Shown in pieces: positions 1 through 64,000 of a stretch of 64,000 bases of DNA (the stretch's first letter is position 1; the number at the start of each line of letters is the position of its first letter). Where the stretch lies: contig OZ024753.1 of assembly GCA_964016885.1 (NCBI GenBank), positions 20,832,001 through 20,896,000 on the forward strand. Direction: 5' to 3'. Source of the stretch: Eledone cirrhosa (taxonomy: Eukaryota). The position numbers were made by a program, and so were the translations under genes. The notes below the pieces were generated by a model that worked only from the letters and a program-made list of their open reading frames with translations, was not told where the DNA came from and made no database searches.

Positions 1-762
1 AGACAGTTTTGTACCATTCGATATGGGAATGGTTGGGAGACCGTGGCTCACCCATACGGAAGTGTCTCTAGCAGGTTTCTACAACTGGATGCCCTTCCTA
101 ACACCAACCACTTTTACAGTGTGGACTGAGGGCCTTTTTACCATGTCCCCTACACAACCACCTTACAGTCTGGACTGTTGTGTCATTGACATAGTGGACG
201 GAACAAGAAAGGGAGGATGGGGTAGGGTGTGTGGGGTGGGATGTACATTGGGTTAAGAGGTGCCTACTGACTGTAGGTTTGTATGCAAGGGCAGTCGGAT
301 CTTCTGTCTGTACAACTACATGGTGCCAAAGATCTCGATCCAATGTCCTTGTCTTAGAAAGTTGTAGGTGAGCAAGGTCAGTTTTTATCACCTCGTCCCA
401 AGATTTTCTTGGTCTACCCACTCCGCAGCTTCCATCAATTTTCCATCCTCTGCACTTTTTTTTATACAGCTGCCATCCTTCATATGCATCACATGTCCAT
501 TCCAATACAATCTTCCCTCCAGAACACAACATTTGATACATCTTATTCTTAGTCTCTCTCTCAATTCGTTTATGTTTCACCTTTTGTACATATTACTATT
601 ACACATCCATCAGAGCATGCAAGTTTCATTTCTTTCTAATCTACGCAAGTCTTCAGCACACAATGCCCAGGTCTCACTACCATGTAATATCGCCGTTCGT
701 ATACAAGCATAATGCAATCTGCCTTTCATTTCAAGAAAAACCCCTTGTGGCCAACAGCGGTT
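1..762 (-). mobile_element. RTE-clade LINE 3' fragment (decayed ORF C-terminus plus 3' UTR)
   Basis: ORF 98..580 (-) has GRPRKSWDEVIKTDL...DRDLW, homologous to ORF 35273..35722; UTR carries the ccac(t)tttacagtgtggactg unit. Confidence 0.85.
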
Positions 763-769
763 TTAGCAA

Positions 770-1100
770 GAACCATTGGGGCAGTTCTTGTGTGCCTTTG
801 ATGGTTTCTCAGGGACAAAATTTTGTTTTTTTAAATTACACATCCACATTGGTTCAGGCTTTCTGTTTGTTTCTTAGTTGTGTGGCTTTAGTTGTTTATG
901 ATAGGATTGCAATATGATAGCTGAAACATATAACAAAATATTAAGCAATTCATATGTCATTTTCACACCTTTGGACCGTGTGGCCTTCAGATAATTATCA
1001 GCTATTTCGTTTACAGCTTCCAATTCCAATTTAGTGGGTTCTTTACTGATTCTTGTGTTGTATGGTCTAAGGCTGTGTATCTCTTGAAACATATCATCCT
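770..1100 (-). pseudogene. Decayed N-terminal part of an RLE-type (R4/NeSL-like) non-LTR ORF
   Basis: ORF 874..1092 (ELLNILLYVSAIIL) followed by a frameshifted P-x-W segment resembling the pre-RT region of such elements. Confidence 0.4.
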
Positions 1101-1162
1101 ATATCACTTGTAATGTGCTCACAAGTTTTTGATGTTCCGTTTCTACAGTAGAGGCATGGATT

Positions 1163-1325
1163 TCAACTATGTTGTTGGTGTGCTGTTCACTGCTAGATTC
1201 AGCTGACCATTCTCTCTGTCTGTCAATGGAAGTGGAGTGGATGTCAGCTATGTTGTTGGTGTGCTCTGTTCACTGTTAGACTTAGCTGACCATTCTCTCT
1301 GTCTGCCAATGGAAATGGAATGATT
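1163..1325. repeat. Two-copy ~82 bp tandem duplication
   Basis: tca(a/g)ctatgttgttggtgtgct...agctgaccattctctctgtctg..aatggaa repeated twice. Confidence 0.85.
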
Positions 1326-4300
1326 GTCTTCAATTGTGTCACTCAGTTCCGTTGGATGTATCAATTTACAACTAATGATACGTTTTGCCTGTTCATTTAA
1401 ATGTGTTGGCTCTGTCTATATATATAGTGTTGGCTCTGTCTATATATATATAGTGTTGGCTCTGTCTATATATTTAGTGTTGGCCCTGTCTATATATTTA
1501 GTGTTGGCCCTGTCTATATATATACAGTGTTGTCTCTGTCTATATATACAATGTTATCTCTGTCTATATATAGTGTTGGCTATGTCTATATATATATAGT
1601 GTTGGCTCTGTCTATATTTACAGTGTTATCTCTGTCTATATATATAGTGTTGGCTATGTCTATATATATAGTGTTGGCTCTGTCTATATATACAGTGTTA
1701 TCTCTGTCTATATATATAGTGTTGGCTCTGTATATATATATAATGTTGGCTCTGTCTATATATACAGTGTTGGCTCTGTCTATATATATAGTGTTGGCTC
1801 TGTCTATATACAGTGTTGGCTTTGTCTATATATATAGTGTTGGCTCTGTCTATATATATAGTGTTGGCTCTGTCTATATACAGTGTTGGCTCTGTCTATA
1901 CATATAGTGTTGGCTCTGACTATATATATAGTGTTGGCTCTGTCTATATATATAGTGTTGGCTCTGTCTATATATATAGTGTTGGCTCTGTCTATATATA
2001 CAGTGTTGGCACTGTCTATATATATAGTGTTGGCTCTGTCTATATATATAGTGTTGGCTCTGTCTATATATATAGTGTTGGCTCTGTCTATATATATAGT
2101 GTTGGCTCTGTCTATATATACAGTGTTGGCTCTGTCTATATATATAGTGTTGGCTCTGTCTATATATATAGTGTTGGCTCTGTATATATATATATAGTGT
2201 TGGCTCTGTCTATATATATAGTGTTGGCTCTGTCTATATATACAGTGTTGTCTCTGTCTATATATATAGTGTTGGCTCTGTCTAAATATATAGTGTTGGC
2301 TCTGTCTATATATAGTGTTGGCTCTGTCTATATATATAGTGTTGTCTCTGTCTATATATATAGTGTTGGCTATGTCTATATATACAGTGTTGGCTCTGTC
2401 TATATACAGTGTTGGCTCTGTCTATATATACAGTGTTGGCTCTGTCTATATACAGTGTTATCTCTGTCTATATATATAGTGTTGTCTCTGTCTATATATA
2501 CAGTGTTATCTCTGTCTATATACAGTGTTGGCTCTGTCTATATACAGTGTTATCTCTGTCTATATATAGTGTTGGCTCTGTCTATATATAGTGTTGGCTC
2601 TGTCTATATATATAGTGTTGGCTATGTCTATATATATAGTGTTGGCTCTGTCTATATATATAGTGTTGGCTCTGTCTATATATACAGTGTTGGCTCTGTC
2701 TATATATATAGTGTTGGCTATGTCTATATTTACAGTGTTATCTCTGTCTATATATATAGTGTTGGCTCTGTCTATATATACAGTGTTGGCTCTGTCTATA
2801 TATACAGTGTTGGCTCTGTCTATATATACAGTTTTGTCTCTGTCTATATATATAGTGTTGTCTCTGTAAATAAATAATGTTGGCTCTGTCTATATATACA
2901 GTGTTATCTCTGTCTATATATACAGTGTTGTCTCTGTCTATATACATAGTGTTGGCTCTGTCTATAAATAATGTTGGCTCTGTCTATATATACAGTGTTA
3001 TCTCTGTCTATATATACAGTGTTGGCTCTGTCTATATATAGTGTTGGCTCTGTCTATATATACAGTGTTATCTCTGTCTATATATAGTGTTGGCTCTGTC
3101 TATATATAGTGTTGGCTCTGTCTATATATATAGTGTTGGCTCTGTCTATATACAGTGTTGGCTCTGTCTATATATAGTGTTGGCTCTGTCTATATATAGT
3201 GTTGGCTCTGTCTGTATATATAGTGTTGGCTATGTCTATATATATAGTGTTGGCTCTGTCTATATATACAGTGTTCGCTCTGTCTATATATATAGTGTTG
3301 GCTCTGTCTATATACAGTGTTGTCTCTGTCTATATATATAGTGTTGGCTCTGTCTGTATATATAGTGTTGGCTATGTCTATATATATAGTGTTGGCTCTG
3401 TCTATATATACAGTGTTGGCTCTGTCTATATATACAGTGTTATCTCTGTCTATATATATAGTGTTGGCTCTGTCTATATATAGTGTTGGCTCTGTCTATA
3501 TATATAGTGTTGGCTCTGTCTATATATAGTGTTGGCTCTGTCTATATATAGTGTTGGCTCTGTCTATATATACAGTGTTGGCTCTGTCTATATATACAGT
3601 GTTGGCTCTGTCTATATATACAGTTTTGGCTCTGTCTATATATACAGTGTTGGCTCTGTCTATATATAGTGTTGACTCTGTCTATATATAGTGTTGGCTC
3701 TGTCTATATATACAGTGTTGGCTCTGTCTATATATATAGTGTTGTCTCTGTCTATATATACAGTGTTATATCTGTCTATATATAGTGTTGGCTCTGTCTA
3801 TATATAGTGTTGGCTCTGTCTATATATATAGTGTTGGCTCTGTCTATATATAGTGTTGGCTCTGTCTATATATATAGTGTTGGCTCTGTCTATATATACA
3901 GTGTTGGCTCTGTCTAAATATACAGTGTTGGCTCTGTCTATATATATAGTGTTGTCTCTGTAAATAAATAATGTTGGCTCTGTCTATATATACAGTGTTA
4001 TCTCTGTCTATATATATAGTGTTGTCTCTGTCTATATATATAGTGTTGGCTATGTCTATATATACAGTGTTGGCTCTGTCTATATATACAGTGTTGGCTC
4101 TGTCTATATATAGTGTTGGCTCTGTCTATATATAGTGTTGGCTCTGTCTATATATAGTGTTGGCTCTGTCTATATATACAGTGTTGGCTCTGTCTATATA
4201 TAGTGTTGGCTCTGTCTATATATAGTGTTGGATCTGTCTATATATAGTGTTGGCTCTGTCTATATATATAGTGTTGGCTCTGTCTATATATACAGTGTTG

Positions 4301-7300
4301 GCTCTGTCTATATATAGTGTTGGCTCTGTCTATATATAGTGTTGGCTCTGTCTATATATAGTGTTGGCTCTGTCTATATATAGTGTTGGCTATGTCTATA
4401 TATATAGTGTTGGCTCTGTCTATATATATAGTGTTGTCTCTGTAAATAAATAATGTTGGCTCTGTCTATATATACAGTGTTATCTCTGTCTATATATATA
4501 GTGTTATCTCTGTCTATATATATAGTGTTGGCTATGTCTATATATACAGTGTTGGCTCTGTCTATATATACAGTGTTGGCTCTGTCTATATATACAGTGT
4601 TGGCTCTGTCTATATACAGTGTTATCTCTGTCTATATATAGTGTTGGCTCTGTCTATATATAGTGTTGGCTCTGTCTATATATAGTGTTGGCTATGTCTA
4701 TATATATAGTGTTGGCTCTGTCTATATATATAGTGTTGGCTCTGTCTATATATACAGTGTTGGCTCTGTCTATATATAGTGTTGGCTCTGTCTATATATA
4801 CAGTGTTATCTCTGTCTATATATAGTGTTGGCTCTGTCTATATATATAGTGTTGGCTCTGTCTATATATACAGTGTTGGCTCTGTCTATATATAGTGTTG
4901 GCTCTGTCTGTATATCTAGTGTTGGCTATGTCTATATATACAGTGTTGGCTCTGTCTATATATATAGTGTTGGCTCTGTCTATATATACAGTGTTGGCTC
5001 TGTCTATATATAGTGTTGGCTCTGTCTGTATATCTAGTGTTGGCTCTGTCTATATATACAGTGTTGGCTCTGTCTATATATATAGTGTTGGCTCTGTCTA
5101 TATACAGTGTTATCTCTGTCTATATATATAGTGATGGCTCTGTCTATATATACAGTGTTGGCTCTGTCTATATATACAGTATTGTCTCTGTCTATATATA
5201 TAGTGTTGGCTCTGTCTATATATATAGTGTTGGCTCTGTCTATATACAGTGTTATCTCTGTCTATATATATAGTGTTGGCTCTGTCTATATATACAGTGT
5301 TGGCTCTGTCTATATATATAGTGTTGTCTCTGTCTATATACAGTGTTATCTCTGTCTATATATATAGTGATGGCTCTGTCTATATATACAGTGTTGGCTC
5401 TGTCTATATATATAGTGTTGGCTCTGTCTGTATATATAGTGTTGGCTATGTCTATATATAGTGTTGGCTCTGTCTATATATACGGTGTTGGCTCTGTCTA
5501 TATATACAGTGTTGGCTCTGTCTATATATACAGTGTTGGCTCTGTCTATATATACAGTGTTGGCTCTGTCTATATATATAGTGTTGGCTCTGTCTATATA
5601 TACAGTGTTGGCTCTGTCTATATATACAGTGTTGTCTCTGTCTATATATATAGTGTTGGCTCTGTCTATATATACAGTGTTGGCTCTGTCTATATATATA
5701 GTGTTGTCTCTGTCTATATATACAGTGTTATCTCTGTCTATATATAGTGTTGGCTCTGTCTATATATAGTGTTGGCTCTGTCTATATATATATAGTGTTG
5801 GCTCTGTCTATATACAGTGTTGGCTCTGTCTATATATATATAGTGTTGGCTCTGTCTATATTTACAGTGTTATCTCTGTCTATATATATAGTGTTGGTTC
5901 TGTCTATATATAGTGTTGGCTCTGTCTATATATATAGTGTTGGCTCTGTCTATATATACAGTGTTGGCTCTGTCTATATATACAGTGTTGGCTCTGTCTA
6001 TATATACAGTTTTGTCTCTGTCTATATATACAGTGTTGTCTCTGTAAATAAATAATGTTGGCTCTGTCTATATACACAGTGTTATCTCTGTCTATATATA
6101 TAGTGTTGGCTCTGTCTATATATATAGTGTTGGCTATGTCTATATATACAGTGTTGGCTCCGTCTATATACAGTGTTATCTCTGTCTATATATAGTGTTG
6201 GCTCTGTCTATATATAGTGTTGGCTCTGTCTATATATAGTGTTGGCTATGTCTATATATATAGTGTTGGCTCTGTCTATATATATAGTGTTCGCTCTGTC
6301 TATATATATAGTGTTGGCTCTGTCTATATATACAGTGTTGGCTCTGTCTATATATATAGTGTTGGCTATGTCTATATTTACAGTGTTATCTCTGTCTATA
6401 TATATAGTGTTGGCTCTGTCTATATATACAGTGTTGGCTCTGTCTATATATACAGTGTTGGCTCTGTCTATATATACAGTTTTGTCTCTGTCTATATATA
6501 TAGTGTTGTCTCTGTAAATAAATAATGTTGGCTCTGTCTATATATACAGTGTTATCTCTGTCTATATATACAGTGTTGTCTCTGTCTATATATATAGTGT
6601 TGGCTATGTCTATATTTACAGTGTTATCTCTGTCTATATATATAGTGTTGGCTCTGTCTATATATACAGTGTTGTCTCTGTCTACATATACAGTGTTGGC
6701 TCAGTCTATATATAGTGTTGGCTCTGTCTATATATACAGTGTTATCTCTGTCTATATATAGTGTTGGCTCTGTCTATATATAGTGTTGGCTCTGTCTATA
6801 TATATAGTGTTGGCTCTGTCTATATACAGTGTTTGCTCTGTCTATATATAGTGTTGGCTCTGTCTGTATATATAGTGTTGGCTATGTCTATATATATAGT
6901 GTTGGCTCTGTCTATATATACAGTGTTGTCTCTGTCTATATATATAGTGTTGCCTCTGTCTGTATATATAGTGTTGGCTATGTCTATATATATAGTGTTG
7001 GCTCTGTCTATATATACAGTGTTGGCTCTGTCTATATATAGTGTTGGCTCTGTCTGTATATCTAGTGTTGGCTATGTCTATATATATAGTGTTGGCTCTG
7101 TCTATATATACAGTGTTGGCTCTGTCTATATATATAGTGTTGGCTCTGTCTATATATACAGTGTTGGCTCTGTCTATATATACAGTATTGTCTCTGTCTA
7201 TATATATAGTGTTGGCTCTGTCTGTATATATAGTATTGGCTATGTCTATATATAGTGTTGGCTCTGTCTATATATACAGTGTTGGCTCTGTCTATATATA

Positions 7301-10300
7301 CAGTGTTGGCTCTGTCTATATATACAGTGTTGGCTCTGTCTATACATATAGTGTTGGCTCTGTCTATATGTACAGTGTTGGCTCTGTCTATATATACAGT
7401 GTTATCTCTGTCTATATATATAGTGTTGGCTCTGTCTATATATAGTGTTGGCTCTGTCTATATATATAGTGTTGGCTCTGTCTATATATACAGTGTTGGC
7501 TCTGTCTATATATACAGTGTTGGCTCTGTCTATATATACAGTTTTGTCTCTGTCTATATATATAGTGTTGTCTCTGTAAATAAATAATGTTGGCTCTGTC
7601 TATATATACAGTGTTGGCTCTGTCTATATATAGTGTTGACTCTGTCTATATATAGTGTTGGCTCTGTCTATATATATAGGGTTGGCTCTGTCTATATACA
7701 GTGTTGGCTCTGTCTATATATATAGTGTTGGCTCTGTCTATATACAGTGTTGGCTCTGTCTATACATATAGTGTTGGCTCTGTCTATATATATAGTGTTG
7801 GCTCTGTCTATATATATAGTGTTGGCTCTGTCTATATATACAGTGTTGTCTCTGTCTATATATATAGTGTTGGCTCTGTCTAAATATACAGTGTTGGCTC
7901 TGTCTATATATACAGTGTCGTCTCTGTCTATATATACGGTGTTGGCTCTGTCTATATATACAGTGTTGGCTCTGTCTATATACAGTGTTGACTCTGTCTA
8001 TATATAGTGTTGGCTCTGTCTATATATATAGTGTTGGCTCTGTCTATATATACAGTGTTGGCTCTGTCTATATATACAGTGTTGGCTCTGTCTATATATA
8101 TAGTGTTGGCTCTGTCTATATATACAGTGTTGGCTCTGTCTATATATACAGTGTTGGCTCTGTCTATATATACAGTGTTGGCTCTGTCTATATATATAGT
8201 GTTGGCTCTGTCTATATATACAGTGTTGGCTCTGTCTATATATACAGTGTCGTCTCTGTCTATATATACGGTGTTGGCTCTGTCTATATATACAGTGTTG
8301 GCTCTGTCTATATATACAGTGTTGGCTCTGTCTATATATACAGTGTTGGCTCTGTCTATATATACAGTGTTGGCTCTGTCTATATATATAGTGTTGGCTC
8401 TGTCTATATATACAGTGTTGGCTCTGTCTATATATACAGTGTCGTCTCTGTCTATATATACGGTGTTGGCTCTGTCTATATATACAGTGTTGGCTCTGTC
8501 TATATACAGTGTTATCTCTGTCTATATATATAGTGTTGGCTCTGTCTATATATAGTGTTGGCTCTGTCTATATACAGTGTTGTCTCTGTCTATATATACA
8601 GTGTTATCTCTGTCTATATATAGTGTTGGCTCTGTCTATATATAGTGTTGGCTCTGTCTATATATATAGTGTTGGCTCTGTCTATATACAGTGTTAGCTC
8701 TGTCTATATATATAGTGTTGACTCTGTCTATATATAGTGTTGGCTCTGTCTATATATACAGTGTTGGCTCTGTCTATATATACAGTTTTGTCTCTGTCTA
8801 TATATATAGTGTTGTCTCTGTAAATAAATAATGTTGGCTCTGTCAAAGTATATAGTGTTGGCTCTGTTTATATACAGTGTTATCTCTGTCTATATATATA
8901 GTGTTGGCTATGTCTATATATACAGTGTTGGCTCTGTCTATATACAGTGTTGGCTCTGTCTATATATACAGTGTTATCTCTGTCTATATATATAGTGTTG
9001 TCTCTGTCTATATATACAGTGTTATCTCTGTCTATATATACAGTGTTATCTCTGTCTATATATAGTGTTGGCTCTGTCTATATATACAATGTTGGCTCTG
9101 TCTATATATACAGTGTTGGCTCTGTCTATATATAGTGTTGGCTCTGTCTATATATACAGTGTTGGCTCTGTCTATATACAGTGTTGGCTCTGTCTATATA
9201 CAGTGTTATCTCAGTCTATATATATAGTGTTGTCTCTGTCTATATATACAGTGTTGGCTCTGTCTATATATACAGTGTTATCTCTGTCTATATATAGTGT
9301 TGGCTCTGTCTATATATAGTGATGGCTCTGTCTATATATAGTGTTGGCTCTGTCTATATATATAGTGTTGGCTCTGTCTATATATATAGTGTTGGCTCTG
9401 TCTATATATATAGTGTTGGCTCTGTCTATATATACAGTGTTGGCTCTGTCTATATATATAGTGTTGGCTATGTCTATATTTACAGTGTTATCTCTGTCTA
9501 TATATATAGTGTTGGCTCTGTCTATATATACAGTGTTGGCTCTGTCTATATATACAGTGTTGGCTCTGTCTATATATACAGTTTTGTCTCTGTCTATATA
9601 TATAGTGTTGTCTCTGTAAATAAATAATGTTGGCTCTGTCTATATATACAGTGTTATCTCTGTCTATATATACAGTGTTGTCTCTGTCTATATATACAGT
9701 GTTGGCTCTGTCTATATATAGTGTTGGCTCTGTCTATATATACAGTGTTATCTCTGTCTATATATAGTGTTGGCTCTGTCTATATATAGTGTTGGCTCTG
9801 TCTATATATATAGTGTTGGCTCTGTCTATATACAGTGTTGGCTCTGTCTATATATAGTGTTGGCCCTGTCTGTATATATAGTGTTGGCTATGTCTATATA
9901 TATAGTGTTGGCTCTGTCTATATATACAGTGTTGGCTCTGTCTATATATATAGTGTTGGCTCTGTCTATATACAGTGTTGTCTCTGTCCATATATATAGT
10001 GTTGACTCTGTCTGTATATATAGTGTTGGCTATGTCTATATATATAGTGTTGGCTCTGTCTATATATACAGTGTTGGCTCTGTCTATATATAGTGTTGGC
10101 TCTGTCTGTATATATAGTGTTGGCTATGTCTATATATAGTGTTGGCTCTGTCTGTATATATAGTGTTGGCTCTGTCTATATATAGTGTTGGCTCTGTCTG
10201 TATATATAGTGTTGGCTCTGTCTATATATACAGTGTTGGCTCTGTCTATATATATAGTGTTGGCTCTGTCTATATATACAGTGTTGGCTCTGTCTATATA

Positions 10301-13168
10301 TACAGTGTTATCTCTGTTTATATATATAGTGTTGGCTCTGTCTATATATACAGTGTTGGCTCTGTCTATATATATAGTGTTGTCTCTGTCTATATATACA
10401 GTGTTATCTCTGTCTATATATAGTGTTGGCTCTGTCTATATATATAGTGTTGGCTCTGTCTATATACAGTGTTGGCTCTGTCTATATATATATTGTTGGC
10501 TCTGTTTATATTTACAGTGTTATCTCTGTCTATATATATAGTGTTGGCTCTGTCTATATATGGTGTTGGCTCTGTCTATATATACCGTGTTGGCTCTGTC
10601 TATATATACAGTTTTGTCTCTGTCTATATATATAGTGTTGTCTCTGTAAATAAATAATGTTGGCTCTGTCTATATATACAGTGTTATCTCTGTCTATATA
10701 TATAGTGTTGTCCCTGTCTATATATACAGTGTTATCTCTGTCTATATATAGTGTTGGCTCTGTCTATATATAGTGTTCGCTCTGTCTAAATATATAGTGT
10801 AGGCTCTGTCTATATACAGTGTTGGCTCTGTCTATATATATAGTGTTGGCTCTGTCTATATTTACAGTGTTATCTCTGTCTATATATATAGTGTTGGCTC
10901 TGTCTATATATAGTGTTGGCTCTGTCTATATATATAGTGTTGGCTCTGTCTATATATACAGTGTTAGCTCTGTCTATATATACAGTGTTGGCTCTGTCTA
11001 TATATACAGTTTTGTCTCTGTCTATATATATAGTGTTGTCTCTGTAAATAAATAATGTTGGCTCTGTCTATATATACAGTGTCGTCTCTGTCTATATATA
11101 GTGTTGGCTCTGTCTATATATATAGTGTTGGCTCTGTCTATATATACAGTGTTATCTCTGTCTATATATATAGTGTTGGCTCTGTCTATATATAATGTTG
11201 GCTCTGTCTATATATATAGTGTTGGCTCTGTCTATATATACAGTGTTAGCTCTGTCTATATATACAGTTTTGTCTCTGTCTATATATACAGTTTTGTCTC
11301 TGTCTATATATATAGTGTTGTCTCTGTAAATAAATAATGTTGGCTCTGTCTATATATACAGTGTCGTCTCTGTCTATATATAGTGTTGGCTCTGTCTATA
11401 TATATAGTGTTGGCTCTGTCTATATATACAGTGTTGGCTCTGTCTATATATACAGTGTCGTCTCTGTCTATATATACGGTGTTGGCTCTGTCTATATATA
11501 TAGTGTTGGCTCTGTCTATATATATAGTGTTGACTCTGTCTATATATAGTGTTGGCTCTGTCTATATATACAGTGTTGGCTCTGTCTATATACAGTGTTG
11601 GCTCTGTCTATATACAGTGTTAGCTCTGTCTATATATATAGTGTTGGCTCTGTCTATATTTACAGTGTTATCTCTGTCTATATATATAGTGTTGACTCTG
11701 TCTATATATAGTGTTGGCTCTGTCTATATATACAGTGTTGGCTCTGTCTATATATACAGTGTTGGCTCTGTCTATATATACAGTTTTGTCTCTGTCTATA
11801 TATATAGTGTTGGCTCTGTCTATATATACAGTGTTATATCTGTCTATATATAGTGTTGGCTCTGTCTATATATACAGTGTTATCTCTGTCTATATATATA
11901 GTGTTGTCTCTGTCTATATATACAGTGTTATCTCTGTCTATATATAGTGTTGGCTCTGTCTATATATAGTGTTGGCTCTGTCTATATATATAGTGTTGGC
12001 TCTGTCTATATACAGTGTTGGCTCTGTCTATATATATAGTGTTGGCTCTGTCTATATATACAGTGTTATCTCTGTCTATATATATAGTGTTGGCTCTGTC
12101 TATATATACAGTGTTGGCTCTGTCTATATATAGTGTTGGTTCTGTCAGTATATATAGTGTTGACTCTGTCTGTATATATAGTGTTGGCTCTGTCTATATA
12201 TACAGTGTTGTCTCTGTCTATATATATACAGTGTTATCTCTGTCTATATTTACAGTGTTATCTCTGTCTATATATACAGTGTTGGCTCTGTCTATATATA
12301 CAGTGTTGGATCTGTCTATATATACAGTGTTGGCTCTGTCTATATATATAGTGTTGGCTCTGTCTATATATACAGTGTTGGCTCTGTCTATATATACAAT
12401 GTTGGCTCTGTCTATATATATAGTGTTGTCTCTGTCTATATATATACAGTGTTATCTCTGTCTATATTTACAGTGTTATCTCTGTCTATACATATAGTGT
12501 TGGCTCTGTCTATATATATAGTGTTGGCTCTGTCTATATATACAGTGTTTGCTCTGTCTATATATATAGTGTTGGCTCTGTCTATATACAGTGTTGGCTC
12601 TGTCTATATATACAGTGTTGGCTCTGTCTATATTTACAGTGTTATCTCTGTCTATACATATAGTGTTGGCTCTGTCTATATATAGTGTTGGCTCTGTCTA
12701 TATATATAGTGTTGGCTCTGTCTATATATACAGTGTTGGCTCTGTCTATATATATAGTGTTTGCTATGTCTATATACAGTGTTGGCTCTGTCTATATATA
12801 GTATTGTCTCTGTCTATATATATATAGTGTTGCCTCTGTCAATAAATAATGTTGGCTCTGTCTATATATATAGAGTGTTGGCTCTGTCTATATATAATGT
12901 TGGCTCCGTCTACATATATAATGTTGGCTCCGTCTACATATATAGTGTTGGCTCTGTCTATATAAAGTGTTGGCTCTGTCTATATATAGTGTTGGCTCCA
13001 TCTATATATATAGTGTTGGCTCCGTCTATATATATAGTGTTGGCTCTGTCTATATATATAGTGTTGGCTCTGTCTATAAATAATGTTGGCTCTGTCTATA
13101 TATACAGTGTTGGCTATGTCTATATATTTAGTGTTGGCCCTGTCTATGTATACAGTGTTATCTCTGTC

Positions 13169-13349
13169 GGTCGATTGGCAGTATCAGTAAAGGGTCGGAC
13201 GCCATGCTTTCCAGCATAGTTATGTCCCTTTACGATCTGAGTTCAAATCCCGCCGAGGTTGACTTTGCCTTTCATCCTTACGGGGTCGATAAAATAAAGT
13301 ACCAGTAATGCACTGGGTAATTGCTGGCCTTATGCCTAAAGTAGAAACA
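13169..13349 (+). mobile_element. SINE (family A) inserted in the satellite, 12-bp TSD gttatctctgtc
   Basis: B-box-like gagttcaaatccc and body gactttgcctttcatcc...gtcgataaaataaagtaccag; TSD at 13157-13168 and 13350-13361. Confidence 0.85.
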
Positions 13350-16003
13350 GTTATCTCTGTCTATATATATTGTTGGCTCTGTCTACATATATAGTGATGG
13401 CTCTGTCTATATATATAGTGATGGCTCTGTCTATATTTACAGTGTTATCTCTGTCTATATATACAGTGTTATCTCTGTCTATATATATAGTGTTGGCTCT
13501 GTCTATATATACAGTGTTGTCTCTGTCTATATATATAGTGTTGGCTTTGTCTATATATATACAGTTTTGGCTTTGTCTCTATATAGTGTTGCCTCTGTCT
13601 CTATATACAGTGTTGGCTCTGTCTATATACAGTTTTGGCTCTCTCTATATATATATAGTGTTGGCTGTGTCTATATATACAATGTTGACTCTGTCTATAT
13701 ATATATAATGTTGGCTGTGTCTATATATACAGTGTTGGCTCTGTCTATATATATAGTGTTGGCTCTGTCTGTATATATATACAGTGTTGGCTCTGTCTAT
13801 GTATATAGTGTTGGCTCTGTCTGTATATATAGTGTTGGCTCTGTCTATATATACAGTGTTGTCTCTGTCTATATATATAGTGTTGGCTCTGTCTATATAA
13901 ACAGTGTTGGCTCTGTCTATATATACAATGTTGGCTCTGTCTATATATATAGTGTTGTCTCTGTCTATATATACAGTGTTGGCTCTGTCTATATATACAA
14001 TGTTGGCTCTGTCTATATATAGTGTTGGCTCTGTCTATATATATAGTGTTGGCTCTGTCTATATATACAGTGTTGGCTCTGTCTATATATACAGTGTTGT
14101 CTCTGTCTATATATATAGTGTTGGCTCTGTCTATATATACAGTGTTGGCTCTGTCTATATATACAATGTTGGCTCTGTCTATATATATAGTGTTGTCTCT
14201 GTCTATATATATAGTGTTTGCTCTGTCTATATATATATATATACAGTGTTGGCTCTGTCTATATATATAGTGTTGGCTCTGTGTATATATACAGTGTTGG
14301 CTCTGTCTATATATACAGTGTTGGCTCTGTCTATATATACAGTGTTGGCTCTGTCTATATATACAGTGTTGGCTTTGTCTATATATATAGTGTTGGCTCC
14401 GTTCATATATATAGTGTTGGCTCTGTCTATATATATAGTGTTGGCTCTGTCTATATTTACAGTGTTATCTCTGTCTATATATATAGTGTTGGCTCTGTCT
14501 ATATTTACAGTGTTATCTCTGTCTATATATATAGTGTTGGCTCTGTCTATATATATAGTGTTGGCTCTGTCTGTATATATATACAGTGTTGGCTCTGTCT
14601 ATATATAGTGTTGGCTCTGTCTATAAATAATATTGGCTCTGTCTATATATACAGTGTTGTCTCTGTCTATATATATAGTGTTGGCTATGTTTATATATAT
14701 AATGTTGGCTCTGTCTATATATGTATATAGTGTTGGCTCTGTCTCTATATATAGTGTTGGCTCTGTCTATATATACAGTGTTGGCTTTGTCTATATATAC
14801 AATGTTGGCTCTGTCTATATATATAGTGTTGTCTCTGTCTATATATACAGTGTTGGCTCTGTCTATATATACATTGTTGGCTCTGTCTATATATACAGTG
14901 TTGGCTCTGTCTATATATAGTGTTGGCTCTGTCTATATATATAGTGTTGGCTCTGTCTATATATACAGTGTTGGCTCTGTCTATATATACAGTGTTATAT
15001 CTGTCTATATATACAGTGTCGTCTCTGTCTATATATACAGTGTTGGCTCTGTCTATATATAGTGTTGGCTCTGTCTATATATACAGTGTTGGCTCTGTCT
15101 ATATATAGTGTTGGCTCTGTCTATATATGTAGTGTTGGCTCTGTCTATATACAGTGTTATCTCTGTCTATATACAGTGTTGGCTCTGTCTATATATACAG
15201 TGTTGTCTCTGTCTATATATATAGTGTTGGCTCTGTCTATATATACAGTGTTGGCTCTGTCTATATATAGTGTTGGCTCTGTCTATATACAGTGTTGGCT
15301 CTGTCTATATATAGTGTTGGCTCTGTCTATATATATAGTGTTGGCTCTGTCTATATATATAGTGTTTGCTATGTCTATATACAGTGTTGGCTCTGTCTAT
15401 ATATAGTATTGTCTCTGTCTATATATATATAGTGTTGCCTCTGTCAATAAATAATGTTGGCTCTGTCTATATATAGAGTGTTGGCTCTGTCTATATATAG
15501 TGTTGGCTCTGTCTATATATAGTGTTGGCTCCGTCTACATATATAATGTTGGCTCCGTCTATATATATAGTGTTGGCTCTGTCTATATAAAGTGTTGGCT
15601 CTGTCTATATATAGTGTTGGCTCCATCTATATATATAGTGTTGGCTCCGTCTATATATATAGTGTTGGCTCTGTCTATATATATAGTGTTGGCTCTGTCT
15701 ATATATACAGTGTTGGCTCTGTCTATATATAGTGTTGGCTCTGTCTATAAATAATGTTGGCTCTGTCTATATATACAGTGTTGGCTATGTCTATATATTT
15801 AGTGTTGGCTCTGTCTATATATAGTGTTGGCTCCATCTATATATACAGTGTTGGCTCCGTCTATATATTTAGTGTTGGCTCTGTCTATATATATAGTGTT
15901 GGCTCTGTCTATAAATAATGTTGGCTCTGTCTATATATACAGTGTTGGCTATGTCTATATATTTAGTGTTGGCCCTGTCTATGTATACAGTGTTATCTCT
16001 GTC

Positions 16004-16184
16004 GGTCGATTGGCAGTATCAGTAAAGGGTCGGACGCCATGCTTTCCAGCATAGTTACGTCCCTTTACGATCTGAGTTCAAATCCCGCCGAGATTGACTT
16101 TGCCTTTCATCCTTACGGGTTCGATAAAATAAAGTACCAGTAATGCACTGGGTAATTGCTGGCCTTATGCCTAAAGTAGAAACA
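16004..16184 (+). mobile_element. Duplicate of the 13169 SINE, copied together with its satellite flanks
   Basis: 3 substitutions in 181 bp; identical junctions; offset 2835 bp. Confidence 0.9.
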
Positions 16185-19100
16185 GTTATCTCTGTCTATA
16201 TATATTGTTGGCTCTGTCTACATATATAGTGATGGCTCTGTCTATATATATAGTGATGGCTCTGTCTATATTTACAGTGTTATCTCTGTCTATATATACA
16301 GTGTTATCTCTGTCTATATATATAGTGTTGGCTCTGTCTATATATACAGTGTTGTCTCTGTCTATATATATAGTGTTGGCTTTGTCTATATATATACAGT
16401 GTTGGCTTTGTCTCTATATAGTGTTGCCTCTGTCTCTATATACAGTGTTGGCTCTGTCTATATACAGTTTTGGCTCTCTCTATATATATATAGTGTTGGC
16501 TGTGTCTATATATACAATGTTGACTCTGTCTATATATATATAATGTTGTCTGTGTCTATATATACAGTGTTGGCTCTGTCTATATATATAGTGTTGGCTC
16601 TGTCTGTATATATATACAGTGTTGGCTCTGTCTATGTATATAGTGTTGGCTCTGTCTGTATATATAGTGTTGGCTCTGTCTATATATACAGTGTTGGCTC
16701 TGTCTATGTATATAGTGTTGGCTCTGTCTGTATATATAGTGTTGGCTCTGTCTATATATACAGTGTTGTCTCTGTCTATATATATAGTGTTGGCTCTGTC
16801 TATATATACAGTGTTGGCTCTGTCTATGTATATAGTGTTGGCTCTGTCTATATATACAGTGTTGGCTCTGTCTATATATACAATGTTGGCTCTGTCTATA
16901 TATATAGTGTTGTCTCTGTCTATATATACAGTGTTGGCTCTGTCTATATATACAATGTTGGCTCTGTCTATATATAGTGTTGGCTCTGTCTATATATATA
17001 GTGTTGGCTCTGTCTATATATACAGTGTTGGCTCTGTCTATATATACAGTGTTGGCTCTGTCTATATATACAATGTTGGCTCTGTCTATATATATAGTGT
17101 TGGCTCTGTCTATATATACAGTGTTGGCTCTGTCTATATATACAATGTTGGCTCTGTCTATATATAGTGTTGGCTCTGTCTATATATATAGTGTTGGCTC
17201 TGTCTATATATACAGTGTTGGCTCTGTCTATATATACAGTGTTGTCTCTGTCTATATATATAGTGTTGGCTCTGTCTATAAATAATATTGGCTCTGTCTA
17301 TATATACAGTGTTGTCTCTGTCTATATATATAGTGTTGGCTATGTTTATATATATAATGTTGGCTCTGTCTATATATGTATATAGTGTTGGCTCTGTCTA
17401 TATATATAGTGTTGGCTCTGTCTATATATAGTGTTGGCTTTGTCTATATATATAGTGTTGGCTCCGTTCATATATATAGTGTTGGCTCTGTCTATATATA
17501 TAGTGTTGGCTCTGTGTATATATACAGTGTTGGCTCTGTCTATATATACAGTGTTGGCTCTGTCTATATATACAATGTTGGCTCTGTCTATATATATAGT
17601 GTTGGCTCTGTCTATATTTACAGTGTTATCTCAGTCTATATATATAGTGTTGGCTCTGTCTATATATATAGTGTTGGCTCTGTCTGTATATATATACAGT
17701 GTTGGCTCTGTCTATATATAGTGTTGGCTCTGTCTATAAATAATATTGGCTCTGTCTATATATACAGTGTTGTCTCTGTCTATATATATAATGTTGGCTC
17801 TGTCTATATATGTATATAGTGTTGGCTCTGTCTCTATATATAGTGTTGGCTCTGTCTATATATACAGTGTTGGCTTTGTCTATATATACAATGTTGGCTC
17901 TGTCTATATATATAGTGTTGTCTCTGTCTATATATACAGTGTTGGCTCTGTCTATATATACATTGTTGGCTCTGTCTATATATACAGTGTTGGCTCTGTC
18001 TATATATAGTGTTGGCTCTGTCTATATATATAGTGTTGGCTCTGTCTATATATACAGTGTTGGCTCTGTCTATATATACAGTGTTGTCTCTGTCTATATA
18101 TACAGTGTCGTCTCTGTCTATATATATAGTGTTGGCTCTGTCTATATATACAGTGTCGTCTCTGTCTATATATATAGTGTTGGCTCTGTCTATATATACA
18201 GTGTTGGCTCTGTCTATATATACAGTGTTGGCTCTCTCTATATATACAGTGTTGGCTCTGTCTATATATACAATGTTGGCTCTGTCTATATATACAGTGT
18301 TGTCTCTGTCTATATATACAGTGTTGTCTCTGTCTATATATACAGTGTTGGCTCTGTCTATATATACAGTGTTGGCTCTGTCTATATATACAGTGTTGGC
18401 TCTGTCTATATATACAGTGTTGGCTCTGTCTATATATACAGTGTTGGCTCTGTCTATATATACAATGTTGACTCTGTCTATATATATAGTGTTGTCTCTG
18501 TCTATATATATAGTGTTGGCTCTCTCTATATATACAGTGTTGGCTCTGTCTATATATACAATGTTGGCTCTGTCTATATATACAGTGTTGTCTCTGTCTA
18601 TATATACAGTGTTGGCTCTGTCTATATATACAGTGTTGGCTCTGTCTATATATACAGTGTTGGCTCTGTCTATATATACAATGTTGACTCTGTCTATATA
18701 TATAGTGTTGTCTCTGTCTATATATATAGTGTTGGCTCTCTCTATATATACAGTGTTGGCTCTGTCTATATATACAATGTTGGCTCTGTCTATATATACA
18801 GTGTTGTCTCTGTCTATATATATAGTGTTGGCTCTGTCTATATATAGTGTTGTCTCTGTCTATATATATAGTGTTTGCTCTGTCTATATATATATACAAT
18901 GTTGACTCTGTCTATATATATAGTGTTGTCTCTGTCTATATATATAGTGTTTGCTCTGTCTATATATATATACAGTGTTGGCTCTGTCTATATATATAAT
19001 GTTGGCTCTGTCTATATCTAGTGTTGGCTCTGTCTATAAATAATATTGGCTCTGTCTATATATACAGTGTTGTCTCTGTATATATATATAGTGTTGGCTC

Positions 19101-22100
19101 TGTCTATATATACAATGTTGGCTCTGTCTATATATAGTGTTGGCTCTGTCTGTATATATAGTGTTGGCTATGTCTATATATATAGTGTTGGCTCTGTCTA
19201 TATATACAGTGTTGGCTCTGTCTATATATATAGTGTTGGCTCTGTCTATATATACAGTGTTGGCTCTGTCTATATATGGTGTTGCCTCTGTCTATATATA
19301 TAGTGTTGGCTCTGTCTCTATATATAGTGTTGGCTCTGTCTATATTTACAGTGTTATCTCCGTCTATATATATAGTGTTGGCTCTGTCTATATATATAGT
19401 GTTGTCTCTGTCTATATATACAGTGTTGTCTCTGTCTATATATACAGTGTTGGCTCTGTCTATATATACAGTGTTGGCTCTGTCTATATATACAGTGTTG
19501 GCTCTGTCTATATATACAGTGTTGGCTCTGTCTATATATACAGTGTTGGCTCTGTCTATATATACAATGTTGACTCTGTCTATATATATAGTGTTGTCTC
19601 TGTCTATATATATAGTGTTGGCTCTGTCTATATATACAGTGTTGTCTCTGTCTATATATACAGTGTTGGCTCTGTCTATATATACAGTGTTGGCTCTGTC
19701 TATATATACAGTGTTGGCTCTGTCTATATATACAATGTTGACTCTGTCTATATATATAGTGTTGTCTCTGTCTATATATATAGTGTTGGCTCTCTCTATA
19801 TATACAGTGTTGGCTCTGTCTATATATACAATGTTGGCTCTGTCTATATATACAGTGTTGTCTCTGTCTATATATATAGTGTTGGCTCTGTCTATATATA
19901 GTGTTGTCTCTGTCTATATATATAGTGTTTGCTCTGTCTATATATATATACAATGTTGACTCTGTCTATATATATAGTGTTGTCTCTGTCTATATATATA
20001 GTGTTTGCTCTGTCTATATATATATACAGTGTTGGCTCTGTCTATATATATAATGTTGGCTCTGTCTATATCTAGTGTTGGCTCTGTCTATAAATAATAT
20101 TGGCTCTGTCTATATATACAGTGTTGTCTCTGTATATATATATAGTGTTGGCTCTGTCTATATATACAATGTTGGCTCTGTCTATATATAGTGTTGGCTC
20201 TGTCTGTATATATAGTGTTGGCTATGTCTATATATATAGTGTTGGCTCTGTCTATATATACAGTGTTGGCTCTGTCTATATATATAGTGTTGGCTCTGTC
20301 TATATATACAGTGTTGGCTCTGTCTATATATGGTGTTGCCTCTGTCTATATATATAGTGTTGGCTCTGTCTCTATATATAGTGTTGGCTCTGTCTATATT
20401 TACAGTGTTATCTCCGTCTATATATATAGTGTTGGCTCTGTCTATATATATAGTGTTGTCTCTGTCTATATATACAGTGTTGTCTCTGTCTATATATACA
20501 GTGTTGGCTCTGTCTATATATACAGTGTTGGCTCTGTCTATATATACAGTGTTGGCTCTGTCTATATATACAGTGTTGGCTCTGTCTATATATACAGTGT
20601 TGGCTCTGTCTATATATACAATGTTGACTCTGTCTATATATATAGTGTTGTCTCTGTCTATATATATAGTGTTGGCTCTCTCTATATATACAGTGTTGGC
20701 TCTGTCTATATATACAATGTTGGCTCTGTCTATATATACAGTGTTGTCTCTGTCTATATATACAGTGTTGGCTCTGTCTATATATACAGTGTTGGCTCTG
20801 TCTATATATACAGTGTTGGCTCTGTCTATATATACAATGTTGACTCTGTCTATATATATAGTGTTGTCTCTGTCTATATATATAGTGTTGGCTCTCTCTA
20901 TATATACAGTGTTGGCTCTGTCTATATATACAATGTTGGCTCTGTCTATATATACAGTGTTGTCTCTGTCTATATATATAGTGTTGGCTCTGACTATATA
21001 TATAGTGTTGGCTCTGTCTATATATATAGTGTTGGCTCTGTCTATATATATAGTGTTGGCTCTGTCTATATATACAGTGTTGGCACTGTCTATATATATA
21101 GTGTTGGCTCTGTCTATATATAGTGTTGTCTCTGTCTATATATATAGTGTTTGCTCTGTCTATATATATATACAATGTTGACTCTGTCTATATATATAGT
21201 GTTGTCTCTGTCTATATATATAGTGTTTGCTCTGTCTATATATATATACAGTGTTGGCTCTGTCTATATATATAATGTTGGCTCTGTCTATATCTAGTGT
21301 TGGCTATGTCTATATATATAGTGTTGGCTCTGTCTATATATACAGTGTTGGCTCTGTCTATATATATAGTGTTGGCTATGTTTATATATATAATGTTGGC
21401 TCTGTCTATATATAGTGTTGGCTCTGTCTGTATATATAGTGTTGGCTATGTCTATATATATAGTGTTGGCTCTGTCTATATATACAGTGTTGGCTCTGTC
21501 TATATATATAGTGTTGGCTCTGTCTATATATACAGTGTTGGCTCTGTCTATATATGGTGTTGCCTCTGTCTATATATATAGTGTTGGCTCTGTCTCTATA
21601 TATAGTGTTGGCTCTGTCTATATTTACAGTGTTATCTCCGTCTATATATATAGTGTTGGCTCTGTCTATATATATAGTGTTGGCTCTGTCTGTATATATA
21701 TACAGTGTTGGCTCTGTCTATATATAGTGTTGCCTCTGTCTATATATAGTGTTGGCTCCGTCTATATATATAGTGTTGGCTCTGTCTCTATATATAGTGT
21801 TGGCTCTGTCTATATATATAGTGTTGGCTCTGTCTCTATATATAGTGTTGGCTCTGTCTATATATAGTGTTGGCTCTGTCTATATATACAGTGTTGTCTC
21901 TGTCTATATATATAGTGTTGGCTCTGTCTATATATACAGTGTTGGCTCTGTCTATATATACAATGTTGGCTCTGTCTATATATATAGTGTTGGCTCTGTC
22001 TATATATATAGTGTTGGCTCTGTCTATATATACAGTGTTGTCTCTGTCTATATATACAGTGTTGGCTCTGTCTATATATACAGTGTTGTCTCTGTCTATA

Positions 22101-24330
22101 TATATAGTGTTGGCTCTGTCTATATATACAGTGTTGGCTCTGTCTATATATACAATGTTGGCTCTGTCTATATATACAGTGTTGTCTCTGTCTATATATA
22201 TAGTGTTGGCTCTGTCTATATATACAGTGTTGTCTCTGTCTATATATACAGTGTTGGCTCTGTCTATATATACAGTGTTGGCTCTGTCTATATATAGTGT
22301 TGGATCTGTCTATATATATAGTGTTGGCTCTGTCTATATATATAGTGTTTGCTCTGTCTATATATACAATGTTGGCTCTGTCTATATATATATAGTGTTG
22401 TCTCTGTCTATATATAGTGTTGGCTCTGTCTATATATACAGTGTTGTCTCTGTCTATATATATAGTGTTGGCTCTGTCTATATATACAGTGTTGGCTCTG
22501 TCTATATATACAATGTTGGCTCTGTCTATATATATAGTGTTGTCTCTGTCTATATATACAGTGTTGGCTCTGTCTATATATACAATGTTGGCTCTGTCTA
22601 TATATAGTGTTGGATCTGTCTATATATATAGTGTTGGCTCTGTCTATATATATAGTGTTGGCTCTGTCTATATATACAATGTTGGCTCTGTCTATATATA
22701 CAATGTTGGCTCTGTCTATATATAGTGTTGGATCTGTCTATATATATAGTGTTGGCTCTGTCTATATATATAGTGTTGTCTCTGTCTATATATACAGTGT
22801 TGGCTCTGTCTATATATACAATGTTGGCTCTGTCTATATATAGTGTTGGATCTGTCTATATATATAGTGTTGGCTCTGTCTATATATACAGTGTTGGCTC
22901 TGTCTATATATATACAATGTTGGCTCTGTCTATATATACAGTGTTGGCTCTGTCTATATATATAGTGTTGGATCTGTCTATATATATAGTGTTGGCTCTG
23001 TCTATATATATATAGTGTTGGCTCTGTCTATATATAGTGTTGGCTCTGTCTATATATATAGTGTTGGCTCTGTCTATATTTACAGTGTTGGCTCTGTCTA
23101 TATATATAGTGTTGGCTCTGTCTATATATAGTGTTGGCTCTGTCTATATATAGTGTTGGCTATGTCTATATTTATAGTGTTGGCTCTGTCTATATATATA
23201 TAGTGTTGGCTCTGTCTATATACAGTGTTGGCTCTGTCTATATATAGTGTTGGCTATGTCTATATATATAGTGTTGTCTCTGTCTATATATACAGTGTTA
23301 TCTCTGTCTATATATAGTGTTGGCTATGTCTATATATATAGTGTTGGCTCTGTCTATATATACAGTGTTGGCTCTGTCTATATATACAGTGTTGGCTCTG
23401 TCTATATATATATATATAGTGTTGGCTCTGTCTATATATATATATATAGTGTTGGCTCTGTCTATATATACAGTGTTGTCTCTGTCTATATATATAGTGT
23501 TGGCTCTGTCTATATATACAGTGTTGTCTCTGTCTATATATATAGTGTTGGCTATGTCTATATATATAATGTTGGCTCTGTCTATATATATATATAGTTT
23601 TGGCTCTGTCTATATATAGTGTTGGCTCCATCTATATATATAGTGTTGGCTCTGTCTATATATATAGTGTTGCCTCTGTCTATATATATACAGTGTTGGC
23701 TCTGTCTATATATAGTGTTGGCTATGTCTATATATATTGTGTTGGCTCTGTCTATATACAGTGTTGTCTATGTCTATATATATAGTGTTGACTCTGTCTA
23801 TATATATAGTGTTGGCTCTGTCTATATATATATAGTGTTGGCTCTGTCTATATATAGTGTTGTCTTTGTCTATATATAGTGTTGGCTCTGTCTATATACA
23901 GTGTTGGCTCTGTCTATATATATAATGTTGGCTCTGTCTATATATATAGTGTTGGCTCTGTCTGTATATATAGTGTTGGCTCTGTCTATATATATAGTGT
24001 TGGCTCTGTCTATATATATAGTGTTGGCTCTGTCTATATATATAGTGTTGGCTCTGTCTATATATATAGTGTTGGCTCTGTCTATATATATAGTGTTGGC
24101 TCTGTCTATATATATAGTGTTTGCTCTGTCGATATACAGTGTTGGCTCTGTCTATATATATAATGTTGGCTCTGTCTATATATACAGTGTTGGCTCTGTC
24201 TATATACAGTGTTGGCTCTGTCTATATATAGTGTTGGCTCTGTCTATATATAGTGTTGGCTCTGTCTATATATACAGTGTTGGCTCTGTCTATATATAGT
24301 GTTGGCTGTGTCTATATACAGTGTTGGCTC

Positions 24331-24470
24331 TTTACAGTGTAGACTGAGCGTAAATTGTCATGACACCAACAGAACCACTTTACAGAGTAGACTGGGCATA
24401 ATTTGTCATAACACCAACATGACCACTTTACAGTGTGGACTAGTTGCTTTCTCTTGTGGCACCAATACAA
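24331..24470 (-). mobile_element. RTE 3' UTR remnant with three 48-bp units
   Basis: tttacagtgtagactg / accactttacagagtagactgg / accactttacagtgtggact units. Confidence 0.65.
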
Positions 24471-24781
24471 CTCCTTCTCACACAGTTTATCATGTCTGTG
24501 GAATACTAAGCCACCTACACATTATTTTAAGGTGTAGGTAGTCCAGTTAATCATCAGATAACTATAATGTGCATTGCTGAAACTGGTGTAGATCCATTTA
24601 CTTATGAATTTATATATATAGGTGTATAAAATCTGCTTATGTGCTTCTTATATGATTTGCAAATTGTTTCTTTGAAGAACTTTCCTGAGTTATGTGAAAA
24701 TTCTTTCTGTGTATCTTAACAGTGATTAAAGCATTAAGTTTCTACATTTGAATCTAACAACATTTTTTCCTGTTTCTTTAG

Positions 24782-24847
24782 ACAAATAATAATCTCGGGG
24801 ATTAACAAACATAAATGCCATTTAATGTAACTTTCTTAACTTCAAAG
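24782..24847 (+). CDS. Candidate host exon (5' UTR plus ATG at 24815, MPFNVTFLTSK)
   Basis: ctaac branch-like site, polypyrimidine tract and tag acceptor at 24779-81, AAG|gtaaag donor, ends in phase 0. Confidence 0.35.
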
Positions 24848-25012
24848 GTAAAGATTTTCACTTCTCACTCTCATATTAAATGACAAACTTCACATACGAA
24901 AAGGTGAAACCATATATATACATAACAAAACAAAATTCTTTTTTTTTCTTGATGTGGTGGATACAATAATAATATCACATTATCAATAGTTGGTTTGTTT
25001 TCAAGTAAACAG

Positions 25013-25160
25013 CCTCCTAAACACCATGTGTGTTTTCTGGATGAACAACTTCATCCTTTTGTTCCAGCAGTAGTTGAGAGAAAACAATCGACAATTGTTT
25101 TCGGAGTGTTTGCTCCTTATCAAGATTGTGTATTCACGTTACTCCTACTCACTGGAACTG
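25013..25160 (+). CDS. Candidate host exon PPKHHVCFLDEQLHPFVPAVVERKQSTIVFGVFAPYQDCVFTLLLLTGT, product unknown
   Basis: cag acceptor, stop-free in phase 0 matching the previous exon, G|gtgaga donor. Confidence 0.35.
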
Positions 25161-25655
25161 GTGAGAATACATAGTATTCTCAAATGTATACATCAGCTGA
25201 TTAGTCTCATCTGCATACTGAGCAATTTTATGGCTGTACCTTGCTGTGTCTCATTAATGTATGGTCTTACTTTTCACCAAGTGCACAGGAAAGGTTATAA
25301 TATCTTTGACACAACTGAGGGTTCCTCCCAACCCTTTGTTTGGCCAGATTTCTACAGATAGATTCTCTTCCTATCACCAACTACTTTACAATGTGTATTG
25401 GATGCATTTATCGTATAGCTCACCAACATGATATATATATCAATATAGAAGTAATATATGATAAATACAAAGAAGATATGATATATATTATGTTAATGCC
25501 TTAAATGAAGTGAAGCATACTCAATGCCTAAAGATGCTTTAAATATTAAAGTGGAGTTAATATTTAAGGAGAGTTAATATGCAGATGATATAAGCAGAAC
25601 AAGTATCAGCAGAAATATATGCTGGTGAAAACAAGACTCTTAAGAACAAGTATTA

Positions 25656-25764
25656 TTCCTTACAAAGTATTTCATTCTTGTGGCAGAATTAATATTGTTA
25701 TGGAAGCAATAAACAACGTTTATATACCTCGATAGAATTGTATCTGTTAGACTCTTCAGAGGAA
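25656..25764 (-). ncRNA. Candidate type I hammerhead ribozyme with 79-nt stem II region
   Basis: Minus strand: UUCCU-CUGAAGA-[GUCU...AGAAU]-GAAA-UACUUUG-UA-AGGAA; stem I is a perfect 5 bp. Confidence 0.65.
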
Positions 25765-25919
25765 AGTGGTTTGCTTTTAATGCTCTCACAAAAGGGATAA
25801 TCATAGTACCTCTACAATCACTAACATAAATAATAACTCTAGCCACCATAATCACCCTAGCTCCATTGGGTGAATTCTTCGCATGCAAAGATCAGTGGGA
25901 AGAATTGTTGTTCCATGTG

Positions 25920-27385
25920 GTGTTACACCCTGAGGTGGTACACCCTGGGGTGGCTATAGGGTCCAATCCTGGACCTGCAGGCTCTGCTACAGTTGGGACA
26001 AGTGTATATTTGGTCAGTTGATGGTTGAGTGGTGGACAGCTTCTTTCTTTGATGTTTGTCTTCAGCCGCCGCCTTCCTGCCTTCCTTAAAGCTGGCTGCA
26101 GCTGTTTTGATGGTCACTCTTCATTTCTCTCTGTCCTCTGCCAGGTGTTCCCATTCCCTGTCATCAATATTGCCTTGGGTCAGCTGGTGCTTGAAGAATT
26201 TTTCTGGGGCCCCTTGGTTTTGATTGCCTTGACATATTTCTCCATAGAAAACTGTCTTTGGCATCCTAGAGTCGTTCATGCTCGAGACATGACCTGCCTA
26301 GCAGAACTGTCTCAGCATCAGAATGCTCTCAAACGCTTGTGATATTGGCCCTCTTGAGAACTTCCTCATTTGTTACATAGTCCTGCCAACAGATACCAGT
26401 GATGAAGTGAAGGCATCACTGATTGAATCTTTCCAGTAGCTTGATCTGCTTCCAGTACAGGACCCAGCTTTCAGCTCCACAGAGGAGGGTAATGACTACA
26501 ACAGCTTTGTAGACTCTGATCTTTGTGGTGAGGCGTAGAAAGTGGTTCTGCCACACACATTTCTGCAAGCATCCAAATGAGCTGCTGGCCTTGGCAATAT
26601 GGTTGTCAATATCCTTTGCTGAGGTAGCGTTGTTGGTAATGACACTTTCCAAGTATGTGAAGTGCTCCACTGCACTGAGGAGGTGCCCATTGATGTTAAT
26701 CTACGGAGGGTGGAACTCTTCATTTGGTGGCTTCTAGCACATGACTAGGGGCTGATGGTTAGGCTAAAGGATTTGGTTGCCCGAGAAAAGCAGCTGACGG
26801 CTTCCTTAATGTGTGATACAAGGGCATAGTCGTCTACAAACAGCAGCTTCAGGATCAACTCCTCCATTGTTTTGGTGTGAGTGAGCAGTCATCACATGTT
26901 GAACACACTCCCATCAGTACGGAACTGGATGTCAATGCCCTGCCACAGATCTTTCTTTGCTTTGCAGAGCATCATGCTGAAGAAGATTACAAATACATTT
27001 CATGAAGAAGATTACAGCCTTGTTTCATGCCATTCTCAATGAGGAATTAATCAGAGGGACCATCATTGTGCTTTACCTGTCCCTGCTCTCCTGTGTTGTG
27101 TTGCTGGAGCATGGTCAGGAATGTTAGCAGACACCCAAGTTTGCTGAGGATCTTCCACAGTCCATCCCTACTAACTGTATCAAATGCCTTCGTCAGGTCA
27201 ATGAAGGCAGCATGCAAGGGCATATTTTGCTTTCTACATTTTTCTTGGATCTGGCAGAGGACAAAAGTCATACCTGTGGTCCTGTGGTTAGCACAGAATG
27301 TGCATTAGCCTTCTGGGAGGACATCCTCTGCAATGGCTGGGATGAGTCTATTGAGCAGGACAAACTAGAATTTTGCCTGCGGTTA
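25920..27385 (-). mobile_element. Decayed RTE (BovB-like) LINE: RT and C-terminal C2H2 finger
   Basis: AFIDLTKAFDTVSRDGLW, LLFVDD, KIRVYKAVVVITLLCGAESW, CPNCSRACRSRIG; multiple stops and frameshifts. Confidence 0.9.
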
Positions 27386-27429
27386 AGAGACTCCACATTT
27401 TAAACACCAATTAAATTTATTACTATAAT

Positions 27430-28032
27430 GGTTTCTTATATAGGCACAAGGCCAGCAATTGAGGGGGAGGGGAAAATCGATTAAATCAACCCCAGTACGT
27501 CACTGGTACTTTATTTTATCGACCCCATAAAGATGAAAGGCAAAGTTAACCTCAGAACGCAAAGGGCCATAACTCTATGCTGCAAAGCATGTTATCTGAC
27601 ACTCTACCAATTCTGTCAATCCACTGCAAATATATTATAATTATAATAATAATTGTTTCTACTTTTGGTACAAGGCCAGCAATTATCCCAGTGTATTACT
27701 GGTACTTTATTTTATCGACCCCATAAGGATGAAAAGCAAAGTTAACCTCGGTGGGATTTGACCTCAGTCCGTAAAGGGACGTAACTGTGCTGCAAAGCAT
27801 GGCGTCCGACCTTCTACCGATACTGCCTCTGATTTAGAAACAAGACCAACAATTATGGGAGGGGGAGGGAAAGTTGATTAAGCCCCAGTGAGTTACTGGT
27901 ACTTTATTTCATTGACCCTATAAAGATGAAAGGCAAAGATAACCTTAGTTGGTTTTGAAATCAGAACGTAAAGGGTTGTAACTATATGCTGCAAAGCATT
28001 TTGTCTGACACCCTACTGATTCTGCCAATCCC
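27430..28032 (-). mobile_element. Three head-to-tail SINE family A copies
   Basis: ctggtactttattttatcgacccc...aaggcaaagttaacctc repeated near 27500, 27700 and 27895. Confidence 0.85.
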
Positions 28033-28765
28033 TCTCTGACCAACTATATAATACAAATATACATAGAAATATGTTTTATAAAGGCACCCCCCAAGTATAT
28101 AACAAAATAGCTACTGTAAATTTGAACTCAAAATCAATAGAATGATAGTTTGGGATTACATCTATTTGGCAATTTCTCTTAATAAAGTTCTATCAAAACT
28201 CATTACTGGTCCTGTTCTAACCATAGATCTCATTACTCCATTTTCCCATTAGGATGTAATTAGTAATTTACAGATCATTACAAATAAAGAAAAGCAAATA
28301 AAAAAACAATTTATTGCTAACCAAAGATATCTAGTTAATAGTTCTATAAATGTGGGAGAAAATAAATCTAACAATTTGTTAAACTTAACATAGTCTATCA
28401 AGAAATTGACACCTTAATATCACCTTCTAAATATCACTGACTATTAACCCTTTACTCTATATTTACTGTTATATTTTCATGGTAATGACTTTACTTCACA
28501 TAATTATCTCACATAATATCGAATCTATGAGATTTTGATATTATTTATTTTGATAACAATAACTTAACATCAGTATGAGCTGCTGGTTAAAGCCTGTTTG
28601 AACAGAAAGAGGTGAGAGAATTCAATTGCACTATCTTTAATTCTTCTTGTTTAATGGTGTATAACTTTTTAACCAATTTCTTTAGAAAGATCTACCAAAT
28701 GTCATCAATGATTAGCATTGAAACTACAGAAGTTAGGCAAGCTTTTAGTTTAGTTTAATTTTATT

Positions 28766-28940
28766 TGTGTGAGAGAGAGATCCTGTGTATGTATGTGTGA
28801 TAGAGAGAGAGACAGCCTCTGTGTGTGAGAGAGAGAGAACCTGTGTGTGTGTGTGTGTGTGTGTATGTGTGTGTGTGTGTGAGAGAGTCTGTGTGTATGT
28901 ATGTTTGTGTGTGCATGTGTGCAGAATATGACTGTATATA

Positions 28941-29000
<60 letters not shown>

Positions 29001-29015
29001 CACGTATATATGTAT
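28766..29015. repeat. Compound (GA)/(GT)/(TA)/(TATG) microsatellite
   Basis: Direct reading. Confidence 0.95.
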
Positions 29016-30085
29016 GTTTTCTCTTTCTCTTAATTTCGATTATATTTTTGACTGGCCATCTTCCTGGTGGCAAGGTTGTAAAAGAAAATAAATTCTCATC
29101 CCTTTAATCGTAAGAATGTTTTCAAAATTTTGAAGGTGCCAACTATCGCAGCCATTTGTAGTCTATGAATTAGGGAGCTGTGCTCTTTGTCCACAAATCC
29201 AAGTTCAGTTATACTTTGCTCCAAGTGGGTTGGTATATAACCTGTAGCTCCAATAATAATGGGTATGAAGCTGAAGGTTTATCTTGGATACTGGATCTGC
29301 AAACCCCTCATCAATGGTCCGTAGAGGCCCTCCTTCTCCTGTATTTGTCTTACAACGTAGACAAGTGGGCAGCTGATCTCTACAACACATCACGTTTTCA
29401 ATGTGTGGTCCCAAACAACAATATCAGGCTGGTTGTGCTTTAATTTGGTGGCAGTTTTTATTTTCAGGTTCAACCAGTATTCTTTAGTGCCATCTATCTC
29501 AACATATTCTTCCTCAACTGTTTTTAATTTTTGTTTTCCTAAGTGCACTCCAGATGGTTCTAGCTGTCACATCGTATCTCATTGGGAGGTAGTAACAAGA
29601 CAACATTCTTTCACAGTTGGCAACAATGTGGCTAACATCTTCGATCTTTGTTTTACATAGCCTACATTTATTGTCGACTGATGACCCTACTCTTTTGTGT
29701 AGCAGATATTTGGTAGGGATTTCTTGTTCCTATATTGCATAGAGATATCCTTCCAGGTGGGATGTAATAAATTTGTCAGAACTCCATGCCATGCTTTTTG
29801 AATGATTTATCCCCTCTATGGTCTATGTTTTTCGTCTCAGGTACCCAGGCACACCTTTCTCTGTAAATTGGTCCATTTTTTTATCATGTTCAAACATTTA
29901 ATAAGATCTTCCAATGTTCCTAGGAGAGAGATTTATATCAGGCCTTATTCCATATCTATCCTCCAGATCAGTGGCTATCCTAATATTATTTCCTTCATGC
30001 TCATAGACGTGGGCAAAATGATTGCTGACCTTTTTCTTCTGTTGAAGATGTTGCTTCAGTGTTACTATCCAATTCTCGTATAATG
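29016..30085 (-). mobile_element. RLE-type (R4/Dong/NeSL-like) non-LTR 3' fragment, decayed
   Basis: HLEGYLYAI*EQEI, CCHC knuckle (EDVSHIVANC), HNQPDIVVWD...VEISCP endonuclease motif. Confidence 0.85.
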
Positions 30086-30399
30086 TTAATATGGATTTTA
30101 TGTATGTATGTATGTTCTTCTGGTTTCATAATTTTATAGATTTTTACCAATAGAGAGAGAGTCGGTTTCTAACATAGGGATTTACTCAACTTCAACTAGG
30201 TAGATATGTATGCATGTCTACATGTATGCATGTGTATGCAAGTATGGATGTTATTATATGTATAGATGTGTATGTTTTGAGTTGTATGTGTGCATGTGTA
30301 TATGCCTTGTATCTGTACATGTGTATATGCAGTTATTAGATGCAGAATTTTTGGAATATTTTACATATATTTACTGTTCCATTAATGGATTGTACTTGT

Positions 30400-31372
30400 A
30401 ATTTCCTAACTAGTTGTTCTTTCTGTTCCTTTGAAGCCCAGCTTCTCAAGATCTGTATTGTGGCAGTTACTAGCATATCCCAGTGCCCCCAATAATCGCA
30501 GGTATAAATCTGAATGTATAGTCAGGGTTGAGTATCTGCAGATTTCTCATCAGTTCTGCATAAATATTCTCCTTTTCGCTAATCTTCGATATTATATTAC
30601 CATCTGCTGGGCAGCTAATTTCCACTACTGTGTATGCCTTCTTTTCCCTGTCCCATATCATAATATCTGGTCTGTTATGCCTGCATTTTATTGGGGTTTT
30701 TACTGGAACATTCCACCAGTACTCTTTCATATTATGTATGTGTAGGTCTTCCACATTGCTGTAGCTTTTAATGTGTTTATTGTCGGGGCTATCTTTTCTA
30801 TGGATTGCATTGTACAGTGTTTTGGCCACTACATCATGCCTCATAGGTAGAGAGTACCGCGATGACATCTTTGGACAGCTGCTGATGACATGGGTGATAT
30901 CCTCGATGTTAGTTCTGCAGAGTCTGCACATGTTATCACATCTAGGTGTTTTGCCTGCATCCCTATCTTTTTTGTGAATCAGGGATTTCATGTTAATCTC
31001 CTGTTCTTGGATTGCACAAACATATCCTTCAAAGTGGGAGCCAATATAGCGGTTGTTGGTCCAAGATAGACTACTTTCCTTATCTATATTACTCTCACTC
31101 TGGAGCTTCCTGGCAACATATCCATGCATGATATTTTGCTGATAAGCATGCAGTTTTTCATCCACGGATTCACTGCGGTACTTGGGCAATTTCCCTGGGT
31201 GTGTTTTTGATTATCACACAAGAAATATCTTTCATGATCTTATTTGTCTCATGCAGACAGACTTGCTCAATAGATGGGCTCCTATGCTTAGAGGTTCGAA
31301 AATGATCTCAGAGGGATATGATGCGACACTCAAATGCTCTCTGGACTGATGTTAGACCTCTGCTTCCCTGCT
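30400..31372 (-). mobile_element. Second, more diverged RLE-type non-LTR 3' fragment
   Basis: ORF 30470..31189: AIQEQEI, CRLCRTNIEDITHVISSC, RHD, HNRPDIMIWD, VEISCP, IIGGTG. Confidence 0.9.
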
Positions 31373-31383
31373 TATGTATATAT

Positions 31384-32004
31384 GTTATCTCTTTCTCTTA
31401 ATTTTGAGTATATTTTTTTTTGACCGGCCACCTTCCTGGTGGCAAGGTTGTAAAAGAAAAGAAATTGTCATCCCTTGAATCGCAAGAATGTTTTGCAAAT
31501 TTTGAAGGTGCCAGCTATCACAGCCATTTGTAGACTATGAATTAGGGAGCTGCGCTTTTTGTCCGCAAATCCAAGTTCAGTCATACTTTGGTCCAAGCGG
31601 GTTGGTATATAACCCGTAGCTCCAATAATGATGGGTATGATGTATATGAAGCTAAAGGTGTATCTTGGATACTGGATTTGTAAACTCCTCATCAATGGTC
31701 CGTAGATGTCCTCCTTCTCCTGTATTTTTCTGACAATGTTTACATCAAGTGGGCAGCTGATCTCCACAACAGAACACGTTTTCAATGTGTGGTCCCAAAC
31801 AACAATATCAGGCCGGTTGTGCTTTAATTTGGTGGCAGTTTTTATTTTCAGGTTCTACCAGTATTCCTTAGTGCCATCTGTCTCAATATATTCTTCCTCG
31901 TTTGTTGTTAATTTTGTTTTCCGAAGTGCGTTCCAGATGGTTCTAGCTATCCCATCGTGTCTCATGGGGAGGTAGTAGCGAGATGACATTCTTTCGCAGC
32001 TGGC
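31384..32004 (-). mobile_element. RLE-type non-LTR 3' fragment, same family as 29016-30085
   Basis: ORF 31468..31785 (VEISCPLD, PIIIGATG); 3' UTR matches 29016-29100. Confidence 0.9.
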
Positions 32005-32247
32005 ATGTATGTATGTATGTATGTGTGTATGTGTGTATGTGTGTATGTGTGTATGTATGTATGTATGTACATACGTATGCATGTAAGTGGGTATGTACAT
32101 GTATGTACATATGTAGATAAACATGTGTGTGTGTGTTTTAAAAAGAAATATATTCGTCAACAATAACTTAGATATTTCAGTAATGTTCAAAAAGAAATAT
32201 TCAGTCATTTATATGTAAGAGAAAATATATTTATGGAGAAGTCTTTG

Positions 32248-32878
32248 AATATTTAGAGTTCTATCTAATATCTAGGACCCTATCTGTTATATTTAGGGAT
32301 CTGTGTAATTAGAGCTCTCTGTAATAATTAAGGCTATCTGTAATAATTAAGTCTCTATGTAATAATTAGGGCCCTATCTGTAATATCTAGGACTCTATAT
32401 TGTTTAAAGTTCTATCTTTAATATTTCAGGCTCCACCTGTAATATTTAGGGCTCTATCTGTAATATTTAGGGCTCTATCTACAATATTTAGGGCTCTATC
32501 TGTAATATTTAGGGCTCTATCTATATTTCAGGCTGTATCTGTAATATTTACGGCTCTATCTATAATATTTCAGGCTCTATCTATAATATTTAGGGCTCTA
32601 TCTATATTAATTAAAGTTCTATCTGTAATATTTCAGGCTCTATCTGTAATATTTAGGGCCATATTTGTCATATTTAGGACTCTATCTGAAATATTTAGGG
32701 ATCTATCTATAATATTTCAGGTTCTATCTATAATAGTTCAGGTTCTATCAATAATATTTCAGGTTCTATCACTAATATTTAGGGTTCTATCAATAATATT
32801 TAGATATCTACCTGAAATATTTAGGGCTCTATCTGTAACATTTACGGTTCTATCTAATATTTAGGACTCTAGCTGTAA
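32248..32878. repeat. ~21-bp minisatellite TATTTAGGGCTCTATCTGTAA (~29 degenerate units)
   Basis: Tandem units; ORF 32400..32864 (IFRALSV)n is its frame. Confidence 0.9.
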
Positions 32879-33024
32879 GTGAAATGTGGAAGAAACAGTG
32901 ACTACCTTTCACCAAAGATGCTTGAGAAAAATACTGGAGGTTTTGTATGATGATCATGTCAGAAACAAAAAAATGAAAATGTCAAACCTAATCAGTAATC
33001 TATCAGCTTTTGGTTTTTTTTACG

Positions 33025-33217
33025 GTCAAGAAGATCCCAGACCTCACTTGCTTACCAAGTGGGGTGGAACTCATCAAATTGGACCATCAACTAGCAGAAG
33101 GAGCAATGTGAAATAAAGTGTCTTGCTCAAAAACATAACGCCCGGTTTGGTAATCAAACTCACAACCTCACAATTGCAAATCCAACTCTCTAAACCCCTA
33201 AGCCACACCCCTTCACA
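33025..33217 (-). mobile_element. tRNA-derived SINE (family B)
   Basis: Reverse complement has ggcttaggggtttagagagtt, ggttgtgagtttgatt and tgagcaagacactttatttcac. Confidence 0.6.
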
Positions 33218-33410
33218 ACCTACCATTCCCCAGTAATAACTCTACCATCACCAATACTGCTACTAAAACTATCTAATGTATTGTGTTTAAATGTGCAGTC
33301 TTTAAATATGCAGTGATTAAATGTGCAGAAATGTGCAGTTGAAAGGATTATTGATTAAATATATGAAGATAAGTGTTTTTCTTTACAGCAAAATTGTTGT
33401 AGTCAGGTGA

Positions 33411-33413
<3 letters not shown>

Positions 33414-33464
<51 letters not shown>

Positions 33465-33685
33465 CAGCAGTAGTAGTAGTAGTAGTGGCAGTAGTGGCAG
33501 TAGTAGTAGTAGTAGTAGTAGTAGTGGCAGTAGTTGTAGTAGTGTGGTGGTAGTAGTAGTGGCAGTAGTTGTAGTAGTACTAGTAGTAGTGGCAGTAGTG
33601 GTAGTAGTAGTAGTAGTGATAGTAGTAGTAGTGGCAGTAGTTGTAGTAGTAGTAGTAGTAGTAGTGTGGTGGTAGTAGTAGTGAT
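33414..33685. repeat. (TAG)n / (TGG)n microsatellite
   Basis: Direct reading. Confidence 0.95.
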
Positions 33686-34074
33686 GGAATGATTACAATA
33701 CTTGCTATTGTGGTAGTAGAAGGGTTGGGGCTGCAAAAATCAAAGACTGACTATGAAGGAGTGATGCTAGAGCTGTGAAATCTTGCATGCATTCATTTCA
33801 ACCCTTCACATTAATAACTGCATTGATTCTTTCCCGGGACTGTTAAAAACAAAACCTCATTTGGTCATTCCCTGAGAGTATCTTGGTTGGCCTATGAACT
33901 TTTCTGCCGACCCTCGTATTTAGTAGTATGGTATTGATAGTATTGGATATAGCGGTACTTACTGCTCTGAGCATAGAAGCATCTTTTTAATCTCAATGAT
34001 ATAAACACCTCAGCATGAATGTATATATACTGTGACCCGATATTGAAGGGGACTGTGGCCTGATGAGATTCATC

Positions 34075-34392
34075 ATCTTACTATGAGAGAGAAACTGTGT
34101 ATAAGAAGGATAAGCTGTAGTGTTCAGGAGAGACGACTGAGATGGTATGGACATGTGATGCGCATGGAGGATGACCGCTGGGTGAAGAAGTGCCAAGAAA
34201 TCCCAGTGGAAGGAAGACGCAGTAGAGGAAGACCATGAAAATCATGGGCGGAGGTGGTGAGGGAAGACCTCAGATTGCTGAAGCTCATGGAGGAGATGAC
34301 GAAGGACTGTGACGAATGGAGAGATGCTGGGCTGAATAGGACCCGTCCCACCCTTGCAAGCAGGGAAAAGCGGACGTAAGATGATGATGATA
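34075..34392 (+). mobile_element. RTE LINE 3' end with (ATG)n tail
   Basis: VQERRLRWYGHVMRMEDDRWVKKC; ends gcggacgtaagatgatgatg. Confidence 0.85.
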
Positions 34393-34656
34393 GTGTGCAG
34401 TGCTCTACTTAAATTTCTTCTTCGCCTGTATATCTGGAGTTCAAATTCTGCTCAGCTACATTTTGCCTTTCTTCCTTTCAGGGGTCGATAAACAAAACAC
34501 TAGCCCAGTGCTGGTACAGATCCCTCAGCAGTGACATCCGTGATGTTCTGTTGTGATGGCTAAGAGATCATCAGTGTCTACTCACAACTTCATGGATCAC
34601 AGAAAACCTTAAGGAAAGCAGGGTATATACGTTGTGATGCCTGTAGATTCTGTAGC

Positions 34657-34687
<31 letters not shown>

Positions 34688-34970
34688 GGAAATTCTAGTT
34701 TACTTGAAGCATTGCGTAATGAGGTATAAACGTTTGGAGTTAGAAGGCCAAAACAATGCAGGTATGGATATAGAATATAAATACAAATGCAAAAGATATT
34801 GCTAACAATTAGTCTTAAATTTCGAGATAATATCTCTTCTTCGGAGGGAAGTAAAGGGGTTAATCCAGTGTTCTAATTAGCTTGCCAAGTCATGTTGACA
34901 GGAAATGGTATAGAAATTCCATTCTATTTCTAATGTCAAAGAGTGAAGGTTAGGTGGATAAAGAGTTGTC

Positions 34971-36189
34971 ATCATCATCATCATCATCACCGTTTTACGT
35001 CCGTTCTTCCACGCTAGCATGGGTTAGACGGGTTGTCCTGTTGTGGGCAGTGTCTGGTCGGCTGACCATGCCTTGCTCATACAGGAACTGATTTGGCTTG
35101 ATTTCTACAGCTGGATGCCCTTCCTAACACCAACCTCATTTACAGTGAGTGCTGGGTGCTTTTTCGTGGCGCCTACACGTCCACTTTACAGTGTGGGCTG
35201 GGTGCTTTTTTGCCGTGGCACCTCCACGACCACCTTGCGGTGGGGGGTGTGGGGGCATATTGTCTATATGCTTCAGCTTGTACCCATGGGAGGTCGGGTA
35301 CTCTGTATTACTGCGTGACGCCAGAAGTCACGGTCGTGTGTCATTGTCTTTGAGAGGTGTAATTGGGTAAGGTCGGCTTTTATCACCTCATCCCAGGTCA
35401 TCTTGGGTCTCCCCACTCTGCGGTTTCCATCAACTTCTAGTGCTCTGCACCTTTTTATGCAGCTGTCATCCTTCATACGCATCACATGTCCATACCAGCG
35501 CAACCGCCTCTCCTGCATACAGCATTTGATTCCTCTTATGCTCAGTCTCTCTCTCAATTCATTTATGCTTTGTCGTTCACGTATATTATTGTTACACATC
35601 CATCGGAGCATGCAGGCTTCGTTTCTCTCTAATCTACGTAAGTCTTCCACCTTCAGCGCCCAGGTCTCGCTACCATGCAACATCGCTGTTCGGATACACG
35701 CATCATACAGTCTGCCTTTCATTCTGAGGGAGAAGCCTTTTGCAGCTAGCAGTGGTAGTAGTTCCCTAAACTTCTTCCATCCCGTTCTTACCCTAGTTAT
35801 TGCACTTTCTGAACACCCACCTCCGTTGCTAATTCGGTCACCTAGGTAGCAGAAGCTGTCTACTGTTTCTACAGGGCCCTCCCAGAGATTGGTGGTACTT
35901 GTTTCCTGTGGCTCTTTGCTGTTTGCTGTCTCAGCACAGCTGCTGCATGTGAATCCTACATTCTTAATTAAGCTTCCTGAGATACCGCTACATCTCTTGT
36001 GTACCCATTGTTTGCATTTGGGGCAGAGAATGGAGTTCCTACCTACACCTTTCCTACATACTGAGCAAGGCCATTTCCCTGAGGGGATCTGGGTTCTGTT
36101 TTCTCATCTACTTACAAGGACCTTAGTCTTTGTCGTGTTGACTTTGAGACCCTTTCATTCTAGTCTCTGCTTCCAGGTTTGGAATTTAT
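34971..36189 (-). mobile_element. 5'-truncated RTE LINE nested in the Penelope-like element
   Basis: ORF 35273..35722 (KGRLYDACIRTAMLHGSETW, RRLRWYGHV); Cys/His finger near 35990-36080; (ATG)n tail at 34971. Confidence 0.92.
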
Positions 36190-36436
36190 TCTCCCTTTAA
36201 AAAGGGTTTGGACATGTATGTCTAAGTGTGTATGGGAGAATATGTGAAGGTGTAAGCATGCGTGTGTGTGAGAGTGAGAGGATATGTTTATATGTAAATG
36301 TGGGGGCTAGATGCTCTATCATGTTGAAACTGGTCTTTATGTGTGTGTGAGAGAGAATAAGTGGAGGTGTAAGCATGTGTGTGTGTGTGAGAGAGAGAGG
36401 GTACGTGGAGGTGTAAGTGTGGGGCTAGGTGTTCTA

Positions 36437-36945
36437 TTAAGTTATAAATTGGGTGTTGAGTTCTAGTCTATTATTGATTGGTGGTTGTGTTTTGTCTATA
36501 ATCAGTGCTTCCTTAATTTTAAGATTGCTGAGGTTTCTTTCCTTAGCTTCTATCCTAACTGTTATGGTTTTGTCTGTGTTTTTGCATTTCACTAGGTGTT
36601 TCTTAAATGAGGAAGCGTTAATATTGAGGTGTTCTTTTATTCTTATGTGAAGTGGTCTGGTGGTGCTACCTATGTAGAAATTGCTGCATTTGTCACACTC
36701 TAATCTGTATATGACGTAAGCCTGGTGGCATAGGTCTGTGTCATTGATGGGGCAGTTGGCTAGCCTGCAGCGGCTGTCATGTCTGGTGGAGTGTCTTTTG
36801 GTTAGCTGTCCATGTAGAGAAGGTCCTTAGTGGGCTAGCTGGATATCTAGTCCCTCTCATCTGATAGCTCTGCGGATGGCTGTTGTTGTTTCATCACTGA
36901 AGTGTGGGAGCTTCAGGAAGCAGGTGTTAGTGCCTTGGGTGTGGT
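36437..36945 (-). pseudogene. Penelope GIY-YIG endonuclease C-terminus (not in the ORF track)
   Basis: Manual translation: CRLANCPINDTDLCHQAYVIYRLECDKCSNFYIGSTTRPLHIRIKEH...LKIKEALIIDKTQPPINNRLE; two upstream stops. Confidence 0.88.
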
Positions 36946-37348
36946 GAACTCAACACCCAATTTTTGACATGATATAGCACCTAGCCCCACTCTTACACCT
37001 CCACGTACCATCACACATACACGCACGCTTACACCTCCACTTATTCTCTCTCACACACACACATACACACATAAAGACCAGTTTTAACATGATAGAGCAT
37101 CTAGCCCCCACATTTACATATAAACATATCCTCTCTCACACACACACACACACACATGCATGCTTACTCCTTCACATATTCTCCCACACACACTTAGACA
37201 TACATGTCCAAACCCTTTTTAAAGGGAGACAACTCTTTATCCACCTAACCTTCACTCTTTGACATTAGAAATAGAATGGAATTTCTATACCATTTCCTGT
37301 CAGCATGACTTGGCAAGCTAATTAGAACACTGGATTAACCCCTTTACT

Positions 37349-37386
37349 TCCCTCCGAAGAAGAGATATTATCTCGAAAATTAAGGA
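37349..37386 (+). ncRNA. Candidate minimal hammerhead variant in the Penelope terminal repeat (mirror copy ~34812-34848, minus strand)
   Basis: CCU-CCGAAGA-A-GAGAUAUUAUCUC-GAAA-AU-UA-AGG; U4C substitution and short stems. Confidence 0.45.
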
Positions 37387-37485
37387 TATTCACATAAATT
37401 GAAGGTAAAAGACTAATTGTCAGCAATATCTTTTGTATTTATATTCTATATCCATACCTGCATTATTTTGGCCTTCTAACTCCAA

Positions 37486-37673
37486 GAAGGAAGATGTGGC
37501 AGAGGTAGACCACGAATAACATGGGCGCAGGTGGCGAGACAGACCTGAGATCGCTGAAGCTCACTGTGGAGATGATGAAGGACCATGACAAGTGGAGAGA
37601 TGCTGTGCTGAATAAGACCCGTCCCACCCTTGCAAGCAAGGAAAAGCGGACGTAAAATGATGATGATGATGAT
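37486..37673 (+). mobile_element. Short RTE LINE 3' end with (ATG)n tail
   Basis: Homologous to 34210-34390. Confidence 0.85.
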
Positions 37674-38588
37674 ATATATATATTTGAAAAAAAGGAAAAA
37701 GATGACTTAACTTGTAGTTCTAAACAATTTGATTTAATTTTACATTATAGTAACAAAATGGCCCTGCGTTGCTCTGGATTTGCTCTAGGGTTCTTATATA
37801 TTTGATATATATTTATCCCTCTCGAGCCTTGTGAAGTAAATACGTTTGTTTATATTTTGTTATTGTGTATGCAAAAATATCTGTACACGAATATATGTAT
37901 TAAAATAACAGATTAAAGTTTAAGCAAAGAATCGCTGCTTTCACCCTTAACAGGATCTTCTGAAACTAAAATAATAAATCTGTGAACGCAGAAGTAAATA
38001 TTTCGAAAAACGTTACACACTTTATATATATACACACACTATATATACATACACACACACATATACATACACACCGCGTCATAATGACATAATGCAGACA
38101 GCCAGGCATACAGACAGATATTATAAGGGCGAAACGTTATATCTATGTATCTATCTAAAAAGAGAAAGACTAAGAATTATAGAGAGAGATCGCTAAATCG
38201 CCTAATGCGGTCCCTAGGGCATGGAAAATTTGAAATTATTTTTGCTCAGAACACTCAATAGGACCATAAAGTATTACATGTGTAAAGTCTGAAAACAATC
38301 AGTTGGGTGGTTCTCGAGTTTTAGTGATTGGACAGACAGATAATTTTCTTTTTATTTGCCACCAGGGCATCAAAAAGTGGGACAAGTACAATGGGGGGAG
38401 TTTACATAACAAGGCGTCCTCAATAAGGAGGAGGCAATAACAAAATATAAAAATAAAATAAAATATAACAAAATAAATTTTATAACAAAATCCTCCATAG
38501 GGAGGAGGCGCCTTGGGGGGTCGCACACACCCCCGAAAAAAAAGTGTGCAACCCTTCTCCTCAGGAGCACAGAGAGAGGTTGCTCCCT

Positions 38589-41500
38589 TGATATTTCATC
38601 TTCCTCACCTATAGTCTGATGTAGAGTGAAGGCCCATTCACACGGGCCATTCTAGCCACTTTCACCCATCTTTCATAAAAACGGCTGGGGTGCAGCACCT
38701 CTCTCTCCATCCTGATCCTTCTTCCGAAATGATATCGGAAGAAACGGACCAGTTGTTGGCCAGAGAGAAAGGTGTCTGACCTCAGTCCTTTCAGACGCGT
38801 CCACCATACAACCTCTTTCGCCATGGCTATTACGCACAGAAACACCGCCTCTCCTTCATTTTTGAAGAGGGGAGGCGGCTTGATCGTTACAATAGACTCG
38901 GTGGTCAACCGGATCGGTCCCACCCTTGAAAGCAGTTGTTCGACATAACCCCACAGATCGGCAATGCCCGAGCAGTGTACCAATGCGTGTGCAACGGTTT
39001 CCTCGTCGCACACGCATCTGAGACAGATCTTTTTCGAGGGGTCCCTACCCGGGCGCCCGTGTCTGTAGATCCTTTCTCGAACGGGCAGAGCCCTTCGGTA
39101 GCACTGCCAGGCCAGGGACCTCTGGAAGTTATCCATGGGTCCCGGGCTGAATGTCCTACCGAACAGGTTGGCCAGTTCGTCTTCCTCCATGCCTAGGGCT
39201 TCTCCGAGGGCGTCGTCGCACCTGCTAACCACCAGCCCTCTATGGAATGACGAGGTGGATTCTCCACTGACAGCTGGGTCCGCCTGCCAGAGAGCCGTGA
39301 GCACCTGGGCACACTCGGTGTGCCAGGCGCCCAGTTTTCTCGGTCTTTGCTTGACCCAGGATTGCAGCTCGGTGAGTGAGATGAGTCTGGGAAAAGCTCG
39401 CCTCACAAATGGGGCCCACACCGGTTGACCGGTGAGGAATACCTGGAGGTACCGTAGCCTTAATGCGGGTTTACGTATCATTAGCCACGGCATCCCCAGC
39501 CCTCCTTTCGAAGGGTGTTGACAGCAGATGGATCTCCTCACCATCGAAGCCCGCTTCTTCCAAAGGAATTGGAAGAGTGCGCGCTCCATTTTGTGCTACC
39601 GAAGTGCTCTGCCCGTTCGAGAAAGGATCTACAGACATGGGCGCCCGGGTAGGGACCCCTCGAAAAAGATCTGTCCCAGATGCGTGTGCGACGAGGAAAC
39701 CCTTGGTAAGGCACAATGGTCAGGCGATAGTAGATGACGGACGCTATATAAGTGTTCGCCACCTCCGCCCGACCTTTCAGGGACAGTTTGCACTCGGCCC
39801 ACTTCTGGGTCAGTGCAAACACCCTGTTCATCACCTCACCCCAGTTCTTCTCCACATGGAGGTCTGGTCCGAACCAGACCCCGAGCAACTTCACCGGGCC
39901 CTCTGTCCAGCGCCCGACGACGCCATCGGAGGGCATCGATCTTCCCCTCCACGTGCCGAGTTGCAGACCGATCGACTTGTCCCAGTTCAGCTTAGCCCCT
40001 GTAAACCTTTCGTACTCCTCCAGTAAGGTGCCGATTGCCCCGATTTCCGAGGCCGTCGACACCATTACAGTTACGTCCTCGGCGTAGGCCGACACCGCTT
40101 TCCGCAATCCATGTTCCAACGGGATGCCCTGCAACAACTCCAACTTCCACAGCAGTGGCTCTAGAGTCATTACATATAGAAGGGAGGAGAGAGGGTACCC
40201 TTGTCGGATGGACAGCGCGATTTCGAACGGCTCCGTAAGGTAGCCGTTCACCTTGACCCTAGAGCAGATGCGGCTGCTGTGCATGGCATTGATCCAGCCC
40301 CTGAAAATGTGTCCGAAGCCTGCCGCCGCTAGCACCGCATCCAGGTAACCATGGTCGACCTATCGAACGATTTAGATTGATCCAAGTTGATTAGGGCCCC
40401 ACCAAAGCCGGGTTCATTGCCAACCCTCTCTATGATGTATCGCATGAGGTGGAGGTTGTCGTGGATGGACCTGGATGGGATAGCACATGTCTGCGCATCT
40501 CCCACCAGGTTGCCCACGTCAAGCGCCAACCTCTTTGTTAGCACCTTGGCCAAAATCTGTAACTCTGTATTTAGCAGAGTTATGGGCCTGAAATTATTTA
40601 TATCGTCCCCCTTGTTCTCGTCCTTCCTCACTAACATGACTACGCCCTTGATCACAGCCCAGGGAATTCTCCCGTTCTTTTGCCAGTTGCAGTAGACCAC
40701 CTCGAGGAGATCGGAGAACAAGTCCGGCATAGCTAGATATAGTTCGTATGGAAGACCATCGAGACCCGGGGATTTGCGTTTGCCGCATTGGCTCAGCACG
40801 TTCTCTATCTCAGCGGCTGAAATCGGCTCCTCGCAGGACTTCGCCTCCCTGTCCGAGAGACGCGGCAGGCCGTCGAGGTATGGACCGAAGTCCACTTCCC
40901 CAACCGTCTCCCCGCCCCTTCCGAACAATCTGGCAAAGTGCTTTTGAAAAGCCTCACACATCTGCTTAAGTTCAAGGATCACCCGTCCATCCTGGTCTCG
41001 CAAAGACCGGATAGTGGATCTACTCCCTCTTTTGGCTTCTACTCCCTCTTTTGGCCCAGCTAACAGCTTTCGTCCCCTCGTTTCCCAGAGCACGTATTTT
41101 GCTTCGGACGATGCAGCCTTCGTGTTTCGCGTCGAAGAACTGGCCCAGGGCCGTTCTCGACGCTAGCACTCTGGCCACGTCGCCGCTTCTAATTGCCTCT
41201 TCTACACTATCTACCAACTCCCTTTCCTTCCTATTTCTATTTGAGGCTAACTCCTTACTAAATTCTATAGAGACTACTCTAATCTCTCTTTTGAGAGATC
41301 CCCACCACCTGCTGTTGACGATGGCGCTCATCAACCGCTCCTTAACTAAAGTGCTAATCCGGTTCCTGTAAGCCCTACTTGCCGGTAAGGACAAGTTGAG
41401 CTTCCAGTAACCGGGTCCCTGTCTATGCGTTCTGTCAAGGTTGACCATGCATCTCACTAACTTGTGGTCTGAATAGCCAACCATGCGTATTTTTGGACAA

Positions 41501-41880
41501 CTTAAAAAGTCCTTATCCTTATTTCTAACTAAGAACCTATCTAGGTACGACCTAGATGATCCGCTATGATTTGCCCAAGTCCAGGTTGGCGCAGTCGGAA
41601 AATCTAGTCGATATCTATAAGCCAGGTCAAATCGACCGATTAACCCTTTGAGGCTATTATACCCCTCTCTATCGGGACAGGCCCCTACGTAGTCCCAGCG
41701 TGCATCTAGGATACCATTCCAGTCCCCCACTAATAGCAAGGAGCGGGCTGTCCCTAGAAAAGTCTCCAGACGATTGACCCGAAAGGGCCGAAGGCGGCAA
41801 CCAACCTAAACGCTCCGCCTTCACCACTGCCAAGGTCCAGAACCACTCGTCGACCCTCTGGGTCCAAATGTACCGTCTGT
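38589..41880 (-). pseudogene. LINE ORF2 (APE endonuclease, RT, zinc finger), frameshifted
   Basis: ORFs 41020..41739, 40329..41093, 39538..40335 and 38609..39589. Confidence 0.92.
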
Positions 41881-43046
41881 GTTGAGTGGGATAGTGTTCT
41901 CTGTTGTTTTTTCTTGTTGTCGCGGTGGTGGTGGTTGTGTTGTTATTTGTGGTGTTGGTAAAAGTGGGTTTTTTTTTTGTCAATTGAGGACAGGCAGCCC
42001 TTAGGTGACCTCTGCTTGCACAGTGGTAACATACGGGCCGCCTACCCTCAACCGAAATGTTTATGTAGGTCTGTCCATCCAGAGGTACTCTCTGTGGGAT
42101 TTTCATTATACGTTCTGGGCTCATCTGCACCAGAATTTCGACGCTAGTCCCACTAAATATATCTCTGGAGGATTTTCCTACTGAGATCAAAGTCAATTAG
42201 GCCATAAAGTATCCACCAAATATCTACTTTGGGTCTTATACATGTCATTTTTATTTTTTGCGTTCTTTTTCCCATGTATGTAGGGAAAAATGTAAAATGG
42301 GTGGACACAATGGGCGCGATGGAATATTTTTGTGCTGTTATGTTGTTTCTCATAAGCACCGAGATGTTGCCGAAAAGTTTGGCTTTCTGAATAAATAAAA
42401 TGTTATCCATGTGGTTCCTTAATACTAGCTCAATCTCACTCTGAGATAGTTGAGATGGTTTTTTTTATGCATTTGAGATTGTCCTGAAAACCACCGTGTT
42501 CAGGGCATTTTCTCCCCTTAGTTCTTGTGGTGAATTTATGCTAAATGACCCATTGGGTCCAAAAGTCACATATTGTTTAGCTTCTTCCAACTTTTGTTTC
42601 GCGTTGGTTAAATCCAAAAGTTGAAATATTTCCTTTTTTTTTATGGTATCAGCAAAAGAAATTTTGCTGTTGTTGTCACTGTTGTTTGTATTTTCTTTGG
42701 TGTTTGTGTTGACATTTTTTTTCTTTTGATTGGTATTGTTGGATGTGTTTTCAATTTTTTCATTTTCTGTATTTTTTGGTGTCTGTTGTGGGCTGTTATT
42801 TTCATTTTTTGTTGTGTGAATTTCCATTTCTTTACGAAAGGAAGTGTTTACTACATATATATCTTTCTGTGTGTGAATACATGTGACGTTTGTGACGTCA
42901 GGCATGTTCAGTTGCTTACAAGCAGCTGAAGCTTGTTCCACTTCTAGATGTTGAGGCGATGATGTTGGCCTTTCTTTGTCCATGTCTGCTACTACCTGCT
43001 GGTCAAGTAGGCATGGCTTTCCCTTCCCATCTTCTTGTTTTGGCAA
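41880..43046 (-). pseudogene. LINE ORF1 (gag-like, CCHC zinc knuckle), fragmented
   Basis: ORFs 42465..43046, 42153..42410 and 41669..42196 are collinear; SFADTIK and VEGRRPVCYHC motifs. Confidence 0.8.
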
Positions 43047-43449
43047 AGAAGTAGGTGCTTCGGCTATTTAAAAAAAATGTACTGTTTTGCAAAAATATTT
43101 TGGATGTTTTTGCCCTGAGGGGCACGATATTTTGGAGGACTGACCAGATCAAAATTTGACCTGTCAGTCCCTCTACAAATTGGTATAAAATTAAAAGTTC
43201 GCAATGACGAATTTCTAAGGAAATTTAAACAAAACTTACCGAGCAAGTTTAACACATGTCCATCCCAGATAGATGATAGACAGACAAACAGACATTCTCT
43301 GTTTTAGTAATATAGATTATTATGAGTTGGTAGATCTAGTAAGTTCTTTGTTAACTTCAGCAGGAAGACTTTTAAAGATTCCTGGTTAACTTTCCTGGAG
43401 AACTTTCTCGCATTTGTCAGTGGCGATTGTCAAACTGAGATACACTTCT

Positions 43450-43888
43450 TTCACACTTACACCTCTCTAAGACAATGTCAATGGACCGAGATTTTTGGCG
43501 CTACTCAGTAATACAGAAGACCCGCCTTGCCTAAGTACAAAGCAAAACCTACAGTCAGTAGGCACCTCCTAACTACCCCTACTCCACCCCCCACACCTAT
43601 CAACACCACCCCTTTCTCTGTAAAGTTATGTTGGTACCACAACATCCAGTCCTAAATAAATGAGGTCGTGTAGGTGTCACAACAAAAAAAACACACGTGT
43701 AGGTAACACGGTAAAAACCTCCCAGTCCACACTGTAAACGTGGTTGATATTAGGAAGGGCATCCAGCCGTAGAAACCCGCCAGACAGTCCTATACGAGCA
43801 AGACAACCAATCTTGCCTCAAGTGGGACAATTCCCGTCTAAACCCATGCAAGCGTGGAAGATAGACGTTAAAAGATGATGATGATGAT
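43450..43888 (+). mobile_element. RTE LINE 3' end, same subfamily as 1-762
   Basis: aaacctacagtcagtaggcacctc matches the reverse complement of 257-280; (ATG)n tail. Confidence 0.85.
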
Positions 43889-44654
43889 ATATATATATAT
43901 GTGGGGGGAGGGGGTGTTTGTGTATGAATATGTGTATGTTTGTGTGCATGTGTGTCTATATATATGTCTGTGTGTATATATATATATATATATGTGTGTA
44001 TGTATGTGTGTGTGTGTGTGTATATGCACATACACACATGTATATATCTCATATCTACGCAACATCTACGAACATATATATATATACTGTTGCAGTTTCC
44101 ACTAGATTAATGTGCTCTATCAAGTGATATGCCTCCAATTAATGCTGCATGAAGCTATTAAGTAGCTTGCCTGAGATAACTTTTCAGCAGGTCTCAACCA
44201 GAAATTGCTTAGCTTAATGTGAAGTACTAACAGAGAATGTACAAAAACTGGTTACTACTGTAAAATAGAAATTGATGTCTTTTGTTGTCATTGATGTTGC
44301 TGAAGTTGTAGTATTAGTAAGAGGATTAGTAATGGGCTTTCTAGAAGTTTTTATTTTGCTCTTGTTGCTACTATTGTATGTTGTTGTTGTTGTCGTTGTC
44401 ATCGTCGTCGCTGTCCCCTCCTCCCTTCTTCTCCTCCTCCCCTTCTTACTATTGTATGTTGTTGTTCTTGTTGATTATATGAATGGTTTAAATCTGTGCT
44501 AACAACAATATCAACATATTCATTCTTCTTAATTCATGTATGTGTGTCTTTGTGTGTGTGTGTTTGTGTGTGTGTGTGTTTGTCTGTGTGTGTGTTTGTC
44601 TGTGTGTGTGTTTGTCTCTGTGTGTGTTTGTCTCTGTGTTTGTATATGTGTGTT

Positions 44655-44975
44655 AGGCGTTACAAGTATAGCTTAGTGGTTAAGAAGCTCGCTTTGCAAA
44701 TGTGAGGCTTCAGGTTCAATTCCATCTCTTGACCCAAGAGGGTCTGACTCCCTTAGAGTGTTAAGGAGGAATGAAGGACTGAAACACTTGATTGATGGGA
44801 GTTCTTGCTCTGAACATCCTCCTGATGTCTGCTTACCCCATGTGAGTTTTCACCTACAGAGTGCCCATGTCTGTGAAATGCTTGGACACTTATATGTTAA
44901 TTCAATAAGTTGAATGTTCAGAGAGAGAAATGATTGAATGTTCATCATTGAAATCAATGAAGGATCGATCATTGT
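44655..44975 (+). mobile_element. tRNA-derived SINE-like repeat
   Basis: agcttagtggttaagaagctcgctttgcaa...ggttcaattcc with A/B-box-like head. Confidence 0.55.
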
Positions 44976-44995
44976 TTTAATATACTTTATTTTTT

Positions 44996-45129
44996 ATTGT
45001 TTCTGAAGAAGAGAGCGAAATGGATGTGGGACATCAAGACCAATTAAATGGAGTTACATAACTGCTATCAATTAGTCGCTATTTTGATTATCAAGATCAA
45101 TCAACCTTCTGAAATGATTGTAAAACAAT
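44996..45129 (+). ncRNA. Candidate type I hammerhead ribozyme with 101-nt stem II region
   Basis: AUUGUUU-CUGAAGA-[AGAG...UUCU]-GAAA-UGAUUG-UA-AAACAAU; stem I is a perfect 7 bp. Confidence 0.72.
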
Positions 45130-45944
45130 TAACTGATTATATATAATTGTATTCCTATATTCCATAAACCAACCATCAACCTATATTCCTGTGATCACCA
45201 CCTGCCACTGGTATGGGGAAAACAAACGTTATTAAGCTGCAGTCATCATATTACATAGTTTTTGTATAATGAAATTTATTATCATCTGCGTGACTCCACC
45301 ACATTATGTAATAGGCTATGTTTTACTCTTTCTTTGCATTTCCCTGGCTATAAACCCCACAAAATGAACCACCAACATAAAATCTAAGCCCTAAAATCCA
45401 TATAACCAAACTGTAGAAAATTAAATATAGGTTTCCAAAATAAACATCAGCAGCCTATTAGGTATATTATTTATCACAGCAAGTGAATTGCATGCTGAAC
45501 AGTTTTTAATTCTTTATGAATACATAAAAATTATGCTGTTAGGAAAGAAAATCTTTGAAACTCTAAAAATTCTCATTTAAAGAAAATTAAAAAGCCACAC
45601 TATTTCAATGACAGGAAAGCCAAACTGACAAAATAAAAATTGTTGTATAACTTGTCTGTATGGAATTGGGGATTACTAAAATGTCTGACAAAGAGTGCAA
45701 TTTAAAATAGTTGCTCAAACAGCTTTTCAGTGCAGCACCAAATTAAGGGGGTCGGCTGCTTGGAGGTAATTCAGGCAGGACCAGAAGGGCCAGGCATCAT
45801 ATAAAATAGGGTTATACACATCTTTATAAGAACAATTGTATATTTACAAGCAAACATTTTATATCTAGATCAGTTTTATAGCTGATAACTTTGTTATAGT
45901 TGTTATATTTATATACTGGTGACTCGATATTGGTTTATATAAAA

Positions 45945-46192
45945 AGGTGGTGAATTGGCAGAGTCATCAGAATGTTGGATAAAGTGGTTTGTTGTATTCA
46001 TTCCATCTCTCTACTCTCTCAGTTCAAATTCCACTGGGGTCAACTTCACCTTTCATCCATTCATGATTGGTAAAAATAGTACCAGTGTACAAGGGTCAAC
46101 TCTTCCTCTATATCTTTCTCTCACTCTCTATTTTACTCTGGAAGAAATTGCTTCAGGCCTGGAGAGGAGATGGGCTCTGCCACGTATAAGAA
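45945..46192 (+). mobile_element. Old SINE family A copy
   Basis: ggtggtgaattggcagagtc...agttcaaattccactggggtcaacttcacctttcatcc. Confidence 0.7.
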
Positions 46193-46339
46193 TACTCTAA
46201 GAAATACTGTCAATATGGTACCCCTACAATTCCCACAGGAGTTACTGTAACATACAAACATGCTATATAATGGTTTATACATATTTTAGGAGAGTGTTAT
46301 CATTACTATCATTGTTATGATTGACATGCTTATTAAATA

Positions 46340-46620
46340 AGCTTAGTAGTTAGAGCATTGCACTTGCAATCGGGAGGTTGTGAGTTTGATTCTCAGACCA
46401 GGTGATGCCTTTTGTCCTTGAGCACTTTATTTCACATTGCTCCAGTTTACTCTGCTGTAGGAATGAGTTGCAATGTCACTGGGTCCAAACTTTATTGACC
46501 ATTGCCTTTCTCTTGGACAAAATCAGTGGAGATTAGTATGCATGGGCAACTGCTGGTCTTCCACAAACAACCTTGTCCAGGCTTGTGCCTCAGAATAGGT
46601 ATCCAGTTGTTAAATCAAAT
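46340..46620 (+). mobile_element. tRNA-derived SINE family B
   Basis: gcttagtagttagagcattg...gtgagtttgattc...tgtccttgagcactttatttcac. Confidence 0.7.
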
Positions 46621-46744
46621 GAGTTCCTAGTTCATTCAATTAGTGTGTAATAATCAAATTACACATCAAAATTTCAGCCACAACCTTCAAATTAATTCTG
46701 AGGGAGTTGTAGGGGCATACAGTGCTTCTTGGGTATTTTAAGCC

Positions 46745-46998
46745 TGGCAGAGACCATCCTTGTATAGGCTTGAATACAGATTTCTTCCAGAGAAGGATAG
46801 CGAGAGTGAGAGAAAGAAAGTGAGAAAGATATATAGAGTAAGAAGCAACCCCATTACTAGAGTGTTACTTATTTTATCAACCTCGAATGAATAAAGGCAA
46901 AGATGACCTCAGTGGGTTTTGAACTCAGAGAACAGAGAGCCAGAACAAATACCACAAAGCATTCTATCTGACATTCTAATGACTCTGCCAGTGAGGCA
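46745..46998 (-). mobile_element. Old SINE family A copy, inverted relative to 45945
   Basis: Reverse-complement similarity including the CT-rich tail. Confidence 0.7.
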
Positions 46999-47279
46999 TC
47001 TTTTAAATTTCTCATGAATCATTGTTGTTTAGATTTGTGATTTTCTAAGTCCTCCTCACCAACAATTCTTTGCATAACACAGTTGTCTGTCCTTTACCTG
47101 CTAAACTATAGTTCCATCTTAGTTAATAGTTAAAAGTGGATTTGAATGAAAAAACATTAGAAAAAGTGGTACAATCAATGTACAAAGCTGAATTTTCGGC
47201 TTTTAAATGTTGAATATATAAATATAAAGGATGATATGCTCAAGCACAGATGCTATAAAAATAGCTTATAAAATAGGGT

Positions 47280-47523
47280 GAAGCACCCAGCCCACACTGT
47301 AAAGTGATCGTGTAGGCGCCACGGAAAAAAAGCACCCAGCACTCACTGTAAATGAGGTTGGTGTTAGGAAGGGCATCCAGCTGTAGAAATCAATCCAGAT
47401 CATCTCCTGTATGAGCAAGACAAGGTCACCCGACCTGGCACTGCCAACAACAGGACAACTTGTCTAACCCATGATAGCGTGGAAGAATGGACATAAAACA
47501 GTGATGATGATGATGATGATGAT
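47280..47523 (+). mobile_element. RTE 3' UTR fragment with (ATG)n tail
   Basis: Reverse complement of 34971-35210. Confidence 0.85.
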
Positions 47524-48454
47524 ATATAAACTTTGGGAGGGTCATGTTGCCAATAAAAACACATGCACCTGTTGGTTTTCACTTCAATTTATTATAAATT
47601 TCCGGTTGGTTAGTTCAATAACTGGATGGTTGTTTATATATTGTCAAAGGTCTGGATGTTGTGTCAACACAAAAACAACGTTAACAAGACCGTTATTGTT
47701 CCAACCAGTCTATTCACCTTTTATACCATAAATATACACCTTCACTACACATATATAGAACACTCTATAGAACGAATGCAAGCAATCATCGAATGTCCTA
47801 TGTGTAAACAATGTACTCGGAAAATAGAGCCAACAATAAAGACAACATCCAGTAGACAAGACCATCGGATTCCAAACTTGTAAAAATTACATTCATAAAA
47901 ACTGAGCCAATCAGGAACTAAATGTTTATATTAGAGCTTAGTGTCTACTAACATTTGTTCAACAAGTACATAATTTGTTTATAGTTATAGCATACATCCA
48001 TACACTAGGAGTAGTTTAAAAGTATAGCAAAACAAGTAGTGTCTTCATCATCTTCCATTTCTGACTTTGTTGTGAGTACATATGTTGTTATCATGTCTGT
48101 GAAGAAATAGCAAACAACATTGACAATAGAACAGAGAAGTAAGATAGCACCTGGATATGGTATTTTGCCAGATATATCATATCAAGATTACAACAGTTTT
48201 ATCGATTGAATGACATAGAATTCTGTAAACATGTTATATTTCAGTATTTATGATCAAATCAGTTATCTGAACAAAATACTATTTCATTCAGACAATCTAG
48301 GTTTGATTGTAAGTAATATATTTTCAACAAGTTAACAAGAAACAACTGCCATGCCAATGTTGCTTTCATCTTTTTGCTTCAGGTATGATACACATAGCTT
48401 TCTATTGATATGATGAGTAAATATCTGTTTAAGTACATCAAGTACCTGTGATGA

Positions 48455-48712
48455 AATGTGGCTTACTGGTTACAGAATTGGATTCAGTCTTAAGTTGCGA
48501 GTTTGATTCCCAAACCAGGCGATATGTTATGTCCTTGAGCAAGACATTTTATTTCACATTGCTGTTTCTGTCAGGAGGTGCTTATCCCTGGTTTCATTGG
48601 TGTTGAGAGACTGTTTTGCTCAAGTACACATCACAACAGCCTGTCCAGGAATCAACTGATGACATTATGATTGTACGACTAGCATCCTAACCATTAGGTC
48701 ATGTGGCCTCAC
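48455..48712 (+). mobile_element. SINE family B derived sequence, possibly two fused fragments in opposite orientation
   Basis: tgtggcttactggttac...gagtttgattccc...gtccttgagcaagacattttatttcac. Confidence 0.55.
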
Positions 48713-48992
48713 TTGTCTGGAGTACTGTTATAATGTTTTGTTACTGCAGTCTTGCTGAAAGAAAACAGTTCTATATTTTACATCTTCAATTCTATTTAAA
48801 TATTCTTTTAGCATTCTAGTTTTATGAATTGCCACAACACATGTAACACCCTATTTCCAACATATTTATAGGGATGTCTATTAAGAACTAGACCATCTGT
48901 GACCCGTTGGGTCACGTTTCTATTCAAAATTAAGTTTTGAATATTTAAAATATACACAGATATGTATATAATATAACATGAAATTGGAAGGC

Positions 48993-49028
<36 letters not shown>

Positions 49029-49629
49029 TCAGAGAAAGCGTTAAGCTATACTCAACAAACATTAGGATATACCTTAGTATAATGCCAATTTTGTGTTTGG
49101 GGTGCTAACTATATGTATTTTGTGGAAAGCCAGTTGTATTATTTTAAATGAGATATAATTAAAATTAAAATATATCTCTCTTTCCAAACAATTGTTTCAT
49201 TATAAGTTTTCTACAAGTTGGGAGAATGTGTCCGGTTTATGTAGAAGTCCGCATATTTTTCTGTAAGAACATATGCAGGTGGGCACTTATAAATCATCAG
49301 TGGATGCCCGTCAAACTTTGATATAAGAAAAAATTCCTTACCGCAGTTAGTTTTCATGTCAGCTAAATAATGACCGCCAAATTTGAAATTCCAGCAGTCT
49401 CAGAATGAGGAATTTCACAGCGTCACGAAGCGGAAAAGGGAGGCAATCGCGAAACACAAGAAAGTAAAATAATTTACACGTGGGTTAATTAGTTTTTTCA
49501 ACAATTTCAACCCTGCGTGTTAAGAACTCAATTAGATTTTTTAAAAATAAATGTATGCATGTATTAATTATACACACATATAGATATTTTCTTAGGCTAA
49601 AAACAGAGATATGATACCAAAATAATAAT

Positions 49630-49736
49630 CAAATCCCGCCGAGGTTAACTTTGCCTTTCATCTTTACGGGGTCGATAAAATAAAGTACCAGTAATGTACT
49701 GGGTAATTGCTGGCCTTGTGCCTAAAGTAGAAACAA
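49630..49736 (+). mobile_element. 5'-truncated SINE family A
   Basis: Near-identical to 13244-13349. Confidence 0.85.
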
Positions 49737-49892
49737 TATTTCATAATAATAATAAATACGGAAAGTTACGCTTAAAAGGTATCTGGAAAAATATAAATCT
49801 CTGGCCAAATCAAGAGTAAAATATTCAATACATATATATATATATATATATGGGCCTTCCAGGTTCATATGAATTATCTAAGAATGAGCTTT

Positions 49893-49948
<56 letters not shown>

Positions 49949-50027
49949 TTGTATTTGGTTGTGCGTGTGTGTGATATATACGTATTTGTATGTGTATAAT
50001 TGTATGGCTATGTATGTATGTGTGTGT

Positions 50028-50116
<89 letters not shown>

Positions 50117-50812
50117 TATATGTGTGTGTGTATGTATATGTGTGTGTATATGTGTATATGTGTGTGTGTGTGTATGTATTTGTGTATGCGTATGTATGTG
50201 TTTATGTATTTGTATATGTATATTTATGTGTGAGAGTGTGTGTATGTATTTATTTTTACGTATGTATGTGTACGTGCATTTGTGTGTATTGCTTATCACG
50301 CGTGTTTTTTCATTTATTTGTTGCCTGCATCGCTGTCAACTTTTGTCTTTATTATTTTTTATATATATTTTTTTTAATATTTATTTGCGTGTGTGAATAT
50401 GTAGAGGTGTGTGTATATTTTTCTAATATTGTGCATGCATATGTATGCATGTATATATGTGTGTATGTATGTGTTTGTATGTACGTGTGTATATACGTAT
50501 TATTGTGTGTATGTATGTATGTATGTATATGTATGTGTGTATGGCTATGTATGTGAATGTGTATGCATATATATATATATATATATGTTTATATTTTTAT
50601 ATATATATATGTGTATATATATGTGTGTGGTTGTATATATGTATGTGTATGTATGGATATGTTGATATTTATGTGTGTATGTATGTGTATGTATATATAT
50701 ACACATATGTATGTGTATATGTGTGTGTGTATGTATGTGTGTATGTATATATATATATAAATATGTGTGTGTATGTATATAATCGTATGTGTGTGTGTTT
50801 GCATGTGTGTTT
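49893..50812. repeat. Long compound (TA)/(TG)/(TATG) microsatellite region
   Basis: Direct reading. Confidence 0.95.
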
Positions 50813-50912
50813 TTATTTTATTTTTCCTTTCCTTCTTCCTTCTCCAGCCTCACTTTCATATAGATTGCATTTTTGTTTTTTAAAATCCAATTCAATAAAT
50901 AGACCAGGATTT

Positions 50913-50972
50913 TTTCATTCTGATGATTGAAAGCAAAACTTTTTGCTTTTAAGAAACCACTGGTAAATGGAA
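50913..50972 (+). ncRNA. Type I hammerhead ribozyme with fully canonical core
   Basis: UUUCAUU-CUGAUGA-UUGAAAGCAAAA-CU-UUUUGCUUUUAA-GAAA-CCACUGG-UA-AAUGGAA; all three stems pair; predicted cleavage after A50965. Confidence 0.88.
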
Positions 50973-51080
50973 TAATTACCTTATTTGTTTATTACATGAC
51001 TATTAAGCTCTGTTACCTACATAGAGCACACTTTTTTCCTGGACTTTTCTGACGGAATTACTTCATTCACACACACACAC

Positions 51081-51112
<32 letters not shown>

Positions 51113-51215
51113 ACTAGGAATTGATCAACATATATATAAATAAATATAAACATGAAAAATCACAGGAGATAATTTTTACAAGCGTGTATACATATATATG
51201 TGTGTGTGTGTATAC

Positions 51216-51268
<53 letters not shown>

Positions 51269-51353
51269 CACAGAAGATAATTTTTACAAGCGTGTATACA
51301 TATATATGTGTGTGTGTGTATACATACATACATATATATATACATATATATAT

Positions 51354-51394
<41 letters not shown>

Positions 51395-51828
51395 TGTCTG
51401 TGGCCTATATACACCGGTCACAGACACACACACACACATAAATATATATATTCACACAAACACACTTAGAAACCCTTTCTATTTAGCAGGATACAGTAAT
51501 GCTGTATTCGTTTCTTTAAAGTCAGTGGTTATAATTTCATTCAACAACACCACCAGCTCTCTCTTTCTCTCTCTCTCTTTCAATCTACTCTCTCACAACC
51601 ACTATCTCTTTCTCTATATTCTTCTCTCTCTCTGTTTATGAAGGTACCCAGAAAACCCCATATCTCGGGAACCCGTGCAGCGATTTACGCGAAACTTGTT
51701 TCATCACATTTGTATTCGCATTTCAGGGTCAACTTCCTCTCAAAGTATTTTCCCATTATCTGCCCTTTTGGCTGTACTACATTACAGACAAGAAAGCAAT
51801 CACAGAGTTTTAGTAGTATATAGATATG

Positions 51829-54040
51829 TTTCTTTTATTTGCCACCAGGGCATCAAAAGTGGGACAAGTACAATGGGGGGAGTTTACAAAACAAGGCGTC
51901 CTCAATAAGGAGGAGGCAATAACAATATATAAAAATAAAATAAAATATAACAAAAAATAAAATTTATAACAAAGTCCTCAATAGAGAGGAGGCGCCTTGG
52001 GGGGTCGCACACACCCCCGAAAAAAGTGTGCAACCCTTCTCCTCAGGAGCACAGAGAAGGGGTGCTCCCTTGGTCTTTCATCTTCCTCACCTATAGTCTG
52101 ATGTAGAGTGAAGGCCCATTCACACGGGCCATTCTCGCCACTTTCACCCATCTTTCATAGAAACGGCTGGGGTGCAGCACCTCTCTCTCCATCCTGATCC
52201 TTCTTCCGAAATGATATCGGAAGAAACGGACCAGTTGTTGGCCAGAGAGAAAGGTGCCTGACCTCAGTCCTTTCAGACGCGTCCACCATACAACCTCTTT
52301 CGCCATGGCTATTACGCACAGAAACACCGCCTCTGCTTCATCTTTGAAGGGGGGAGGCGGCTTGATCATTACAATAGACTCGGTGGTCAACCGGATCGGT
52401 CCCACCCTTGACAGCAGTTGTTCGACATAGCCCCACAGATCGGCTACGCCCGAGCAGTGTACCAATGCGTGTGCAACGGTTTCCTCGTCGCACACGCATC
52501 TGGGACAGATCTTTTTGGCGGGGTCCCTACCCGGGCGCCCGTGTCTGTAGAGCCTTTCTCGAACGGGTAAAGCCCCTCGGTAGCACTGCCAGGCCAGGGA
52601 CTTCTGGAAGTTGTCCATAGGTCCCGGGCTGAATGTCCTACCGAACAGGCTGGCCAGTTCGTCCTCCTCCATGTCTAGGGCTTCTCCGAGGGCGTCGTCG
52701 CACCTGCTGCGTACCAGCCCTCTATAGAATGTTGCGGTGGAGTCTCCACTGATAACCGGATCCGCCTGCCAGAGGGCGGTGAGCACCTGGGCACACTCAG
52801 TGTGCCAGGCGCCCAGTTTTCTCGGTCTTTGCTTGACCCAGGATTGCAGCTCGGTGAGTGAGACGAGTCTGGGAAAGGTTCGTCTCACAAACGAGGCCCA
52901 CACCGGTTGTCCGGTGAGGAATACGTAGAGGTGCCGTAGCCTTAATGCGTGTTTACGCATCATTAGCCACGGCATCCCCAGCCCTCCTTTCGAAGGGTGT
53001 TGACAGCAGATGGATCTCCTCACCATAGGAGCCCGCCTCTTCCAAAGGAATTGGAAGAGCGCGCGCTCCATCTTGGTGAGGGTTTCCCTTGGGCAGGGCA
53101 CTACGGTCAGGCGGTAGTAGATGACGGACGCTATGTAGGTGTTCGCCACCTCCGCCCGACCTTTCAGGGATAGTTTGCAACTGGCCCACTTCTGGGTCAG
53201 TGCAAACACCCTGTTCGTAACCTCCGCCCAGTTTTTCTCCACCTGGAGGTCCGGTCCGAACCAGACCCCGAGCAACTTCACCGGGCCCTCCGTCCAGCGT
53301 CCGACAACGCCATCGGAGGGCATCGGTCTGCCCCTCCACGTGCCGAGTTGCAAACCGATCGACTTGTCCCGGTTCAGCTTAGCCCCTGTGAACTTTTCGT
53401 ACTCCTCCAGTAAGGTGCCGACCGCCTCGATTTCGGAGGCCGTCGACACCATTACTGTCACGTCATCGGCGTAGGCCGACACCGCTTTCCGCAATCCCGG
53501 TTCCAAAGGGATGCCCTGCAACAACTCCAACTTCCGCAGTAGTGGCTCGAGAGTCAACACATACAGAAGGGAGGAGAGAGGGCACCCTTGTCGGATGGAC
53601 CGCGCGATTTTGAACGGCTCCGAGAGGTAGCCGTTCACCTTGACCCTAGAGCAGATGCGGCTGCTGTGCATAGCAGTGATCCAGCCCCTGAAAACGGGTC
53701 CGAAGCCTGCCGCCGCTAGCACCGCATCCAGGTAACCATGGTCGACCCTACCGAACGCCTTAGATTGATCCAAGTTGATCAGAGCCCCACCAAAGCCGGG
53801 TTCGTTCCCAACCCTCTCTATGATGTATCGCATGAGGTGGAGGTTGTCATGGATGGACCTGGACGGGATAGCGCATGTCTGCGCATCTCCCACCAGGTTG
53901 CCCACGATAAGCGCCAACCTCTTTGCTAGCACCTTGGCCAAAATCTGTAACTCTGTATTTAGCAGAGTTATGGGCCTGAAGTTACTTATTTCGTCCCCCT
54001 TGTTCTCGTCCTTCCTCACTAGCGTGACTACGCCCTTGGT
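51829..54040 (-). mobile_element. 5'-truncated L1/Tx1-type LINE, same family as 38343-43266
   Basis: High identity to 38343-40650 including the 3' UTR. Confidence 0.95.
52091..54019 (-). CDS. Uninterrupted RT plus C-terminal zinc-finger part of LINE ORF2 (642 aa, 5' truncated)
   Basis: RPITLLN, LDQSKAF, QGCPLS, YADD, KLLG, GGLGMP, CPRC...ETVAHALVHC. Confidence 0.9.
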   Translation of the reverse strand: MRKDENKGDEISNFRPITLLNTELQILAKVLAKRLALIVGNLVGDAQTCAIPSRSIHDNLHLMRYIIERVGNEPGFGGALINLDQSKAFGRVDHGYLDAVLAAAGFGPVFRGWITAMHSSRICSRVKVNGYLSEPFKIARSIRQGCPLSSLLYVLTLEPLLRKLELLQGIPLEPGLRKAVSAYADDVTVMVSTASEIEAVGTLLEEYEKFTGAKLNRDKSIGLQLGTWRGRPMPSDGVVGRWTEGPVKLLGVWFGPDLQVEKNWAEVTNRVFALTQKWASCKLSLKGRAEVANTYIASVIYYRLTVVPCPRETLTKMERALFQFLWKRRAPMVRRSICCQHPSKGGLGMPWLMMRKHALRLRHLYVFLTGQPVWASFVRRTFPRLVSLTELQSWVKQRPRKLGAWHTECAQVLTALWQADPVISGDSTATFYRGLVRSRCDDALGEALDMEEDELASLFGRTFSPGPMDNFQKSLAWQCYRGALPVRERLYRHGRPGRDPAKKICPRCVCDEETVAHALVHCSGVADLWGYVEQLLSRVGPIRLTTESIVMIKPPPPFKDEAEAVFLCVIAMAKEVVWWTRLKGLRSGTFLSGQQLVRFFRYHFGRRIRMEREVLHPSRFYERWVKVARMARVNGPSLYIRL

Positions 54041-54074
54041 CAGTAAAAATAGAATAGATGGTCATTGATGTCCG

Positions 54075-54350
54075 TCTAGTTCTTTTGGTATTGGTCTTAG
54101 AATTTTAAGGTCTTAGGTTCAATTCCTGGATCAGTTAACACATTGTGTCTTTGATCAAGATATTTCATTTCCTGCTGTCCAAGTCTACTCAGCTAACAAT
54201 AAGTACAAGTAGCAGCTGGGGTTTACTTTGCCATAGATTGCACTGGTGTCCCATCCAATGGAGAGTTTCTACTCTCATTTGCTTAATGCTACAAGAAACG
54301 AGGTCTGGACTTTGTCCAGCTCAGGCCAACATGGAAAAACATGAAAAATG
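54075..54350 (+). mobile_element. Old SINE family B copy
   Basis: ggttcaattcctgg...gtgtctttgatcaagatatttcatttc. Confidence 0.5.
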
Positions 54351-54710
54351 AATTAAAAATAACTGTTATTAATGTTTTTTACATGGTAAATGATTTTAAC
54401 TCAATTTTCTATCATATATGGACATTTGTCAAAGTCAAATTATATTCTTACATCCCATGAAGATATTGTTACCAACTGTAATAGTCTTTTCATACCATAA
54501 ATATTAGCTGATCTTGGTCTCTGCTGATGCATGAAGGAAACATTGGCATTTCCTCAACAACACTTATGAAGAATTCACATCTGAAATAAAGAACAGTGCA
54601 GAGAAAGCTGTCAGACAAGAAACTTCCCATTAATAACCTGTTAGTAATTATTGTAGTCACCTCAACACTGAGTGATAGCTGTATGGGCCATGACTTAGTT
54701 TTTCATTAAG

Positions 54711-54797
54711 TACACGGGTCAGCTAAAAATTTCATAGGGTGACCAAGATACTCACATAGAATGACCAAATGAGATTTATTTTTCAACATAGTCCCTA
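54711..54797. mobile_element. Possible Tc1/mariner terminal fragment
   Basis: TA|cacgggtcagctaaaaatttcatagg...ttatttttcaacatagtccc resembles mariner ends; partner TIR not seen. Confidence 0.35.
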
Positions 54798-55324
54798 GAA
54801 AAAACACTTTTGACCTTAACAAGGTTCAGTAACTATAGCAGAGATAGGAAACTTGCAGCAATTAAAATGCTTAACCCTTTCATTATCCTATATCTAATGA
54901 AACACACTGCCTATGTGTATCAATTAATTTTGAAAAATAAACCAAACATTTGGAGGTATTCGATATAATAACTAAGTTTTTTATTAGTAAGCTGATCTCC
55001 CACAATGCTGTGCCATGACAAAAGACACAAACTTTACCCTATATGTTGATCTGGCACCACAACAATAAAAGTACCCAGTTCACACTGTAATGTGGTTGCT
55101 GTTAAGAATGGCATCCAGCCGTAGAAACCAAGCCAAAAATACAAAACGTGGTCAGTGGAAGGTAGATTTTGGAATACATTAAATGCAGCAAAGATGTTAG
55201 TTTGTTACCTGTTATTTGACTTACCTGTCCTAATAAGAACATTTTTAATAAGAAGTAAGAATCATTTTAAAACCTAATGTGGAAAGTGATATATGTAAGA
55301 ACAGTAAACAATGGAATATGTAAA

Positions 55325-55885
55325 GTGAAGATAAGGGGAAGGTAAGGTGGAGGTAAGGGTAAGGTTGAGGGGAAGGTAAGGTGGAGGTAAGGGTATATGG
55401 GAGGTGATAGGAAGGTAAGGTGGAGGTGAGGGGAAGGTAATGTGGGGGGAAGGGAAGGTGGAGGTAAGGGGAAGGTGAGGGGAAGGTAAGGGGAAGTTAA
55501 GTTGGAGGTGAGGGGAAGGTAAGGGGAAAGTGAGGGGAAGGTAAGCGGAAGGTAAGGTGAGGAGGAAGGTAAGGGGAAGTTAAGTTGGAGGTGAGGGGAA
55601 AGTAAGTGGAAGGTAAGGGGCAGGTGAGGGGAAGGTAATGTGAAGTTAAGTTGGAGGGGAGGGGATGGTAAGGGGAAGGTAAGATGAAGGTAAGGGGAAG
55701 TTAAGTTGGAGGTGAGGGGAAAGTAAGGGGAAGGTAAGGCTAAGGTGAGGGGAAGGTATGTGAAGGTGAGGGGAAGTTAAGTTGGAGGTAAGGGGAAGGT
55801 AAGGTGGAGGTAAGATGAAGGTGAGGGGAAGGTGAGGGGAAGGTAAGGGGAAGGCAAGGGGAAGGTGAGGTGAAAGTAAGGTGAA
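55325..55885 (+). repeat. Purine-rich 11-bp-based minisatellite GGT(A/G)AGGGGAA
   Basis: Direct reading. Confidence 0.9.
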
Positions 55886-56147
55886 GAAACCAAATAGTTA
55901 CCTGGTAATCTTTGTTTTTTTGTTGTTGTTTCTTTCATCCTAAAATGTTAGGACTTAAAATTTCCTTGAATATCTGTAAGTTATGTTAGTTATATTTACA
56001 GACTCGTCCTAGCCATGTTAGTGTGGAAGATGAATGTTAAACGATGATCACCCGATTCCACAGTAGTTAATATCTCACACCTAATAACAAGTCAATACAA
56101 TAATAATATAATTATTATATCATTAGAATCATTGTATCAGATTAACA

Positions 56148-56352
56148 GTAATTGGTAGAGCATCAGACAACATGCTTTGTAGCAAATAGTTACGGCCCTT
56201 TATGTTCTGAGTTCAAATCCTGCTGAGATTAACTTTACTTTACATCTTTACGGGGTCAATAAAATAAAGTACCTGTAATGCACTGGGGTTGATTTAGTCT
56301 CCTTTCTCCTCCCAAAAAATTGTTGGCCTTGTGCCTAAATCAGAAACCATTA
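56148..56352 (+). mobile_element. SINE family A copy
   Basis: ctgagttcaaatcctgctgagattaactttac...aataaaataaagtacc. Confidence 0.8.
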
Positions 56353-56614
56353 TACCATTAATTATAATCATAAATTGATACCATTAGTTCCTCATAAGCA
56401 ACATTTTTAGCAGTAATAAATAAAGTTTCAAAAAGCTGGTACATTGCAGTAGAACTACACTTATTATATATCTCACAATGCTTTATATTGACTTTACTTT
56501 ATTTTTACCAGTAGTTTTCCCTCGTTCTTTTCTTTAATTGTTGGTATTAATTAATCTAACAAAGACACCGGTTAATGTCCTGGCTCTAGAGAATATAACA
56601 CTTAACTATACATG

Positions 56615-59050
56615 TCATCTTCACACGTCCATTTTCCACATTAACACGAGTTGCCCCATTATGAGACAAGTTAGATCAGGTGACCATGCCTTGCTCAATC
56701 AGAAAGATTCTGGCTTGTTTTTTTACAGCTGTATGCTCTTCATAATGCAAACCACATTTACAGTGTGTACTGGGTGCTTTTTATCATGGCACCAAGAAGA
56801 CCACTTTACAGTGTGGACTGGATGTTTTTTATCATGGCACCAAGACAACCACTTTACAGTGTGGACTGGATGCTTTTTATCATGGCATCAAGACGACCAC
56901 TTTACAGTGTGAACTGGGTGCTTTTTATTGTGGCACCAAGACAACCACTTTACAGTGTGGACTGGATGCTTTTTATCATGGCACCAAGACAACCACTTTA
57001 CAGTGTGGACTGGATGCTTTTTATCATGGCACCAAGACGACCACTTTACAGTGTGAACTGGGTGCTTCTTATTGTGGCACCAAGACAACCACTTTACAGT
57101 GTGAACTGGGTGCTTCTTATTGTGACACCAAGACAACCACTTTACAGTGTGAACTGGGTGCTTTTTATTGTGGCACCAAGACAACCACTTTACAGTGTGA
57201 ACTGGGTGCTTCTTATTGTGGCACCAAGACAACCACTTTACAGTGTGAACTGGGTGCTTTTTATTGTGACACCAAGACAACCACTTTACAGTGTGAACTG
57301 GGTGCTTCTTATTGTGACACCAAGACAACCACTTTACAGTGTGAACTGGGTGCTTCTTATTGTGGCACCAAGACAACCACTTTACAGTGTGAACTGGGTG
57401 CTTTTTTATTGTGGCACCAAGACAACCACTTTACAGTGTGAACTGGGTGCTTTTTATTGTGACACCAAGACAACCACTTTACAGTGTGAACTGGGTGCTT
57501 CTTATTGTGACACCAAGACAACCACTTTACAGTGTGAACTGGGTGCTTCTTATTGTGGCACCAAGACAACCACTTTACAGTGTGAACTGGGTGCTTCTTA
57601 TTGTGGCACCAAGACAACCACTTTACAGTGTGAACTGGGTGCTTCTTATTGTGACACCAAGACAACCACTTTACAGTGTGAACTGGGTGCTTCTTATTGT
57701 GACACCAAGACAACCACTTTACAGTGTGAACTGGGTGCTTCTTATTGTGGCACCAAGACAACCACTTTACAGTGTGAACTGGGTGCTTCTTATTGTGGCA
57801 CCAAGACAACCACTTTACAGTGTGAACTGGGTGCTTCTCATTGTGGCACCAAGACAACCACTTTACAGTGTGAACTGGGTGCTTCTTATTGTGACACCAA
57901 GACAACCACTTTACAGTGTGAACTGGGTGCTTTTTATTGTGACACCAAGACAACCACTTTACAGTGTGAACTGGGTGCTTCTTATTGTGACACCAAGACA
58001 ACCACTTTACAGTGTGAACTGGGTGCTTCTTATTGTGGCACCAAGACAACCACTTTACAGTGTGAACTGGGTGCTTCTTATTGTGACACCAAGACAACCA
58101 CTTTACAGTGTGAACTGGGTGCTTCTTATTGTGACACCAAGACAACCACTTTACAGTGTGAACTGGGTGCTTCTTATTGTGGCACCAAGACAACCACTTT
58201 ACAGTGTGAACTGGGTGCTTCTTATTGTGGCACCAAGACAACCACTTTACAGTGTGAACTGGGTGCTTCTCATTGTGGCACCAAGACAACCACTTTACAG
58301 TGTGAACTGGGTGCTTCTTATTGTGACACCAAGACAACCACTTTACAGTGTGAACTGGGTGCTTTTTATTGTGACACCAAGACAACCACTTTACAGTGTG
58401 AACTGGGTGCTTCTTATTGTGACACCAAGACAACCACTTTACAGTGTGAACTGGGTGCTTCTTATTGTGACACCAAGACAACCACTTTACAGTGTGAACT
58501 GGGTGCTTCTTATTGTGACACCAAGACAACCACTTTACAGTGTGAACTGGGTGCTTCTTATTGTGACACCAAGACAACCACTTTACAGTGTGAACTGGGT
58601 GCTTCTTATTGTGGCACCAAGACAACCACTTTACAGTGTGAACTGGGTGCTTCTTATTGTGACACCAAGACAACCACTTTACAGTGTGAACTGGGTGCTT
58701 TTTATTGTGGCACCAAGACAACCACTTTACAGTGTGAACTGGGTGCTTCTTATTGTGGCACCAAGACAACCACTTTACAGTGTGAACTGGGTGCTTTTTA
58801 TCATGGCACCAAGATGACCATTTTACAGTGTGAACTGGGTGCTTCTTATTGTGGCACCAAGACAACCACTTTACAGTGTGAACTGGGTGCTTCTTATTGT
58901 GACACCAAGACAACCACTTTACAGTGTGAACTGGGTGCTTCTTATTGTGGCACCAAGGCAACCACTTTACAGTGTGAACTGGGTGCTTCTTATTGTGGCA
59001 CCAAGACAACCACTTTACAGTGTGAACTGGGTGCTTTTTATCATGGTACA
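56615..59050 (-). repeat. RTE 3' UTR (56615-56750) whose internal 48-bp unit is expanded to ~48 copies (56750-59048)
   Basis: Unit ACCACTTTACAGTGTGAACTGGGTGCTTCTTATTGTGRCACCAAGACA; flank matches 34995-35140. Confidence 0.95.
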
Positions 59051-60134
59051 TAAATCCCCATGGTGTTATGTTTTTTAATTTCCATTTAATAAACTAATCT
59101 AACAGAAAACTGAGTTTTTTGTGAAATAAGAGATAAATCTGAATCACTAGATGTCAGTTTAACTCTAGGTATTAACGTTTGTTCTTGTCTAGCAGATAAC
59201 AATTAATTGCACTAAAGCACATCTGTTAAATGGTTGAGAATTTAAATAAAGATAAATTTTAGTTCAATAAGAAAAATATATTCTCTTCACTATTTCTCCT
59301 TTTTTATGACAACTACAACCATCAGTTCTATAGACCTCTTTCCTCGAATTGTAACTCTTTAACAGCTACTATAGTTCTCAATATAGCATGATATGTGTAT
59401 CTGAGAATATGGGTAATTATATGTCTGTATCACTATACATTATTTCTCCTACCTCTAACCTATATTATCTTCCTCTCTTAAACACTCTCCCCCATTATTT
59501 CACTACTTTTCACCCTTACTCCCTTAAACCCTCTTCTAACCCTCCTATTTCCCCTACCTCTCACCCCTATTTGCCCCTCTGTTAAACCTTCTCATTTCTC
59601 TCCCACCTTATTTTCCCTACCTCTCACCCCTATTTGCCCCTCTGTTAAACCTTCTCCTTTCTCTCCTTCTCTCCCACCTTATTTCCCCTGCCTCTAAGCC
59701 TTACTACATACCTCTGTTAAAACCTCTCCTTTCTCCTCTTTTTACTTGTCATTTCACTCAGCATACAGCATCTCCCTTCATCACCTTTAAAAGCATCACA
59801 TATATACATTGATGCACAAGCAGAAACACAATATAAATGCTAATCTTGTAAAATTCTTAAAAAAGTAATTAAAATGTCAGTTTCAATTTTTATTCCTTAT
59901 TTTGATATTTATAATTACATTTTCACAATAAAAGTAATTACATTTTTTATACTTTTTTATTCAAATATAAGCTGACCCGAACATAAGCCAAACCCAATCA
60001 TTAGGGGAGGTGGTGATTAGGATGGGTGGAGGTCAGCCAAGAGATTTTAAGAAAAAGGATTCTTTGAAAAAACTATGTTTAGAGAAATATACACAGTGAT
60101 ACAAAGGCAAATTAAAACGCATTCACAATAATTA

Positions 60135-61185
60135 CCTATAGCCAAACACATACATCTCCAAGAGACCAGTGTCTATCCTTAGGGCATCAATATATGTCAA
60201 CTTCGGTCTCCCTCTTCTAGTGTGTCCATGTAGGGGCTCCCACAGGAGCACTGAGTGCAGTGTCATCTCTGAATGTTGGTGAACATGTCCAGTTAACCTC
60301 AGTCTCCTCTGTGTTACTTTCGAGCTGACTTTTGGGAGGCTCCCATACAGCTCTGAGTTCTTCATCCTCACTGTATACTGATTAATGTTCAGAGCTATCC
60401 TCAGTATTCTCGTGTAGCACCCATCCACCATCTCCATGAGTTTCTTGGTCAGTGTCCAAGTCTCAGACCCATACAGTAGCACAGACTCCAATGTAGCAAG
60501 GAAAAGACAGATCTTCAGGTCTTTACAAAGGTCTGACTTCCATACTGATCTCAAACTGTAGCATGCTGCTCAGGCTTTGCTCTTCCTCTCGACCACATTA
60601 TCCTCTGTGTTCCCAATCTTTGTTCCAAGATACTGGAATCCTCAACCAACTCTAGCGGCTTCCCGCCTACATTCATAATCTTCTCTGGCTTCTTAATGTT
60701 CACTACCAGATACTTCGTCTCATTCATTCTCAGCCCACACTCATCGACACAGTCTCCACCCCCTGCATCAACTCCTCTGCCTCCTTCACTGTATTTGTCA
60801 CCAAAACTATGTCGTCAGCAAATTCAGCATCTGATATTTTTTTCGCCTTAACTCTCCTGTTCTGAGCTGGTGTTACAGTAAAGCCAGAGTCCTGGTGTTT
60901 CTCCAGTGCAAGATGCATACAATAGTCCACTGTGATGATAAAAAGGTAGGGAGCCAATGTATCTCCCTGGAGCACTCCAGCCAGTATCTCAAAGAACTCT
61001 GTCATCCCATCAGGTGTAATGACTTGGGCTCTGGTGTTGGTGTAGAACAGTAATATCAGGTCCACTATCTTCTTGGGGATTCCATAAGCCTGTAAGATCT
61101 TCATTAGGCAGTGATGGTCCACTGAATCAAAGACCTTTCTAAAGTCAATGACAGATAGAAGGCTCTTTGCTCTAGCTCCCATGAG
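60135..61185 (-). mobile_element. Decayed RTE-type LINE RT fragment
   Basis: IDFRKVFDSV, GVLQGDTLAPYLF, FADD, VLLYGSETWTL, RRLRLTGHV. Confidence 0.9.
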
Positions 61186-61508
61186 AATGCATTAAATGTC
61201 TGTGCATGAGAATGTGTGTATGTATATGTATGTATGTATATGTGAGTCTATGTATGTATGTGTACTACATGTGAGAGAGTGAGTGCGTAGGTTTTTTATG
61301 TACGTGTGTGTGATCGTATATATGTGGATATATTTCTGTATTTATATCCGTTATTTTTGTTTTGGATTTTGTTTCTAACCGTTTTTATTTTCTAATGCTC
61401 GAGATACACGGGCCGTTGAATTCGAGGCCCGTGATTTGTCATTCTACATGCTTGTCTGTGTTTGGATGGTCCACAGATTTGATGTGATTTTTGTTGTGTT
61501 GACACTGA

Positions 61509-62028
61509 TCTGAGGATCAGGCAGACTTGAAGTCTAGTCAGGGGTGCCAACCCAGGTCTGAGGATGAGGCAAACTTGGAGTCTAGTCTGGAGTGCCAACC
61601 CAGGTCTGAGGATGAGGCAAACTTGGAGTCTAGTCTGGGGTGCCAACCCAAGTCTGAGAATCAGGCAAACTTGGAGTCTAGTCTGGGGTGCCAACCCAGG
61701 TCTGAGGAACAGGCAGATTGGAGTCTAGTCTGGGGTGCCAACCCAGGTCTGAGGAACAGGCAGATTGGAGTCTAGTCTGGGGTGCCAACCCAGGTCTGAG
61801 GATCAGGCAGACTTGGAGTCTAGTCTGGGGTGCCAACCCAGGTCTGAGGATCAGGCAGACTTGGAGTCTAGTCTGGGGTGCCAACCCAGGTCTGAGGATC
61901 AGGCAGACTTGGAGTCTAGTCTGGGGTGCCAACCCAGGTCTGAGGATCAGGCAGACTTGGAGTCTAGTCTGGGGTGCCAACCCAGGTCTGAGGATAAGGC
62001 AGACTTGGAGTCTAGTCTGGGGTGCCAA
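61509..62028 (+). repeat. 11-copy 47-48 bp minisatellite TCTGAGGATCAGGCAGACTTGGAGTCTAGTCTGGGGTGCCAACCCAGG
   Basis: Unit starts at 61509, 61557, 61605, 61653, 61701, 61748, 61795, 61843, 61891, 61939, 61987. Confidence 0.97.
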
Positions 62029-62070
62029 CTGAGATACCAGCAAGCTGCTTAAGAAACATTTGTAACCAGG
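61982..62070 (+). ncRNA. Candidate type I hammerhead ribozyme with 58-nt stem II, overlapping the last minisatellite unit
   Basis: CCAGGU-CUGAGGA-[UAAGGCAGACUUG...CAAGCUGCUUAA]-GAAA-CAUUUG-UA-ACCAGG; AATAAA follows. Confidence 0.72.
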
Positions 62071-62134
62071 ATTGAGCAATAAATTTCTTGCGTAACACCT
62101 CCATATTGTTCTTATTATATGTATATATATAATC

Positions 62135-62378
62135 CATCATCATCATCGATTAACATCTATCTTCCACGCTCACATGGGTTAGACAAGTTTGTCCCATTTA
62201 GAAGCAAGTTGAGTCAGGTGACCATGTCTTGCTCATATAGAAGTGTTTCTGGCTGGTTTTCTATGGCTGGATGTCCTTCCTAGTTCCAACCACATTGACA
62301 GTGTGTGCTGGGTACTTTTTGTCGTGTCTCCTACATGACCACTTTACAGTGTGAGCTGGGTGTTTTGTGGTACCAGTA
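62135..62378 (-). mobile_element. RTE 3' UTR fragment with (CAT)n tail
   Basis: Similar to 34971-35210. Confidence 0.8.
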
Positions 62379-62699
62379 TAACACACATATATATATATAT
62401 ATGTACATGCATGCATCATGATACTGATATACATATATATATATATTTGTGTGCACTTACATATACCATACATATACATATATATATATAGATATATACT
62501 CACATATCATACATATACATACACACATTATATATATATACTCACATATATATATATATCATCATCATCCTTGTAATTAAACATCCATCTTCATGGGAAG
62601 GATGGATTGACCATTAGGGAGAAAAACACGTCAGAGGACCATGTTTAGCTCACTTGACATACATGCACACACATACATACAAATAGACTTATACACACG

Positions 62700-63500
62700 T
62701 AAAAGGCATGCATGTAAGTAAAGAGTACTTACATAAGCTCAGTACTGTAAGATGGAGCGAAAGAGGGTGTAGGTGGGGTGGAACGGAGGGAGAGGGAAGG
62801 GGTATATGTTGAGTATAGTGTTTTTTGAAACTATCATTCTGGAGGCAGAACTGGTTTACCGGATTTATATGTTACGTAGTTATTGTGCATGCAGAGTTCG
62901 GCCAGTGTTCAGAGGGTTTGTTCAGGGTCAGGCCCTTGGCAAATAATATTTCATAGCTCTCCAAAATACAAAGGTCGCAGCACTTATGACCACCTATATA
63001 TTAGCACGCTCTGGAGTAATTTCCATTTGAGCATGACGGAGGAGGGTTCATCTTGAGATGCCAGACTTCAGCAGCTAGTCTCATTTGGTTGGATATGACC
63101 TTGTCTTCTGAACGAGTGGGTATGGGTTCATCACCAGATCTTAAAATTAGATGTCATTCTGATATATGTTTTTATGCTGTTGTCAATGCCTGAGACAACA
63201 TCGCATTTATATATGATGTCATTTATCAGGCATTTGTTTTCGAGTGGGCATGCTTCCTTATTGTGGAAATTGCACAAGGGTCCCATCAAGGGGTAGTTTC
63301 AGGGCTAGCAGGCTTATTTAATTTAGTAGTGTTGAGGTTGGCTATATTCCTAGCTAAGTTAGGTGTAGTGGATTTTTTTTTTCGCCTGGAAGTGAAAGAT
63401 ACCAAGTTGTTGTCACAACACCTTTCTAGGAGAGGGAAACTCTGAAAAAAAACCTGTGGCTTCGGAAGCATCCAATGATGTTGACCAGTTCTCCTTTTTG
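62700..63500 (-). mobile_element. Second Penelope-like element, decayed GIY-YIG region of a different lineage
   Basis: Manual translation: [12 protein letters not shown]...LCNFHNKEACPLENKCLINDIIYKCDV...KTYIRMTSNFK...HKCCDLCILESYEILFAKGLTLNKPSE. Confidence 0.75.
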
Positions 63501-63524
63501 TATATATATATATATATATGTATA

Positions 63525-63577
<53 letters not shown>

Positions 63578-63582
63578 GTATG

Positions 63583-63671
<89 letters not shown>

Positions 63672-63723
63672 GTAAATATATATGTATATATATATGTGTA
63701 TATATATATATGTATATATATAC
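63500..63723. repeat. (TA)n microsatellite with G interruptions
   Basis: Direct reading. Confidence 0.95.
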
Positions 63724-63946
63724 AGTATTGACGTATCGAGAGAGAGATAAAAAAAAAGGAGGGAGGATAGGTGATACATATAGTTATTTGCCAAGTAGCG
63801 TATGCCAAAGGTGCTCGATACTAGTGCCGGCAGTATTAAATATTCGAAGTGTTAATATTTAGTGGGCTAGAGAGTTAGCAGAGCGTAAGCACGTGGGAAA
63901 GTAGGAAATCGGAGAATAGACCATTAAAACATGTTTATTTAAAACA

Positions 63947-63986
63947 GCACCTACGTACATTTCGCCCAGTTGGGCTTTTCAAGGGC
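63947..63986 (-). ncRNA. Candidate minimal type I hammerhead, U3-A8 variant
   Basis: Minus strand: GCCC-UUGAAAA-GCCCAACUGGGC-GAAA-UGUACG-UA-GGUGC, then AAUAAA. Confidence 0.7.
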
Positions 63987-64000
63987 ATAAATAATCAAAA

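What the first reader, a model, noticed from the sequence alone, without database searches (positions are those of the whole stretch)
25656..63986. Six loci with type I hammerhead motifs in ~40 kb, three with a greatly enlarged stem II
Seen: complete stem I - CUGANGA - stem II - GAAA - stem III - UH - stem I topology at 25656-25764(-), 44996-45129(+), 50913-50972(+), 61982-62070(+) and 63947-63986(-), plus a weaker pair at 37349(+)/34812(-). The arm sequences are unrelated, yet five loci share a GUA cleavage triplet and a short stem III. Stem II regions run from 12 to 101 nt. Known: Penelope-like elements and retrozymes carry short type I hammerheads, usually with small stem II. Inference: this genome has several families of ribozyme-bearing, mostly non-coding retroelements in which stem II holds a long insert. 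Descriptor searches with short loop limits would miss these.
Basis: partly seen in the sequence, partly recalled or inferred. Interest (0 to 1): 0.88.

Follow-up and report, generated by a model that had tools for sequence, protein, structure and literature searches.

The report
Long and branched retroelement hammerhead arms
The window holds leftover ends of Penelope-type jumping genes, each carrying a hammerhead motif predicted to be a self-cutting RNA, and several have a side arm two to four times longer than in their published relatives, one of them branched, so standard searches miss them; cutting is untested.

Summary
The motifs are real. Each named locus belongs to a dispersed repeat family whose copies restore a type I hammerhead with a self-complementary stem III. 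Strict motifs: 3 in 39.6 kb against 0.09 in shuffles. The density is ordinary for this genome: 71 motifs in 790 kb of evenly spaced samples, 3.9 in shuffles.

Stem II regions of 58, 79 and 101 nt are family traits and fold as single rods. Four families (25.7k, 50.9k, 62.0k, 64.0k) are 3' ends of ORF-bearing, Hydra-type Penelope-like elements, so 'mostly non-coding' is only partly right. The 45.0k family has no parent found; the 62.0k family also has protein-free units. The 64.0k core is the known U3-A8 variant. The 'weaker pair' is one insertion.

Most window copies are decayed. No cleavage or RNA data. New variant of a known kind.

The parts
25656..25764 (-). Type I hammerhead, family F25, 79-nt stem II region; core intact, C15.2 changed to U, stem II decayed in this copy
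25434..25818 (-). Whole F25 copy: 5'-truncated end of a Hydra-type Penelope-like element with the long 3' tail
   Evidence: extent by homology; ORF upstream in relatives
44996..45129 (+). Type I hammerhead, family F45, 101-nt stem II region (102 in the family), palindromic stem III ACGAUCGU in the family; this copy decayed and cut short 10 nt after stem I
49183..49309 (-). Missed seventh locus, family F49: GGGC 49309-49306, stem I 49304-49301 with 49186-49183, core CUGAUGA 49300-49294, 95-nt branched stem II 49293-49199 with unpaired GCCCAC 49284-49279, GAAA 49198-49195, palindromic stem III, GUU triplet
49028..49182 (-). 3' end of the F49 element, running into (TA)n at 48995-49027, 159 nt after the cleavage site (178-185 nt in four homologues)
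50913..50972 (+). Type I hammerhead, family F50 (Hydra clade), 26-nt stem II region with 11 bp; near-intact copy, hammerhead fold is the lowest-energy fold
61509..62029 (+). 48-bp tandem array (10.9 copies) made of the F61 core and the 5' side of stem II; an expansion inside one hammerhead
61982..62070 (+). Type I hammerhead, family F61, 58-nt stem II region (59 in the family, 8-bp basal helix); stem I broken in this copy
61196..62125 (+). Whole F61 copy (3' UTR, hammerhead, short 3' end into TA repeat); start approximate
63947..63986 (-). U3-A8 variant hammerhead, family F63 (Hydra-type), 12-nt stem II; its inverted partner arm lies about 100 nt beyond the window end
34812..34848 (-). Degenerate minimal hammerhead (CCGAAGA core) of family F34, direct arm; stem I 3' side deleted
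37350..37386 (+). Same F34 motif in the inverted arm of the same insertion; 3-bp stem I, palindromic AAUU, UUA triplet
36539..36946 (-). GIY-YIG end of the F34 ORF (87.5% identical to the relative in L098), separated from its hammerhead by a roughly 1.2-kb LINE-like insertion at about 34970-36190

Best explanation
These loci are 5'-truncated ends of several families of Penelope-like retroelements, mostly Hydra-type, and each end carries a type I hammerhead motif that likely cut the source element's RNA as a dimer, with stem II lengthened into a rod or a three-way junction that is predicted to leave the catalytic core intact. Shown: the cores, the family membership, the RT and GIY-YIG remnants upstream in longer copies, insertion into TA or CA repeats with a short and a long 3' end and head-to-head inverted arms, and stem II regions from 12 to 102 nt. 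Inferred: stem III is too short to hold as a hairpin but is self-complementary, so two copies in a tandem transcript or two RNAs would pair through it to complete the core. The long arm stacks outward from the core, where natural type II hammerheads have no loop at all, so length would be tolerated, while selection keeps the arm paired so that it does not invade the core. In the branched family a conserved GGGC just 5' of stem I would pair with the unpaired GCCC of the junction, most likely as the stem I-stem II contact. The job of cutting is most likely to trim read-through or tandem transcripts, and to release units that protein-free derivatives can use. Most insertions were copied from RNA not cut at that hammerhead. 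Most genomic copies, including four of the five GUA copies here, are decaying.
For: Families restore the core. In 57 distinct F45 copies position 7, the one free core position, is the most variable of 131 columns (19 G, 16 U, 13 C, 7 A, 2 gaps) while its neighbours hold. Majority stem II regions fold as one rod closing at the core: z -2.0 (F45, 22 of 30 copies), -3.4 (F61, 24 of 25), -5.5, -1.7, -2.0 (three F25 subfamilies). F25 halves pair better within subfamilies (-16.1 kcal/mol, n=88) than across (-12.6, n=464; 0 of 5000 label permutations). F49: RNAalifold finds the three-way junction unaided; on four sequences 91.9% of cells pair (0 of 500 shuffles) and 7 of 40 pairs change on both sides (1 of 500); no unbranched fold within 6 kcal/mol in two of three members. 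Stem III duplexes -2.9 to -10.0 kcal/mol, hairpins all positive; F49 uses three different palindromes. Hydra marks: RWK and DKT in the F50 ORF, CxCX5C, CxxC and CxH in F25, F61 and F63 parents (definition). Two 3' ends and inverted arms as in PMC8557442 and PMC11167929; 21 of 29 inner arms run 5' past the cleavage site.
Against: No cleavage or RNA data. RNAalifold on raw F45 and F25 alignments gave no hammerhead, and F61 shows 0 two-sided changes. Column-wise covariation in F25 is weak (8 pairs, 110 of 500 shuffles), and for subfamilies b and c the within-group pairing is not the best in the table. Non-CpG core positions in F45 deviate only a little less than others (0.082 against 0.111), and 26 of 57 copies keep the whole core. 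The F49 test rests on four related sequences and a structure drawn from them; the GGGC/GCCC pairs hardly vary, and in a nested model this helix displaces stems I and II. No parent ORF was found for F45 or F49. PLE hammerheads cleave poorly in vitro (PMC4209133), 8 of 9 Xenopus retrozyme dimers did not cleave (Li et al. 2026), and cleavage was dispensable for insertion in vitro (PMC11167929).
Confidence: 0.7

Rival explanations
1. The long or branched arm is a selected domain with its own job: it gates cleavage (for F49 by switching GCCC between the 5' GGGC and the stem I strand) or binds the element's RT-endonuclease, so that cutting waits until the RNP has formed.
For: Arms are kept paired while their sequence diverges. 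Both F49 branches persist in the competing fold, and GGGY/GCCC is kept in 4 of 4. F45 has a second copy of the stem I 5' strand at its short 3' end that could compete for the 3' strand. The anole PLE hammerhead needs the element protein to cleave (PMC11167929).
Against: No shared sequence or length among families: a smooth range from 12 to 102 nt. Short-armed Hydra families are at least as abundant (F50, F63). No binding or kinetic data.
Confidence: 0.25
2. The long-armed motifs are catalytically silent relics: the fold is kept for a structural role in the pseudo-LTR (priming, template switching) and the core no longer cuts.
For: 21 of 29 inverted arms were copied through the cleavage site and only 4 of 29 stop within 8 nt after it, where stem I microhomology gives the same footprint. 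F34 tolerates a U4-to-C core change. Cleavage was not needed for insertion in vitro and no read ends were seen at the site in anole RNA (PMC11167929).
Against: Freedom at position 7 with fixed neighbours, the compensated U3-A8 core and interchangeable palindromes in stem III are what selection on a working core would leave.
Confidence: 0.15
3. The long-armed families are mainly protein-free retrozymes that spread as circular RNAs.
For: F61 has terminally redundant, ORF-free units (838 nt in L229; also L231, L246). No ORF was found for F45 in about 90 loci or for F49 in five. Li et al. 2026 link retrozymes to PLE pseudo-LTRs.
Against: F25 and F61 long hammerheads sit directly behind Hydra-type ORFs in several loci. 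No head-to-tail dimer was seen. F45 tails end at a fixed point in all 30 tail loci shown or earlier, and none ran on into further unit sequence.
Confidence: 0.15
4. The motifs are chance matches in AT-rich repetitive DNA.
For: A loose descriptor gives 5.3 hits per shuffled window; four of six window copies do not fold better than shuffles.
Against: Strict counts are 18 to 30 times the shuffled level, and relatives restore the canonical core and stems at every named locus.
Confidence: 0.02

Closest known systems
Hammerheads of Hydra-clade Penelope-like elements (Craig et al. 2021, PMC8557442, section 11 and File S2)
   Same: Type I topology near the 3' end, 3-4-bp near-palindromic stem III, often a U-U or single extra base at the foot of stem II, insertion into (TA)n, RWK/DKT and CxCX5C/CxxC/CxH protein motifs; includes an octopus member.
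   Different: By my count the longest Hydra stem II region in File S2 is about 26 nt and the longest in the whole table about 54 nt (a spike-moss element marked as deviant). Here 58-102 nt, one family branched. One-sided tails are 70-150 nt against the 30-40 nt described.
Minimal hammerheads of metazoan PLEs (Cervera and de la Pena 2014, PMC4209133)
   Same: Dimer-type design with palindromic stem III; U3-A8 core variant (64.0k); extra base after A9; F34 fits the minimal layout.
   Different: Helix II there is up to 7-8 bp and the descriptor allows a loop of 3-10 nt; it finds none of the window loci. The CCGAAGA core of F34 is not described in the parts read.
Animal non-LTR retrozymes (Cervera and de la Pena 2020, PMC7229834; Li, Clavereau and Pollet 2026, 10.64898/2026.07.22.740005)
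   Same: Protein-free units with a type I hammerhead derived from PLE ends; the F61 subfamily of about 840 nt fits.
   Different: Defined as tandem repeats with circular RNAs; no tandem dimer or RNA was seen here, and most families here have coding parents.
Pseudoknotted and type II hammerheads (Perreault et al. 2011, PMC3088659); discontinuous Clec2 hammerhead (reviewed in PMC2950038)
   Same: Stem II can be open altogether, and a helix between stems I and II can replace the loop-loop contact; large insertions are known in loops 1 and 3.
   Different: The passages read describe no long rod or three-way junction closing stem II in a type I hammerhead, and none in a retroelement.

Membership tests
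Type I hammerhead ribozyme | Core CUGANGA, GAAA and UH in order, with three stems | tested here: met
   Met for F25, F45, F49, F50, F61; F63 has the compensated U3-A8 core
Type I hammerhead ribozyme | Same core in F34 (34.8k/37.3k pair) | tested here: inconclusive
   CCGAAGA in most of 20 copies, stem I 3 bp
Type I hammerhead ribozyme | Position 7 free, other core positions constrained | tested here: met
   F45: most variable of 131 columns in 57 copies. F61 is invariant there in 24 young copies, which says nothing
Type I hammerhead ribozyme | Stems supported by compensatory changes | tested here: inconclusive
   Good for F49, mixed for F25, none within F45 or F61
Type I hammerhead ribozyme | Match to an Rfam hammerhead model | tested here: not met
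   No hammerhead among 134 matches in the window at E<=10 or in five family-typical loci at E<=0.01; the short-armed F50 and F63 also fail, so this reflects the models
Type I hammerhead ribozyme | Site-specific self-cleavage | not testable with these tools
   No RNA run listed
Hydra clade of C-terminal EN+ PLEs | RWK and DKT motifs in the RT | tested here: met
   F50 ORF in L108; that part of the ORF was not recovered for F25, F61, F63
Hydra clade of C-terminal EN+ PLEs | C-terminal GIY-YIG with CxCX5C linker, CxxC and CxH around the conserved E and N | tested here: met
   F25 parents L289, L290, L292, L296, L056; F61 parents L249, L250; F63 parents L073, L075, L076, read through stops
Hydra clade of C-terminal EN+ PLEs | Insertion into (TA)n | tested here: met
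   All families end in TA or CA repeats
Hydra clade of C-terminal EN+ PLEs | Placement in the clade on an RT tree | not tested
   Assignment is by motifs and by likeness to the Hydra sequences seen in the supplement
Hydra clade of C-terminal EN+ PLEs | A coding parent for F45 and F49 | tested here: inconclusive
   None found in the loci held; clade unknown
Hydra clade of C-terminal EN+ PLEs | DKT motif in F34 | tested here: not met
   F34 relatives have DKG and a different linker: a PLE of another clade
Penelope-like element insertion | Inverted 5'-truncated arm and a one-sided tail | tested here: met
   29 head-to-head junctions and two 3' ends per family; F34 and F63 show it at the window itself
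Naiad clade | GIY-YIG N-terminal to the RT | tested here: not met
   EN follows RT in L249, L250, L056
Non-LTR retrozyme | No coding capacity, unit with redundant ends | tested here: met
   Only for the F61 subfamily L229, L231, L246: longest ATG ORF 71-106 aa, no PLE hit
Non-LTR retrozyme | Tandem repeats with a hammerhead in each unit | tested here: not met
   No head-to-tail dimer noticed in the loci fetched; searches return only the top 40, so arrays elsewhere are not excluded
Non-LTR retrozyme | Circular RNA | not testable with these tools
   No RNA data

The most novel reading that the evidence does not exclude
Penelope-like elements of this animal lineage have turned hammerhead stem II into an evolvable domain. 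It includes a natural three-way junction that docks on stem I through a conserved 4-5-bp pseudoknot and can switch the ribozyme off, and some 40,000 long-armed copies among roughly 250,000 hammerheads in this genome are invisible to current descriptors and Rfam.
Probability: 0.3. Interest if true: 0.72.

Novelty: new variant of a known kind. Interest (0 to 1): 0.5.

Why it matters
Hammerheads in Penelope-like elements are known, but they were catalogued with descriptors that cap stem II near 24 nt. In evenly spaced samples of this genome 12 of 71 motifs have a stem II region of 40-110 nt (1.9 expected by chance), so counts in invertebrate genomes are probably too low, and elements reported to have only half a core may deserve a second look. 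A natural branched stem II with a predicted stem I contact would be a new architecture and a ready test case for how a dimer-type ribozyme is gated. The many subfamilies give natural sequence pairs for testing what the hammerhead does in Penelope transposition, which is still open.

Tried and rejected
Chance explanation for 50.9k and 62.0k, my first guess: rejected, both are large families with canonical cores. Naiad parentage, suggested by the 'half core' remark in PMC8557442: rejected, the EN is C-terminal. The GIY-YIG ORF in L035 and L041 looked like the F25 parent but belongs to another PLE with its own short hammerhead, inserted next to F25; the true link came from L056 and its relatives. 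RNAalifold on decayed copies gave nothing useful for F45 and F25. A cleavage footprint at inverted junctions: 4 of 29 within 8 nt after the site, confounded by stem I microhomology; two rows (L152 under F50, L161 under F63) were dropped as other families. The idea that GUA is shared because it overlaps a 5' splice site (GTAAGG, GTAAAA, GTAAAT, GTAACC, GTAGGT): not supported, since only 21 of 71 sampled motifs use GUA, and untestable without RNA. No RNA holder listed; laying two contig sets of unrecorded kind showed only repeat variation. Pattern scans of metagenome contigs for F49 and F61 found nothing. The relaxed-scan hits at 54557(-), 48327(-), 37423(-), 28550(+) and 59381(-) were not followed beyond reading 54557 and are probably chance. 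Arkhipova 2017 and Lunse 2017 are not held, and the supplement of the 2026 preprint was not seen; any of them could show long-armed examples.
Full report
Setting. The window is G000:C13:20832001-20896000 of a 3.0-Gb genome, rich in TA and CA repeats, with a 24-nt satellite over 1403-24331. It is probably a cephalopod; that is an inference from the likeness of one ORF to the octopus Hydra element in the supplement of PMC8557442 and from earlier scan notes, and I did not test it.

Observation. All named motifs are at the stated coordinates. Against 100 local dinucleotide shuffles of 24401-64000, a strict descriptor gave 3 loci against 0.09 and a relaxed one 7 against 1.54 (0 of 100 each); without any stem II test the margin shrinks to 12 against 5.34. 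Rfam reports no hammerhead in the window among 134 matches at E<=10, nor in five family-typical loci. My coding of the published minimal descriptor finds 0 in the window and 3 in 790 kb; with stem III relaxed, 1 and 34. The density is ordinary: one descriptor gives 3 motifs in 39.6 kb here, 50 in 515.7 kb of locus flanks and 71 in 79 evenly spaced 10-kb stretches, against 3.9 in ten shuffles. By stem II length the 71 split 36 (6-24 nt), 22 (25-39), 6 (40-69), 6 (70-110) and 1 (111-150), against 0.5, 0.5, 0.8, 1.1 and 1.0. Scaled up, that is roughly 250,000 motifs, some 40,000 with a 40-110 nt arm; these are rough figures from 0.03% of the genome.

Each locus is a repeat family. First-look candidates, which are not copy numbers: F45 611 and 1432, F25 29 and 60, F61 580, F50 1534, F63 2053, F34 2608. 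Relatives restore what the window copies have lost: C15.2, palindromic stem III, longer stems. In 57 distinct F45 copies that span stem II, core position 7 is the most variable of 131 columns (19 G, 16 U, 13 C, 7 A, 2 gaps), which is the known free position; 26 of 57 keep all 11 core letters, and non-CpG core columns deviate 0.082 against 0.111 elsewhere. F63 carries UUGAGAA, the U3-A8 variant described in PMC4209133. F34 carries CCGAAGA with a 3-bp stem I, and its two window motifs are the arms of one insertion around a GIY-YIG fragment at 36946-36539, split by a LINE-like piece. The 62.0k copy has a 48-bp unit repeated 10.9 times inside the hammerhead.

The long arm. Majority sequences fold as one rod closing at the core: F45 102 nt, z -2.0 (22 of 30 copies, chosen for having the 5' half); F61 59 nt, z -3.4 (24 of 25); F25 subfamilies 78-82 nt, z -5.5, -1.7 and -2.0. 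The window copies give 0.1, -1.3 and -1.4. RNAalifold on the raw copies gave no hammerhead for F45 or F25 and a rod with no two-sided change for F61, as expected of neutrally decaying copies but no support in itself. Across six F25 subfamilies (24 of 25 sequences, one false match dropped) the two halves pair better within than across groups (-16.1 against -12.6 kcal/mol; 0 of 5000 permutations after removing row and column effects), though not for groups b and c. A column test on a sequence-only alignment of 22 was weak: 79.5% paired (5 of 500 shuffles), 8 two-sided pairs (110 of 500). Stem III of all five families is self-complementary, with duplexes of -2.9 to -10.0 kcal/mol and no stable hairpin.

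The missed locus. At 49183-49309(-) lies a hammerhead with a 4-bp stem I, CUGAUGA, a 95-nt stem II region, GAAA, palindromic ACAAUUGU and a GUU triplet. Its stem II has an 8-bp base and two hairpins (z -5.2). Homologues were found in L095, L338 and L376 (whole) and L364 (part), with a further 3'-end piece in L369. RNAalifold predicts the same three-way junction on three sequences with 7 two-sided changes among 33 pairs. On four sequences my structure has 91.9% of 160 cells paired (0 of 500 shuffles) and 7 of 40 pairs changed on both sides (1 of 500), spread over stem I, the basal helix, both branches and stem III; slid partners give 28-44%. The sample is small and related, and the structure was drawn from it. 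Stem III differs among members but stays self-complementary. The unpaired GCCC of the junction matches GGGC or GGGU just 5' of stem I in 4 of 4, but these pairs hardly vary, and in a nested model that helix displaces stems I and II. It is either a pseudoknot of the kind shown to speed other hammerheads (PMC3088659) or an inhibitory fold. The element ends in (TA)n 159-185 nt after the site; no ORF was found. A second family of 82 nt also folds branched in one copy but not clearly in others.

Parents. F50: an ORF with RWK and DKT starts about 220 nt after the hammerhead in L108. F63: GIY-YIG with CxCX5C upstream in L073, L075, L076. F61: RT and GIY-YIG remnants on the same strand ending about 500 nt upstream in L249, L250, L252, and also ORF-free units with redundant ends (838 nt in L229; L231, L246). 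F25: GIY-YIG, a 3' UTR and an F25-type long hammerhead in L056, L285, L289, L290, L292, L296. These match the Hydra definition in PMC8557442 section 11; no tree was built. The ORF in L035 and L041 is a different element. F34 has DKG and is another clade; Pfam GIY-YIG scores below its cut-off there (E 7.7e-4). F45 has no parent in the loci held.

Insertion layout. F45 ends 50-59 nt after the cleavage site in 47 of 74 hits and at 190-205 in 16; F61 at 50-59 in 33 of 56 with a second group at 120-140; F63 near +61 or beyond +200; F50 near +39 or +105. Head-to-head pairs usually join one short and one long end. This is the inverted arm and one-sided tail of PLEs, explained by two internal RT start sites in PMC11167929, with longer tails here. 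Of 29 junctions, 21 inner arms run 5' past the cleavage site, 4 stop within 8 nt after it and 4 further downstream, so most templates were uncut there.

Mechanism. Shown: anatomy, families, parents for five of seven, layout. Inferred: dimer cleavage through stem III in the source elements; tolerance of the long arm because stem II points away from the core and is open in natural type II hammerheads; selection to keep the arm paired; a trimming role for transcripts. Untested: any cleavage, expression or circle. The 50.9k copy is the one most likely still able to fold and cut.

Comparison with print. File S2 of PMC8557442 lists Hydra stem II regions up to about 26 nt and one spike-moss case of about 54 nt, by my count. 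PMC4209133 gives helix II up to 7-8 bp. Large insertions are on record for loops 1 and 3 (PMC2950038). Eight searches listed no paper on long or branched stem II in PLE hammerheads. What I saw: PMC4209133 parts 1-2 of 4 and supplement passages; PMC8557442 passages, section 11 and parts of the supplement; Li et al. 2026 parts 1-2 of 5 and passages; PMC3088659 passages and section 7; passages only of PMC11167929, PMC7229834, PMC2950038, PMC10085705 and PMC6962438. Arkhipova 2017 and Lunse 2017 could not be read. Earlier scan notes report long-stem-II PLE hammerheads in this genome and others; they gave me the Hydra lead and the 2026 preprint, and I tested the Hydra link myself. No note matched the 45.0k or 49.3k sequences.

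Verdict. A real feature and a new variant of a known kind. The association with Penelope-like elements, the dimer design and the U3-A8 core are known. The 58-102 nt arms and the branched arm with a predicted stem I contact are not in the papers read. Interest 0.5.

Noticed in passing
window 1403-24331: A 23-kb satellite of a 24-nt unit, about 967 copies, 87% matches.
   Followed up: no
window 56750-59041: A 48-bp tandem array, 47.7 copies, 96% matches, that reads open in several frames; the unit resembles part of a common dispersed repeat of this genome.
   Followed up: no
window 62908-63274 (-): A decayed Hydra-like GIY-YIG fragment (37% identical to the one in L076), separate from the 64.0k copy; no hammerhead seen behind it.
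   Followed up: partly
window 38612-43067 (-) and 52094-54061 (-): Long open frames that look like pieces of LINE-type endonuclease and reverse transcriptase genes (likeness recalled, not searched).
   Followed up: no
L316:895-1030 (+), also L109, L242, L357, L351: Another family with an 82-nt stem II region, palindromic ACAAUUGU and GUU; branched in the best fold of L316 but not in L109 or L242.
   Followed up: partly
L303:9575-9700 (+), L376:6077, L078:2659-2781 (-), L335, L363, L180:205-322 (+): Further unrelated families with 74-92 nt rod-like stem II, one with the U3-A8 core and a Hydra-like EN fragment near its inverted arm.
   Followed up: partly
F45 family, e.g. L103:1510-1680: The short 3' end repeats the stem I 5' strand, so the 3' strand has two partners; about half of the copies that span stem II are truncated within 10 nt upstream of the core.
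   Followed up: partly
F25, F45, F61, F63 families: The short 3' end lies 50-62 nt after the cleavage site in four unrelated families, which may mark a fixed spacing between the hammerhead and an RT start site.
   Followed up: partly
L108, hammerhead to ORF start: In F50 the GUA triplet begins a GT...AG stretch of about 70 nt with a plausible acceptor ahead of the ORF; an intron in the 5' UTR is possible but untested.
   Followed up: partly
79 sampled stretches L298-L376: 17 of 71 motifs have an AUA triplet with a palindromic AUAU-type stem III and 8-bp stem I, a very common family group.
   Followed up: no

Follow-up and report, generated by a model that had tools for sequence, protein, structure and literature searches.

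A type I hammerhead motif in a high-copy repeat at a locus of Eledone cirrhosa

The hammerhead motif and its surroundings

The window, by which we mean the whole 64-kb stretch of Eledone cirrhosa DNA analysed here, is repeat-rich animal DNA, and at 50913-50972 on its plus strand it carries a type I hammerhead with an intact core and three stems of which stem I is open. The motif lies within a high-copy repeat placed between low-complexity tracts, and the features of the locus are listed below in window coordinates (X1 and X7 are two of the sequencing runs aligned to the repeat).

49830-50811, no strand: TG/TA low-complexity tract upstream of the repeat, read from the sequence, which may be part element and part target site
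50812-51068, plus strand: high-copy repeat unit in its minimal extent (at least 257 nt, 30% GC), with depth in 29 of 29 bins in both X1 and X7
50894-50993, plus strand: extended stem I, with the proximal 7 bp and 16 further pairs in the MFE pair list
50913-50919/50966-50972, plus strand: proximal stem I, 7 bp in the fold
50920-50926, plus strand: core C3-A9, CUGAUGA in the sequence, with position 7 (50924) a free position
50927-50937/50942-50952, plus strand: stem II, 11 bp with a 4-nt loop ACUU (pair probabilities 0.66-1.0 in four contexts)
50953-50956, plus strand: core G12 A13 A14 A15.1, GAAA in the sequence
50956-50958/50962-50964, plus strand: stem III as folded in the monomer, 3 bp with a 3-nt loop ACU
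50964, plus strand: U16.1 in the sequence, which pairs with A15.1
50965, plus strand: A17 of a GUA triplet, with cleavage predicted 3′ of A17 from its position in the fold
51069-51112, no strand: (CA)n followed by (TA)n, the probable 3′ end and insertion target, a role suggested by the behaviour reported for Penelope-like elements (PLEs; PMC11167929, PMC8557442)

The hammerhead is the MFE fold of 50880-51000. Stem I comprises 23 pairs altogether, interrupted by a U.U mismatch, a 2-nt bulge (50977-50978) and a 2x2 loop, and the fold of 50894-50993 that includes all of them has an MFE of -20.6 kcal/mol (z -2.8, with 5 of 500 shuffles equally good). The three-way fold makes up 33%, 28%, 16% and 12% of the sampled monomer structures in four widening contexts, and for the shorter segment 50900-50985 the MFE structure retains stem II alone. 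We note that the continuation of stem I to 50894/50993 had not been described in the initial annotation of this sequence.

That annotation had called the motif a canonical hammerhead, and the core, GAAA, stem III, A50965 and the 7-bp stem I all lie where it had placed them, while stem II, given there as 11-12 bp, has 11 bp and not 12. The core is indeed canonical but the periphery is not: stem II is closed by U10.1-A11.1 where G-C is usual, and the metazoan features of a G10.1-C11.1 pair, a 4-bp helix II and contacts of loop 1 with loop 2 are all missing. The Rfam hammerhead covariance models, which had been proposed as a check, do not recognise the site either, with no hammerhead family matching anywhere in the window at the gathering score, nor in 50800-51080 at E values up to 10 (where there were three chance-level matches). 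The non-canonical periphery and the lack of an Rfam match lower the case for calling the motif canonical, not the case for calling it a hammerhead.

A descriptor that also checks the stems matched 50913-50972 on the plus strand and nothing else on either strand of the window, and found no match, even with looser stems, when 24301-64000 was simulated 300 times under a Markov model (23.82 Mb altogether). The core letters by themselves are not enriched (8 matches in the window with 4.41 expected), and it is therefore the stems rather than these letters that make the site significant. By its core and stems the motif at 50913-50972 is a real type I hammerhead, for which cleavage is predicted. Pattern loci were also collected from metagenome, prokaryote-genome and viral collections (five, two and three, respectively); none of these ten has both stems, stem I reaching 2 bp at most, and we regard them as chance matches.

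The initial annotation had also stated that no retroelement ORF lies nearby, and this does not hold, as a 656-codon frame with an RT domain is found at 52091-54061 on the minus strand, 1.1 kb from the ribozyme. The frame is part of an L1/Tx1-like LINE that is unrelated to the hammerhead and has two minus-strand copies in the window (51822-54061 and 38338-41451), 92-94% alike; the first has kept the open RT frame and lost its 5′ part, and the second, a longer copy, carries a frameshift. Among named proteins, the closest homologue of this frame comes from Argonauta hians, with 62% identity across 99% of the query, which points to an octopod as the probable host. A protein with 62% identity (P0007) is labelled as coming from a bacterial MAG and is probably animal DNA in that assembly. 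We considered the neighbouring LINE as the carrier of the hammerhead and rejected it, as it lies on the opposite strand, the match between copies (51822-54042) stops at 51822, and a hammerhead segment is missing from the second copy.

No sign of a coding partner was recovered beside the motif. A six-frame Pfam search of 45001-49832 and 51391-52094 (12 frames) gave no RT or GIY-YIG domain and one chance-level match, and two PLE proteins used as tblastn queries revealed no trace of an RT or GIY-YIG domain next to the hammerhead copy. Target-site duplications are unreadable in the microsatellite, with only (TA)n among the 25 longest matches listed. Two smaller structures were seen near the 3′ side: a 7-bp hairpin followed by a T run (51007-51037) inside the repeat unit, 40 nt downstream of the predicted cleavage site, and just 3′ of the element a 108-bp tandem duplication (51128-51372) made of TA/TG tracts and a short unique spacer.

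Copies and variation of the repeat family

Four of nine listed sequencing runs (X1, X7, X5 and X6) were aligned to 50812-51068 at 80% likeness. This interval was matched by 1,941 of 16,285,364 contigs in X1 and by 7,678 of 12,467,656 reads in X7, a RAD library, with most matches 90-99% alike and most X7 reads 90-95% alike. X5 provided 19 contigs at low depth and X6 a single contig covering 50828-50880 only, without the ribozyme, and both runs are too thin to show distribution across species. The interval is a minimum with the true ends beyond it, as 163 X1 contigs extend past its ends, and the loose ends of X7 reads upstream of 50816-50821 are TG-rich and by eye resemble the end of the TG/TA tract in the window.

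Copy number was estimated in two ways. The share of RAD reads gives 3,000-9,400 copies (for an assumed genome of 2-5 Gb and with RAD sampling biased), and summed depth divided by 23.4, the depth at the private letter 50998, gives 4,000-29,000, summed depth being no true copy number. The bias of RAD sampling and the nature of summed depth limit our claim to thousands of copies, which is what the family probably has. Self-BLAST of the 64-kb window found no second copy of the hammerhead repeat, and neither X1 nor X7 has a head-to-tail joint within the 257 nt, where the joints of a longer unit would be hidden. The five joints listed for the family are all strand switches (four in the RAD library only, two at an AATT site and one backed by a contig) and may be ligation chimeras. 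X7 read ends also pile up at 50889, 50977 and 51059, and we considered these as element ends or cleavage products; they fall on AATT sites and are more plausibly ends produced by RAD digestion.

Variation within the family follows the hammerhead pattern, in which the core is kept and N7 and loop II vary. No variant falls in the invariant core, G12 A13 A14 A15.1 included, among the 40 of 82 variants listed (29 of 32 for X1), and since the three X1 variants outside this list comprise a pair of C>T changes and a single T>A, none of the G or A positions of the core varies at 3% in X1 (by a hand tally in which one A>G could hide if the single-contig variant at 50884 is outside the X1 tally). It should be noted that contigs drop rare variants and that the alignment step favours similar sequences. 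Eight sites listed within 50913-50972 vary at 3% or more in X1 (50924, 50937-50940, 50950, 50970 and 50927), and family variation clusters at the tip and loop of stem II (50936-50941). The free position 50924 (N7) is G in 48% of X1 depth and in 43% of X7 reads. Among the paired sites, U>C at 50950 converts a G.U pair of stem II to G-C, the variant at 50970 converts a U.G pair of stem I to U-A, and U>C at 50927 (9% in X1 and 16% in X7) breaks the 10.1-11.1 pair, which most copies keep as U-A. Of the eight X1-variable sites listed, four coincide with the eight positions that are free to vary (p 0.008, rising to 0.03 if the other three X1 variants all lay elsewhere), with the site classes defined after the data were seen.

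In the extended stem I, pairing is kept by the variant at 50900 (U.G to C-G), by G>A at 50902 and by the variant at 50979 (G-C to G.U); one at 50978 sits in the bulge. G>C at 50902 (58%) breaks a pair in the register of the window copy, and an extra G after 50984 in many family members could restore it; no two-sided compensatory change was found among the listed variants. The private changes of the window copy (50998, 51030 and 51050) are all outside the ribozyme, and its core is as intact as that of its family. Paralogous copies that conserve the core, whose absence the initial annotation had named as part of what would refute its interpretation, are present in the aligned runs.

Candidate elements and predicted cleavage

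The hammerhead can be compared with several known systems. The hammerheads of PLE terminal repeats (Cervera and de la Pena 2014, PMC4209133), above all those in which helix III is small and palindromic, share with it the type I topology, the CUGANGA/GAAA core and a long helix II, together with a palindromic helix III that favours dimers, U-rich/AU-rich flanks and an occurrence mostly as solo dispersed copies. Helix II is called large in that work at 7-8 bp, whereas the window copy has 11 bp, and it differs further in having no extra nucleotide after A9, a U10.1-A11.1 pair, a 23-pair stem I and no linked ORF that we could find. The alignment in the same paper includes a long bulge-free helix II in Saccoglossus 2, and closing pairs other than G-C in S. 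mansoni 3, D. willistoni and Marsupenaeus. Animal non-LTR retrozymes, as described by Cervera and de la Pena (2020, PMC7229834) and in the preprint of Li, Clavereau and Pollet (2026), share the short AT-rich non-coding repeat, the type I hammerhead, the short helix III, thousands of copies and co-occurrence with PLEs, but no tandem arrangement was seen in the window and its helix II is not the canonical 4 bp. Newt and axolotl satellite 2 and Dolichopoda pDo500 likewise have a short helix III, the option of a double hammerhead, and a conserved core with position 7 and the loops varying, but these are tandem satellites, unlike the solo copy of the window. The intronic hammerheads of amniotes (RECK and others; PMC6155905) share the type I form with an extended stem I, but are reported as single loci conserved across species, whereas the window hammerhead belongs to a repeat family and has no known host gene.

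We favour, at a little better than an even chance, the explanation that the window copy is a 3′ terminal repeat (pseudo-LTR) without an ORF, belonging to a family of Penelope-like retroelements, solo and probably 5′-truncated, lying in a TA/TG microsatellite. Most insertion products would then be truncated ends like this one. The long stem II, the small palindromic stem III and the U-rich 5′ and AU-rich 3′ flanks all point to a PLE end (cf. PMC4209133), as do the CA-rich end that meets (TA)n and the lack of a head-to-tail joint within the 257 nt, and PLEs have been reported to insert into AT-rich and microsatellite DNA (PMC11167929, PMC8557442). Against it, the searches above linked no RT or GIY-YIG remnant to the family, two features of the minimal consensus are missing (the extra nucleotide after A9 and G10.1-C11.1), and a complete stem III together with a long stem I is closer to the retrozymes. 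Such a stem III and a long, well-kept stem I would be expected of a dispersed non-LTR retrozyme monomer, produced when the transcript of a tandem source array is cleaved by its hammerhead, made circular and returned to the genome by a PLE RT, and this is a serious but clearly less probable explanation. A non-coding unit of at least 257 nt with 30% GC would fit it (PMC7229834), monomer fractions across retrozyme families are reported to range from 0 to 1 (bioRxiv 10.64898/2026.07.22.740005), and a mussel carries ~5,000 type I copies that lack the customary tertiary nucleotides (PMC7229834). No tandem copy is present in the window, however, X1 and X7 have no head-to-tail joint (one in a unit longer than 257 nt would be hidden), and stem II, at 11 bp, greatly exceeds the canonical 4 bp. 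The two explanations overlap, as retrozymes have been proposed to derive from PLE terminal repeats as one continuum (bioRxiv 10.64898/2026.07.22.740005). The earlier suggestion of a terminal repeat of a Penelope or retrozyme-like element is thus borne out as far as a core-conserving repeat family and a fitting architecture go.

The remaining alternatives are weaker. A SINE-like element with a hammerhead, such as Schistosoma Sm-alpha, that depends on Pol III for transcription and on a LINE for mobility is distinctly unlikely: the family is short, dispersed and of high copy number, the window is rich in LINE remnants, and SINEs account for 11.6% of the Octopus vulgaris genome (PMC13282606), but no hammerhead segment accompanies the second copy of the neighbouring LINE, the window contains no tRNA, 49501-51100 has no match to simple A- or B-box patterns, and nine T runs of at least four occur on the plus strand, two of these within stem II. 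Runs of four or more would be expected to terminate Pol III. A domesticated ribozyme that regulates a host transcript at this one locus, for which the intact core, the extended stem I and the amniote intronic precedent in RECK (PMC6155905) might speak, is less likely still, as the window copy belongs to a large set of similar copies and has private changes of its own (50998, 51030 and 51050), and no host exon was identified in the 64-kb window. That the site is a chance match or a decayed hairpin repeat without any ribozyme history is barely credible; the lack of an Rfam hammerhead match, the U-A at 10.1-11.1 and the absence of two-sided compensatory changes would suit it, but not the simulations, with 0 matches in 23.82 Mb, nor the hammerhead-like variation of the family.

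Returning to the PLE terminal repeat, the window provides a precedent for an ORF-less PLE end with a hammerhead-like motif in a second PLE family. A GIY-YIG frame at 36437-36826 on the minus strand, 59-63% identical to two longer proteins of RT/endonuclease type, lies inside an inverted structure (36437-37485), and the inverted arm of this PLE fragment carries a minimal hammerhead-like motif at 37354 (plus strand). A copy of the arm without an ORF (34734-34970) has the motif at 34844 (minus strand) and ends near (TA)n, and in both motif copies core position 4 is C rather than U. The hammerhead repeat at 50812-51068 has no similarity to this other PLE terminus, which counts against a PLE end.

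The activity to be expected depends largely on stem III, which is near-palindromic (50956-50964), with eight of nine positions pairing between two copies. The stem III hairpin alone is predicted at +0.4 kcal/mol and its self-duplex at -8.2 kcal/mol, and in three of three contexts the two-strand MFE structure is a double hammerhead in which both cores stay open, at an energy 9 kcal/mol lower than that of two monomers. A 3-bp near-palindromic stem III leads us to expect slow cleavage that depends on dimers, as metazoan type I and PLE hammerheads have been reported to cleave poorly alone and slowly as dimers (PMC4209133; reviewed in PMC6765202). Reported rates vary widely: amphibian motifs with a helix III one or two pairs longer showed 6% and 22% monomer cleavage in an hour, and coral and mussel monomers cleave at ~0.8 and ~0.1 per min (PMC7229834), while one of nine predicted Xenopus dimers cleaved (bioRxiv 10.64898/2026.07.22.740005), and an anole PLE hammerhead cleaved only with protein and was dispensable for insertion in vitro (PMC11167929). 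The GUA triplet occurs naturally in hammerheads and is slower than GUC (PMC1636495).

If transcribed, a lone copy would be cut slowly unless a second copy or a protein helps, and from the folds it would probably cleave weakly, with roughly even chances that cleavage is slow but measurable and much poorer ones that it is fast. A non-G-C pair at 10.1-11.1 would be expected to slow cleavage. The cutting of a host intron transcript by this copy, suggested by the initial annotation, is no more than a possibility, as no host gene or transcript was identified. It is doubtful that the repeat represents an undescribed and abundant cephalopod family of dispersed, non-autonomous retroelements with a hammerhead of a new structural subtype, in which the U-A-closed 11-bp helix II would dock on a bulge of the conserved 23-pair stem I so that single copies cleave efficiently, and thousands of them would cut host pre-mRNAs in cis, or in trans via stem III, or yield abundant circular RNAs.

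Molluscan context and other repeats of the window

Hammerheads in PLE ends and retrozymes are a known class across animals, molluscs included (mussel, limpet, oyster and giant squid). Minimal forms are given for Lottia and Crassostrea in the supplement of PMC4209133, and 235 Rfam hammerhead matches are reported for the giant squid genome (PMC6962438); recently active Penelope-like families are described for Octopus vulgaris, and hammerheads are not mentioned in the main text of that work (PMC13282606). In the literature on octopus and cephalopod hammerheads or ribozymes we found no description of the family presented here, which supplements or repeat libraries may list. What the locus adds, modestly, is a high-copy family missed by Rfam, in which helix II is long and most copies retain the U-A closing pair, and this makes the family a natural test of which peripheral features dimer-type hammerheads need. 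If solo copies are active, those in introns on the sense strand would be under selection and could shape transcripts.

Several other repeats are present in the window. The largest is a 23-kb minisatellite (1403-24331) with ~967 copies of a 24-bp unit. A second tandem array (56750-59041) has 48 copies of a 48-bp unit that resembles the non-tandem sequence at 35131-35245 and other dispersed copies, which suggests that this satellite may have arisen from an interspersed repeat. We also observed a 630-bp duplication (29005-29622 and 31373-32005, 88%), frames at 30470-31854 that by eye look like the end of a non-LTR element that encodes a restriction-enzyme-like endonuclease (with no Pfam match), and a short SINE-like interspersed repeat whose copies at 27410-28031, 46869-46990, 49629-49757 and 56110-56368 are 69-95% alike.
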